Shown: piece by piece, positions 1 to 64,000 of the stretch | Position numbering within the stretch: position 1 is the stretch's first letter | Layout: every line of letters starts with the position of its first letter | Source: Chiloscyllium plagiosum | Lineage: Eukaryota | NCBI RefSeq assembly: GCF_004010195.1 | Contig: NC_057739.1 | Span: 45,606,229-45,670,228 of the forward strand | Direction: 5' to 3' | Length of the DNA: 64,000 nucleotides | Program-made: the position numbers and the translations under genes | Notes under the pieces: generated by a model | Databases searched by the model: none | Seen by the model: only the letters and a program-made list of their open reading frames with translations | Told to the model about the DNA's origin: nothing

Positions 1-84
1 ACCCAATTTTTTAAAACAATATAAGCAGTTTTACTAAACAGAAAAATTTTTGGGGGGTGGGGGGGGGGGGGGGGGGGGGGGGAG

Positions 85-1790
85 GGAAGATTTAGAAATG
101 AGTGAAGTCGACGTTGTTGCCATGGGGTCAAAGGGTCACAAGGCAGAAGATGAGGCATATTTCCTCCAGTTATCAGTGGAGGAGGCCCAGGACTTGAATA
201 TCCTTGGTTGAGTGGGAGGGGAATTTGAAGTGGTTGGCCACAGGGCATTGGGGTTATTGAATGTGTGTGTCCAGAGACGTTTCCTGTAACACCCCATGAG
301 TTGGCATTCTGTTTCAAGAGCAATGGACGCAATAGATGAGGCAAATGGATGTGCAGGAAAATCTGTGTTGGATGTGAAAATATCCTTTAGGGCCTTGGAT
401 GGAGGTGAGGGGGGAGGTATGGGCTCAGGTTTTACACCTCTTGTGGGCAGAACGACAAGGTGCCGGGTGTGGAGGGTGGGTTGGAGGGTGGACGTAGACC
501 TAAAGAGGAAGTCACGGAGGGAATAGTCTCTGTGGAATACAGATAGGGATGGGAAGGGAGTTTTGAGATGGGAAGGGAATTATGTCTCTGGTTGTGGGGT
601 CTGATTGTAGGTGGTGGAAATAGCGGAGGATGATGTGCTGTATCTGGAGATTAGTGGGGCAGAAGGTGAGAGGGTTTCTGTCCTTGTTGCATTTGGAGAT
701 GTGGGGTTCAAGGGCGGAGGTGCGGGAAGCAGAGGAGATGCACTGGAGGGCACTGTTGATCACGCAGGAGGTAAAATTCTGGTCCTGGAAGTAGGAGACC
801 ATCTGGGATATCCTGAGGTAGAGTTGCACTTCCTGGAAGCAGATACAGCAGAGGATTTGGGTGTAAGGAATCGCATTTTTACAGGAGCGGGTGTGGGGGG
901 AGATGTAGTCCAGGTAGCTGTGAGAGTCGTGGATTTGAAATAGAGGTCAGTGTTGAGTCGGGTGCTGGAGATGGAGAGGTCCAGGAAGGGGAGGGAGGTG
1001 TCCGAGATGATCCAGATGAACTTAAGTTTAGTGTGGAAGGTGTTAATGAAGTTGATGAACTGATCAACCTCCTCATGGGAGCATGAGGTGGTGCTGAAAC
1101 ATTCATCAGTGTAGCGGAGGAAGAGGTGGAGGATGGTGCCAGTGTAACTGCAGAAGGTGGACTGTTCCACATATCCTATGAAGGAGCAGAAATTGCTGGG
1201 GCCCATGCGGGTGCCCATGGCAACCCATTGGTCTGAAGGAAGTAGGAGGATTCAAAAGAGATGTTGTTGAGGGCGAGGACCAGTTCCGCCAATCAAATGA
1301 GTGTCACTGGAGGGGTAATGGATGGGTCGGCAGGAGAGGAAGAAATGGAGGTCTTGGAGGCCTTCACCATGGCAGATGGACGTGTTGAGGAACTGGATGT
1401 CCATGGTGAAAGTGAGGGATGGGGGGCCGGGGACATGAAAGTCATGGAGGAGGTGGAGGGTATGAGTGTGTCCTGAATGTATGTGGGGAGTTCCTGGACC
1501 AAGGAGGACAGGAAAGTGTTGAGATAGGAGGACACAAGTTCGGTGGGGCAGGAGCAGACAAAGGCAATAGTTTGACTGGGGTAGTCAATTTTGTTAATTT
1601 TGCGTATGAGGTAGAATGGGGTGATGCAGGGTTGCGGAACTATGAGGTTTGAGGCTGTGGATGGGAGATCCCCTGAGATGAGGTTGTGGATGGTCTGGGG
1701 AGGTGATGGGAGGTGAGGTCATGGTCGAGGGGGCTGTAAGAGGAGGTGTCCATGAATTGGTACCTGGCTTCAGTGATGTAGAGGTCAGTG
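85..1790 (-). mobile_element. Degenerate Penelope-like retroelement (RT plus GIY-YIG region)
   Basis: Minus-strand frameshifted ORF pieces contain RT motifs GTRMGPS, FLRYTDECF (YxDD-like) and LPFLDLSI. The downstream VANHF-like segment near 225-243 resembles PLE endonuclease C-termini. Boundaries approximate. Confidence 0.75.
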
Positions 1791-2139
1791 CACCCCTCTT
1801 GCCCGCTGGTTTAATATCTATAGCCACATGTAGAATAGAAATAGATGGCAGATTCTCTCCTGAAAGAGCATTAATAAACCAAATGTGCCTTTACAACAAT
1901 CAGTGGTAGTTTCATGATAGTTCATTGCAGGGATTAGCTTCCAATTTCAGATAAATTGATTGTTAGCTGCCCTGGTTGGATTTGAAGCTATCTCCCCAGA
2001 CCATTAACCTGCACCCCTGGATTACAGTAATATTACCAATCTGTCACCATCTTCCTCCAGCACAGCTCCAGGACTTTGCTGCAAGACTTCTCAAAATAGC
2101 ATCAAAAACTCAATAATTGTCAAATTGTCAACATTTTCA

Positions 2140-2880
2140 TCAATGACTTCCATCATAACTCAGAGTGGGATGTTTTAGTGATAATTGTAAAGTTAAGTAC
2201 CATTTCCAACTCCTCAAATAGTGGAGCATTCACTTTGTGTGTAACAAGACCTGGATATCATTCAGCGTGGAGTCATTGGTGGCAATTAAAACTCATATCA
2301 TATGTGTGTGAAGGAGTGACCATCTTCAAAAAGCGAGAATATAACCAATTCTCCTTGACACACAATCGGATTATATCACTAAATCTCACCTATCATAATA
2401 ATTTTGATCATCAGTAAAGGATATTCTATTCTATTTTATTCATTGACCAGAAATATGTCTAATTCAGCCACATAAATATAGTGACATAAATACAGCAGCA
2501 GGTTAGGAGCTAAGTAACTCAATCCCAAACCCTGTCCATCATCTAACAATGTTCCACAGCAACCCTCCAGGCTCCTTCTCACGGCGTTTTTAAAGATCTT
2601 GACCATTATCACTTTGAAGAATGCGTGTAACAGATACTTGGGAATATTTCCAAATTCCATAAGACCATCTTAACTTGGATCTATATATTAATTTCTTTAC
2701 GGTCACTGGGTTGTAATCCTGGAACTCATTCCCAACAGCAAGGTGTACAGTGGTGTAGCTAAGTTACATGGACTGCTGCAGTTCAAGGCAATGGCTCACC
2801 ATCCATTTTTCAAGAATAATTAGGGCAATAAGTGCCTGCCTAGCCAGGGACATTTACATCTCATGAATGAACATAAAGTC
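2140..2880 (+). mobile_element. Old non-LTR retrotransposon (CR1/L2-clade) 3' fragment
   Basis: Decayed RT-like sequence ending in gttcaaggcaatggctcaccatcc...gggcaataagtgcc...acatctcatgaatgaa. The same tail recurs on - at about 32280 and 37660. Confidence 0.55.
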
Positions 2881-2901
2881 AGTGGCAAATTGTTATGGAC
2901 C

Positions 2902-2994
2902 TTCCTGAAGAAGGGCTCATGCCCGAAACGTCGATTCTCCTGTTCCCTGGATGCTGCCTGACCTGCTGCGCTGTTCCAGCAACACATTTTCAGC
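2902..2994 (+). mobile_element. Short Penelope-derived terminal-repeat insertion with hammerhead-like core
   Basis: Starts ttcCTGAAGAaGGGCtcatGCCCGAAAcgTC. Flanked by the 7-bp duplication atggacc (2895-2901 / 2995-3001). Confidence 0.8.
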
Positions 2995-3444
2995 ATGGAC
3001 CAGACCAGACCAAACCCCCTGCAAATAAATGAAGGGAAAGCCTTAAACCTTTTTAAAAATCTTATTTAAAGGCATGTGTAAGGTGCTGTGTTCTAGGTGC
3101 AATTTGATTGGTTAATTTTGATTGGTTTTAATCAAAACACACTTTAATCTTACTCCCAGTTAAAATACAAGCAAAAGAAAGAAGAATTGATAAGACTTTA
3201 ACTCTGTTGGAAAACTTAGAATAATAGATTATTTAACCACTAAACAGCATCTGTTCCAATATAATAACATCCCATAAACACAGCCTTGGCAAAGGCAAAG
3301 TCAGTAAAACAGATGGTTTCACATGTGATGCTGGCAGCAAAAAGAGAAAACTTTGGTAGGGAGAGAGAAACAGCTTCTATAGCCAATTTCAAAACCCACA
3401 ACAGCTGCTGAAGGCTAAGCTATAGCCCTGGTTGTGTGGGAGCC

Positions 3445-3539
3445 TTTCCTGAAGAATGGCTCATGCCCGAAACGTCGATTCTCCTGCTCCTTGGATGCTG
3501 CCTGACCTGCTGCACTTTTCCAGCAACACATTTTCAGCT
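3445..3539 (+). mobile_element. Short Penelope-derived terminal-repeat insertion (same family as 2902)
   Basis: Near-identical to 2902-2994. 17-bp TSD ctggttgtgtgggagcc (3428-3444 / 3540-3556). Confidence 0.8.
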
Positions 3540-3734
3540 CTGGTTGTGTGGGAGCCAGACTCCACCCATTCATGCAGCTTCTATTGTTCCAACTTTTAAC
3601 AAAACCTCCAAGGCCTCACAAGCTGTTTACTTTATTGGCTTGGAATAGACAGTTTACCACCTGTGGCTCAAAATTAAAAGAAAAATCTAAATACATCTCT
3701 TAAAGCCATAGTATTCTCACGCAATGATGAAAGT

Positions 3735-4040
3735 CAATGTGTGTGGGACTGTACCCCAGTGAGAGTCAGTGCGTGTGGGCGCTGTACCCCAGTGAGAGTC
3801 AGTGTGTGTGGGAGCCGTACCCCAGTGAAAGTCAGTGTGTGTGGGTGCTGTGCCCCAGTGAGAGTCAGTGTGTGTCTGGGAGCTGTACCCCAGTGAGAGT
3901 CAGTGTGTGTGGGAGATGTACCCCAGTGAGAGTCTGTGTGTGGGAGACCGTAACCCAGTGAGAGGCAGTGTGTGTGGGAGCCGTACCCCAGTGAGAGTCA
4001 GTGTGTGTGGGAGCCGAATCTCAGAGAGATTCGGTGTGTG
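3735..4040. repeat. 33-bp minisatellite (gtgtgtgtgggagctgtaccccagtgagagtca)n, about 9 copies
   Basis: Directly visible tandem units. The ORF track shows 11-aa periodicity (PSESQCVW..). Confidence 0.95.
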
Positions 4041-4258
4041 AGGCCTTATGGATGGGAACATATACTAGTTAGTGCGTAGTTATTTTCCTGAAAGACAGGG
4101 TCTGAGAGAAACCAGTCAGTGTACACATTGGAGTTTGTACCTTTTGTGTGTTCTCATGATGTTCCCAGTTATTTAACAATTGAGGACTACTCTCTATTAC
4201 AAATACACACTGGAGATGCCCTGAAGTGAAATATCAATTTTGTTGGTTTATTTTGCAG

Positions 4259-4375
4259 TTCTCGCAGCCAGTGAACGTATCATTCCAGTCCTGATCTCTA
4301 TTTTGAATTACCATGCTGACTGCTTGGAGGTGCAGGCTCAGGTGTCTCGGATACTCCTGATGTTTGCAATTAAAG
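4259..4375 (+). CDS. STKLD1: STKLD1-like internal coding exon (LAASERIIPVLISILNYHADCLEVQAQVSRILLMFAIK)
   Basis: ttttgcag acceptor and ag|gtagg donor, 117 nt, phase 1/1. Joins in frame with the next exon. ARM-like amphipathic helices. Gene name rests on synteny with REXO4. Confidence 0.8.
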
Positions 4376-4479
4376 GTAGGACAGTAAAACTCAGCAACTT
4401 GAAAGGGTTCAGAAAAGATTTACAAGTATTTTGACATGCTTGAAGGGTTTGTGCTAAAAGGAGAGACAGAACAGACTGG

Positions 4480-4870
4480 GGCTACTATCCTTAGAGTGTC
4501 GAAGGCTGACGGATGACCTTATAAGGCTTATAAAATCATGAGGGGCATGGAGAAGATAAATAGACAAGGTTTTTTCCCTGGGGTGGGGAGTCCAGAACTA
4601 GAAGGTATGGGTTTAGGGTGAGAGGGGGAAAGATTTAAAAGGGATCTAAGGGACAATGTTTTCACGCAGAGGGTGTTGCGTGTGTGAAATGAGGTGCCAG
4701 AGGAAATGGTGGAGGCTGGTACAGTTACAACATTGAAAAGGCATCTGGGTGGGTATATGAATAGGAGGTGCTAGCAAATGGGACTAGATTAGGTTAGGAT
4801 ATCTGGTTGGCGTGGACGGGTTGGACTGAAGAGTCTGTTTCCGTGCTGTACATCTCTATGAGTCTATGAA
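4480..4870 (+). mobile_element. CR1 LINE 3' end
   Basis: Decayed L..YKIMRG.D....LF-type RT C-terminus and a 3' tail ending (tctatga)n. Confidence 0.8.
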
Positions 4871-4944
4871 TCTAACTTAGGCCTGATTGTGTGCTTTTGA
4901 TCAACATTTCAAGTTTTTTTTCTAAGTTTAGTGTCTTATGGCTG

Positions 4945-6660
4945 GAAACATAGAAACATAAAAAATAGTTGCAGGAGTAGGTCATTCGGCCTTTTGAGCC
5001 TGCCCCACCATTCAATATGATCATGGCTGATCATGCAATCTCAGTATTCCACTCCCCCTTTCTCTCCAAACCCTTGATCCCTTTAGCCACAAGGTCCGGC
5101 TCCCTCTTGAATCTATCTAATGAAGTGGCCCCAATAGCTTCCTGGGGGAGGAGAATTCCACAGTTCACAACTCTGAGTGGAGAAATTCTTCCTCATCTCA
5201 GTTCTGAATGTTTTACCCCTTAATCTTAAACTGTGACCCTAGTTCTGGATTTTCCCAACATCAGGAACATTCTTCCCGCATCTAGCCTATCCAGTGCCAC
5301 CAGGATTTTCTATCTTTCTATGAGATCCACCCTCATTTTCTAAATCCCAGGGAGTACAAGCCCAGTTGATCAGTTTTTCTTGATATTCAATCCTGCTATC
5401 CCAGGAATCAGTCTGGTGAACCTTCGCTGGACTCACTCAATAACAAGAATGTCCTTCTTCAGACCAGGAGATCAAAACTGCACACAATACTCAAGGTATG
5501 GCCTCACCAAGGCCCTATGTAACTGCAGCAAGACATCCTTACTCCGATACTCAAATCCCCTCGCTATGAAGGCCAGCATGTCATTATCCTTCCTCACTGC
5601 CTGCTGTACCTGCATGCCAACCTTCAGCGACTGTTCCACCATGGCACCCAGGTCTTCTTGCACCTCACCTTTTCCTAAACTGCCACTGTTCAGATAATAA
5701 TCTGCCTTCCTGTTTTTGCCACCAAAGTGGATAACCTCACATTTATCCACATTATATTGAATTTGCCAAGTATTTGCCCTCTCAGCCAGTCTGTCCAAGT
5801 CACCCTGTAGCCTCTTATCATCCTCCTCACAGCACACTCCAACCCAGCTTAGTGTCATTTGCAAATTTGGCGATATTACTTTTAATTCCTTCGTTCAAAT
5901 CGTTAATGTATATTGTGAACAGCTGGGGTCCCAGCGCTGAACCCTGCAATACAGCACTCATCACTGCCTGCCACTCTGAAAAGGATCCATTTATTCCAAC
6001 GTTCTGCTTCCTGTCTACCAACCAGTTCTCTGTCCAAGTCAATACATCACCTCTGATACCATGAGCTTTAATATTGCTTACTAGTCTTTTGTGTGGGACC
6101 TTACCAAAAGCCTTTGGAAAGTCCAGATACATAACATTCACTGATTCAACCTTGTCCAATCTGCTGGTCACATCCTCAGAAAATTCCAGCAGATTTACCA
6201 AGCATGATTTCACTTTAGTAAATCTATGCTGAGTAGACCCAGTCCTGTCACTGCTTTTCAAATGCTCAGTTATTACATCCTTAATAATTGACTCCAGCAT
6301 TCTCCCCACCACCTATGTCAGGCTAAGCGGCCTCTAATTCCCCATTTTCTCTCTCCCTCTATTTTTAAAAAGTGAGTTACATTATCTATCCTGAAGTCCG
6401 CTGGAACTCTTCTAGATTCTATAGAATGCTGGAAAATGACCATCAATGCATCCAGTATTTCTAGGACCACTTCCTTAAGTACTGTGGGATGCAGAGCATC
6501 AGGCCCTGGGGACATATCAGGTTTTAATCCCATCAATTTCCCTAATACCAGTTCCTAACTAATATGGATTTCCTTCAGTTCCTCCTTCATGCTTGACCTT
6601 CTGTCCCCTAGCATTTCCAGAACATTATTTGTTTCCACCTTAGTGAAGACAGATCCTAAG
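4945..6660 (-). mobile_element. CR1 LINE ORF2 fragment (RT domain to 3' end)
   Basis: Minus ORFs contain YLDFPKAFGKVPH, QGSALGPQLFTIYINDL, KFANDTKLG and RPYLEYCVQF. 3' tail (tatgtttc)n. Confidence 0.9.
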
Positions 6661-6669
6661 TATTTGGGG

Positions 6670-6990
6670 TGGGGGGGGGTAAGTGGTTAGCACCTCACAG
6701 TGCCAGGGACCCGGGTTCAGTTCCAGTCTTGGGTGACTGTCTGTGTGGAGTTTGCACATTCTCCCTGTGTCTGCATGGGTTTCCTCCGGGTGTTCTGGTT
6801 TCTTCCCACAGTCCAAAGATGTGCATGTCATGTGAATTGGCCATGCTAAATTGCCCATAGTGTTAGGTGCATTAGTCAGGGGTAGAAAAGGGTAGGGGAA
6901 TGGGTCTGGGTGGGTTACTGTTCGGAGGGTCGGTGTGGACCTGTTGGGCCGAAGGGTCTGTTTCCATACTGTAGGTAATCTAATCTAATC
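6670..6990 (+). mobile_element. tRNA-derived SINE (HE1/V-SINE type)
   Basis: Pol III A/B-box head (gtggttagcac...gggttcagttcc), V-domain (tgtggagtttgcacattctccc...tcccacagtccaaagatgtg), tail ending (aatct)n. Confidence 0.85.
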
Positions 6991-7339
6991 AATGCATGTC
7001 TCATCCCATCAAAATTAACTTTGTTTAAGTTAAGGAAGAAGTGATCATGGTCTCAGGGCACATGATAGGCCATTTCAGACTGAGGTAAGGGGAACACAGT
7101 AGCCTGTGGAAGCAAACATCACTGAATACATTAAAGAAAGAAATATGTAGATTTTGGTGAAGTAGGAGTGCTATTGTATAAAGGGAGCTAGTGAGGCTAG
7201 AGAATCAGCCACAATCTCGTTGAATGGTGGATTGGCCTCAATGGGCTGAATAGCCTCCCTGCTCTTATTTTCCATGTTTTGAATGTTATCCAATCTGTTT
7301 CACCAGACCAAGTCAGTGAGAATGCTGCACTATTGATGA

Positions 7340-7510
7340 GTCAGTACTGAGAGTGTGTTGGAAGGGCAGTACTGAAGGAGTGTTGCACTGTCAGAAATGC
7401 TTTTTTTTTTGATATGATGAGAATCCCAAGCCACATGTTCTTTCACTTGTGAATGTAAAAACCACACAGCACTATTGAAAAAAAGCAGAAGAGTTTATCC
7501 TCGTGATATT
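7340..7510 (+). mobile_element. DeuSINE-like remnant
   Basis: cagtactgaaggagtgttgcactgtcaga...gtaaaa..cacagcactattgaaa resembles the conserved Deu domain. Confidence 0.5.
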
Positions 7511-7519
7511 TAACAAAAG

Positions 7520-8830
7520 GGACTGAATACAGACTTGGCTGAGTGGAATGAAACAGTGAGTGATGGGTAATAGATTTTATTTGGTTTGTAGTGGAGTTCC
7601 TCAGTATCAGTGCTGGGACCCTTGCTTTTCCTGATAGTTGTTAATGATCTAGACTTTGGTGTTCAAGGCATAATTTCAAAATTTGCTGATGATTCGAAAT
7701 CTGGAAGCCTTATAAGCTGTGACAAAAATGACAATAGCCAGTTTGGTGGAATGGGCAGACAAGTGGCAGATAAAGTTCAATGTGGAGAAATGTGAGATTA
7801 TTCATTTTGGTCAGAAAAACATGGATACATAAAATAATGGGCACAACTCTAAACTCTAGAGAACGGGGGGATTTGGATATTTATATGCATCAGCCATTGA
7901 AGATAGGGGATAGTTTAGGTGAAGAGCTAATAAAGCAGGTAACATCTTGGGCTTTATTAATAGGGGCAGGACCCAAGAACAAGGAGGATATGTTGCATTT
8001 ATGTGGAACACTAGTTTAGACTTAGTTAGAGTATTGTGTTCATTTCTGGGAACCACCCTTTGGGAAAGGTACAATGGCATTGAACAGAGTGCAGAAAGGT
8101 TCTAGGGCTGTGGAACTTTAGTTATGAATATAGATTGGAATTAGAAGTGTTTTTATTGAGAAGGCTGAGAGGAGATCTGGTTGGTTGAAGTCATCAAAAT
8201 CGTGATGGATCTGATAGAGCTTAGAAGAAACTTTTCCTACTTGAGAAAAGATCAAGAATAAGAACACAAATTAAAAGAATTAGGAAAAAAAGCAAAGTGA
8301 GATAAGGCAAAACTTTTTCCTAAGCATGTGATGAATGCAGCCCTCAGTTGAAACATTCGAGAGGGAATTAAACAGTTACGATTAGATTCCCTACAGTGTG
8401 GAAATAGGCCCTTCGGCCCAATAAGTCCACACCGACCCTCTGAAGAATAACCCATCCAGACCCATTCCCTATATTTATCCCTGACTAATGCACCTAATAC
8501 TATGGGCAATTTAGCATGGCCAATTCACCTGACCTGCACATTTTTGAACTTTAGGAGGAAACCGGAGCAAACCTGCACAGACACTGGGAGAATGTGCAAA
8601 CTCCACACAGACAGTTGCCCGAGGCTAGAATCAAACCTGGGTCCCAGGTGCTGTGAGGCAACAGTGCTAACCACTGAGCCACCGTGCCACCCAGTTATCT
8701 GAAAAGGAAGAAATGTGCAGGATTATGGGGAGAAGGCAGAAGAGTAGCACTAAGTGAATTGCTAATTTGGGAAGTCAGTATGAATATGATGGGCTAAGTG
8801 GTCTTCTTCTACACTGTAATATTTCTGTTT
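7520..8830 (+). mobile_element. Old CR1 LINE fragment interrupted by a SINE
   Basis: LGPLLFLIVVNDLDFG..ISKFADDSK in ORF 7610. Continues after the SINE at 8380-8692. Confidence 0.7.
8380..8692 (-). mobile_element. HE1/V-SINE
   Basis: Reverse complement of the 6670-6990 family. Confidence 0.85.
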
Positions 8831-8949
8831 CTTATCCAGTATTTATTCCTGACAAAACAGTGCACATGTCTGGCGTTATATAATTAGTGAGTGCATGTGA
8901 ATATTGAAGAAGTACTGAGTTGTCCTGATTATTTCTTGATTCCCTACAG

Positions 8950-9090
8950 CCACAGAGGACAGCGTGGAAGAAGGTATTTTATTCAGTGAAAATGTGATCA
9001 GTATTATCCTTTCAATAATGGCGTCACGGCACAAATGTGTGGAGCTCCAGCAAGTCCTCTGCAACTTTCTCATGCTGCTGTCAGGAAGTG
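8950..9090 (+). CDS. STKLD1: STKLD1-like internal coding exon (TEDSVEEGILFSENVISIILSIMASRHKCVELQQVLCNFLMLLSGS)
   Basis: ccctacag acceptor and g|gtagg donor, 141 nt, phase 1/1, open frame. Not in the ORF track. Confidence 0.82.
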
Positions 9091-9424
9091 GTAGGTTTGC
9101 ACACCGACACAGATCAGGTTCTTGTGTAGTGTAAGGAACAGAATCACTGAATCATAACAGCATAGGAGACCATTTAGTCCATCAGATCAATTCAGGCCAA
9201 TTCACCTGACATATTTCCACCATTCTACCCTATTACAGTACAAGTTATTTCCTTCAAATGCCCATCCTTTCCTTTTTGAAATGATTCATCACCTCCACTT
9301 CCACCACTCTCAAAGGCAACAGGGTTGGAACCTAGAAATACAAGTTGGCCATTCAGTCAATGGCGACTGCTCTGCTATTCTGTTAGATCATGGCTGGTCA
9401 ATTAACTCAACCCCACTTACCCAT

Positions 9425-9742
9425 GTTAGATTATATTCCCTACAGTGTGGAAACAGGCCCTTCGGCCCAACCAGTCCACAACAACCCTCTGCAGAGTAAC
9501 CCACCCAGACCCACTTCCCTCTGACTAATGCACCTAACACTATGGGCAATTTAGCATGGCCAATTCATCTAACCTGCACATTTTTGGACTGTGGGAGGAA
9601 ACCGGAGCACCTGGAGGAAACCCACGCAGACACGGGGAGAATGTGCAAACTCCACATAGATAGTTGCCCAAGGCTGGAATCGAACCTGGGACCTTAGTAC
9701 TGTGAGGCAGTAGTGCTAACCACTGAGCCACCATGCTGCCCT
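9425..9742 (-). mobile_element. HE1/V-SINE
   Basis: Same family as 6670-6990, reverse strand. Confidence 0.85.
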
Positions 9743-10569
9743 ATGTTATTTCCATGTTCCGTGATGCCATCAATCTGTCAGCAATCTATTTTGATTTATG
9801 TCTTGAACCTACTTATTGACTGATCATCCACAACCCTCTGCGGCAGAGAATTCCACAGATTCATCACTCTGAGTGAAGAAATTCCTCCTCATTCTCAATC
9901 TTATTTTTAAACAATATTCCCACGGTTCCATATTCACTAGTCATGGGATTTATCTTATCTATAAATACCCTACCAATAAGTTCCAAGACATTACCATTCT
10001 CTGTGGAAGATAAATTCTTTCTCACATCACCCATGCTTTTCTTGCCAGCTAAATCTGCATCCCTGTGTCCTTGTGCCATCAGGTAACAGGAACAGCTTTC
10101 CTTTGTCTACTTAACCTAAGTCTGCCATAATCTTGTATATCTTGATTAAATCTCTTCTCAATCTTCTTTGCTCCAAACCATTAGCTTCTGCCTCCTAACC
10201 TTTTGGGTTCTTTTTTCGTGTTAGTTGTTGTTGGGGCTGTGCTGGTTTGCTCACTTGGTTAAAATGTGATAAAGAGCGACACCAATTGCATGGGTTTGAC
10301 TCCCACTCTGATGTAGAATTGAGAGCTACTGCTTTGCTCTAACCTTGAGGACGGAAGGCAATGGAAAGCTCTGCCAAGAAAAGGGCCATGGAGGAAATAT
10401 TATTAGAAAATGTGCTGAGTACAGAGGACATAACATTTATGAAAACTGCTATTCTTTCTTATGGGATCTTTTTGCCAGTTCTAATCTCCTCTTCACCTTG
10501 CTCTCAACATATTTCACTTAATTCTGATTTCAAGAATTCACCTGACATGTTGTACTGTACATTCTTTTC

Positions 10570-11615
10570 ACAGAATCACAGAATGGTTACTGTGCAGAAG
10601 GAGGCCATCCAACTCATCGTGCCTATAATGGCTATTCAAATGAGCTTCATTACCTCATGCGAATCTCCTGCCTTTTCCCCATATCCCTACACATTATTTC
10701 TGTCTAAGTAATGAAACAATGCCCCTCTTGAATATCTCAATTGAACCTCACTGTGTGTAAGTTTTTTTTTCTCACATGCCTGTGTTTCTTCTGAAAATCA
10801 CTTTGAATGTGTGCCTTCTTGTTCTTGTTCCATTTACAAGTGGGAACAGCTTCTCTCTACCTACTCTATCCGGAGGAGAAAGTGAGGACTGCAGGTGCTG
10901 GAGATCAGAGCTAAAAATGTGTTGCTGGAAAAGCGCAGCAGGTCCGGCAGCATCCAAGGAACAGGAGAATCAACGTTTCGGGCATAAGCCCTTCTTCAGG
11001 AATGAAGGGCTTATGCCCGAAACGTCGATTCTCCTGCTCCTTGGATGCTGCCAGACCTGCTGCGCTTTTCCAGCAACACATTTTCAGACCTACTCTATCC
11101 GGCCCACTTATGATTTTGAAAACCTCCATCAACTTTCTTCTCTCCAAGGAGAACAATCCAAATTTCTTAAATTTGTCCTCTTAAGTTTCACATTCCTGGA
11201 ACTACTCTTGTTGATCACTTTTTGCACTTTCTCCAGTTCATTTACATCACTCATGTAATATGACACCTATACTTCAGCTGAGGTCTAACAACTGTATTTG
11301 TGCTTTATGCCCCTGTTAATAAAGCCAAGGACACTGTATGCTTTATTAACTGTTCTTTCCACCTATTCTGCCACCTTCAATAATCCGTGCACACACACAT
11401 CCAGGTGCCTCTGCTCCTGCATCTCCTTTAGAACTGTACCCCATATTTAATATTGTTTTTCAATGTTATGACCAAAGTGTGTAACCACTCACTTCTCTGC
11501 ATTGAATCAAATCTGCCTCCTGCCTGCCCACTCCACCAATTTATCAGTGTCCTTTCAAAGTTCTACATATCCTCCTCACAGTTTCCAATTCTTCCAAGTT
11601 TTGTGACATCTTTTA
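10570..11615 (-). mobile_element. Old CR1 LINE 3' fragment hosting a palindromic insertion
   Basis: FSLERRKLMEVFKIISG.DRVGREKLFPLV-type RT C-terminus split by the insertion at 10874-11087. Confidence 0.7.
10874..11087. mobile_element. Palindromic (fold-back) Penelope-derived mini element
   Basis: Two inverted arms of about 80 bp around a hammerhead-like core. 15-bp TSD acctactctatccgg (10859-10873 / 11088-11102). Confidence 0.85.
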
Positions 11616-12170
11616 AGGAGCTCTTAAAGACACTGTGATTCTTTGTGTGTGTATGGAACAGGCTGGATCTTTATTTTTTGAAGAATTGAAGAATGACACT
11701 TGATTTTACATCAGGAGGGGACTTGACAGAGCAGACACTGAGAGGATGTCTCCCCCTGTGGAAGAAACTGGAACTAGAGGGCATGGGAATAAAAGATTTG
11801 TTAGAGCAATGTGAGTCTGTGGATCTCTCTTACCCCAGAGAAGGTAGGGGGGGGTCAGTCATTGAATATTTTTAAAGAAAAGGTAGGTAGATTCTTGATG
11901 AACAAGGGAGACACAGGGTATCAGCAGATGGTGTTGAGACCAAAATCACATCAACTGTTATCTTGAAAGGACATAAGAATTAGGAGCAGCAGCCGGCCAT
12001 TCATCCCCTTGAGCTTTGATTTCAAAGATTCTTCAACTTATCCATCTTTTAGACCCAGGTTGACAGAAAGCATGAACCAGGTTTCTGTACTTAACAAGAA
12101 TAAATATTTATTGTAAATAAATTCTAACTGCAGATAAACAATATAACTCTACTAGCTAAAGCTCTACATA

Positions 12171-12768
12171 CAGAGGAACCTCGATTATCCGAATACCAAT
12201 TACCGAAAATCAAATTATCCGAAGGATATCTCGAGGTCCCGATAGAAACACTACATCAAAGACATGTTTCCAACAGTGATGGCATGTTTTGTTTACAGTG
12301 ATTAAACAGGCTCTGGTTCCAAATGATTGACCGCCCACCCTCTCTCTCTCTCCCCACAATTTCCCTGGAGTTCTACAGAGAGCTGTACCCTAACCCCACC
12401 CCCCTTCCCCAGATAATCTCTCCAACATTGTCCTGTACAGGGCAAATGTGGGACCTGCGGAAAAGTTGCAGTAAAAAGTTGTGTTTGGTTGTGTGTGCGC
12501 GCGCTATTTGGAGACTTACTCCATAAAGGCAGCTGCAGCAGCAGCAGCAGCACTCCTTTTGTTGTGGGGGCAGGGGGGCGGTGTTGGGGAGGGGTGGTGT
12601 TGGATGGGTGGAGCCTCGCACTGTGTGCTGCTGCATTCTCCTGAACGGGGAGCAGACGTTGAAAACGCTGAGCCCCAGAGGAAAGGCATTTAATCGATTA
12701 ACTGGATAATCGATTATCTGAACGAAATAGTGCCGGCACATCTCGTTTGGATAATTGAGGTTCACCTG
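12171..12768. mobile_element. Non-autonomous Tc1/mariner (Tigger/pogo-like) MITE
   Basis: TA flanks on both sides. TIRs CAGAGGAACCTCGATTATCCGAA and (reverse complement) CAGGTGAACCTCAATTATCCAAA. Subterminal ATTATC-type repeats. No transposase ORF. Confidence 0.8.
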
Positions 12769-13741
12769 TAAAAAAAACATTGGTCTTACTGGTGGAGGGA
12801 AAGACTGGGAAGGTAGTCTCATGGTCCTTGTTCACAGGGTTTGCTGCAATGATCTTTTTGCAACTCCTCAATCTTTCTTCTCCAGGTACTTAGTTGTTTT
12901 CAGAATGCACAAGGTGATTGGTTCCCATCTTTAGAGATCTCCTACTTTATGAATTCAGCTTACAGCCACTGATGAGAGGAAATAAAGTGGTTATCCTCAG
13001 GCATGAGAAGAACAACTCCTCCTCTTCCAAGGTCCAATGGCTCCACACTTCCAAATTGTTCAGCTATCCAGGAGCAATTCACATAGATGTTAGCAGCCAG
13101 GTCTTTGTCATAACTGGTCACCAATTCACAGACCTTGTTGCTGGTCGAATCTCCATCCTTTCACATCACTTGCCACAGCTCATCTGTAACTAATACAGCA
13201 GTTATGACTCTATTTCTGAGCCAGGAAGCTCAGGTTCAAGTCCCACCTGCTCCAGAAGTGTGTAATGTCATCTCTGATTCCAAATTGAATAAAGAATCTG
13301 TTGATTCCAAAACATTTGTAATACACCCTGTCCCTATAAAGACGAGCATATGGACAGTAGAAAGGCTTGATTGTGTCCCTAACCTCATGTTGTATCTGTC
13401 CTGGCACTGTTTGATGGGGACACTATAAAAGGATCTTTATTCTGTATCTAACCCTGTGCTGTAAATTTTCTTCATTAATTCTTGGAATGCTTGTGCCACT
13501 GGAAAGGGCAGCATTTATTGTCCACCCTTAATTGTTTCTGAGGAGATGGTAGAGAGCCACCTTCTTGAATCATTGCTGTCTATCTGTTATATCTATATCC
13601 ACAGTGCAGCTGGGGAAGGAGTTCCGAGATTGCTTTGACAGTGTGCTGGAGTCATGAACTTAATGGCCTTGGGTTCATTTCAATGTATGAAGGTGTTTAT
13701 TCTCAGAAATCTTTAAGATTATTTTAATTTCCTTCCTAAAG

Positions 13742-13870
13742 AAGCAGCTAGGATACTGATTGGGAAAGCCAAGGGGATTCAGGAAATCATGACCGTCCTG
13801 AGAATTTACATGGACAACAGTCACGTCTGCATTCCCTGCTGTGGTGCTCTGTGGAGTCTCGTGGTCACCA
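13742..13870 (+). CDS. STKLD1: STKLD1-like internal coding exon (EAARILIGKAKGIQEIMTVLRIYMDNSHVCIPCCGALWSLVVT)
   Basis: ttcctaaag acceptor and a|gtaagt donor, 129 nt, phase 1/1. Contains the ARM-like CGALWSL helix. Confidence 0.85.
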
Positions 13871-14314
13871 GTAAGTATCAGGCTATCCACCCAATTACTA
13901 ACCAGTGCTTATGATAGGACGGCAAAGCTTGGTAAACCCAAGTGAGAAAGGAGTGCAAAACTATGCTGAAACTGAAACAAAGGCGGGTGGAAGACAATGT
14001 TGACCTGGTGGACTAAGCAGCCTGTTCCTGTGGTGAAAATTCTGTGACATATGTAGGTTTGGAAGGAACAAGTGACCATATTTCCAAAGCTCCCTCCAGG
14101 AACCGGAAGAGGCCATTCAACACCTTAAACCCATTCTGCCATTTAATTAGATCATAACTAATCTGTATCTCAACTCCCATTACTGGTTTGTGGGTCACTA
14201 AGATTCTTAGGGCTCTGAATAGTCAGGTGGTTATCAGGTGGGAGATGTTGTTGTCATGGTAATATCGCTGGATTAATTACCTAGAGACTCAGGCCAATCC
14301 TGTTAGTATTGTTC

Positions 14315-14730
14315 AGGGTGTAGGTTTGCTCGCTGAGCTGTAGGTTTGATATCCAGACGTTTCATTACCTGGCTAGGTAACATCATCAGTGGTGACCTCC
14401 AAGTGAAGCGAAGCTGTTGTCTCCTGCTTTCTATTTATATCTTTCTCCTGGATGGGGTTCCTGGGGTTTGTGATGATGTCATTTCCTGTTCGTTTTCTAA
14501 GGGGTTGATAGATGGCATCTAGATCTGTGTGTTTGTTTATGACGTTGTGGTTGGAGTGCCAGGCCTCTAGGAATTCTCTGGCATGTCTTTGCTTAGCCTG
14601 TCCCAGGATAGATGTGTTGTCCCAGTCGAAATGGTGGTTTTTTTCATCCGTGTGTAGGGCTACGAGGGAGAGGGTCGTGTCTTTTTGGGTCTAGCTGGTG
14701 TTTGTGTATCCTGGTGGCTAACTTTCTTCA
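14315..14730 (-). mobile_element. Penelope-like element 3' fragment (GIY-YIG C-terminus plus terminal repeat)
   Basis: Minus strand encodes HHFDWDNTSILGQAKQRHAREFLEAWHS, followed by the terminal repeat shared with 48676-48804. Confidence 0.85.
14353..14392 (-). ncRNA. Minimal type I hammerhead ribozyme motif
   Basis: Minus strand reads CCA-CTGATGA-T-GTTACCT(agcc)AGGTAAT-GAAA-CG-TC-TGG: conserved core, stem II, stem I CCA/TGG and a GUC cleavage triplet. Confidence 0.75.
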
Positions 14731-15636
14731 TCATCCATGTGTTTAACCAAGGATTATTTAAATCTCCCTAATGTGGCTGAGTTAACTACATTGGCAGGCA
14801 GAGTATTCCACGCCCTTACCACTCTTTGAGTAAATCAAGTGTTGTTGATAAAGACCACAAAGAGAAACTTTATGTATTGCAGAAGCTAAAATATATCATC
14901 CTATCCCTGTGCCCCAAACTCAAAAACAAAAATTTAATTTACATTTACAAGATTCTTTCATGATTTGATTTTTGTTCCAGTATTGCTTTAAGGGCTAGTT
15001 CTTTACTTAATTTCAGTGTTTCAAAAGAGAGATATCTGGAACACTGGGTTAGATATTAGTAATGATGCATTCTATAAATAAATCTAACATTAGGCAAATG
15101 TTTGGATTCTTGTTTCCTACATCAGCAACTTTCTTCAGAATGAATTAATTACAACACACTAGGGAGAGCATCCTGTTCAGCTTCAAAATATATTTCAGGT
15201 ATTTTATGTTCATCTGAAGAAAGATGGGACCTCTTGCATTCTAGTGCTTCCTTATAAGAATGTACAACTTAGTGAAGGCCATTCAGCACTTTTGACCCTA
15301 TCTCAGCATTAAATGAGATCAAGGTTATCATGCAACCTAACTCCATATTCCTGACACTGTCCCTTAATAACTTTGGGTAACAGAAGTTTATTGATCTTAT
15401 ATTGAAAATTAACAAAAGTCAGCTTCTAACTCGTCAGCTAAATATAACGAGCTTGTATCTCTGGAGGAGTTGAACTTATGAATCAGAAATGAGAGTAATT
15501 CCCACTGAGCCATTGCTGACACTCTATCAGGAGAGAATTGGGGCACAGCTGCAGCCCAAGCACAGATCTTGAACAGACAGAGCGTGTCTGGGAGAAGTCT
15601 AGTGTCTAACTTTGAATTCTTGGTGCCCCTCTGTAG

Positions 15637-15765
15637 ATGAAAATGCACAAATCGCAAGGACTGAAAATATGCTGCAGACTATTCTGCAGGTCCTGGAGAA
15701 ACACATCCAGAATGGTGACGTGGTGGAGTCAGCCAGTGCAGCACTGTGGGTCCTGTCCTTACAGG
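15637..15765 (+). CDS. STKLD1: STKLD1-like internal coding exon (NENAQIARTENMLQTILQVLEKHIQNGDVVESASAALWVLSLQ)
   Basis: ctctgtag acceptor and g|gtgagt donor, 129 nt, phase 1/1. Confidence 0.85.
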
Positions 15766-16445
15766 GTGAGTCTGGGGAACTAGTCACAATGAGGCATGTA
15801 CATATACATAACAAACATAAACTAGCACATACTACAGAATAGAAAGCCATATTGACATCCACAACACATGACACGCCTTTGCACAGCATGTAGCCAAACT
15901 CTGTCTCAATCCATGTGTGCAGAGTTTCTGCATGTCTTAGTCCACGTATGCGCAAAACTTTGTCTGGGTGCTCATATGCATTGTGTGTTTCAGTAGATGA
16001 ATGCAGATACCCCTTGCATATTCCAGTCATGTTCATGTCTCCACTGTGTCCCAGTCCACATGTGAATGTACCCCGTTTATGTGTGCATATACCCAGTCCA
16101 CATGCACATACGAGCTGCAAGAGGAAGTGATAAGTACGGGTCCAGTTACATCATTTGGACAGGTATATAAATAAGAAAGTTTAGAGTGATACAAGCCAAA
16201 CACAGGTAAGTTTAGTTTGGGAAAACTGGTTGGTATAGACAGGTTGGTCTGTTTCAGTGCTACATGATTCTATGACATATCCACTGCGTGTCCCATTCTG
16301 CTTGCACATAGTCACCACAAGTCACATACCATGTGCACATATATGCCAAGTGTCAAATCTACACATTCCATCTTCACTTCTAACCAGTCTGCATAACTTG
16401 ATAGTTAATTATTTGAACACTTATATGCTCATGTTCTCTTCTTAG

Positions 16446-16574
16446 AGCCCTTAAATGATGAGCAATTGGAGGATATCACCCTGCTGTTAATTGAAGCTCT
16501 TGACCTCCACCTGCGAAAAGAAATCATTGTGAAAAATATCTGCTTCGCTCTGTCTAGCTTAATTCGATTGTCAG
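16446..16574 (+). CDS. STKLD1: STKLD1-like internal coding exon (EPLNDEQLEDITLLLIEALDLHLRKEIIVKNICFALSSLIRLS)
   Basis: ttctcttcttag acceptor and g|gtaagt donor, 129 nt, phase 1/1. Confidence 0.85.
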
Positions 16575-17159
16575 GTAAGTGTTAAAGAGCAGCTCTTAAT
16601 TGTGACCAATAGTGGGTGATTCAGTGGTGGTAATATTATTGAAAATCAAAGAGAAATTATTAGATTTTCTCTTGTTGGAGGTGATCATCCCCTGCCACAT
16701 CTTTGTGCAAATGTTACTCATTACTTATCAAGCTACACTGACCGTTATCCAGGTCATGGGCAAGGACTGCTTCAGCATCTGAAAAATAGAACTGAACACT
16801 GTCGTCATCAAGAACATTCCCACTTCTGACAAACAAAGGAGATAAAGGACAGCTCTTCAACCAAACAGTTACATTGTAGTTAATCTGTTGAAAACACCAA
16901 TAAAATGTCAAGGCCCTCACTCCAGGAATCACAAGTTTGGAAAGTGTAGGAGAGAAAACAATCATAAATCAGAACACAACAAAAGAGTTTTGACATCCTG
17001 AAGATCAAGAGGAAGAAAAAGTGAGGGCACAATGAGGGCAGAGTGAGAGAAGGAACAAGACATTGTGCTGAGCCTTGATTTACAATGGGAGGTTTGGGTA
17101 AAGAATCAGACTGTTCCTGTCTCCTCTAAACTAACCAGCCGATATCCTCTCCCTCTCAG

Positions 17160-17300
17160 AGCTCGTGGCATTCCGGATCCTGGTGCCAGAAGACCATCTG
17201 GATGGATTGGCTCTGATCGTTCAGAGTTACCACATCCATTTCACTGACCCAGAGGTGGTGCATGATATATGCATGGTGTTTCAGGAAATGGTGCAGTACA
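17160..17300 (+). CDS. STKLD1: STKLD1-like internal coding exon (ELVAFRILVPEDHLDGLALIVQSYHIHFTDPEVVHDICMVFQEMVQY)
   Basis: ctccctctcag acceptor and a|gtaagt donor, 141 nt, phase 1/1. Confidence 0.85.
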
Positions 17301-17457
17301 GTAAGTTCACATTTGCTGGTTGTGGAGGGCAATGTGGTGAAAGGGGAAAATTAGGTAGGGAAGGGAGGGGGAGATGGGTTTAGGAGGTGTGTGGCATGGA
17401 AGCTACAGAAGCAGGTTTTTTAATCAATAAAGCTAATCCCTGTTGGTGTTGTTTCAG

Positions 17458-17537
17458 AGGACGTGGTGCCTGAACTGATCTCTCAGAAACTAGATGTAAC
17501 ACTGAATGCGATCAAAGTCAAATTCGCTTCAAACGAG
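17458..17537 (+). CDS. STKLD1: STKLD1-like penultimate coding exon (KDVVPELISQKLDVTLNAIKVKFASNE)
   Basis: tgtttcag acceptor and gag|gtgagt donor, 80 nt, phase 1/0. Confidence 0.82.
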
Positions 17538-17866
17538 GTGAGTGTAAAATCTCGCGCAGCTCCTTGAATTGCATAGTCCAGACCAGACACAGAAACAGAA
17601 CTAAAGCTCAAGGTTAAACTGGAACATGCTGCCTAAAAGGGGAGTAGAAGCAGATTTAATGGAAAATTTCAAAAGGAACTTGGGAGTAATACTCGAAAAG
17701 GAGAAATTGCCAGACTTTGGGTAAGAGGATGGCTGAGGCAAATCGAATAATTGAATAGATCTTTTCATGAGCTGGTGCGCAGGGTGATAGTAAAGTGAAA
17801 AGTGTTAAATTCAGGGCAAAGTAAAAACTTTAAAAAACTGTGAATGCTGTAAATCAGAAATAAAAA

Positions 17867-18036
17867 CAAATTGCTGGAAAAGCTCAGCAGGTCTAGCATA
17901 ATCTGTGAAGAGAAATCAGAGCTAATGTTTTGGGTTCAGTGACCTGAAACCTTATGAGGGTCACCAGACCTGAAACGTTAACTCTGATTTCTCTCCACAG
18001 ATCCTGCTAGACCTGCTGAGCTTTTCTAGCAATTTG
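17867..18036. mobile_element. Older palindromic Penelope-derived mini element (second subfamily)
   Basis: caaattgctggaaaagctcagcaggtctagca... is inverted to ...tgctagacctgctgagcttttctagcaatttg. A decayed gggtc..gacctGAAAcgtt core sits at the centre. Confidence 0.7.
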
Positions 18037-18760
18037 CTTACATTCAGGACACTCGCACACACTGGCATACCTTCAAGTAAGAAATTTAAGGGGTGATTCT
18101 AATGGAGAAGTTTAAGAAAATGAAAGGATTTGATAGGGCGGGTAGGGGGGGTTTATTTCATCTTGTGCAGAATGGGAGAAGGGTAGTGGTGAAAGGAATA
18201 AAAGGAAATCTGGAATTTCTTCCAAATCGCTGGAGAATGGGGACTGAGGCGCAACTGAAATATTCAGAACTGTAAATTGTTTACTGAGCAAAGGGATTAA
18301 GGATACAGGGCAGAAGCAGATGAATGGATTTAAGCACAAAGACAAAAAAAAAGGGGTTGCTGGAAATCCGAAATAAAAAAACCCAAAATATTTGAAAATA
18401 TCAATAGATCAGGTATAATACATGGAGAGAAAGACATTAAGTAAATATGAGTTATGACAAAAGGTTATTGACCTGAATATTAATTCATTTTCTGTCCAGC
18501 AATACTGCCTTTGTGGAGTAATTCTAGTATTACTTATATAATTAAATGAGGTTCATATCAATGATTTACTAGAATGACAGACTTATGGACAGAATGGCTT
18601 CCTGTTATCCCTATATTATCCCAGATTAGCCTGAATTGAGAGGGGCAGTTTCCAGGATAGCTAGCACTTACAATAAGAGAACATTTGAGTCGTGAACCCT
18701 GCAGGGGAGATAGGGAAATAACAAATTAGTCATTTATGGATATTCTCATTCTCCCTTCAG

Positions 18761-18859
18761 GATATTGTCACTGTGCTGGATTCTACACTTTCAAAATTGC
18801 AGGCAGCAGAGACAGGTGCTCAGAATGAAGACAGCAGGAACACGAAGGACTCCGTTTAA
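18761..18859 (+). CDS. STKLD1: STKLD1-like terminal coding exon (DIVTVLDSTLSKLQAAETGAQNEDSRNTKDSV*)
   Basis: ctcccttcag acceptor, phase 0, TAA at 18857-18859, AATAAA starting 18 nt later. Confidence 0.8.
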   Translation, partial: DIVTVLDSTLSKLQAAETGAQNEDSRNTKDSV

Positions 18860-18876
18860 TTTAAAATCATGTTTTT

Positions 18877-18882
18877 AATAAA
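18877..18882 (+). terminator. Candidate polyadenylation signal of STKLD1
   Basis: AATAAA just downstream of the stop codon. Confidence 0.6.
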
Positions 18883-19209
18883 CAGAAGAATGAGTCCTAG
18901 CATGGTCAGTGCAGATGACAGTTTTTCTGCTTCATCGCCAATCTTCAGTCACAGACAGCTGTCAAAGTGCTCTCAATCTCAATAACATAAGCAAGCAGCA
19001 ATTCTACTGCTGCAGGCTCCCGCAACTCAAGCTTCGCGATAATCACACTCCCTCCAAAAGTTCAGAACTCCTGAATCATGTTATTTTTCCCTCAATTCCA
19101 CATCTTTGTTGTGAATGTGTTTCTTTCAGAGCTTCAAGGAAAACCTCCATTCAGAAAGAACTGGGATCCTATCTCACTGCAGAGAGCTGTGATCCTGCCT
19201 GATACTTCC

Positions 19210-19420
19210 AGTGACAGAACCGACGGAGCTCTGCACCATCTGAGGGTCAGTTCTAAGGGAGTGCCGTATTGTTTGAGGGTCAGTACTGAGGGAGCACTGC
19301 ACTGTCTAAGGGACAATACTTAGGAAACGTCACATTGTCAAAGGCTCAGCACTGAGGAAACATCAGACTTTCAGAGAATCATTATTGAGGGAGCACTGTG
19401 CCACAGATGGAACATTAGAT
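19210..19420 (+). repeat. Degenerate tandem array of the ~33-bp cagtactgagggagcactgcactgtc.gaggg unit
   Basis: About 6 diverged copies. Reverse complement of the unit at 44990-45225. Confidence 0.6.
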
Positions 19421-20661
19421 TTGGGAACTATTTGCTCCCATTGGTGCTAATCAAAGTAGTTCAGGTAATTCTCAGTGTGGTGGGCCATAATTTATTCCTC
19501 AAAAGATATGATCAGTAATATAACAACTGAATCAAATTGACTACAATGTTTCTGCATTACAACAGTAATTACACTGAAAAAATGCTTGAACAATGATGAA
19601 ACCTTTTTGGATTTCCCAGGATTGTGAAAGTCACTGGAGAAATACACATTTACTATTTGCATGATCACAACCAACACAAGAGCAGCATTCTTCACTGCAG
19701 CTGCTGGAAATTGTGAATCAAAACTGCAAATACTCCAGAGGTCAGGTAGCATCCCAGTTAATGGTCTCTTGTCAATGATAGATATAAAATCACAATAATA
19801 AACTCAGAGAATATCCCCACTCGGTGCTTTTCTCATTGGAGTGAAGAAGAGTGACAGACAACTTGTTAGAGGTGTACAAGATGATAAAAGGGAATACTCA
19901 AGACTTTTCCCCAGGGTGGAAATGGCTATCACGAAGGGGCATAATTTTAAGGTGATTGGAGGAAGGTTTAGGGGAGATATCAGAGGTAGGTTCTTTACAC
20001 AAAAAGATTGGTGGGGGTGTGGAATGCACTGACAGCGACTCCTGAATAGGCACATGGATAATAGTAAAATGAAGGGTATGTAGGTTAGTTTGATCTTAAA
20101 ATAGGATAAAAGGTCGGCACAACATTGAGAGCCAATAGGCCTGTACTGTGTGGTACTGTCCAGCTACAGTCTTAAAAATGGGTGCAGTTGTTAGAGAACT
20201 ACTCAGAGCATCTCAATACTGTTGGCTCGATACCTGCTTCTCTCTCAGCCACAGGGCCAAGGCTGAAGTACGGCAACCAATGACTATAATTTTCTTACAT
20301 TTATTGACTGGATTGGGCATCACTAACAAAGCCACTACTTATTGCCTGTAGCAGGGTGGTGGAGGTAATCCCCTAGTTGAAATGGCTGTATCCCGAAAGT
20401 GTAGGTAAACCCAGTGTTGTTACAAAAGGAGCTCCAAACCCTCCTTCAGCAACACTGAAGGACCAGTGATATGTTTCTGAGTCAGAATGGCCAAATCCAG
20501 TCATTGTTATGGAGTTATTTTGCACGGAAAGACTCTTTGGTCCGTCTGGTCCATGCTGACCAGATACCAGAAACTGATCTAGTCCCATTTGCCAGCATTT
20601 GACTCATCCCTCTAAACCCTTTGCACACGATAGCTAATTTAACATGGCTAATCCACCTAAT

Positions 20662-20781
20662 TTTTGCAAGGTTTGTAGCTCAGGTTGAGGTTTAGGGTCT
20701 AGGTTCGCTCACTGAGCTGTAGGTTTGATATCCAACCTATGGATATCAAACCTACAGCTCAGCAAGCAAACCTACACCCTA
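20662..20781. mobile_element. Palindromic Penelope terminal-repeat insertion inside a decayed HE1 SINE
   Basis: ctgagctgtaggtttgatatcca / tggatatcaaacctacagctcag inverted arms. 12-bp TSD aatccacctaat (20650-20661 / 20782-20793). Confidence 0.8.
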
Positions 20782-21557
20782 AATCCACCTAATCTATGCG
20801 TGTTTGATGAGTGGCTGGAAACCTACACAGACACAGGGACAATGTACAAACTCCACAGTCACCCAAAGTTGCAAGTGAACCTATTATAAGGCAGCAATGC
20901 TAACCTCTGAGTCACCATGCCACCCATGTCAGAGAATCTGTTTACAACACTGACCTTTTTCCTGTTAAACACATCTTGATTCAAGCTCATTTGGATTGAA
21001 GCAGCTAGGGCGAGTCCCACTGGGTCCATAAAAATATCAAGTGAAGTATATTCTAAATCTGTTCCAGAGGAGTGTAGGTAGAGTTAAAATCATCCCCTTT
21101 ATTCATCACCAGTTCATTTATTTCGCCAGAGAAGGCAATGGGAAAATCTCCGTGCTACTTGGTATCAGCCCTTTTAAGTGAAGCAAAGGAGTGGGACAGG
21201 TCGACTCAACTTCCTGACCATCCTGTTTATATTCACCACTGCATGCCATTAAATTATTAATTTCTTGGTACATCCAGTTTGATTTTCATGGCTGTGAAGA
21301 TTTGAAAACAGCTGTCCACAGTGGATAAATCAGAATCCAGAACACAATCTATTAGTATGAGTGACTGAAGAGAAATATAGAATTTAATCAGAATAAAAGC
21401 GAGCGATTGTGGCTGCTGTGTCGATGGAGCTTCACTCCACATCTAACTCCGTGCTGTCCCTGTACTGGGAGTGTTTGAAGTTCACTCTGTGTATGGAAGA
21501 TATTCTGTTCTTCTGATCACTGATTTAGTTCATATTCAGTGATAATTCTAGAGACAT

Positions 21558-21563
21558 TTTATT
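21558..21563 (-). terminator. Candidate polyadenylation signal of REXO4
   Basis: First AATAAA seen on the minus strand, about 330 nt after the REXO4 stop. Confidence 0.5.
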
Positions 21564-21889
21564 TTTGTAGATCATCAGAGCTAGAACAACAAGAAAAGTA
21601 CACATCTTACAAGTTAAAACTCAAGCAAGAAGAAAAGTAAACAAATTCAGTCCAAGTTCTGTTACAGGATTGATTACTGTACGATATCACCCAGATGCCA
21701 TGTTACCAGTGAATAATCAGCCTGCTGAACATTAGCTACTGAGCTACAATACTCAACTGACGGCAGTAACAGCAAAAATACAAGTGCCACCTCACACCAG
21801 AGTCTTCATCTGTAATGTTGGTGAGAGGGCAGACCTTTCACAGATCACCCGGTTTTGGGTGGATGGGAAGCATCACTGTTCACTCAGTA

Positions 21890-22042
21890 TCACTTTCTGA
21901 CAAGTTTCTTACATTTAGCTTCAAGGTTTGGTTTCTCCACCTTCACCACTTGTTTCTTTGTTCTGTACTTTGCCTTCACCTCAGCTTCCCACTTCTGCCT
22001 CACCAGTGTATAAAGTCTCATTGTTGCCTGTGCATCCTGTAC
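21890..22042 (-). CDS. REXO4: REXO4 terminal coding exon (VQDAQATMRLYTLVRQKWEAEVKAK...LVRK*)
   Basis: ctatag acceptor, phase 0. Carries the ExoIII aspartate (VQDAQATMRLY). TGA at 21892-21890. Confidence 0.93.
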   Translation of the reverse strand, partial: VQDAQATMRLYTLVRQKWEAEVKAKYRTKKQVVKVEKPNLEAKCKKLVRK

Positions 22043-22336
22043 CTATAGAGCAAGAACAAAGGAAAGAAAACACAGTTAGGTGGGTAGTGGTGCCAAGCCT
22101 GGTTTGTTCAAACTGATGTACAAATCTCATTTTCACTTGCCTCTTGCTGGGCACAGGTTCTACCAGTGCAGACTCTCCTTCAGTTTAACAAAACAGCCAC
22201 CATGCCAGGGGATGCATCAGCATTAGATTTTCTGTCCTCATCGCACATAGATCACAAGCAGCAAGTCTGGCTGAGAACCTCTCCACGTTCATGCCCAGAT
22301 ATGATCAGCACCAACAAGCAGCTCAGCAGTCAGAAG

Positions 22337-22690
22337 TCAGCGTGTGTGGGACTGTACCCCAGTGAGAGTCAGTGTGTGTGGGAGCTGTACCCCAGTGAGA
22401 GTTAGTGTGTGTGGGAGCTGTACCACAGTGAGAGTCAGTGTGTGTGGGAGCTGTACCCCAGTGAGAGTTAGTGTGTGTGGGAGCTGCACCCCAGTGAGAG
22501 TCAGTGCATGTGGGAGCTGTACCCCAGTGAGAGTCAGTGCGTGTGGGACTGTACCCCAGTGAGAGTCAGTGTGTGTGGGAGCTGTACCACAGTGAGAGTC
22601 AGCGTGTGTGGGAGACGTACCCGTGAGAGTCAGTGTGTGTGGGAACCGCACCCCAGTGAGAGTGGGTGTGTGTGGGACTGCGACCCACTT
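22337..22690. repeat. 33-bp minisatellite, about 10 copies (same unit as 3735-4040)
   Basis: Tandem gtgtgtgtgggagctgtaccccagtgagagtca units. Confidence 0.95.
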
Positions 22691-22699
22691 AAGGCAGTA

Positions 22700-23810
22700 G
22701 AGAACATAAAGATGACAAGGAGGCAACTTATATGATCAGGAGAGACCCTTTGGCCCATCAAGTCCATACTACCGAAAATATGTCACTACTTACACTCGTC
22801 CCACTTTCCCACACTAGACCCAAAGCTTTGAATGTTCAAGCACTTTTTAAAAGATTGAGGTTTCCCATCTCAACTCACGTCCCAGGCAAGGCATTCCAGG
22901 CCCCACCACCCTCTGGGTGAAGTGTTTCCTCAACCTCCTGCCTTGCACTTTAAGATTATGCTGCTTGTTATTGACCCTTCAGGCAAGGGGAACAACCGAT
23001 TTCTATTCACCCTGTTTATGCCTCTCAATTGTATATACCTCTATCAAGTTCACCCTCAATCTTCTCTGCTCAAAAGAAAACAGCCTGAGCTTATCCAGCC
23101 TCCCCTTGTTGCTGCAATGCTCCACTCCAGACAACATCCTGGCGAAATCGCCTCTGCACCCCATCCAGTGTAATCACATCCATCCTGTAGTGCGGTGACC
23201 AGAACTGCACACAGTACTCTAGTAGTGGCCTAACCAAAGTGCTGTACAACTCCAACATAACCTCTCTGCTCTTGTAATCTATGCCATGACTAATAAAGGC
23301 AAGTGTCCTTATTCCTTCTTAACTACTCTATTACTCTGTCCTGCCACCTTGAGGGATCTGTGGACAAGCTCCCTCATATCCCTCTGTTCTACTGAGTTTC
23401 TTAGTGTCTTTGCCATTCCTTGAATACTTCTCTACCTTATTTCTTCCTCCAAAAATACATCACATTTACTAGGATTAAATTACATGCTCCTACCATTGAT
23501 TTGCCTAATCTGTTTATAATTTCCTACAATCTAACACCTACCTCCTCATTGCCAACTGCCCAGTTGTGTCATCTGCAAATTTATCAGCTTTCCCATAGTT
23601 TCACTTTACACGCTGTAAACAGTAAGGGACCCAGTACTGATCACTATGGTAGACCGCAGCACACTGGGCTTCAATCACACAAACAGCCTGCTACCACCAC
23701 CCAATATCTCCTATCACTAAGTCAAATTTAGATTTGTTTTGCCAAGTTTTCCTAAATCTCATGAGCTTTTATTTTCTTTATCAGTTTCCCATGTGGGACC
23801 TTGTCCACTT
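22700..23810 (-). mobile_element. Old CR1 LINE 3' fragment
   Basis: gaccagaactgcacacagtactc (EYCVQFW) and other RT C-terminal remnants on -. Confidence 0.75.
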
Positions 23811-23960
23811 AGTTGAGACAGTTTGATATTTCAAGAGTAAACAAAACCTGACAGCCTATTGGATATTCAGCAGTTCCAATAACAGTCCGAACACAGTGGG
23901 TATAATTGTTGCAGAATTTCTCTATCACAGTGAATGATAAAATTCTCAATGAACACTCAC

Positions 23961-24035
23961 CGAGGAATGTTCGGACTCCTGAACTTTGACCTTTAGGACC
24001 TGACTACACAAATGCTTGAGGGAAGGACGGCCACA
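23961..24035 (-). CDS. REXO4: REXO4 coding exon 7 (CGRPSLKHLCSQVLKVKVQESEHSS)
   Basis: ttttctccgtag acceptor and g|gtgagt donor, 75 nt. Contains the PSLK motif and the catalytic His of DEDDh. Confidence 0.93.
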
Positions 24036-24057
24036 CTACGGAGAAAAAAGAAAACTG

Positions 24058-24140
24058 AATAATTTATAGAAACAAAGGTAATTTATAGAAACAAAAAGGT
24101 AATTTATAGAAACAAAGGTAATGTATAGAAACGAAGGTAA
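24058..24140. repeat. ~19-bp tandem repeat (aatttatagaaacaaaggt)x4
   Basis: Directly visible. Confidence 0.85.
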
Positions 24141-25393
24141 TAAATGGACTGTTTAATATGGTCTGACCTGGAAAAACAGAAAAAATGCTCCCAATCATCC
24201 TTATTCAAACCTGTACAAAAATCATGGGTGCTTAACGGTGCTATTCCTAACAACAAAGTTGTACACTACAAGCAGGGAAGGCTGTGCACTCAATTCATGA
24301 ACCTTTCTTCATAATCTCTATTGTGGAACCTGTAATCAGGTTCCTGAACAACCACACAGTGTGGCTGACCTCACCTTATTACACCAATGAGCTACTATGG
24401 ATGCATTCAGGAGAAAGTTAAAGATTGGTTGGAGTTTTACTTTTGAGGGAGTAAAGAATAGAAGGCCATCCTTCTAATGGGTTTACATAATGAGCAGCTG
24501 GGGCTTATTGTGAATGAACACGTTGGACTGCATGGTCTGTGTCTGTGCTGTGAAGAGGTGGCTGCGCGTGTTATTAATGGCCAAGAATGTTACAAAGCCA
24601 ATGGACTACCCAGGATTTGGACCTAAGGGATAGTTTTGATAGAGTGGTCCTGTTTCTCCCACCTTTGGATTAGTAACCCAGAGACTGAGATTAATGAATG
24701 CTCTGTGGTCCTGGGTTCAAATCCCACAATAAAAGCTGGTGGAATTTAAATTTAATTAACAAATCTGAAATTTAGAAAGGGCTCTTGCGGTATAGTGGTA
24801 GCGTCCATGGCTCTGAGGAAAGAGGCCCGAGTTCACGTCCCACCTGCTCCAGAGGCATGTGATAACATTTCTGAACAGGCTGAATTAAAAGCAAGTCTAA
24901 TGGTGGTCACTTTATGGATTGTTGTAAAAGCCCATCTGCTTTACTGATGCTTCTATGGGAAAGAAATCTGTGTGTGACTCCAGTAATTTTTTTTTAAACA
25001 TATATTCATGGGATGAGGGCATCACTTAGCATTGTCCATTGCTAAGAGGGCAGCTCAGAATCAACCACATTGCTGTGGGTCTGGAGTCACATGTAACGAG
25101 GGCAGATTCCTTCCCTAAAAGAACATTAGGGTGGATTCTGAACTGTTGTCTGAGAAAGAGACACAGTCGAAGGGCAATTAGGGTGGGCAACAAATGGTGG
25201 CCTTGCCAGTGATGCTGACATTCCATGAAAGAATGTGTTAAAAAAGAAAGGTGGCTTGATTCTGTCACTGAGTGACGAAATAAATTTCCAATCAGGTGAC
25301 AGGCACATTTAACAACCAACAACAGTGCTGCTTCACTCTGATCATGTTCAATAAGCAGTTGTGATAGACAAATTCAAACGTCACTTTACTTAC

Positions 25394-25468
25394 TCTGACG
25401 GCTGTTTTGAAAGGTTTGTATTTTTGTGTGTCACGAATGTTCTTCTTTGGATGGTCCAGGAACAGAAT
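25394..25468 (-). CDS. REXO4: REXO4 coding exon 6 (ILFLDHPKKNIRDTQKYKPFKTAVR)
   Basis: cacag acceptor and gtaagt donor, 75 nt. Conserved L.HP..IRDT motif. Confidence 0.95.
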
Positions 25469-27837
25469 CTGTGGCAATTAGACAACAATTAATTAGCACA
25501 GTGACAAATGCAAGCAGCTGCTGCCTGTATAGCTTACTCCTTTCAGTAGTACTCTTTGACATTAATATTTATATTAAAATATGTGTTCTGCGGTTTGCAG
25601 ACCTAAGCAATTGAAGAGTGATTTAGAAAGGCTTGACAAACCAATGACAAAGCAGCGTTGACATGGAGAGTGACAAATTTTGTGTTCGGGTCTGAACTAA
25701 GTGAACCGAGTTTGAGTCTTCCATCAGCATAAGACACAAACATGAATCCAGAGCCTCAAACAGGTAAAGACAAGACTTCCTTCCCAAAAGGATGTTAGCG
25801 ACTAGTTGGGAGTTTTACAGCAATTTGACAGTTTTGCAGCCAATTTTACCAATCCCAGATTTTTATTTTAAAAAGAATTCAAATTCCACTACCTCAAGTA
25901 GAATATGAATTCATGTTCTCTAGGTTATTAGTCCAGTGACACCACACTGCTTTAATTTTCTACTGCAGAGACCCAGACACTTGCATCAGGTTATCAGAGA
26001 ATGGTCATTATCCATGTATGGACCCCATGCATTGCTGAGTCAGAACCTGTTGGAGGGATGGGACAAACTGTGGTGAGACAGAGAGAAACTGGCTGCACAA
26101 ATGCTGATTTCTACACCCCCCCCCACCACACTCCCACCCAAACACCACCCCTTTGCCACTTTTCCTAAAGTAAAGATTTTGTTCAAGGACACACTCCCTC
26201 AATAACAGTGTCAATGTCATTGAGACTGATCAATTTTCACCAATTTACGATAAATAGGATAAACCCCAATAAATTAATTCAATTTCTCTCTTTACGAGGG
26301 TTCAAACCCCTTGAATTCTCTTTCACATGTCTATTCACTATGATAAGCTGGTTGGCTGCTTTGTGCCGAAGGACAGGAATTGGAAGCAGTGGATCAGTAA
26401 AACCTTACTTCTGATATCCTGAACATACTTACCCACCCAGAGACTCAAGAACATCCATGTCAGAAAGGTAACATGACAGGTATTTTGTACAGTTTTGGTC
26501 TCATCTCAGGGAAAATGCATTTGCTACAGAGTGCAGTGGAAATTCACCAAACTCATCCATTGAGATGGCAGGTTTGCCTTATGAGGAAAGATTGAAGAGA
26601 TTAGATTTGTATTTCTTAAGAGTTTTGAACAATGAGACAGGATCTTACTGAAATGTATAAGATCGTCACACGGTGTGACAGGATATATGGTGAGCCCAGA
26701 ACCAGGTAGCAGAGTCTCAGGATATAGGCCTTTTTAGACAGAGATGAGGATGTTCTTCTCCTGTGAAAGGGTGGGATGGTCAACAGGACTTTAAAACGAA
26801 AGTCAGAGGGAAAGGGAAAGGTAAAACTCCAAGGAGGATTACGGCGAATGGGAAACAAAGCAGCAGGTTAACATCTGTGGGGGTGGATTCAACCGCATGG
26901 GAAAAAGAAATGAAAAGAATGGAGATCTCAGGAGGGGTTATTAAAGTCTCCAGAACACAAAATAGGACAGAGTATTTGGAAAGGCTTAGGAATCTAACTC
27001 CGAGCACACTGGATAAAGGGATGACACTGAGAACAGGGACGGTGTTGTATATGAATGCACACAGTATAAGGAATAAGGTAAATGAGCTTGTTGCACAGTT
27101 TGAGATTGGCAGGTATGATGTGGTGGGCATCACAGAGACATGTTTGCAAGGTTATCAGAACTAGAAGCTAAATATCCAAGGATATACATCTTATCGAAAA
27201 GGCAGGCAGGTGGAAAGTGAGGATGGGGTTGCCTTATTAGTAAGAAATGAAATTAAGTCGATAGTGAGAAATGACATTGTACATCATCTGACCCTATCTG
27301 TGTGGATAGAATTGAGGAACCACAAAGGTAAAGGAAACCCATAATGGGAGTTATGTACAGGCCTCCAAACTGTAGTTAGGATGTGGGACAAAAGATACAC
27401 ACCTGTTCTGTTTCCTGGTATAAGTAAGGCAAGGTTACAGCGATCATGGGGATTTCAACATGCAGGTGGACTGGGAAAATCAGGGTGGCAGTGAATCACA
27501 GAAAAGGGTATTTGTGGAATGTCTACGAGATGGTTTTGTTTTGAGCAGCTTGTGGTGAAGTTCACTAGGGAACAGGCAATACTGGATTTAGTGTCGTGCA
27601 ATGAGGCAGACTTGATAAGGGAGCTTAAGGTGAAGGAACCCTTAGGGGGCAGTGATCATAACATGATAGAATTTATGCTGCAGTTTGTATGGGAGAAGCT
27701 GGAATCAGATGTAACAGTATTACATTTGAATAAAGGCAACTACAGAGGCATGAGGGAGGAGTTGGGTAGGAATGACTGGAAGAGGAGCCGAGCAGGAAAG
27801 ACAGTGGAGCAGCAATGACAGGAGTTTTTTTTTTTAA

Positions 27838-28164
27838 AAGATTAGATTCCCAACAGTATGGAAACAGGCCCTTCTGCCCAACAAGTCCAAACCGATCCTC
27901 CGAAGAGTAACCCACCCAGACCCATTGCTCTACCCTTTATATACCCCTGAGTAATGCACCTAACACTACGGGCAATTTAGCATGGCCAATTCACCCGAAC
28001 CTGCATATCTTTGGACTGTGAGAGGAAACAGGAGCATCCAGGGGAAACCCACGCAGACACGGGGAGAATGTGCAAACTCCACACAGAAGTCGCCCGAGGC
28101 TGGAATCGAACCCGGGTACCTGGTGCTGTGAGGCAGCAGTGCAAACCACGGAGTCACCGTGCCG
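27838..28164 (-). mobile_element. HE1/V-SINE nested in CR1
   Basis: Same family as 6670-6990. Confidence 0.85.
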
Positions 28165-28227
28165 CCATTATTCCGGGAATAATTTGGAAGACACAGCAGA
28201 GATTCATCCCAAGGAAAAAGAAGCATA

Positions 28228-28556
28228 GACCAGGGAACATGAGGCGACCAGGGAACATGAGGCGACCAGGGAACATGAGGCGACCAGGGGGAGTCACCGT
28301 GCCGCCATTATTCCGGGAATAATTTGGAAGACACAGCAGAGATTCATCCCAAGGAAAAAGAAGCATACTCAAGGGAAGATGAGGCGACCACGGCTGACCA
28401 GGGAAGATGAGGCGACCAGGGAAGATGAGGCGACCAGGGAAGATGAGGCGGCGACCAGGGAACATGAGGCGACCAGGGAACATGAGGCGACCAGGGAACA
28501 TGAGGCGACCACGGCTGACCAGGGAAGATGAGGTGACCACGGCTGACCAGGGAAGT
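28228..28556. repeat. 18-bp minisatellite (gaccagggaa[c/g]atgaggc)n plus ~78-bp duplication
   Basis: MRRPGN/MRRPGK periodic ORFs. 28150-28227 is repeated at 28290-28367. Confidence 0.9.
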
Positions 28557-29989
28557 CAGGGACAGCACAAAAGCAAATGGAAAAGCATATAATGCGGTGA
28601 AGTATAATGGGGAGCCGGAGGATTGGGAAGCTTACAAAGACCAACCGAGGATAACTAAAACAGTAATAAAGGAGGGAGAAGATTAAATATGAGGGCAAAC
28701 TAAAAAAAATTGCAAGAGTTCCTTTAGATATATAAAGGGTACAAGAGAGGCAAAAGTTGCAGTCAGCTGCTGGAAAATGTCACTGTAGGAGTAGTAACGG
28801 CGAACAAGAAATGGGGGAGGACCTGAACCAATACTTTGTGTCAGTCTTCATGGGGGAAAACATGAGTAATATCCCAAACATTCAAGAGAGTTGGAGGGCA
28901 GAGGTGAGTATGGTCACCTTCATCAAGGAGAAGGTGCTTGAGAAATGGAAAGGTCTGAAAGTGGATAAATCACCTGGACCAGATGGACTACACCCCAGAG
29001 TTCTGAAGGACATAGCTGAAGAGATAGTGAGGGCTTTAGTAGTGATCTTCCAGGGAGGGTTCCAGAGGACTGGAAAATTGCTAATGTAGTCCCCCTGTTT
29101 AAGAAGGGTGTGAGGCAACAGATGGGAAATTATAGAGCTATTAGCCTGACCTCGGTCATTCGTAAGAGTTTGGAGTTCATTGTGAAGGATGAGGTTTCTG
29201 AATATTTGAAAGTGCATGGTAAAATAGAGCCAAGTCAGCATGGTTTCATCAAGGGGAGATCATGCCTGACAAGTCTGTAGGAATTCTTTGAGGAGGTAAT
29301 GAGTAGTTACACCAAGGAGAGCTCATACATATTATCTACCTGGACTTTCAGAGGGTCTTTGATAATATGCTGCGCGGGAGGCTGCTAAGAGCCGATGGTG
29401 TCACTGGCAATGTGCTAGTATGGATGCAAGTCTGGCTGTCCGGCAGAAAGCGGTGAGTGGAATAAAAGGGTCCTTTTCAGGAAGGCAGCCGCTGACAAAT
29501 GGTGTTCCGCTAAGGACAGTGTTGGGACCACAACTTTTAACTTTATACATTAACAATCTAGATAAAGGAAATGAGGCATTCTGGCGAAGGTTGCAGATGA
29601 TACAAAGATACGTGGAGGGACAGGTAGCATCGAGGAGGTAGGAAGTGCGAGGTCCTGCACTTTGGTAGGAAGAATAGAGGCATAGACTATTTTCTAATGG
29701 GGAAAAGATTCAGAAATCTGAAGTGCATAGGGTCTTGGGAGTCTTAGTCCAGGATTCTCTGAAGGTTAACTTGCAGGTTGAGTCAGTAGTTAGGAAGGCA
29801 AATACAAGGTTGGACTCTATTTCAACAGAACTAGAATTTCAAAGAGGGATATACTTCTGAAGCTTTAAAAGGCTCTGGTCAGACCACATTTAGAATATTG
29901 AGAGCAATTTTGAGCCCCATATCTCAGGAAGGATATACTGGCCCGGGAGCGAGTCCAGCGGAGGTTCATTAAAATGATCCCAGGAACGA

Positions 29990-30340
29990 AGGGCGGCTCA
30001 GTGGCTCAGTGGTTAGCACTGCTGCCTCACAGCGCCAGGGACCTGGATTCAATTCCAGTCTCAGGGCGACTGTCCGTGTGGAGTTTGCACGTTCTCCCAG
30101 TGTCTGCGTGGGTTTCCTCCGGGTGCTCCGGTTTCCTCCCACAATCCAAAGATGTGCAGGTGCAGGTGAATTGGCCATGCTAAATTGCCCATAGTGTTCA
30201 GGAATGTGTTGGTTAGGTGCATTAGTCAGGGGTAAATATAGGGTAGGGGAATGGGTCTGAATGGATTACTCTTTGGAGGGTTAGTATGGACCTGTTGGGC
30301 CGAGAGGCCTGTTTCCACAATGTAGGGAATCTAATTCTAA
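29990..30340 (+). mobile_element. HE1/V-SINE nested in CR1
   Basis: Full tRNA head (gtggctcagtggttagcactgctgcctcacagcgccaggg...gattcaattcc), V-domain and (aattct)n tail. Confidence 0.88.
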
Positions 30341-31247
30341 TTCCAATGAAAGGCTTAACATACGAGGAAAGTTTGAGGACTCTGGGTCAATACTGGATGG
30401 AGTTTTGGAAGATGAGGGAGGGATCTTATTAAAACTTACAGAATACTGAAAGGCCTGAACAGAGTGGACGTTGGAAAAATGTTTCCATTAGCAGGAGAAG
30501 CTAGGACCTGAGGGCACAGCCTTTGAGTAAAGGGGAATTCTTTAGAACGGAGATAAGGAGAAACTTCTTCAGTCAGAGAGTGGGGAATGTTTGGAATTCA
30601 ATGCCACAGGAGGCTGTGGAGGCCAGGGCATTAACTATATTTAAGCCAGAGATCAATGGTTCTTGATTATTCAGGGGATCAAGAGTAATTGGGAGAAGGC
30701 AAGAGAATAGGGTTGAGAAACTTATCAGCCATGGTTGAATAGCCGAGCAATCGAGAAGGCTACTGTGTCCTAATAGTGTCAGGTTTTGAGTGTTGTTGGA
30801 GTTGCACCCATCCAGGCAAGTGGGGAGTATTCCATCACACTCCTGACTGGTGTCTTGTGGATATGGCCTACTTTCTGCTCCTATGTCTTATGGTGCTGTA
30901 TCTTTGAAATTCTCTGCCCTTTAAGTCTGTGGAAGCTCAGTTATTGAGTTTTAATTCTGATAGTATTAAGAAATAGTGAGGAAATTTGGCAGGGAGGTGG
31001 GTGATTAGACGTGACTGAAGTGAATTGCCTACTCCAGCTCCTATTTCCAATGGGTTCCAAAACAATATTTTATTGTGGTATCAACCGAGAATCCTTTAGC
31101 TGAGAAAGGGATTGGGTTATTAAAAAAATACTTTGAAGGTTATTTGACTGTATTTTACAAATTTTACTCTGGAAAGGAATTACCCTGAGCTCCCCCTGTT
31201 ACCTTGCTAAACACTGAACCACACAGCAAAGGACTGTTAGTACTGAC

Positions 31248-31336
31248 CTTGAGATCGTTGTGGACAGCATGACCAACTAACACTCTGCCTTCCAAGATTT
31301 CTGCAACCTCCCTCTGCACAACTTTAAAGTCTTCAC
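31248..31336 (-). CDS. REXO4: REXO4 coding exon 5 ([30 protein letters not shown])
   Basis: ttgtttag acceptor and aag|gtcagt donor, 89 nt. ExoII motif VGHAVHND. Confidence 0.95.
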
Positions 31337-32279
31337 CTAAACAAAAGTCCAAACCAGATCAAAAACAGTCAAATCAGTTTCAAATACACACACGGGGTAA
31401 AGACTCACATTCTGCAAGTTCAAATATTGCAGATGCTGGAAAACAAAAATGGAAAGTGCTGGAAATACTCAACATGTCAGCACTGCGGAGAGAGAAACAC
31501 AACTAACTTTGATACAGATAGGACAGTTCTTTACGAAAAGTTGAATATTAATAGTTACTGTTACATGACTTCCTGACCATGCTGCTGACAGTGTCGATGT
31601 GGGATCTTATTTTTTTTTACCTAGTCTGGAGTTATCCCCCCTAAACTGCCTAAATCTCCTCACACCCTTTTATGCCATTATCTGTTCTGAGTGTCAAAAG
31701 CATAGACTCAATTATCTTTCCAGTTATTCCTTCCATTTATAACCCTATACCTTCACAGACATTTTATAAAATCTTTTACTACTTCCCCTTCTGTTCCTTG
31801 ACTGATTTCTTTCAGACTACCTCAACTTTATAACCTTTTTTGATTCCCCTTTTAAACATTTTGTCACAAACTTTACAAACCTCAGATTTGACAGGTGGAA
31901 AGCTTCATTTTAATTTCAATTTATTTTCTCATTCCACAAATCCCAGCACTTGCTCCTTCCTTCTCCTTACGGAGGAATAAGGCTACTGTGTATTTTGATC
32001 ACTTGACAAACAATAACTACACAGCACTTTTAGTAAAATATCCCAAGGTAGTAGTATTAAAATTAGACACAAGACACATAACCAGACACTAGGATACCAC
32101 CCCAGGAGTCGAGATTAAAGTTTGGTCACAAAATAGTTACTAATCGGTGTCTTAAAAGGAGGAAAGAGAGGCAGAATTTTTGATGGAGGGTATTCTAGAG
32201 GTCAGGGGTCAGGCAGCTGTAAGAATGGCCACTAATGGTTCAGCAATTAAAACAGACATGGTCTGTTGTTTCTGCCCTC

Positions 32280-32800
32280 TCCTGGGATGTGGGTGTCACT
32301 GGCTGGGCCAGCGTTTATAGCCCCTCTCTAATTACCCTTAAAGCAGCTGTGATCTGCTTTCTTGAGCTGAAAGCCATGCACTGTAGTAGATCCACAATAC
32401 CACTGGGGGAGGAATTCCAGGACTGTGACCCAGATATACTGAAGAAATGTATGTATTTCCACGTCCAGATGGGGAGTGGCTTGGTGAGGGAAATGTGCAG
32501 TGGTTGGTGTTCCCACATATCTACTGCCCTAGTCCTTTCAGATTTAAACAATCATGGGTTTGGAAGATCCTGTCTTCAGGAACCTTGGTGAATTTCAACA
32601 GTGCTCCTTGTAGATGGTACACACTGCTGCTAATGAGCATCAGTTGTGGAAAGAGTCAATGTGGTGCCAATCAAGAAGGCTACTGTGTCCTAGATAGTGT
32701 CAGGTTTGGAGTGTTGTTGCAGTTGCACCCATCCAGGCAAGTGGGGAGTATTCCATCACACTCCTGACTGGTGTCTTGTGGATATGGCTTTGGGGAGTGC
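32280..32800 (-). mobile_element. Old non-LTR (CR1/L2-clade) 3' fragment
   Basis: Same family as 2140-2880 and 37660-38570. Confidence 0.6.
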
Positions 32801-33004
32801 AGGATAAATACTGACCAGATTCATGGCCCAAAAGGTTTCCCTGCTGTAATGTCTCCAAAATTCCAGGCTGTTCTGGCATGTTTGCTAATTTGTTAACTTA
32901 TTTATTCACTGATCTCCTTTCCAATGCCCCTCACCAAAATCTTGTTTGAAAGTTTTGCATAAATTATTTAAAACCAGGTATAAAGATTCAGAAAGACAGC
33001 TCAC

Positions 33005-33198
33005 CATTCTTCATGTCAGCTGGTCGTACTCCACTGACCCAGGTCCTGTAATCCGTCACCTTTTCTGTTGGTTTCACATATTTGTCATAAATGCATTTTC
33101 CAAATTGGTTCACAATAGATACACGGGCAAGGATGCTGTCCACTTTATCTGAACCCACGCCAACCATCTCACAGTCCATTGCCACTGCTTTGGTGAGT
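33005..33198 (-). CDS. REXO4: REXO4 coding exon 4 ([15 protein letters not shown]...[36 protein letters not shown])
   Basis: ttttcag acceptor and g|gtgag donor, 194 nt. ExoI motif DCE. Hallmark Rex4 sequence. Confidence 0.97.
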
Positions 33199-33459
33199 CT
33201 GAAAACAGCCAGCACAGTTTATCCAGACAGACAGATAGACACAGTCCTTAAAGTCCCAGTCACAAAGAACAGCAGCACCTAAGTAAAACTAAACCCAATG
33301 TCTTATCGCTACAAACCTGGGCTCAACCAGTATGGGGTTACATACATAATAAAGCTCCTTCTACACTTAAACTGAAAGCTGAGCCTCTCCACGCTGTCTT
33401 CATCAAACACTCCCGGCACAGGAACCGCACAGGATTAGATAGCGAGTAAAGCTCCTGGG

Positions 33460-36400
33460 TTAGACCTGGGTAGGTCTGGGACTGGTGCCCTAAGAGGAGT
33501 ATTTGCTGCAGTAGCTTGGAAGGCTTCAAACTAAAATGGGAGGGGTATGGGAACCTATGCATGGAGTCAGAGGAAGGGGAATCAAAGACAAGAAAAGACC
33601 ATGGGGAACCTTATCGAACGCCTTACTAAAATCCATATATACCACATCTACCGCTTTCCCCTCATCAACCTCCTTCGTCACCTTTTCAAAGAGTCAGAGG
33701 AAGGGGAATCAAAGACAAGAAAAGACAGAAATGGGGAATAAGGAAAGTGATTGGCAGAGAAATCAAGGGCTAGGATCAAACAGCGATACCATGAAAAATA
33801 ATTGGAGTGAGACAGGTAATGCTGAAAGTCAAGCCTGAAGGCTTTGGGCACTGACGTATGGACATTCGCAATAAACTGGATGAATTAATTGTGAAAATAG
33901 ATTAAAACAGGTATAATATTGTCAAGATTACAGAGCCATGGCTGCACAGTGACCAGGGATGGAAGCTGACTATCCAGGGGTATTCTGTATTTCGGAAGAA
34001 CAGACAACAAAGGAAAATCCAGTGAGTTTGCATTGTTAGTTAGACAGGAGATTAAGTGAGGAAGGATCTTTATTTCTGATGATGTGGACTCTGTGTGGTA
34101 AAGGTGAGAAATACCAAGGGACAAAAAACATGAGTGGGGGTTGGATACAACCCCCATACCGTAGGGGTGATGTGGGGAATGGCATTAAACTGAAAATTAG
34201 AGATGCACGCAATAAAGGAACATCTGTAATTATGGGTGACTTTATTTTGCATAAAGATTGGCCAAATAAAATTAATAACCATACCATAGAGGAAGAATTC
34301 CTGGAGTGTATACAGGATGGTTTTCCTGGACCAATACGTTGATGAACTGACTATAGAACAGGCAATTCTGCCTGTGTATTGTGTAATGAAAAAGGAAGAA
34401 TGGGCGATCTAGTGAGAGTCAAGATTAGAATGGTGCTGGAAAAGCACAACAGGTCAGGCAGCAGCCGAGGAGCAGGAAAATCGACATTTCAGGCAAAAGC
34501 CCTTCATCAGGTTTTTCCAGTGCTTTTCCAGCACCACTCTAATCTCGACACTAATCTCCAGCACCTGCAGTACCCACTTTTACCTTTGATCTAGTTGTGG
34601 GAGGCTACCGGAGGATGAGTGACCATAATATTATACAATTCTTCATCGAGATGGAGAGTGATGTAATTCAGACCAGAATCTAAATAAAGGAAACTACGTG
34701 TTACAAGGCACGAGTTGGCTACGATAGTTTGGGGAACGTTACATAAAGGAATGACAGTGGAAAGGCAATGGCAAATATTCAAAGAACACATGGGTGAATT
34801 GTAACAATTGTTCATTCCTGTCTAAATGAGAAAGGTTGCCAGGCACTGGCTTCCAGGTTTAGTAGATACAGTATTAGATCCAAGGAAGAGACATACAACT
34901 TAGTTGGGGAAAATAAACCTGAGAATTGGGAGCAGTTTAGAATTCAATAAAAGAGGACATGAGAATTGATTAAGAAAAGTAGCTTGCAAGGAACATAAAA
35001 ACTGACTGTAAACATTCCTACAGGTACATGAACAGAAAAATACTGAAGACAAATGTAGGTCCCCTTACAGTCAGAAATTGAAACTTACAATAGGAACAAC
35101 AAAATGGCTGACCAACTAAACACATACTTTGGTTCTGAGTTCAAAGGGGAGGAAAATCAACATATCAAAAATGTTGGGGAACATGGTTTAGTGAGAGGAC
35201 GGAACAGAAGGAAATCAAAATTAGAAGGAAAATGGTGTTGGGGAAATTGATGAGATTGAAAACTGGACCTGATAATCGATGTCCCAGTATATTTAAGGAA
35301 GTGGCCCTAGAAATAGTCTTCCAAGGTTCTTAGACTGAAACAGTTCCTATGGATTGAATGGGTAGCTCAGGGAACCCCCCTATTTTAAAAAGAGGAGGTA
35401 GACAGAAAATTGGAATTATAGACCAGTCGGCCGGATGTCAGTAATGGGGAAAATGTTAGAATCCATTTCAAAAGTTTTAACAGAAAGCACTTGGAAAACA
35501 GTAGCAAAAACCAAAATTGCTGGAAAAGCTCAGCAGGTCTGGCAGTATTTGTGAAGAGAAATCAGTTAACGTTTTGGGTCCAGTGACCATTCCTCAGAAC
35601 TGAAGCACATGCAATTCTTTCTTTTTTTTACTTGGAAAACAATGGCAGGATCAGAGAGAGAGCCAGCATGGATTTATGAAAGGGAAATCATGCTTAACAA
35701 GTCTACTGGAATTCTTCGAGGATGCAATGAACATGGCTGATCAGGGCTGAGCCAGTGGATGTAGTTTATCTGGATTTTTGACAAAGTCTCACAGAGATTA
35801 ACCTGTAATATCAAAGCTCTTGGAATGGGGATAGCATATTGAATGGGCAGAAAATTGCTTAGCAGACAGGAAACAGGTCTTTTTTTGAATGGCAGATACT
35901 GACTAGTGGGTTACTGCAGATATCAGTGCTAGGACCCAGCCATTCACAATATATGTTAATGATTTAAATGTGGGAATGATACATAATATCTCAAAATCTG
36001 CAGGTGACACAAAGCTGGGTGGAAGGGTGAGCTGTGAGGAGGATGCAGTGTGATTGGCAGGTGCAGAATAATGTGGATAAAAAATGAGAGAGTATCCACT
36101 TTGGTAACCAAAACAGGAAGGCAGATTATGATTTGAATGGCTATGAACAGTGAGAGGATTATGCTAAGAGCCTTGTACACCAGTTATTGAGATGAAGTGT
36201 GCAGGTACAGCACATAGTAAAGAAGGCAAATAGTATGTTGGCCTTCATAGCAAGAGGATTTGAGTACAGGAGCAGGGATAGCTGCTGCAATTGTACAGAG
36301 CATTGGTGAGACCACACCTGGAGTACTGTGTCCTTATCTGGGGAAGGATGTTCTTGCTCAAGAGGTTGTGCAGCAAAGGTTTGCCAGCCTGATCCCTGGG

Positions 36401-36830
36401 ATGGCAGGACTGATGCATCAGGAGAGGTTGAATCAGTTAGGATTATATTTCTTGGAGTTCAGAAGGAGATGGGGAAAATCTAATAGAAATTTACAAACTT
36501 CTAACAGATCTAGACAGGGGAGATGCAGGAAGGATATTCCTGAAGGCACAGAAGTCCAGAACCAGGGGGTCACAGTGGAAGAATATGGGGTAAATCATCT
36601 AGGACTGAAAAGGAGGAGAAATGTCTTCCGCGGAGAGTGGGGAGCCTGTGGAATTCACTACCACAGAGCGCGGTTGAAAATATTGTGTTTTGGCCTCAAA
36701 GAGCAGTTGGATGTAGCACCAAGGGTTAAAGAGGGAAGAAGCAGGGCAGGTTATTGAGTTGGAAGATCAGCCATTATCATAAAGAATGGAGCAGCAAGAC
36801 CGAATGGCTGAACAGTCTACTCCTAATCCT
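33460..36830 (+). mobile_element. Long, heavily decayed CR1 LINE
   Basis: Remnants of the endonuclease (VIMGDF), of the RT (cagcatggatttatgaaagggaaatcatgc; gtgacacaaagctggg) and of the C-terminus. Confidence 0.8.
34414..34587. mobile_element. Palindromic Penelope-derived mini element
   Basis: gattagaatggtgctggaaaagcac / gtgcttttccagcaccactctaatc arms. 8-bp TSD gatctagt (34406-34413 / 34588-34595). Confidence 0.75.
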
Positions 36831-36844
36831 AATTTCATTGTTTC

Positions 36845-37000
36845 CACACCATCCCCATCAAACAGTTCCAGGACAGGTACTGCACCAGGTTAGACACGGA
36901 GTAAAGCTCCCTCTACACCATCCCCATCAAACACTCCCAGGACAGATACTGCATGGGGTTAGATATGGAGTAAAGCTCCCTTTAACCTGTCCCCATTAGT
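36845..37000. repeat. ~65-bp dispersed tandem repeat (ccccatcaaacactcccaggacaggtac..ggttagatacggagtaaagctccctctacac)
   Basis: About 2.3 copies here. Related copies at about 33340-33455 (+), 13365-13460 (-) and 21415-21490 (-). Confidence 0.7.
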
Positions 37001-37044
37001 ACAGCTGTCAGTTAACTAATGAACTGCAATTGCTGACTACCTAC

Positions 37045-37209
37045 CCCTGGAAGGCTCCATCTTTAACCAGCACCTTTTCCAAGCTTGGTTCTGCAGTGTG
37101 TGGCTTTCCTGTTGTTTGTGCTATCTGCTGTCGAGCAACACGTGCAGCTTCAGGCCCCATTGCAGCTTCTATGTCATCTGGGTCAACATCATCAAACCAG
37201 ATATCAGGC
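37045..37209 (-). CDS. REXO4: REXO4 coding exon 3 (PDIWFDDVDPDDIEAAMGPEAARVAR...LVKDGAFQG)
   Basis: tctccaacag acceptor and gg|gtaggt donor, 165 nt. DIWFDDVDP motif typical of vertebrate REXO4. Confidence 0.95.
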
Positions 37210-37659
37210 CTGTTGGAGAACAGAGAGTAAAGAAGGTGCATTGAAAGTAACAGAAAACCGCACTGGATTCTGATCCTGCATTGAAGTATAATACACTAAC
37301 CCCACTACCTGAAGTAGCTGTTACAGATGAAACAACATTTCAATGTTTTGTATTTATACAGCATCTTTAAGACAGTAAAACATGCAAGGCAATTCATCAA
37401 AGTGTCATCAAGCAATACCACACCTCCGAAAGAAAAGTCATATAAGCAGTTTAATAGGACAGATAGACAAAAGCTGAGACAAAGCAATACAGAAGCACAG
37501 TAAAGGCAGAGAAAGCAATAGTGCATCTAGAGCTTATGATCCAGGATGCTAATGAAACTTATGCTCCTAGATGGGTAACTAGAACTGGGGATACTGAATG
37601 GCCAGAAATGGATATGCAGAGATATCTCAACAAGGTTTTAAAATTTATCAGGAGAATTG

Positions 37660-38570
37660 GACTTCATTTGTTGGGCCAGCATTTATTGCCCAATCGTAAT
37701 TCCCCTTGAGGTAGCGAGAAGCCTTCTTGAACTTCTGCAGTTCATTTGGTAAAACTCACAATGCCTTTAGAGAGGGAATTCCAGGATTTTATCCTCTAAC
37801 ACTGAAGGAATGGTGATATATTTTCAAGTCAGGCTGATGAATGGCTCAGAGGGAAACATGTAAGGGGTAGTGTTCCTACGTATCTGCTGCCCTTGATTTT
37901 CTGGTCATGGGTTTGGAAGATGTTGTCTAAGATTATTTGGTGAATTTCTGCAGTGTATCGTGTAGAGAGCACACACTGCTACCACTGAGCTTCGGTGGTG
38001 GAGGGAGTGGATGTTTGTGGATGTGGTGCCAATCAAGTGGCTGCTTTGTCTTGGTTGGTGCCAAGCTTCTTGAGGTTGTTGGAGCTGCACCCACCCAGCA
38101 ATTGAGGAGTATTCCATCCCACTCCTGACCTGTGCCTTGTAGATGGTGGACAGGCTTTGGGGAGTCAGGAGGAGAGTTACTCAAGGCAGTATTCCCAGCC
38201 TCTGACCTGCTCATGTAGTCACTGAATTTACATGGGAAATCCAGTTGAGTTTCTGGTCAATAGTAACTCTCAGAATGTTGATACCATAGGACTCAGTGAT
38301 GGTAACACCATTAAATGTCATGGGGTAATTGTTACATTCACTCTTGTTGGAGATGATCATAACCTGCCATTTGTGTGGTATGGGAATAACTTGCTAGTTG
38401 TCAGCTGAAGCCTGGATATTGTCCAAATCTTGTTGCATTTGGAGATGGACTGCTTCAGTGTCTGAAGAGTCACAAATAATGCTGAACACTGCAATCACTG
38501 GTGAACATCTCAGCTTCTAACCTTATGGTGGAGGGAAGATCACTGATGAAGCAGCAGAAGATGGGTTGGG
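37660..38570 (-). mobile_element. Old non-LTR (CR1/L2-clade) 3' fragment
   Basis: Minus strand gives VRS(G)MEYSSIAWVGA-type RT C-terminus and the shared 3' tail. Confidence 0.65.
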
Positions 38571-39025
38571 CCCAGAACTGCAGCTTCACAAACCGGAGAT
38601 GAAAACCCGAGTGTTAGTTTAGTGTTGGCAACTGCTGTCATTCTGGACTCGAGCAAGGAGCGACTATTTTCACTTAATTCAGATTCTAACAACTAACAAC
38701 CAGCCCCTAACTCCAGACCAGAGCCGAGAGGCTGAGAACATTAAATAACCTACTACACTAATGTGGCTTCAGGAAATAATTATAAGCTGAAACAGCCCAA
38801 AGATCTTGAAATAGAGATTAGCCAAACAGACTGACTTGATGACCTGCATAAAGCATACATATCACTGAATCATTGAAAACATTATGCACTGTTGTTATTT
38901 ATTCTATTCCATCCCTACAGAATTTTAAACAGTTCTGCTTAATCACAACCAGCTCAGCTCAAACAGGATTCTGCAGTAAAGTGGAGGGTGGAGGGAATGA
39001 TGAGGGAAACTTCCCACAAACTTAC

Positions 39026-39348
39026 TCCGTCTGGTTCTCAGTTTCTGGTTCAATCTTGGTTTGTTTTTTTCTCCCAGAAGTACGTTCTTCTGCAGACTCC
39101 TGGCTGTTCCTTGTTCTCTTTCTGGTGCTCTGCTGTGTTCCCTGGGCGGTGCTTTCATCAGGTTTCAACCTCTTTCCTTTCTGCACAACATGTGTAGCTT
39201 GAGAGTCCGGCTGGGTATTGCTTTCTGCACCTTTCTCTGGTTTAATTCCTTGGTGATTCTCCTTTCCCACAGTCAATGTGTCCTCTTTCAATCGGATCTT
39301 GGATTTACTTTCCGGAACTTTCTTGGCATTAGTTGCCTTACTCATCAG
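39026..39348 (-). CDS. REXO4: REXO4 coding exon 2 (LMSKATNAKK...RKKQTKIEPETENQT), basic low-complexity region
   Basis: tttcaatcag acceptor and ga|gtaagt donor, 323 nt, phase 0/2, matching both neighbours. Confidence 0.88.
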
Positions 39349-39729
39349 CTGATTGAAATAACAGCCCTTAATAAGAATGAGTGAATCATAGAATATCATA
39401 GAATCCCTAAAGTTCAGAAGCAGGCCATTCAGCCCATCGGGTCTAACCAACCCTCCAAAAAACATCCCATCAGACCTACCCCCCTATTGTTAACCAGTTT
39501 TATTCCACTTATCTAAGAAAAGATGCACTGGCTTTGAAGACAGCTCAGAAAAGGCACGCTGGGTTGATCCTGGGGGTGGATCTTATGAAAAGCTGAATAG
39601 GTGGGCCTGTCGTTTTGGAGTTTAGAAGCACAAAGTGTGACTCTATTGAAACATGGATTCCTTCCTGGACTAGATCCACAGCCTTAAATGTCATGACCCT
39701 TTAGCTGAATAGTCTGAGGCTAATTTCCC

Positions 39730-40111
39730 TGAGGGGTGATCTTATAGAAATTTATAAAATCGTGTGGGGCATGGATAGGGTGAATAGACAAGGTATTTTC
39801 TCTGGGGTGGGGTCTTCAAAACTAGACGGCATCGGTTTAAGGTGGATGGGGAAGGATTTAGACGGGACTTTAGGGGCAACATTTTCATGTAGAGAGTGGT
39901 GCATGTATGGAATGAGCTGCCAGAGGAAGTGGTGGAGGATGGTACAGTTACAACATTTGAAAGGCATCTGGATGGGTATATGAATAGGAAGGGTTTGGAG
40001 GGATATGGGCCAAGTGCTGGCAAATGGGACTAGATTAGTTTAAGATATCTGGTAAACATGGACGAGTTGGACCAGAGAGTCTGATTCCATGCTGTACATC
40101 TCTATGACTCT
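39730..40111 (+). mobile_element. CR1 LINE 3' end
   Basis: LRGDLIEIYKI...; same family as 4480-4870. Confidence 0.8.
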
Positions 40112-41410
40112 AAGGAGATCATGATGGATTTCAGCCTTTTATTACCCAGCAGGTGTAAGAGGCAAGCTGCATTTCAGGATCCACCAGCAGCATCGGAGCT
40201 TGGCAAGAGTTATGTATTTACTTCTCCTATTACCTCATAGGCCCCACACACCCCACATGCTGTCGTATCCATTCAGCTGTGACTAAAACGCCTTTCACCC
40301 AGGTTCACATCTTATTGTAAACTGTCCATCCTTTGTACACTTCTATCCCACTCACCTTACACAGTGTGCACCTGCTCCAACCAACATGCTTACCATCCAT
40401 CATCAATCTGAAATATTAACTGATTCTCTCCAGTGATGCTACCTGACAGGAGTATCAGATTTTATTTCGGATTTCCTGCATCTGGAGTCTGCTGCTTTTG
40501 TGTTATGTTTAAAAATTAACTGCTTTCTGGGGAGTTCAACAAACCATCCTGTTTGTGTGGATCCACGATTGAAAATTTGAGAAGGAGGACAAAGACCACA
40601 TTCCCACGGTATCCAGGAATCAGCAATAACTGCAAGCCTTACCAGCGACTCCCACATCCTGAAAATTGATCTTAAAATAGTTCCAACTGTGGCCCCAGAC
40701 AGAGTTAAGGCAACCAATATCTCTGTAATAGATTAATGAGGGACAATGTGGGGACAATGTAAGGGAAAGGCAACAACATCCAAACATCTGCAGGAGCAGG
40801 CCATTCAGCTCTTCAACCTTGCTCTATCACTCAATAAGATCATGGCTAATCTGTTTCAAATTTCACAGTCCCATCTAGCCCTAAGAATCTTTGATTCCCT
40901 CTATCCACCTGCTGGCACACTCAACGGCACAGCCTTCTGAAGCAGCCAGTCCCAAAAATCTGTCAATTCTCAGGGAAAAAAAAATCATGTCCTAAATCAC
41001 CTGAACTTTGTTAATAACCTCCCACCCTGGAGGACCAAGTGCCCAGGTTCAAACACAGGACAATTGCTCGTTCCAATGAAATGAGTTAGCCAAAGTTTCT
41101 TACAGTTTACATTAGCTTTTGACAAAATGAGTACCAGTGAAACCCCCTGAGCCAGCTCAGAGTGTTCAGTCCAGGCAGAATACCATCGAAAAAACAGTAC
41201 ATGCAGGAAACACTGATAATGTCAGGCAGCAACCTTGTAAAGGGAAAGGTAGAGTTTGCATCTCATGTTAAGAGGCTGCAATATTGTTCTCTCTCCACAG
41301 AAGCTGCATCGTCTTCAGCAATATCCAGCATCACATCAAACACAAATTTTCACCTTAATCTTTAAAGATTTTCTTTCAGACAGACATATCTTCCTTTATT
41401 TAAACCTTAC

Positions 41411-41605
41411 CTGACTGAGCGTCTTCCAGTTGGTGGAGTACTCCACAGCAACTCTAGGAGGCAGTACTGACCCAGTGTTTTTTTTGGTCCTCACTGTTTC
41501 CTTGGCCCAGAACCTCCTCCTCCTCTTCAATTTCTTTCGATTGTCCTGCTTTGATGCAGCTGAGGCAGTACTGCCCACATGGAGACCTGGTTTCATGCTG
41601 GCCAT
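41411..41605 (-). CDS. REXO4: REXO4 first coding exon (MASMKPG...KKLKRRRRFWAK...LPPRVAVEYSTNWKTLSQ)
   Basis: ATG at 41605 in strong Kozak context (acaATGg), with an alternative in-frame ATG at 41623. cag|gtaagg donor. S.NWK.L motif and basic NLS. An acceptor just upstream of 41648 suggests a non-coding exon 1. Total CDS 1269 nt = 422 aa. Confidence 0.9.
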
Positions 41606-41899
41606 TGTGTAGTCGTTATCCATTCACTCCCCAAGGACACAACCATTCCTACAAATATAGTTCAGTGTATCAATATATACAGTAGGTGGCCATTCACCCA
41701 TTGTGTGTGTGTTGGTTCTCTGAAAGAGGTATCCAAATTAACCCCATTTCCTGCTCTTTCCTTGCAAATTTCTCATTTTCAAATATTTATCCAATTTCAC
41801 TTTAAAACTCCAATTTAATCTTTCACTAACCTTTGAGGTAATGCATTCCAGACGACAACAACTCACTGCGTCAAAAGAAATGTCTGATTTCCCTCTGGA

Positions 41900-42720
41900 T
41901 ACCTTGTCTATCAATCTATGTCGTAGAGTCGTTCAGCACAGAAACGGACTGTTTGGTCCAACCAGGACTCCAGAAGAGGCCTCATCAATGTCCTGTACAA
42001 CCTCAATATGACATCCCAACTCTCATACTCAAAGGACTGAGCAATGAAGGTCAGCATGCTAAATGCCTTCTTAATCAGACTGAAGTTTGCGACACATGTA
42101 GACAAAGAATTATAAACCTGAACCCCCTAGTCTCTCTGTTCTACAACACTGCCCAATGCCCTACTTTTAATTGTATAAGTCCTGCCCTTGTTTCTTTTAC
42201 CGAAATACAGTACATCACATTTGTGCAAATTAAATTCCATCTGCCATTCAACTCATTGATCCAACTGACCAAAATCGCTTTGTAATCTTAGCTAACATTC
42301 ATCATTGTCTACTATACCACCAGTTTTGCTGTCACCTGCAAACTTACTAACCATGCTTTCTCTATTCTCATCTAAATAATTTATATATAAGTGACAAACA
42401 AAAGTGGACCCAACACCAATCCCTGTGGAATGCTGGTCACAGGTCTCCAGTCCAAAAAACTACCGTCACAGTGTCTCCTGCTGTCAAGTCAATATTGTAT
42501 CCAATTGGCCAAACTTAACTAATTAGTTTATCATACGGAACCTTGTCAAAGGCTTTACTAAAGTCCAAGTACACAACATCCACCACTCTGCCCACAATGT
42601 TCTTGGTTACTTCCTCTTAAAAAAAGTCACATCAAATTTGAGACAATTTTCCTTTGCACAGAACCATGCTGACTATCCCGAATCATTCTTTGCCTCTCCA
42701 AATGCATAGACTGTAAATCC
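41900..42720 (-). mobile_element. CR1 LINE fragment
   Basis: KKAFSMLTFIAQSFEYESWDVILRLYRTLMRPLLE and RT remnants. Confidence 0.75.
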
Positions 42721-43419
42721 TTTCACAATCACCTAGGATTCTCAGGAATCACCTAGGATTCACCTAGGGCTCATTCGATGTAACTGCACTGTTCACCTCT
42801 ATTGACAAAACCCTAGCCAGAGAAACAATAGCCAACCTGCTGGACATACAGAACAGACAACAGGACGTTGAACCTATCAACAAAGACGGCATCCTTAAAC
42901 TACTGGACTTGTGCCTCACAACACACTTCACATTCAACAACCAGATATACGAACAAATCAACGGAACACCCATGGGCTCACCGATCTCTGGACTCATAGC
43001 AGAAGCAGTAATGCAAAGGTTAGAACAAACAGTCTTACCACAAATTCAACCCAAACTCTGGGTCAGATATGTTGATAACTCCTTTGTAATCATTAAAAAC
43101 ACAGAAATAGAGAAAACACACCGGATCAACAACGCCACACTAACAGGAATCAGATTCACGAGAGAAGAAGAAAAGGATAACCAACTCCCATTCCTAGGCG
43201 TGATGGTACAGAGAACACCGAACGGAGAATTCACCACAAAGGTATACAGGAAAGCCACACACACAGACCAAGTCCTGAACTACGAAAGCAACCACCCCAA
43301 CACACACAAAAGAAGTTGCATCAAGACACTATTCAAAAGGGCCACAATGCACTGCTGTACACCAGAACTGCAAAAAGAGGAAGAACACCTCTACAATGTA
43401 TTCGCCAAAAATGGATACC

Positions 43420-43699
43420 NNNNNNNNNNNNNNNNNNNNNNNNNNNNNNNNNNNNNNNNNNNNNNNNNNNNNNNNNNNNNNNNNNNNNNNNNNNNNNNNN
43501 NNNNNNNNNNNNNNNNNNNNNNNNNNNNNNNNNNNNNNNNNNNNNNNNNNNNNNNNNNNNNNNNNNNNNNNNNNNNNNNNNNNNNNNNNNNNNNNNNNNN
43601 NNNNNNNNNNNNNNNNNNNNNNNNNNNNNNNNNNNNNNNNNNNNNNNNNNNNNNNNNNNNNNNNNNNNNNNNNNNNNNNNNNNNNNNNNNNNNNNNNNN
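43420..43699. other. Assembly gap (280 N)
   Basis: Run of n. Confidence 1.
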
Positions 43700-43882
43700 G
43701 TGCTTGGGATCCTCCTGTGAAGCGCTTCTGTGGTGTTTCATGCATCAACAAACACATCGACCTGGACCCAATATACCGGCCACTACAGCGGACAGCTGAA
43801 ACTGACAACCGGAAGCGGCAGGGACAGGCCACTATAAATGCCGGAGGAAACAGCACAGAAGCGCTTCACAGGAGGCTCCCAA

Positions 43883-43922
43883 GCACTGAGGATGTCACCT
43901 AGACAGGGGACGAAATGTTTGC
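43883..43922 (+). ncRNA. Minimal hammerhead ribozyme-like motif in Penelope terminal repeat
   Basis: GCA-CTGAGGA-T-GTCaCCT(agac)AGGgGAC-GAAA-TG-TT-TGC. Confidence 0.6.
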
Positions 43923-44989
43923 AACAAAAATTTCCAGTTCGGCGAACAGAACCACAACATTCTCAGTGACATTGACAAACTGTATCTCTCTGGGACTATC
44001 TGTCTGGGTAACTGTTGATCCATATGTGTGGGTATCTGTACGTGTGTTGTGTGGGTCATGTAGCTCTCTGCTTGTACCTCTCTGGATCCGTATTGTTGTA
44101 TGTTTGTAGCTCGATGTGTCTTTATGTGCAGGTGTATGTTTCTTGGTATCTGTTGATGTGTGTATCTTCTTGCTACTGACAGTCCTGCCACTGGAAACAG
44201 TTTCTCCTAGTTTATTTACATGATTCTCAACATATCTGTTCTCCACTAAACCTGCCCTCCTTTCAGATGAGAAGCCCATCTTCTCTTGCCTCTCCATATT
44301 CTGTGAAGTCCTCCATCGCTTGAAACATTCTAGTAAATTATTTCTTCACTCATCCCAAAGTTTTTACATTCTTCCTAACATGCATCCTTCCTAACTCTAA
44401 CCCATCCAATTTCATTTGCAGTTCGGATTTCAATGTCAAACTCCAGAATAAAATATTCCAAAACAGAACTCAACATAATAATACTGAAATTTAATTATTT
44501 CAACATCTTTACTGATTAAAAGAAATTGCTTTCCTAAAATGTCTTAGACAATTCCCAGATGTTCCAAAGCATTTAACTCAGGAAATGCAGCAGCAACCCA
44601 CACAGAGCAAAATCTCATGTGCAGCAATGCAATAACAATGTGATAATCCAGCTAACAAAATTTTAATATTGGCCAGGACACTGGAAACACCTGACCACCA
44701 CAAAACATCAGGTTGTCAATAACTACAATAGAGTTCAGACAGAGCATGTGCAAACAAGTTACTCCAAATGCTGAAATCTGTGCTAAAAACAACAAAATGT
44801 GAGTCAGTCTGCATTCAGAGGGAGAGGAAGCTAACATTTTGAGTCGAAATGAAGAATCAATTAGACTAGAAGCATTAGCTTACTCTCTCTCCATGGATAC
44901 TGTATGATCCGTCGTGATCGCCAGCATTTGTTGTTTTCAGTTCAGAGAGAATGGTTACAATCCCATCAAGACAACATCCTCAATGGTAC

Positions 44990-45225
44990 CCACTCCCTCA
45001 GCACTGACCCTCCGACAGTGCGGCACTCCCTCAGCACTGACCCTCCGACAGTGCGTCCGACAGTGCCCACTCCCTCAGCACTGACCCTCCGACAGTGCCC
45101 GCTTCCTCAGCACTGACCCTCCGACAGTGCCCACTCCCTCAGCACTGACCCTCCGACAGTGCCCACTCCCTCAGCGCTGACCCTCCGACAGTGCGGCGCT
45201 CCCTCAGCACTGACTCTCCGACGGT
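44990..45225. repeat. 32-33-bp minisatellite (cactccctcagcactgaccctccgacagtgc[c/gg])n, about 7 copies
   Basis: Directly visible tandem units abutting the CpG-rich promoter. Confidence 0.95.
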
Positions 45226-45450
45226 GAACGTCCCCACGTGTTCCTAAACCGGAAGCGGTTCCGCTGCTAAACCGCTCCGACCGGAAATTGTCCTCACAAT
45301 CTGATCCGTTTGGTTAAACGTTCCCCCCGCTCCATCTCCTCAAGAGGATTGACGGGCCGCTCTGCCAATCGGATTTGGAGATCGGCTGCGGAGACCCGGG
45401 ATCCGTGTGGCGTCGCCATGAGCAACGGGGCCTACTGCCCCGCGGAGCCT
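45225..45450. promoter_or_regulatory. CpG-rich housekeeping promoter, probably REXO4 (possibly bidirectional)
   Basis: Main non-repeat CpG-dense patch in the window. CACGTG 45235-45240, ETS CCGGAA at 45249 and 45281, CCAAT 45365-45369, X-box GTCGCCATGAGCAAC 45412-45426. Lies 3.6 kb upstream of the REXO4 ATG exon. Confidence 0.75.
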
Positions 45451-47601
45451 GTACTCCCACAGGCAGAATGTCTGGATTCAGGATTCAGTACAAACACACT
45501 AGTTTATTTCAGTAACTGTCTGAAACTCGTTCTCTCATCTTCAATGGTCTATCCCTGTCGACCTCAAAGTCTGTACAACACCCTTTGGTTTACATTATTC
45601 CCAGAATAGAATAGAATCCCTACAGTGGAAACAGTGACACCAACATTTGTATTTACATTCCGTTGTGTTGATTTGTGTCACCAAGTTTGGTACCACTGGC
45701 AAATTTGGAGTTTTATTCCGTATACCAATACTCAATCATAAAAGTGGTTCAAGCACAGACCCTTGGGAAACATCATGTCCTCCAGTCTGAAAACAACTAC
45801 TTACATAAACTCTGTTTATGCTGTTAGAGCAAGTTGCTTTCATCAGGATAGCATTGACTCTTTTTATCTGTGAGCCTTGGTCACGTCACCAGCATTTCGT
45901 GTTTTGTCCAAGGCTTTCAAATTTCACATGGACAACATCCAATACATGCCCTTCTTCAAAATGATATGGTACTGACCCACTTACCCTGTCACCCTCCCTC
46001 AGACTGATCTCCCAACAGAGCAGCACTCCCTCAGTACTGACTCCTCCTGTGCTGCCGAGTGGATTTAAAACTAATTAGAGCAGGGAAAATGCAAAATGTA
46101 ACATACAAAGCCAAAAGATATTGCAGCATTACAGGGGAACGATTTGAATAATAATACCCAATGTGAGGAAGGGAAGGAGTGAGCAAACTTAGAAAATCAG
46201 CAGCAAATAGAGTCAACAGGGGAAATATGATAAAAAGGCAAAACTAAATCCTCTTTATTCGAATGCACTTTGAATTCATAATGATCAAAATGAATTAACA
46301 GCAGAGATACAGACTATTGAGTATGATGCTATAACTATTGCAAAAACATTCTAACCAGGGGATGGACTCTGGGAAATAAATATTCAGGATATGTGACTTT
46401 TCAAAAGTACAGGCAAAAAGGGAAGGACATTGCGTTAGCTTTGTTAGTGTGAGATGGAATAAGTATGAAAGCAGGGCATGATTTTCGATTGGAAGATGTG
46501 GAATCCATTTAGGTGGATCTAATAACAAGGTGAGTAACATGTTCGTTGGGAAGGTGGTCTATAGCTCTAAAACAGCAACTGTTGTAGGACAAAGAAGTAA
46601 TCAGGAGATAATGAGATACCCTCAAAATTAATAACTATAATATGGTAGAATTTAGCATTCAATTTGAGAGTGTCAATTTGAGAGTGTGAAATTTGGAGCA
46701 GAAACAATTGTGCTAAACATAAATAAGAGTAATTGCTAATGAACGAGGGCGGAGTTAGCTGGAGTTGAGCAGCATCAATACTTGAGGAACAATGGTCGAT
46801 CCTTTAAAAAAATAGCCTGTGACTCACAAGAAAGGTATGAGGAAGTTGGATTCTAGGAAGGGGATAAATCCGCCATGATGAACCAAGGAAATTTAAGGAT
46901 AATATCAAATTGAAAGAAAAAGCATGCAGTCTTAAGACAGAGAGTTGACAAAGTTTCAAAAATCAATAATAAGACAACCAGAAATTTTAAGTCATATCAA
47001 GATGGACAACAAGAGCTTCTTTAAATACATAAAAGAGAAGAGAGTGACCAAGATGAACACAGACCCCTTCACGAATGCGTCTGGGGAATGGCTAAGGAGT
47101 TGAATAAATACTTTGCATCATGATAGAAGACACTAATACAATTCCAAAAATATTAAATAATCACAGAGCAAAAGGGACAGAAGTAATAAATATAATAACT
47201 ATCACTAGAGAAAACGATCAAGAGAAATAAATGGGACTAAAATACAATAAGTCCCCTGGACCTGATGGATGTGCTCTTGGATATTTAAAGATGGTAGAAA
47301 CGCTGGATTTTCTGTAGATTTTGGAAAAGTTCCAAAAAATGGCAAGATGCCAATGTGATATCCTTGTTAAAAAATGAAGAAGACAAAAAACCAGGTAACT
47401 ATAGGTCAGTTAGCCTAATGACTAATTGCAAAAATGTTAGAGTCTATTATAAAGGATGTAATAGAACATTTAAATACATAATATAATCAAGCAGAGCCTG
47501 CATGGTATTATGAAGAGGAAATCATGTCTGATAAATTTACTAGAATTCTTTAAGGAAGTAAGAAGCAGAATAGATAAGAAGTGGATGTAATGCATTTGAA
47601 T

Positions 47602-47768
47602 TGATGTTTTGGGCATAAGCCCTTCATCAGGAAGCTCATTCCTGATGAAGGGCTTATGTCTGAAACATCAATTCTCCTGCTCATCAGATGCTGCCTGACC
47701 AGCTGTGATTTTCCAGCACTACACTCTTCGACTCTGATCTCCAGCATCTGCAGTCCTCACTATCTCCT
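47602..47768. mobile_element. Partially palindromic Penelope-derived mini element
   Basis: ttgatgttttgggcataagcccttcatcaggaa / ttcctgatgaagggcttatgtctgaaacatcaa arms. 18-bp TSD gatgtaatgcatttgaat (47584-47601 / 47769-47786). Confidence 0.82.
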
Positions 47769-48675
47769 GATGTAATGCATTTGAATGTCTAGAACACATT
47801 TGAGAAGATACTGCATGTCAAGCTCCTTAATATACTAAGAGTCTATAGTATTGCAGATGGTATATTAGCAGACAGAGAGTTGGGATAACGATGGTATATA
47901 ATGAGTGGAGTGCCTCAGGGAGCAGTGCTGGGGCCACAATTAATTACAATGTATATTGTGACTTGGATGACAAAAGTGAATGTAATATCACCTCATCTGC
48001 AATGACACAAAAACAGGTGGGAAGGCTAAGTGTTGAGGATGACACAAAGAGTCTGCAGAGGGATATGTAAAGTGAGTGGACAAAAAATTGGCAGGTGAAA
48101 TATAATATGGGAAAGTGTGAGGTTCTGCACTTTGGCAGGAACAGTAGAAGAGCTGAATATTATTTAAATGGCAAAAGACTGTGGGTCCTTTTGCATGAAT
48201 CACAAAATGTCAGCATCTGAATTTGGCAGGTTATAGGGAAAGCAAATGAAATGTTGGCCTTTAATCGAAAGGGAATGGAGAATGAATACAGGGAAGTCTT
48301 GGTAAAGCTATTCAAGACACTAATGAGGGCACATCTACAGCTTTAGGCTCCTTATCTAGGGAAAGATATACTGGCATTGGAGGCAGCCTGAAGAAAGCTC
48401 GCTGGGTTGATCCTGGGTGTGGAGGGAATTTATTATGAGGAGAGGAGGAATAGGTTGGGCCTGTACCTTTTGGGGTTTACAAGAACAAAGTGTGATTTTA
48501 TTGAAATATATAAGATTCTTATGGGACTTAACAGGATAGATATGGAGAAGTTGTTTCCCCTTGTTGGAGAGACTAGGACCAGAAAAAGAGACAATTGGGG
48601 AATTTCTTCTCTCAGAGTACCCTCTATGAATTTATGGAAGGCTTTACTGTGTAAGGATGTAGATTGAGATTGACT

Positions 48676-48804
48676 TGGAGGTCACCACTGATGATGTTAC
48701 CTAGCCAGGGAATGAAATGTCTGGATATCAAACCTACAGCTCAGCGAGCAAACCTACACCCTAAACCTCAACTTGAGCTACAAACCTTCACAAACCTTGC
48801 AAAA
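48676..48804 (+). mobile_element. Solo Penelope terminal repeat with hammerhead motif (48685-48724)
   Basis: CCA-CTGATGA-T-GTTACCT(agcc)AGGGAAT-GAAA-TG-TC-TGG. 13-bp TSD attgagattgact (48663-48675 / 48805-48817). Confidence 0.82.
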
Positions 48805-49321
48805 ATTGAGATTGACTGATTTTGAATTAGGAAGGGAATCAAGGGGTATGGGGAAAAGGCAGGAAAACTGAAGTCAGGGATTACCAGATTTGCAACAATC
48901 TCATTGAATGCCAGAGTCTATTTGATGGCCTATCTCCAATCTTCTATCTCATGATCTTATAATCTACTGACAGTTGTGTGTCCCTTCAGTATTGACCCTC
49001 CGATAAGGCAGCACTCCTTCAGTACTGACTCTCTGAAACTGCAGAAATTCTTTGCATGGCCTTTTTTAATTTAATCACAGGATGTGTGGGATGTGTGTGT
49101 TGCTGGTTGGGCCAGCATTTATTGCCTGTCCCCAGTTTTGTTGAGTAGGTGATGGTGAATTGGTGAAAGATGTTCAAAGTCATTTAAGATTTGATCAAAT
49201 AAATAAAGAGAAACCATTTCTCTAGCAGAAGGGTCAATAACTGAAGGACATTGATTGAAGAGAATTGGTAAAAAAAGACAAAGGGGAAGATGCAGAGAAT
49301 TTATTCAACTGGAGACTTGTT

Positions 49322-51029
49322 TTGGATATAGGTTTGCTCGCTGAGCTGGAAGGTTCATTTCCAGATGTTTCATTACCCTACTAGGTAACATTTCATTGGG
49401 CCTCAGACGAAGCAATGCTGAAAATTCCTGCTTTCTATTAAATGTTTGAGTTTATTTGGGTTGGTGATGTCATTTCCTGTGGTGATATTATTTCCTGTGT
49501 TGAAGTCACTTCTTGTTCCTTTTCTCACGGGATAGTAGATGGGATCTAACTTGATGTATTTGTTGATAGAGTTCCAGTTGGAATGCCATGCTTCTAGGAA
49601 TTCTCGTGCATGTCTTTGTTTGGCTTGTCCGAGGATGAATGTGTTGTCCCAGTCGAAGTGGTGTCCTTCCTCATCCGTATGTGAGGATACTAGTGAGAGA
49701 GGGTCATGTCTTTTTGTGGCTAGTTAGTGTTCATTATCCTGGTGGCTAGTTTTCTGCCTGTTTGTCCAATGTAGTGTTTGTTACAGTCCTTGCACGGTAT
49801 TTTGTAAATTACACTAGTTTTGCTTGTTGTCTGTATAGGGTCCTTCAAGTTCATTAGCTGCTGTTTTAGTGAGTTTATGGGCTACAATGATGCCAAGGGG
49901 TCTGAGTAGTCTGACAGTCATTTCCGAGATGTCTTTGATGTAGGGGAGAGTAGCTACGATTTCTGGACGTGTTTTGTCTGCTTGTTTGGGTTTATTGCTG
50001 AGAAATTGGCAGACTATGTTCATTGGGTGCCCGTTCTTTTTGAATACATGGTATAGATGATTTTCCTCTGCTCTGTGTAGTTCCTTTGTGCTGCAATGTG
50101 TAGTGGCTCGTTGAAATAATGTTCTGATGCAGCTTCATTTGTGGGTGTTGGGATGATTGCTTCTGTAGTTCAATATTTGGTTTGTATGTGTTGTTTTCCT
50201 GTAGACTCTGGTTTGATGTTCCCCATTGGCTGTTCGCTCTACTGTGACATCTAGGAATGGCAGTTTGTTGGTGTTTTCCTCCTCTTTAGTGGATATTATG
50301 CCAGTACGGGTATTATTGATGGTCTTGAAGGTTTCCTCTAATTTTTTCATTTCGTGATGACAAAGGTGTCATCCACGTAGCGGACCCAGAGTTTTGGTTG
50401 GATGGTTGGCAGAGCTGTTTGTTCGAGTCTCTGCATTACTGCCTCTGCTAAGAACCCTGATATCGTAAATCCCATCGGTGTTCCGTTGGTTTGTCTGTAG
50501 GTTTTGTTGTTGAAGGTGAAGTGGATGGAAAGGCAAAGGTCCACTAGCTTGATGATATTCTCCTTGTTGATGAAGTTACATGAACACCTACTAGCCACAA
50601 AAAGACATGATCCACTCTCACTAGTATCCTCACATACAGATGAGGAAGGACACCAATTCGACTGGGACAACACATCCATCCTAGGACAAGCTAAATAAAA
50701 ACATGCACGAGAGTTCCTGGAAGCATGGCATTCCAACTGGAACTCCAACAACAAACACATCGAATTAGACTCGATCTACCACCCCCTGAGAAAAGGAACA
50801 GGAAGTGACTTCACCACAGGAAATAACATCACCACAGGAAATGACATCACCAACCCAAAGAAACCCAACATATAAATAAAAAGCAGGAATTTTCAGCATT
50901 GCTTCGCCTGAGGCCCACTGAAGATGTTACCTAGTATGGTAACGAAACATCTGGAAATGAACCTTCCTGCTCAGCGAGCAAACCTACATCCAAAACCTAA
51001 ACCTGAGCTACAAATCTTCTCAATACTCG
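49322..51029. mobile_element. Penelope-like element with inverted two-arm structure
   Basis: Minus arm (about 50570 to 49322) encodes GTPMG..ISG, WVRYVDDTF, LPFLDV and the GIY-YIG region, then the terminal repeat. Plus arm (about 50570-51029) repeats the endonuclease C-terminus and terminal repeat. 13-bp TSD ctggagacttgtt (49309-49321 / 51030-51042). Confidence 0.92.
50915..50954 (+). ncRNA. Minimal type I hammerhead ribozyme motif
   Basis: CCA-CTGAAGA-T-GTTACC(tagtat)GGTAAC-GAAA-CA-TC-TGG, with a perfect 6-bp stem II. Confidence 0.72.
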
Positions 51030-52311
51030 CTGGAGACTTGTTGTCGGAAATGTCACCTGAAGGGTGAGGGAAGCAGATTCAGTTGGCACCTTTGAAAGGG
51101 AATTGGATGACTTCATGTAAAAGAGAAATTTGCAGGATTATGGGAAAAGAGCCGCAGCAGTGGGACTGATTGTATGGATCTCCCAAAGAACTGGCAGAAT
51201 GGGTTGAAGGCTGTGCTGTAGCATTCAGTGATAATTTAGAAATTGTTGATCAATTTTCCAAAAGCACAAGGTTAAACAACGCCTTTTCTTGTGACTCATT
51301 GATCAGGAAGTGGGAAAGAGTACGCAATATTTGTAGTTTTATTTATTTTGCCTGAGTAAATTCTACCAACACCAGAGAAAGAAGAAAAAACAAGATAAGC
51401 TTGTAACGTATTTACGGGAAAAATTTGGAAATATTTTTTGATTTGTGAGATGGTTATTTTTCAGGAATGCAGCAAATGTGAAATTGACTTGGCAGTGGAA
51501 TTAGTTGTGGGTGGTTTGATTAATTTGAGAATTATCTTCCTGATGAAGCAGCAAGTATACTTCCTGGTTCAGTACTGAGCCACACTGACTCGGCAGCCTT
51601 TGAGACTGGTATCCCAGAAGCTCAATCAACCTGTGTGACCCCTGGGTTTTAGAGGGAATGACATCAGCCAGGGCTCCTGTTCCTGGTCACTTTCCGGTTG
51701 TTCATGCTGTGTGAACATGGACTGGGATCAGCTACAGTAGTGATATAATTCACACAGGGATTAATAACGTGCCAAATATTTTAATCTCACATTCTTCTAT
51801 CATCTTCCACCAGACGCATCAACCTCTGAGATCTCTGAGTTCATTTAATTGCGGCCTCTTGAGTACCTCCATTCTTTTGTCTATTGACAAATGTCATGTC
51901 ACACTGGGGATGATACTCTGTGAATTACAAACCCTACCATTCTCTGATTCATCACGAATATGAATTTAAAAAAAAATCAAAACCAGTGAATTGGCCAATT
52001 CTGCCTAACTGCCTAACTCAGGTTAAAATAATGTGCATGCCAGGTTTTCATCACTAACAAGAAAATTCAATTTTTTTTTAACTAATAGGAAGTATACCAG
52101 ATGAATTGCTAATCTATACATGTATACCTTTAATAAGAATAGTACAAGGACAGGGTCAGTAACAAGGGGGCATCATTTTGAAGTGAAAATCAAGATGTTT
52201 TAAGGGGATTTGAGAAAACCCCAGAGTATGGTGGGATCTGAAATGCACTGCCTGAGTGGATAGATGACACGGGAAACATCACAACCATTCAAAAGTACAT
52301 GGATGAGCGCT

Positions 52312-52725
52312 TACAGTCATAGAGATGTACAGCAGAGAAACAGGCCCTTTGGTGCAACTTATCCACGCCGATCAGATATCTTAAATTATCTAGTCCCATT
52401 TGTCAGCATTTGGCCCATATCCCTCCAAAACCCTTCCTATTCATATACCCATCCAGACACCTTTTAAATGTTGTAACTGTATCAGACTCCACCACTTCCT
52501 CTGGCAGCTCATTTCATACACACACCATCCTATGTGTGAAAAAGTTGCCCATTAGGTCCCTTTGAAATTCTTCCCCTCTCACCTTAAATCTATGCCCTCT
52601 AGTTTTGGATTCCCCTACCCTGGGGAAAAGACCTTTGCTATTCACCCTATCCATGCCTCTCATGATTTTATAAACTTCTATAAGGTCACCCCTCAGGGAA
52701 ATTAGCCTCAACCTATTCAGCTGAA
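52312..52725 (-). mobile_element. CR1 LINE 3' end
   Basis: [39 protein letters not shown]. Confidence 0.85.
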
Positions 52726-53952
52726 GGGTCATGACATTCCAGGCTGTGGATGTGGTGTGGGAAAGTGGGGCTGTAGGTAGTATATTTGTGGTGGTACATA
52801 CATCTTCTCGACTGTAATTCAATGACTTATGTAACTTAAGTTTTACTCCTTTTAAATGCCCCCTCTCTCCACACACTCACTCACAGAAAAACAAATATAT
52901 TAAGAGCAGAATGTAAAAAAGTCATAGAGGAGCACAATTACATAAGAACTAGGAGCAGGAGTAGGCAATTCAGCCCCTCACGCCTGCTCCACTATTTGGT
53001 ACGATCTTGGCTGATCTCATCTCAACCTCCCTGCCTGATCTATATAATCCTCTAATCCATTACTGATTGATAATCTGTCTATCTCCTCCTTAAATTTACT
53101 CAGCATCCTGGTGCCCACCACACTCTGGGGCAGTGAATTTCACAGTTTCCCACTTCATCAGAAGGATAGTTCTCTAACCACTGCCAACTCAATTTCATAT
53201 TTGGCACCTTCCTGAAAAATAATCACCTCACAAAATTAAATTCTTCCTCACCTCTGTTTTAAATCTGTAATCCCTTGTCCTAAAACCAGGATCACCTTAA
53301 TTCAAGGTATATAAGATGTATTATCAGTTCAAATTAACAAGACTAGATGAGTTGGCTCCACAATACTTTCCCTTTCCTGATGATGCCACAATGTTGTCTG
53401 AATAGTGATGTTCAGTCTTTAGTTCACTGGTTGCTTGGCTGCACCTGGAGGTCTTTTTTCTGAGAGTTTTAGTATTCTTCCATTCAGTTCTGATTGTAGA
53501 TTTTCCTGATTGTTTCAACATGGGGTTGGAGAGGCAATTTCTTTCACAGCAAGGAAACAACAAGAGGGAGACAGATTAATATAATGCAAGCTTTTGGAGT
53601 TTCTGTCCAATGGTTCATCCTGTGCAGTTGTTGCGATGTTCTTTGCATGGTGATTGGTGTCGGCATTTCAATTGCAGCATGACCTCTGGTTCTGGAAGAC
53701 GCTGCCAAACACAGAGCTCTGGAGCACATGCAACTGGTAAGAAAATTAAAGGGAATGTTGCTTCTGTCTTCTTCTGTTAAACTGCAGCCAGTCAAATGGA
53801 AAAGTTTATTACTGTGTTGAGCTCTTCTGAACCCCCCAACAATTGGTGACAGTTGAAAGACCATTGCAGAGACTGTCTCGGCAGAATTTCCCTCAACACA
53901 CATAGGTGGCGCTGATTTGCCTTGACTACTCCCTTACTGTTCTAATAAGGCA

Positions 53953-54171
53953 GGAGAAAGTGAGGTCTGCAGATGCTGGAGATCAAAGTTGAAACTTTAT
54001 TGCTGGAACAGCACAGCAGGTCAGGCAGCATCCAGGGAACAGGAGATTCGACGTTTCGGGCACAGGCCCTTCTTCATTCCTGAAGAAGGGCCTGTGCCCG
54101 AAATGTCGAATCTCCTGTTCCCTGGATGCTGCCTGACCTGCTGTGCTGTTCCAGCAATAAAGTTTCAACTT
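53953..54171. mobile_element. Young palindromic Penelope-derived mini element with hammerhead motif (54076-54111, +)
   Basis: Near-perfect inverted arms of about 90 bp. 15-bp TSD tgttctaataaggca (53938-53952 / 54172-54186). Confidence 0.88.
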
Positions 54172-54239
54172 TGTTCTAATAAGGCAACATTATATAAACA
54201 ACTCACAATGTGTTCCAGTGACTTGGTTTTAAAATTGCA

Positions 54240-55175
54240 AACATAAGAACATAAGAAATAGCAGGAGTGGGCAAACTGGCCCTTCAAGCCTGCTCCACCA
54301 TTCAATAGGATCATGGCTGTTCACAAATCGATCTTTGCCTTAACAACATTCAACGAGGCAGCCTCAGCTGCTTCACCGGGCAGGAACTCCCACAGGTTTA
54401 TAACCCTTTGGGTGAAGAGGTTCCTTCTCCACTCAGCCTTAAGTCTGCTCCCCCTTATTTTGAGGCTATGCCTTCTAGATCCAGTTTCACCTTTCAGTGG
54501 AAAGAACCTCCCTGCTTCTATCTTATCTATTCCCTTCATAATTTTATATATTTCTATAACATCCACACTCATTCTTCTAAATTCCAATGTATAGCCCCAG
54601 TTTACTCAGTCTCTGCTCATAAACCAACCCTCTCAACTCTGGAATCAACCTAGTGACCCTCCTCTGCACCCCTCCAGTGCCAGGACATCTTTTCTCTAAA
54701 ACTGTACACAGTACTCCAGGTGTGGCCTCACCAACACCCTATACAGCTGCAACATGACCTCCCTATTTTTAAACTCCATTCCTCTAGCAATGAAGGACAA
54801 TATTCCATTTGCTTTCTTAATTACCTGTTGTACCTGCAAACCAACTTTTTGTGATTCATGCACAGGGACACCCAGGTCCCTCTGCACAGCGGCATGCTGC
54901 ACCACTTAAGTAATAGTCAATTTTGCTGTTACTTATACCAAAATGGATGACCTCACATTTACCAACATTGTGCTCCATCTGCAAGACCCTTGCCTGCTCA
55001 CTTAACCGATCTATATCCCTCTGCAGACTTTCACTGTCTTCTGCGCACTTTGCTCTACCACTCATCTTAGTGTCATCTCTGAACATTGACACCACACATG
55101 GTCCCCAACTCTTAAATATCTCTGTAAATTGTAAACAATTGCAGTCCCAACACTGATCTCTGAGACACACCACTG
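54240..55175 (-). mobile_element. CR1 LINE 3' fragment
   Basis: [33 protein letters not shown]. (ttcttatg)n tail. Confidence 0.88.
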
Positions 55176-55733
55176 ATTACCAATTTGTCCCTACTCTTTG
55201 CTAACGTCTATCCATGCTAATAAACATTATAAAAGGTTTCTTTGATTTAAAGCAATATCTTTTCCCAGTTTTAGTCCACAATTCAAAAGAAAATGTGGTC
55301 TTTACACTCCTTGAAAGAGCTAAGCTATTCAATTTTCTTCCTCTTTTTTCACTCTCCTTAGTCCTGCAAAACATTCCTCCCTCAATTATTTACTCAATTG
55401 TAATGGTTATATTGCAGGTTTGAATATTTTATATATTATCATATTTTCTCCCAATTCTGTGGTTATCTTCTTTGTGTATATTTGTGTGTGTGTGAGAGAG
55501 ATAGTGAAAATCCAGCCATGTCCAGCAGAACTGACTGCTGCTTATGCGAATCATTATTTGTGGAGTTGTGTCATGGCCAATGGACAACGTGCCAGAAATG
55601 TGGTTATGCAATCAAAACTGCTGCAGGGTTGAGGCTTGGTGAGTGACATTCCAAGCAGAGCAACGAAGCCCTTGCTTTTCTGACAATGTCATTCTCCTGC
55701 CATGCCTCATCCAGACTGCCTGAGGACAACACA

Positions 55734-55805
55734 ATGACGAGTCTCTCACTGTGCCTTGTGTTTCTGAGTCTCCAGTTCTGGTCTGTTGGATTTACCCTGA
55801 AGCAG
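55734..55805 (+). CDS. ADAMTS13: Probable ADAMTS13 exon 1, signal peptide (MTSLSLCLVFLSLQFWSVGFTLKQ)
   Basis: acaATGa start, hydrophobic signal-peptide-like stretch, cag|gtaaa donor. Head-to-head with REXO4 as in the human locus. In-frame upstream ATG at 55686. Confidence 0.65.
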
Positions 55806-56032
55806 GTAAATGTGTTGTTACACTAACAAAATGCAACCTCCACCTATTAATATTGTTTGACCGATTTGGTGTTACTGACAATGGTGGCGTTGGGGGTGCT
55901 GTTGGTGGGGAGGGATCATATTAATTTTTGTTTGTCGAATACTCTTCATATTTTAGTTGAAGATTATGATGTTGTTTAATGTGAACTCTGTATTTGTTTC
56001 TTATCTAACTATGCTCATCCATTCTCCCTTAG

Positions 56033-56090
56033 AATGTTCCAGAATTTGTTGATGATGAGACTTATTTGGGTGATCTCTCAAGGATTGGAG
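56033..56090 (+). CDS. ADAMTS13: Probable ADAMTS13 exon 2 (NVPEFVDDETYLGDLSRIG)
   Basis: ttctcccttag acceptor and gag|gtatg donor, 58 nt, phase 0/1, linking exons 1 and 3 in frame. Confidence 0.62.
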
Positions 56091-57757
56091 GTATGATTCT
56101 CCTCACTCACTCTTTCTTCATCCCCTTAGCGGACCCCTTCGTGTTTACATGTTAAACTGGTTAATATTACACTAAAGCAGGATTGCTTCATTGCTGTAAA
56201 TGAGGAGCTCTGCTCGTTTATTAAAGGGACAGGCCTGTTCAGTAAAGCAAAAAAGTTGAGGTAATGAAGGAGAGAAAGCCTCAGCACTCTTCCTGCAGGA
56301 TTTTAAAGAGTGAATATTTGACTATAAAGGAAGCACTGCTGACTGAATATCCTTGGGAGACCAGGGGTGGGGGTGGGGAAACTGGGCAGGATGGGTGTCT
56401 GCTTGTTTTCTTTTCCCTGCTGCCTCATCTGGACTCTGATACCAATTGTATCCTTTGGTTGTAATAGGTTGTGCTGTACTGTTCTATGTTCTATAGATCT
56501 TGGAATTGGGATGGTATACAGTAGGAGTGTATGGAAAGGGTTTGGCATTGGGGTGGTGGAGAGTGAGAGTTTATCTAAAGGGGTTTGAAAATAAATACTT
56601 TATTGCAGAGTGTGTATGTCTGGGTTTGGGGTGGGTTAGGATCCAACTAATGGTAATACTGGACAAGTCCGACCCCAAAGTCAAACCTGGCTTGATAGAT
56701 CATAAGTGTAACTTTACCAAACTGTTCACTGTGGTGGTCAGTTACTGAACATACAAGATACTGCTAATATATTTTGATAAAAGTACAACAAAGTTTATTA
56801 TGCAAGATAGAGAAATAATGCAATCTATTTTGCACTACACAAGAACTAGTTGGAAAGGTCTTATTGCAAATGTCAGAAATGACAATTGAATTCTTTCACC
56901 CTCAACAATAACCTTGAAGATACTCTATTTAAACCTGAGTGAAGGATCACCCTGTAACTTTGAATTTCCTTGTTCATTTGTCTTGACTGTAATCAGTTTA
57001 TTTTCTGCCCATTTCTGCATTTGCTCAATGCTATTTCTCTTGTATCTTCATGAGACCCTTGAACAAACTGCCTACAGTTGTAAAAAAAACTTTCATTTTT
57101 TAGACTGTGGACTGAAAAACAGGAAAAGAATATAGAACATGATATTACAGTTTTAAAATAATTTTCTGGATCCCGTTGTGAGTTGTATCTATAACATTGC
57201 CTTATACAAGCAGTGAGGAGGATGCTAGACACCTTGTCTCTGTATGAGTGTGTGAATGTGTGTAAGAGGGAGAGGAAGAGAGAGAGAGAGAGAGAGAATG
57301 CATGAGTAAGTGTATATGTGTATGTATATAAGGAGCTACCTGATGAAGGAGCAGAGCTCCAAAAGCTAGTGCTTCCAAATAAACCTGTTCGACTATAACC
57401 TGGTGTTGTGTGATTTTTAACATATTTAAAGAGAGAGTGAGTGTGTGTGTCTGTGTGCGTGTGTGTCTGTGTGTGTGCATATCTGTGCGTGTTTGTATTT
57501 ATGTATTCAGGACAGTTTTATGCAGAGACTGCCTTTGGTTTTTCGGTTGTGTGGATTCAAGAGACTTCAGCATAGTAACAATCATTTGATTAGTTCCTCA
57601 GCAAGTGGCTCCAGCCTTGTATTGGACAAGAGAGGGAGAAACATCCATCCTGTGAAGGAGAAAGCATCTCAATTGCGCTCTCCCACTCCTGTGTGGAGAA
57701 GTAACAGAAAATCTCCGAGCAGTTATTCTCATTCATCATTTCCCCTTGTTGCAAATC

Positions 57758-57978
57758 TTCGAGGAGAAAGTGAGGTCTGCAGATGCTGGAGATCAAAGTT
57801 GAAACTTTATTGCTGGAACAGCACAGCAGGTCAGGCAGCATCCAGGGAACAGGAGATTCGACGTTTCGGGCACAGGCCCTGAAGAATTCCTGAAGAAGGG
57901 CCTGTGCCCGAAACGTCGAATCTCCTGTTCCCTGGATGCTGCCTGACCTGCTGTGCTGTTCCAGCAATAAAGTTTCAA
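57758..57978. mobile_element. Young palindromic Penelope-derived mini element
   Basis: Perfect 83-bp inverted arms (57798-57880 / 57897-57979). 14-bp TSD ccttgttgcaaatc (57744-57757 / 57979-57992). Confidence 0.88.
57886..57921 (+). ncRNA. Minimal type I hammerhead ribozyme motif
   Basis: ATTC-CTGAAGA-A-GGGC(ctgt)GCCC-GAAA-CG-TC-GAAT: stem I ATTC/GAAT, stem II, palindromic ACGT stem III, GUC site. Confidence 0.72.
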
Positions 57979-58544
57979 CCTTGTTGCAAATCCCCTTGTT
58001 GGAAAGAAAAGGGGAAGAAACACTATCAGAGACACTGATTCTCAAACATTGAATGAAACACAGAATTGATATATCCACAGCTTCACATCATTAGCAAAGA
58101 ACTGGAAGAAGTAACAAAAAAGCTGAAAGAAAACAGGTCATCATCTTCTGTGATCTGGATCATCTGTGCTTCACTGACTTTCTTCTTTCTTTCCCAGGTG
58201 TTATCCTTGTATCTTGTTTTGTCTTGTTTTGTGCATCTGTTTGTGTGTGTGGGAATTTTAAAATAGGGTAGAGTTTACGTTGCAGAGTTATAAATTAACA
58301 ATTCATCTTTTTTTCTTGCCATTGGATAAAACAATTGCTTAAAATAAATATTTCTCTTCTTGTGAATGAGAAACCTGGTAGGGCAAACTCGGCAGCTAAG
58401 TAAATTGTGCAGTTCAGTGGTTTGATCAAATCTTCATATCTGACTTGACTCTGCAAATGGTGTGATTTGACAGTGGAATACCCCAGTGAGACATGGATGG
58501 CTCACTTATTTCTTAACACAGGCTCCTTAAACTCCTCTTCCACA

Positions 58545-59240
58545 GTATAGAAAAATACAGCGCAGTACAGGCCCTTTGGCCCTCGATGTTGCGCCGATCC
58601 AAGCCCACCTAACCTACACTAGCCCACTATCCTCCATATGCCTATCCAATGCCTATTTGAATGCCCATAAAGAGGGAGAGTCCACCACTGCTACTGGCAG
58701 GGTATTCCATGAACTACGACTCGCTGAGTAAAGAATCTACCCCTAACATCTGTCCTATACCTACCACCCCTTAATTTAAAGCTATGCCCCCTTGTAATAG
58801 CTGACTCCATACGTGGAAAAAGGTTCTCATGGTCAACCCTATCTAAACCCCTAATCATCTTGTACACCTCCATCAAGTCACCTCCAATGAAAACAGCCCC
58901 AAGTGCCTCAGCCTTTCCTCATACGATCTTCCTACCATACCAGGCAACATCCTGGTAAACCCTCTCTGCACCGGTTCCAGTGCCTCCACATCCTTCCTAT
59001 AGTATGGCGACCAAAACTGCACACAATACTCCAGATGCGGCCGCACCAGCATCTTATACAACTGCAACATGACCTCAGGACTCCGGAACTCAATTCCTCT
59101 ACCAATAAAAGCCAGTACGCCATATGCCTTCTTCATCGCACTATTTACCTGGGTGGCAACTTTCAGAGATCTGTGTACATGGACACTAAGATCCCTCTGC
59201 TCATCCACACTACCAAGTGTCTGACCATTAGTGCAGTACC
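58545..59240 (-). mobile_element. Relatively young CR1 LINE 3' fragment
   Basis: [37 protein letters not shown]. Confidence 0.9.
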
Positions 59241-59818
59241 CCGTCTTTTTGTGGTCTGTTTCTGGAGATTTTCTGTTACTGACATTAAACCACACAAGGC
59301 TTCTTTTAGCCTTGACTGTTTCAGAGGCTACTGAGCTGCATTGTTGCTGCCACAGGCCTTTTCTGTTCTGGTAGAAACCTACACACTCCTTAACCTTCTG
59401 GACGGTTCTGTCCAATTCAAAATGACTTGGTTCTGTCTCTGTTTCCCTGTCCCACAGAGCATCTTGTTGCCAGTCAACAGTCCAATTTTCTTTCTTTACT
59501 ATCTGTATTTCTAAGCAGTGATGTATTCACCTCAAGGGTTTGAAAAGTCTTACTCATTAAAATGAAGGTAAACAAATTTCCAGGCCAGCCACTATCACTC
59601 ACAGAAGTCAAAAATGAAATTCAAATTATGCCTGCCCCTTCTTAACACACATATATAGAAATGCAAACCGAACTTAAAGCTTTACATGATTCCATCCATT
59701 TAGAACGAAGTTTCCAAAGATCAATAGATCATGAGCCTTGATTATGGTAGCTTTTGGAATCTGATGCATAGTGAGAGCTGCTACACTATACAATCACATA
59801 TCACATTTTGAATTACAG

Positions 59819-60093
59819 AGTCAGCTCCAGCAATTATCCAGTGTCAGTGCCGGGGTGTGATCCAGAGGCAATCCTGTGAGGAGGAGCTGTGTACTGTGAA
59901 GACCTTGGGGGAAATGTACCAGCTGCGATTCTCCACCAAGAATAGATTTGCTTCTGACTTTTCTCTGGTCCATCATGTCTTCAACTCCTCATACAGCACT
60001 ATCAAACGATTACCAGACAATTGTGTTCAAAATGGGGAGTTAATGTGGCCCCCAGGGGTTCGGGCACTGACTACCTACTGCAGCCATCACCTG
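59819..60093 (+). CDS. ADAMTS13: Probable ADAMTS13 exon 3, prodomain (ESAPAIIQCQCRG...ELCTVKTLGEMYQLRFS...LPDNCVQNGELMWPPGVRALTTYCSHHL)
   Basis: aattacag acceptor and ctg|gtaagc donor, 275 nt open, phase 1/0. The C..G...YC...L pattern resembles M12B (ADAM/ADAMTS) prodomains. Identity inferred from synteny. Confidence 0.68.
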
Positions 60094-60214
60094 GTAAGCA
60101 CATTACTAGTTACAGGATAAAACTGCTGTGTTCTTGTTTGTATGTCCAAGCATTATTAATATACAAAGGTCTAACCTCCAGTTAGTTTTCTGCTGTTGAG
60201 TAAACTGTAAAAGC

Positions 60215-60960
60215 TTAAGACATAGGAGCAGAAGAAGGCCATTCAGCCCATCATGTCTAATCCACCATTCAATTAGATCACAGTTGATCTGATAATCCTC
60301 AACTCTACTGCCTTTTCCCTATAACCCTTCAATTCCTGACTAATTAAAAATCTACATCAGCTTTGAGTGTGCGCAATGATCTAGTCTTGACAATCCCTTT
60401 GAGACAAAGAATTTCATAGATTTATAATCCTCTCTCAGAAGAAATTCCTCCTTATCTCTGTCTTAAAAGGGTGATCCTTACTCTGAGATTATGCCTCTTG
60501 TCCTAAACTCTTCCTACACCTACCCGTCATTCTCCACATGAATTTTCAATGTTTCCATAAAGTTGCCTCTCATTCTTCAAAACTCCAATGGTTACACACC
60601 CATGCTACACAGCCTGTCCCTATAAGAACATGCCTCCCTTTCCTGCATCAACCTAATCAACCTTGTCTGGACTGCCTCCAATGGCAGTATATTTTTCCAA
60701 AGATAAAGGGCCTAAAACTGTTCCCAGTATTCCACCTGCGATCTAACTAGTGTCTTACACAATTTTAGCAAAACCTCTCTACCTTTATACTCCATTCCGT
60801 TTGAAATAAATTTTCAGCAATCCATTCACCTTCCCAATTATGAACTGAACTCGGATGCTAGCTTTTTATGATTTCTGCACAAGGACTCCCAAATCCCTCT
60901 GTGCTGCAGCTTTCTGCAGTCTTTCTCCATTTAAATAATATTCAGCTCCTCTATTCCTCC
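60215..60960 (-). mobile_element. Old CR1 LINE 3' fragment
   Basis: Decayed CR1 3' UTR (gacataggagcagaagaaggccattcagccc) and RT C-terminus. Confidence 0.7.
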
Positions 60961-61027
60961 TGTCGAAGTCAGTTATGGTCACTGTTTCCTCAGAGATCTT
61001 TTACTCTGAAAGAACTTATTAATCAAG

Positions 61028-62320
61028 GAACAAAGAACAAAGAAAATTTACAGACCAGGAACAGACCCTTCAGCCCTCCAAGCCTGAGCTGATCCAAATC
61101 TACTGTCTAAACCTATTGCCCAATTCCTAAGTATCTGTATCCCTCTGCTCCCCACCTACTCATGCATCTATCCAGACTCACCTTAAATGAATCTACCGTG
61201 CCTGCATCTATCACCTCTGCGGGCAATGCATTCCAGGCACCTACCACCCTCTGCGTAAAGTACTTGCCGTGTGTATCTCCCTTAAGTTTTTCACCTCTCA
61301 TCTTTCTCCTCTCGTTATTGAATCCTTCACCCTGGGAAAAAGTTATCTCTAACTACCCTGTCTATACCCTTCATGATTTTGTAGACCTCAATCAGGTCTT
61401 TTCCATCCCCTTTTTTCTAATGAAAACAAACCTAACTTACTCAACCTCTCTTCATAGCTAGCACCTTCCATACCAGGCAATATCCTCGTAAACCTTCTCT
61501 GCACCCTCTCCAAAGCGTCCACATCCTTTTGGTAATGTGGCGACCAGAACTGTACACAGTATTCTAAATGCCTTGTACAATTTTAACATGACCTGCCAGC
61601 TCTTATACTCAATACCCTGTCCAATGAAGGAAGCATTTCATATACTTTCTTGACCACTCTATCCACCTTTGCAGCAACCTTCAGATCTCTCTGCTGATCA
61701 ACTTTTCCCAAGGCTCTTCTGTTTACAGTATAATTTTTTCTAGAATTAGAATTCCCAAAATGCATCACCTCACATTTGCCTGGATTGAACTTCATCTGCC
61801 ATTTCTCCACCCAACTCTCCAGTCAATCTGTATTCTCCTGTATTCTTTGACAGTCCCTTATGCTTTCTGCTACTCCACCAATCTTTGTGTGATCTGCAAA
61901 CTTGCTGATCATACCAACAGTGTCCTCTTCCAGATCATTTATGTATATTACAAACAACAGTGGCCCCAATACTGACCCCTGTGGAACACCACTGGTCACC
62001 TTTCTCCATTTCGAGAAACTCCCTTCAACTACTACTCTCTGTCTCCTGTTGCTCAACCAGTTCTTTATCCACCTCGCTCGAACACCCTGTACACCATGTG
62101 ACTTCACTTTCTCCATTAGTCTACCATGGGGAACCTTATCAAACGCCTTACTAAAGTCCATGTATATGACACCAACAGCCCTTCCTTCATCTATCAACTT
62201 GGTCACTTCCTCAAAGAACTCTATTAAGTTGGTAAGGCACAATCTCCCCCGCACAAAACCATGTTGCTTATCACTGATAAGCCCAGTTTTTTCCACATAT
62301 AATAAATTTTATCCCTGAGT
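61028..62320 (-). mobile_element. CR1 LINE RT fragment
   Basis: [54 protein letters not shown]. (ttgttct)n tail. Confidence 0.92.
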
Positions 62321-62864
62321 ACATTAGCAGATACCAAACAGCCTGATCACTGGTTGGAGGCAGAACATATTGTTCTAGGAAACAGTTATGAATACTTGCT
62401 CATGGTCAACTCTGCAAATTTGATTTTCCCAATCTGCATGAAGATTAAAGTCACCTGTGATTGATGTACACTTTTGTTACATGCCCTCATCATCTTCTGA
62501 TTTATTGTCTGTTCCACTGTATAGCTACTGTTAGGGGCCTGTAGACGACACATATCAACGTTTCCTTCCCCTTGTTATTTCTTACTTCCACCATATGGAT
62601 TCTATCTTTCAATCCCAAAATGTTCTTGCTATTGCACTGATTCTAACCCAAATAGTGCTGCCCACCATCCTTTTTCTCTGTCCATCCTTTCAAAAAGTCA
62701 CATATCCTTGAATATTCAGTTCACAGCTTTGATTTCCTTGTAACCATGTCTCTGGAATTGCTATAATGCCCATTAATTTGTATTTGTGTCTTTAATGCAA
62801 TTATTTTATTTCAACATTTTATTCTTCCAGTGTTTTAAACCCCAGTGACACTGGGCTACCAGAG

Positions 62865-63010
62865 CAGTACTGAAAGAGTACTATACTGTCAGTGTATCAG
62901 TGCTGAGGGAGTGGCACACTGTTGGAGTCTCTTTCAGATGAGAGTTTAAACCAGATCTCTGTCTACCCCCTCGAGTGATGTAAAAGATTGCCTGTTGGTA
63001 TTTTGAAGAA
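62865..63010 (+). mobile_element. DeuSINE-like remnant
   Basis: cagtgctgagggagtggcacactgttggag..tctttcagatgagagtttaaacc...gatgtaaaagat resembles the conserved Deu domain. Confidence 0.55.
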
Positions 63011-63636
63011 CATAGAACTGTACAGCACAGGAAAGGCCCTTCGGCCCATAATGTTGTGCTGAACATGACACCAAATTAAACCAATCCCTTCTGCCTGCCA
63101 ACGGTCCATGTCCCTCCATTCCTTTCATTTTTATGGGCTATCTAAAAGTCTCATAAACAGCCCTGCCTCCACCACTACTCCTGGCAACGTGTTCCAGACT
63201 CCTAATACTCGCTGCCCCTCACATTTCCTTCAAACTTTCCCCCTCTCACCTTAAATGCATGCCCCCTAGTTTTACACATTTCAACTCTGGGAAAAAGATT
63301 CTGACCATCAACCCTATCTATGCAGCTCATGATTCTATAAACATCGATCAAGTCTCTCCTCAGCTTTCATTGCCTCAGAGAAAGCAACCTGAGTTTTTCT
63401 AGCCTCTCCTTATAGCTCATACCCTCTACTCCAAGTAGCATCCTGGTAAAACTCTTCTGCACTCTGTCCAAAGCTTCCACATCCTTCCTGTAATATGGCA
63501 ATCGGAATTGAACATAATACTCTAAGTAAGGTCTAGCCAAAGTCTCATAAAGCAACAACATGACGTCCTGACTCTTGTACTCAATTCCCTGACCAATAAA
63601 GGCAAGCATGCCAAATGCTTTACCACCCTATCTACT
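63010..63636 (-). mobile_element. CR1 LINE 3' fragment
   Basis: LARPYLEYYVQFRLPYYRKDVEALDRVQKSFTRML. Confidence 0.88.
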
Positions 63637-63637
63637 T

Positions 63638-64000
63638 AAAAATGTGTTGCTGGAAAAGCACAGCAGGTCAGGCAGCATCAAAGGAGAAGGAGAATCGATG
63701 TTTCGGCATAAGCCCTTCTTCAGGAATGAGGAGGGTGTGCCAAGCAGGCTAAGATAAAAGGTAGTGAGGAGGGACTTGGGGGAGGGGCGTTGGGAATACG
63801 ATAGGTGGAAGGAGGTTAAGGTGAGGGTGATAGGCCGGAGAGGGGGTGGGGGCGGAGAGGTCAGGAAGAAGATTGCAGGTCAAGAAGGCGGCGCTGAGTC
63901 TGAGGGTTGGGTCTCAGAAAAGGTCGGGGGAGGGGAAATGAGAAAGCTGGAGAAATCTGTATTCATTCCTTGTGGCTGGAGGGTTGCTAGGCGGAAGATG
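63638..64000 (-). mobile_element. 3' end of a longer Penelope-like element, source family of the palindromic mini elements
   Basis: The mini-element sequence (aaaatgtgttgctggaaaagc...cccttcttcaggaatgag) continues into a longer body that runs off the window. Confidence 0.75.

Follow-up and report, generated by a model that had tools for sequence, protein, structure and literature searches.

What are the short, often inverted repeats scattered through this 64,000-nt stretch of Chiloscyllium plagiosum DNA (hereafter the window), and does the hammerhead motif in them determine where they end? A sequence-only reading had traced them to the terminal repeats of Penelope-like elements (PLEs), with a minimal type I hammerhead and inverted 5′ segments, and had offered two explanations: extreme truncation products or an independent non-autonomous (retrozyme or SINE-like) family. 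The GIY-YIG link, the motif descriptor and the fold-back arms described below bear out the PLE origin. We consider it probable that the repeats are end modules of a Neptune-type PLE, dead run-off copies made by the element's own enzyme, with the hammerhead carried along.

Insertions of the terminal module and their parent element

All eight loci noted earlier were present. Seven are short insertions of 93-221 bp, and each is bounded by an exact target site duplication (TSD) of 7-18 bp, as had been claimed. The eighth, at 63638, was recovered as a copy still attached to a longer element and continues into a GIY-YIG C-terminus. The density of terminal-module inserts in the window is ~1 per 8 kb. 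The stub loci, the longer element and a separate PLE body are as follows.

2902..2994, plus strand: solo stub; hammerhead core intact; short 3′ end without tail; 7-bp TSD (2895-2901 / 2995-3001)
3445..3539, plus strand: solo stub; short 3′ end; first base of stem II changed from G to T; 17-bp TSD (3428-3444 / 3540-3556)
10874..11087, unstranded: fold-back; tailed minus arm (10874-~11003) head to head with tail-less plus arm (~11003-11087); 15-bp TSD
34414..34587, unstranded: older fold-back; tail-less minus arm (34414-34511) that reaches the core; short, tailed plus arm without hammerhead; 8-bp TSD
47602..47768, unstranded: fold-back; 32-nt minus arm consisting of the hammerhead part only; tailed plus arm; 18-bp TSD
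53953..54171, unstranded: young fold-back of subfamily B; tailed minus arm, tail-less plus arm; 15-bp TSD
57758..57978, unstranded: young fold-back of subfamily B; plus-arm core intact; 14-bp TSD
63638..63727, minus strand: terminal module of the longer element; hammerhead with a 1-nt deletion in stem II; short 3′ end
63728..63906, minus strand: pyrimidine-rich spacer from the ORF end to the hammerhead, within the longer element at 63638
63907..63999, minus strand: C-terminus of the GIY-YIG endonuclease ORF of a Neptune-type PLE; runs off the window
95..1789, minus strand: separate Neptune-type PLE body (RT, linker, GIY-YIG), decayed and interrupted by frameshifts and stops; link to the terminal module not established

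In a control for the TSD search with random boundary pairs (n = 1983), duplications of at least 7, 8 and 12 bp were obtained in 61, 28 and 10 pairs, respectively. Because random pairs also yield such lengths, the 7- and 8-bp TSDs alone are weak support; both adjoin the insert ends exactly. Head-to-head inversions were found at five of the seven short loci, matching the five inverted-repeat insertions of the earlier reading. Three of these (10874, 53953 and 57758) are near-full fold-backs with arms of 87-97 nt that are 91-99% complementary; the arms of 34414 and 47602 have only ~33 nt in common. All five junctions are distinct, even those of 57758 and 53953, whose arms are 99-100% identical. 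The fold-back is therefore not the mobile unit.

The earlier description of the repeats as copies of one sequence needs to be modified: arms spanning the core are 71-100% identical and fall into several subfamilies. An nhmmer profile of the arms detected no extra copy of the Neptune-type stub family in the window; its only other matches were to a related family (17837-18043, 35516-35598) and, weakly, to three old remnants. Pattern scans for stub loci gave no hit in metagenome contigs, viral contigs or prokaryote genomes. The sample is the eight loci; arm bounds were drawn manually and may be off by a few nt at the junctions.

The parent element was identified by tblastn. Residues 432-462 of a shark RT/GIY-YIG protein (P0004) aligned with 63999-63907 at 71% identity (E 7e-9) over 31 aa, which is all of the GIY-YIG ORF that falls inside the window; the 63638 copy runs toward the window end and exits before the RT, and its far flank lies outside. 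The RT is visible in homologue P0004 and in the separate 95-1789 copy. P0004 has a Pfam GIY-YIG domain, a weak RVT_1 match and a Cys/His linker motif at residue 318, and the clade name Neptune-type is taken from this linker motif of the homologue, not from a tree; in the 63638 copy the motif is not legible. Subfamily A stubs (2902, 3445 and 10874) share 90-92% identity with the long copy at 63638, and subfamily B (53953/57758) shares 84-86% with it; the window contains no long copy of subfamily B. A search for shark proteins continuing through the hammerhead of the stub family gave 69 matches. When 80 collected proteins were compared with 63600-64000, 4 matched and none extended past 63907. 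At the level of sequence, the terminal module is established as the end of a GIY-YIG-encoding element.

The hammerhead motif

A relaxed minimal-hammerhead descriptor matched 6 of the 13 arms of the stub family, and a strict one (stem II of at least 4 bp plus an ACGT core) matched 3 (2905+, 10999- and 57890+). In 30 first-order Markov control sequences, the mean was 0.4 relaxed and 0 strict matches. The motif includes CUGANGA, an extra base, a G-C first pair of stem II, GAAA, a palindromic core and UH. Judged from sequence, the minimal hammerhead is real, and its strict core is kept in few arms. The Rfam search that had been proposed as a check failed to recover the motif: covariance models run on the window gave 10 matches at E ≤ 1, with no hammerhead family among them.

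The motif resembles the minimal hammerheads of metazoan PLEs (Cervera and de la Pena 2014, PMC4209133) in the lack of helix III, the palindromic 15.2-16.2, the extra base between 9 and 10.1, the G10.1-C11.1 pair and the short helix I. It differs from them in helix II, which has 4 bp in the window and 7-8 bp in the Schistosoma families, and in helix I, which has 4 bp in subfamily B, whereas in subfamily A a U-U mismatch separates 2 bp from 1 bp. In that survey, most motifs are single motifs of truncated PLEs, and opposite-strand pairs 100-700 bp apart are also reported; the available text names no shark element.

Stem II is unchanged within the stub family except for decay. Comparison by eye of three families in the window shows stems I and II that have different sequences but still pair. 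In folding predictions, helix I of subfamily B had a pairing probability of 0.33-0.51 on the isolated 40-nt motif and ≤0.03 in the whole arm. Stem II reached 0.96-1.0 in solo arms and 0.00 within fold-backs 57758 and 10874, and the ribozyme is thus predicted to be locked inside a long hairpin in fold-back transcripts. We also considered the two hammerheads of one fold-back as an active dimer; this was rejected, since they lie on opposite strands and the hairpin would bury the core.

Arm ends and the origin of the stubs

Positions of arm ends were measured relative to core base C3. Eleven of 12 stub arms start at -7 to +7, and the longest arm at each of the seven short loci starts at -7 to -1, within 1-7 nt on the 5′ side of the core. 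When longest-arm starts were drawn uniformly over 100 nt as a null, none of 2,000,000 draws was as tight. Random truncation was rejected because the longest arm at 7 of 7 loci ends in this interval. The proposal of extreme truncation products therefore survives in one respect, that by-products of an autonomous element fit, and fails in another, as the 5′ ends are fixed rather than random. The 3′ ends form two classes ~35-40 nt apart, at +86 to +102 (7 of 13 arms) and +127 to +132 (5 of 13). The one remaining 3′ end, at +28, belongs to the minus arm of 47602 and is explained by its 4-nt match to the target. A tail is present on exactly one arm in all five fold-backs and absent from both solos and 63638; four of the five fold-backs couple a long 3′ end with a short one.

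These features argue strongly against a non-LTR retrozyme, a unit whose RNA would be cut by the hammerhead, circularised and reinserted; we regard this origin as highly improbable. The type I motif is present, there are reports of PLE-derived retrozymes from vertebrates, one cartilaginous fish among them (bioRxiv 10.64898/2026.07.22.740005), and a few head-to-tail joints of the module occur in public contigs. However, none of the 12 stub arms begins at the cleavage site, which was thus discarded as the determinant of stub-family ends; there are no head-to-tail neighbours among the 13 arms; the motif is of the minimal, not the canonical, form; and the contig joints that reach the core link the 5′ edge (63725-63730) with the short 3′ end rather than joining two cleavage sites. 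The retrozyme option of the sequence-only reading fails on tandem structure and end position. Non-LTR retrozymes (PMC7229834; bioRxiv 10.64898/2026.07.22.740005) share with the window copies a short, non-coding form, a type I hammerhead and kinship with PLE terminal repeats, but, in the parts of these reports available (Cervera and de la Pena 2020; Li, Clavereau and Pollet 2026), they are tandem and processed to circles, whereas the window copies are solo or inverted and end away from the cleavage site.

Run-off copying from the parent RNA takes in the GIY-YIG link, the TSDs, the 3′-end classes, the 5′ pile-up and the head-to-head junctions, all of which are observed; its copying steps are modelled on the anole Poseidon element in vitro. 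For this element (PAc, Anolis carolinensis), Frangieh et al. 2024 (PMC11167929) describe cutting and extension of both target strands, two internal start sites that bound the tail, product length set by the template 5′ end, and a dispensable hammerhead. By analogy, the shark endonuclease would nick both target strands 7-18 bp apart. Reverse transcription would begin inside the RNA at ~90 or ~130 nt downstream of the core and would reach the RNA 5′ end, which is probably where transcription initiates, a few nt before the core. Extension of one strand would give a solo stub; extension of both would give two cDNAs joined head to head, often across a few common bases. A template reaching farther upstream would give a long copy such as 63638. 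On this reading, the shark stubs would resemble PAc in the two start sites around the tail, the use of both strands and an uncleaved RNA template, which we infer in the shark because arms continue through the cleavage site. They differ in clade (PAc is Poseidon, the stubs are Neptune-type), and the PAc hammerhead overlaps the ORF start. PAc shows no start-site difference between strands, so the analogy leaves the long-plus-short pairing unexplained; the accessible part of the PAc study treats neither this pairing nor fold-back formation.

Upstream of the Neptune-type module there is no clear TATA box. A match to YYANWYY, which we take to be an initiator-like consensus, lies directly 5′ of the core in the 63728..63906 spacer. 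A splice acceptor was rejected as the 5′-end determinant: the AG after a pyrimidine tract lies ~25 nt upstream of the core. RNA reads covered the long copy to a depth of ~550 over the core and ~230 just upstream, and the depth fell gradually to ~19 in the ORF; the runs come from organisms that are possibly not the species of the window. No site where many molecules start or stop was found in the sequencing runs examined. Run X21 consists of polyA single-cell RNA; its reads lie in both orientations without a peak of starts or ends, and it is uninformative on start site, cleavage and circles. Depth in DNA contigs was 0.67M over the core vs 0.69-1.0M just upstream in X1, and 2.3M vs 1.8-2.1M in X5. 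Contig depth, which is no copy number, was not clearly higher over the core and does not mirror the stub excess of the window.

The solo stubs might instead be an independent SINE-like family, with an internal promoter and a 5′ end of its own, copied in trans by the PLE enzyme. We consider this unlikely. It would account for the fixed 5′ end, for the fact that seven of eight loci are stubs and for subfamily B, which lacks a long copy in the window; an internal promoter is described for Drosophila virilis Penelope (PMC2377424), and some Chlamys elements are non-autonomous, according to the available text of PMC8557442. Against it, a fixed 5′ end is expected equally from run-off on the parent RNA, subfamily A stubs are as close to the ORF-linked copy as stated above (90-92%), and the units gave no tRNA, 5S or 7SL Rfam match. 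As far as the PAc study is accessible, the minimal anole RNA reaches +172, past the main start site at +111-118 (PMC11167929); by the same analogy, stubs ending at the start site may miss part of the binding region. The SINE-like option put forward earlier gained no positive support other than the fixed 5′ end.

Other PLE families and comparison with published elements

Further PLE families occur in the window.

17836..18043, unstranded: related-family fold-back whose arms are unequal, one long and the other short; TSD looked for, not found
35501..35629, unstranded: related-family minus arm ending a few nt 5′ of its own hammerhead core; 12-bp TSD
20662..20781, unstranded: Poseidon-type short fold-back; both arms start at the first base past the predicted cleavage site (n = 1); 12-bp TSD
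48676..48804, plus strand: Poseidon-type solo stub with hammerhead and tail; 13-bp TSD
49322..51029, unstranded: Poseidon-type long fold-back (1.7 kb) with RT remnants; one end is short, the other long; 13-bp TSD

The Poseidon-type family thus repeats the stub architecture (solo stub, short fold-back and 1.7-kb fold-back, with a TSD on each), and it bears on ordinary 5′ truncation. In such truncation, copying of a full-length RNA would begin at its far 3′ end. RNA structure or the C-rich spacer, rather than the RNA 5′ end, would impose a strong stop or make the enzyme leave the template just upstream of the hammerhead, and self-priming or template switching would account for the inversions. 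In two families, the arms stop at the 5′ strand of hammerhead stem I, upstream read depth declines gradually, and self-priming is proposed for such inverted structures in the available part of Arkhipova et al. 2013 (PMC3846280). However, the 48676 stub starts ~12-15 nt upstream of its core and ~35 nt past a TATA-like motif kept in three subfamilies, both arms of the 20662 fold-back stop at an identical base, and stem I is predicted to be weak, with the low pairing probability in whole arms given above. We doubt that ordinary truncation produced the stubs.

An extension of run-off copying is that the stubs are an in vivo fossil record of the PLE mechanism; we offer it tentatively, as possible rather than probable. 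Two RT units per RNA would work from the two start sites, separated by 35-40 nt; one cut target strand would prime each unit, and both would run off the RNA 5′ end. With two units on one RNA, a long arm would therefore pair with a short one, never two alike. The 5′ end would usually be the transcription start and might sometimes be a ribozyme cut, as at 20662-20781. If so, this single locus (n = 1) would be genomic evidence for in vivo cleavage by PLE minimal hammerheads.

PLE units with an inverted 5′-truncated copy and a one-sided tail of 30-40 bp are described by Arkhipova et al. 2013 (PMC3846280) and Craig et al. 2021 (PMC8557442). These endonuclease-positive units are similar to the window inserts in head-to-head inversion, a tail at one end, TSDs (8-10 bp in Adineta PLEs, 7-18 bp in the window), a terminal-repeat hammerhead and solo repeats. 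The inverted arm, one-sided tail, TSD and minimal hammerhead are in fact already published PLE features (PMC3846280, PMC8557442, PMC11167929). As far as the available parts of the first two papers go, two differences are apparent: the window inserts are mostly the terminal module alone, at ~1 per 8 kb, and a fixed 5′ end such as theirs, constant to within 7 nt, is absent from the published descriptions. We found no description of the shark stub family in the literature; Repbase/Dfam or supplements may well hold a curated entry. The family is ordinary, and its value lies in material: a genome rich in such short inserts permits statistics on start sites, stop sites and arm pairing, which could test the PLE integration mode and in vivo hammerhead cutting.

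Nine of the 10 Rfam matches in the window are below-threshold miRNA or cis-regulatory models, 7 of these on PLE fold-backs. Because such models match them, fold-back hairpins are liable to be mistaken for miRNA precursors, and repeat-masking is advised.

A terminal module and its parent element

All eight copies of the repeat reported in the sequence-only reading were present in the window: solo stubs (short inserts of the terminal module of a Penelope-like element, PLE) at 2902 and 3445, fold-backs (two arms inverted head to head) at 10874, 34414, 47602, 53953 and 57758, and a longer minus-strand copy at 63638. The seven short inserts were 93-221 bp each, and every one had its own exact target-site duplication (TSD), of 7, 17, 15, 8, 18, 15 and 14 bp. 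Among 1983 random boundary pairs, 61 reached at least 7 bp and 10 at least 12 bp. As claimed, 5 of the 7 were head-to-head inversions. Copy statistics for this main family are those within the 64,000-nt window.

Read on the sense strand, all arms were part of one module: hammerhead core, body of ~60 nt and optional tail. The hammerhead reported, intact or decayed, in most copies was real as a minimal motif; however, the strict form was found in only 3/13 arms and a relaxed form in 6/13. Arms without a match were mutated, or truncated at the fold-back junction. Strict matches were absent from 30 control sequences. The proposed Rfam check matched no hammerhead family in the window, which counts against membership in the Rfam hammerhead families; such a miss would not be surprising, as the motif lacks helix III. 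Four pattern scans of sequence collections (metagenome contigs, viral contigs, prokaryote genomes) revealed no main-family locus.

The suggested origin from a Penelope end was supported, since copy 63638 runs via a pyrimidine-rich spacer into the C-terminus of a GIY-YIG ORF. The frame beyond the spacer matches residues 432-462 of P0004, a shark RT/GIY-YIG homologue (71% identity, E 7e-9) that carries a GIY-YIG domain, a weak RVT_1 match and a Cys/His linker motif. This motif marks Neptune or Nematis PLEs (PMC8557442), and the parent element is probably Neptune-type, a label taken from the P0004 linker motif. Stubs 2902, 3445 and 10874 were 90-92% identical to copy 63638; 53953 and 57758 formed a younger subfamily (B) with 84-86% identity. 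In P0007, a predicted Stegostoma protein, the C-terminus comprises a GIY-YIG domain, a low-complexity stretch and residues resembling (by eye) a translated hammerhead module, which suggests that the order ORF-spacer-hammerhead is common to another shark. On the minus strand near 63750, a pyrimidine tract, a branch-point-like motif and an AG form a possible splice acceptor, which precedes the hammerhead core by ~25 nt. In Drosophila virilis Penelope, the hammerhead is the site where an intron ends.

Arm ends and a proposed run-off scheme

With core base C3 as the reference point, 7 of 13 arms had their 3' end at +86 to +102, 5 at +127 to +132 and 1 at +28. The tail was restricted to exactly one arm in each of the five fold-backs, and a long 3' end was paired with a short one in 4/5. 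The 5' ends were at -7 to +7 in 11/12 stub arms, and the longest arm began at -7 to -1 at 7/7 loci, an outcome that a uniform 100-nt null never gave in 2,000,000 draws. Arm boundaries at junctions are ambiguous by a few shared bases. All five junctions were distinct. Those of 53953 and 57758 differ too, although the arms of these two fold-backs are 99-100% identical; thus, each hairpin arose at its own insertion.

For endonuclease-positive PLEs, an inverted copy with a one-sided tail is standard (PMC8557442, PMC3846280). According to PMC11167929, anole Poseidon protein in vitro cuts and extends both target strands, reverse transcription begins internally at two sites flanking the tail, a template shortened at its 5' end yields a shortened product, and hammerhead mutations have no effect. 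If this scheme is transferred to the main family, reverse transcription would be initiated ~90 or 130 nt 3' of the core and run off at the 5' end of the RNA, shortly before the core; extension on one strand would give a solo stub and extension on both a fold-back. The inverted arms may instead be made by self-priming, which Arkhipova et al. prefer for such inversions (PMC3846280). A live rival for the 5' stop is that it is set by structure, not by an RNA end.

A less likely reading, suggested only indirectly by the fixed 5' end and by the absence of a long subfamily B copy from the window, is a SINE-like lineage of solo stubs. Retrozymes form tandem repeats and undergo processing at the cleavage site (PMC7229834, bioRxiv 10.64898/2026.07.22.740005). 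The non-LTR retrozyme option fails on both points: the tandem test failed among the window's main-family arms, and 0/12 stub arms began at the cleavage site (+28). Penelope-end origin and minimal hammerhead thus stand from the original interpretation, and the retrozyme does not. The main family is a further example of known PLE-end architecture; no account of this shark family turned up in the literature searched, and it may already be curated in Repbase or Dfam.

Other PLE families and ribozyme state

Further PLE ends in the window were as follows.

48676-48804, plus strand: Poseidon-type solo stub, 12-13-bp TSD
20662-20781, both arms: Poseidon-type short fold-back, 12-bp TSD
49322-51029: Poseidon-type 1.7-kb fold-back with RT remnants and 343-nt inverted arms, 13-bp TSD
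17836-18043, 18358-18432, 35501-35629: third hammerhead-bearing PLE end family

The Poseidon-type family repeats the main family's design at three sizes (solo stub, short fold-back, 1.7-kb fold-back). The third family, whose hammerhead has a 5-bp stem I and a stem II of its own, is likewise fold-back and, on the 5' side, stops within a few nt of the core (17836-18043, 35501-35629). The pattern is therefore one of general PLE insertion, not of one mini-element.

A TATA-like motif ~46-52 nt upstream of the core was common to three Poseidon-type subfamilies (contexts 14380-14450, 43825-43900, 50860-50930), and stub 48676-48804 begins ~35 nt downstream of it, at an initiator-like sequence. In the main family, an initiator-like sequence lies at the stop point just upstream of the core; the RNA 5' end there would be a putative transcription start.

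Both arms of fold-back 20662-20781 begin at the first base 3' of the predicted cleavage site (minus arm ending at 20734, plus arm starting at 20740, 5-nt linker), a single case selected post hoc (n=1). It is a possible fossil of in vivo ribozyme cleavage. Reads in the anole Poseidon study gave no evidence of cleavage in vivo (PMC11167929).

In the predicted structure of a fold-back transcript, a -185 kcal/mol hairpin buries the core, and stem II has a pairing probability of 0.00. Minimal hammerheads need a dimer for activity (PMC4209133). The two motifs of one fold-back were ruled out as an active dimer because they lie on opposite strands and form no dimer of the kind required. Stubs 2902-2994 and 3445-3539 lie on the same strand at a distance of only 544 bp, and a single transcript might in theory bring them together as a dimer; against this, 3445-3539 has an altered base in the first stem II pair, which is conserved.

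Read depth and window setting

On 63600-64000, polyA single-cell RNA run X21 (2,830 reads) had a summed depth that fell from ~550 at the core to 230 immediately before it and 19 where the ORF ends, and several hundred additional reads were clipped at a 1-nt deletion of the reference within the core. This profile fits many short and fewer long copies. Against that reading, DNA contig depth, which is not a copy number, had no clear step at the core. Matching contig records in two other runs (20,764 and 61,244) indicate abundance only. Aligned reads had no start or end peak, and run X22 had no aligned reads. A few head-to-tail joints in public contigs joined the core's 5' edge to the short 3' end.

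The window is repeat-rich animal DNA (42.5% GC) with a single 280-N gap. The nearest named proteins of its decayed Penelope-type ORF are from sharks and rays (Chiloscyllium, Rhincodon, Stegostoma, Mobula, Hypanus), which points to a shark-type genome. One host exon was identified.

32991-33218, minus strand: DEDD-type exonuclease exon (Pfam RNase_T; ISG20-like in PDB)

This 3'-5' exonuclease exon resembles REXO4, and some of the inserts may be intronic. Minisatellite-like dispersed arrays (unit 32-33 bp) and an 18-bp tandem array within another repeat were also observed (3698-4074, 22301-22675, 44953-45226, 28191-28555).
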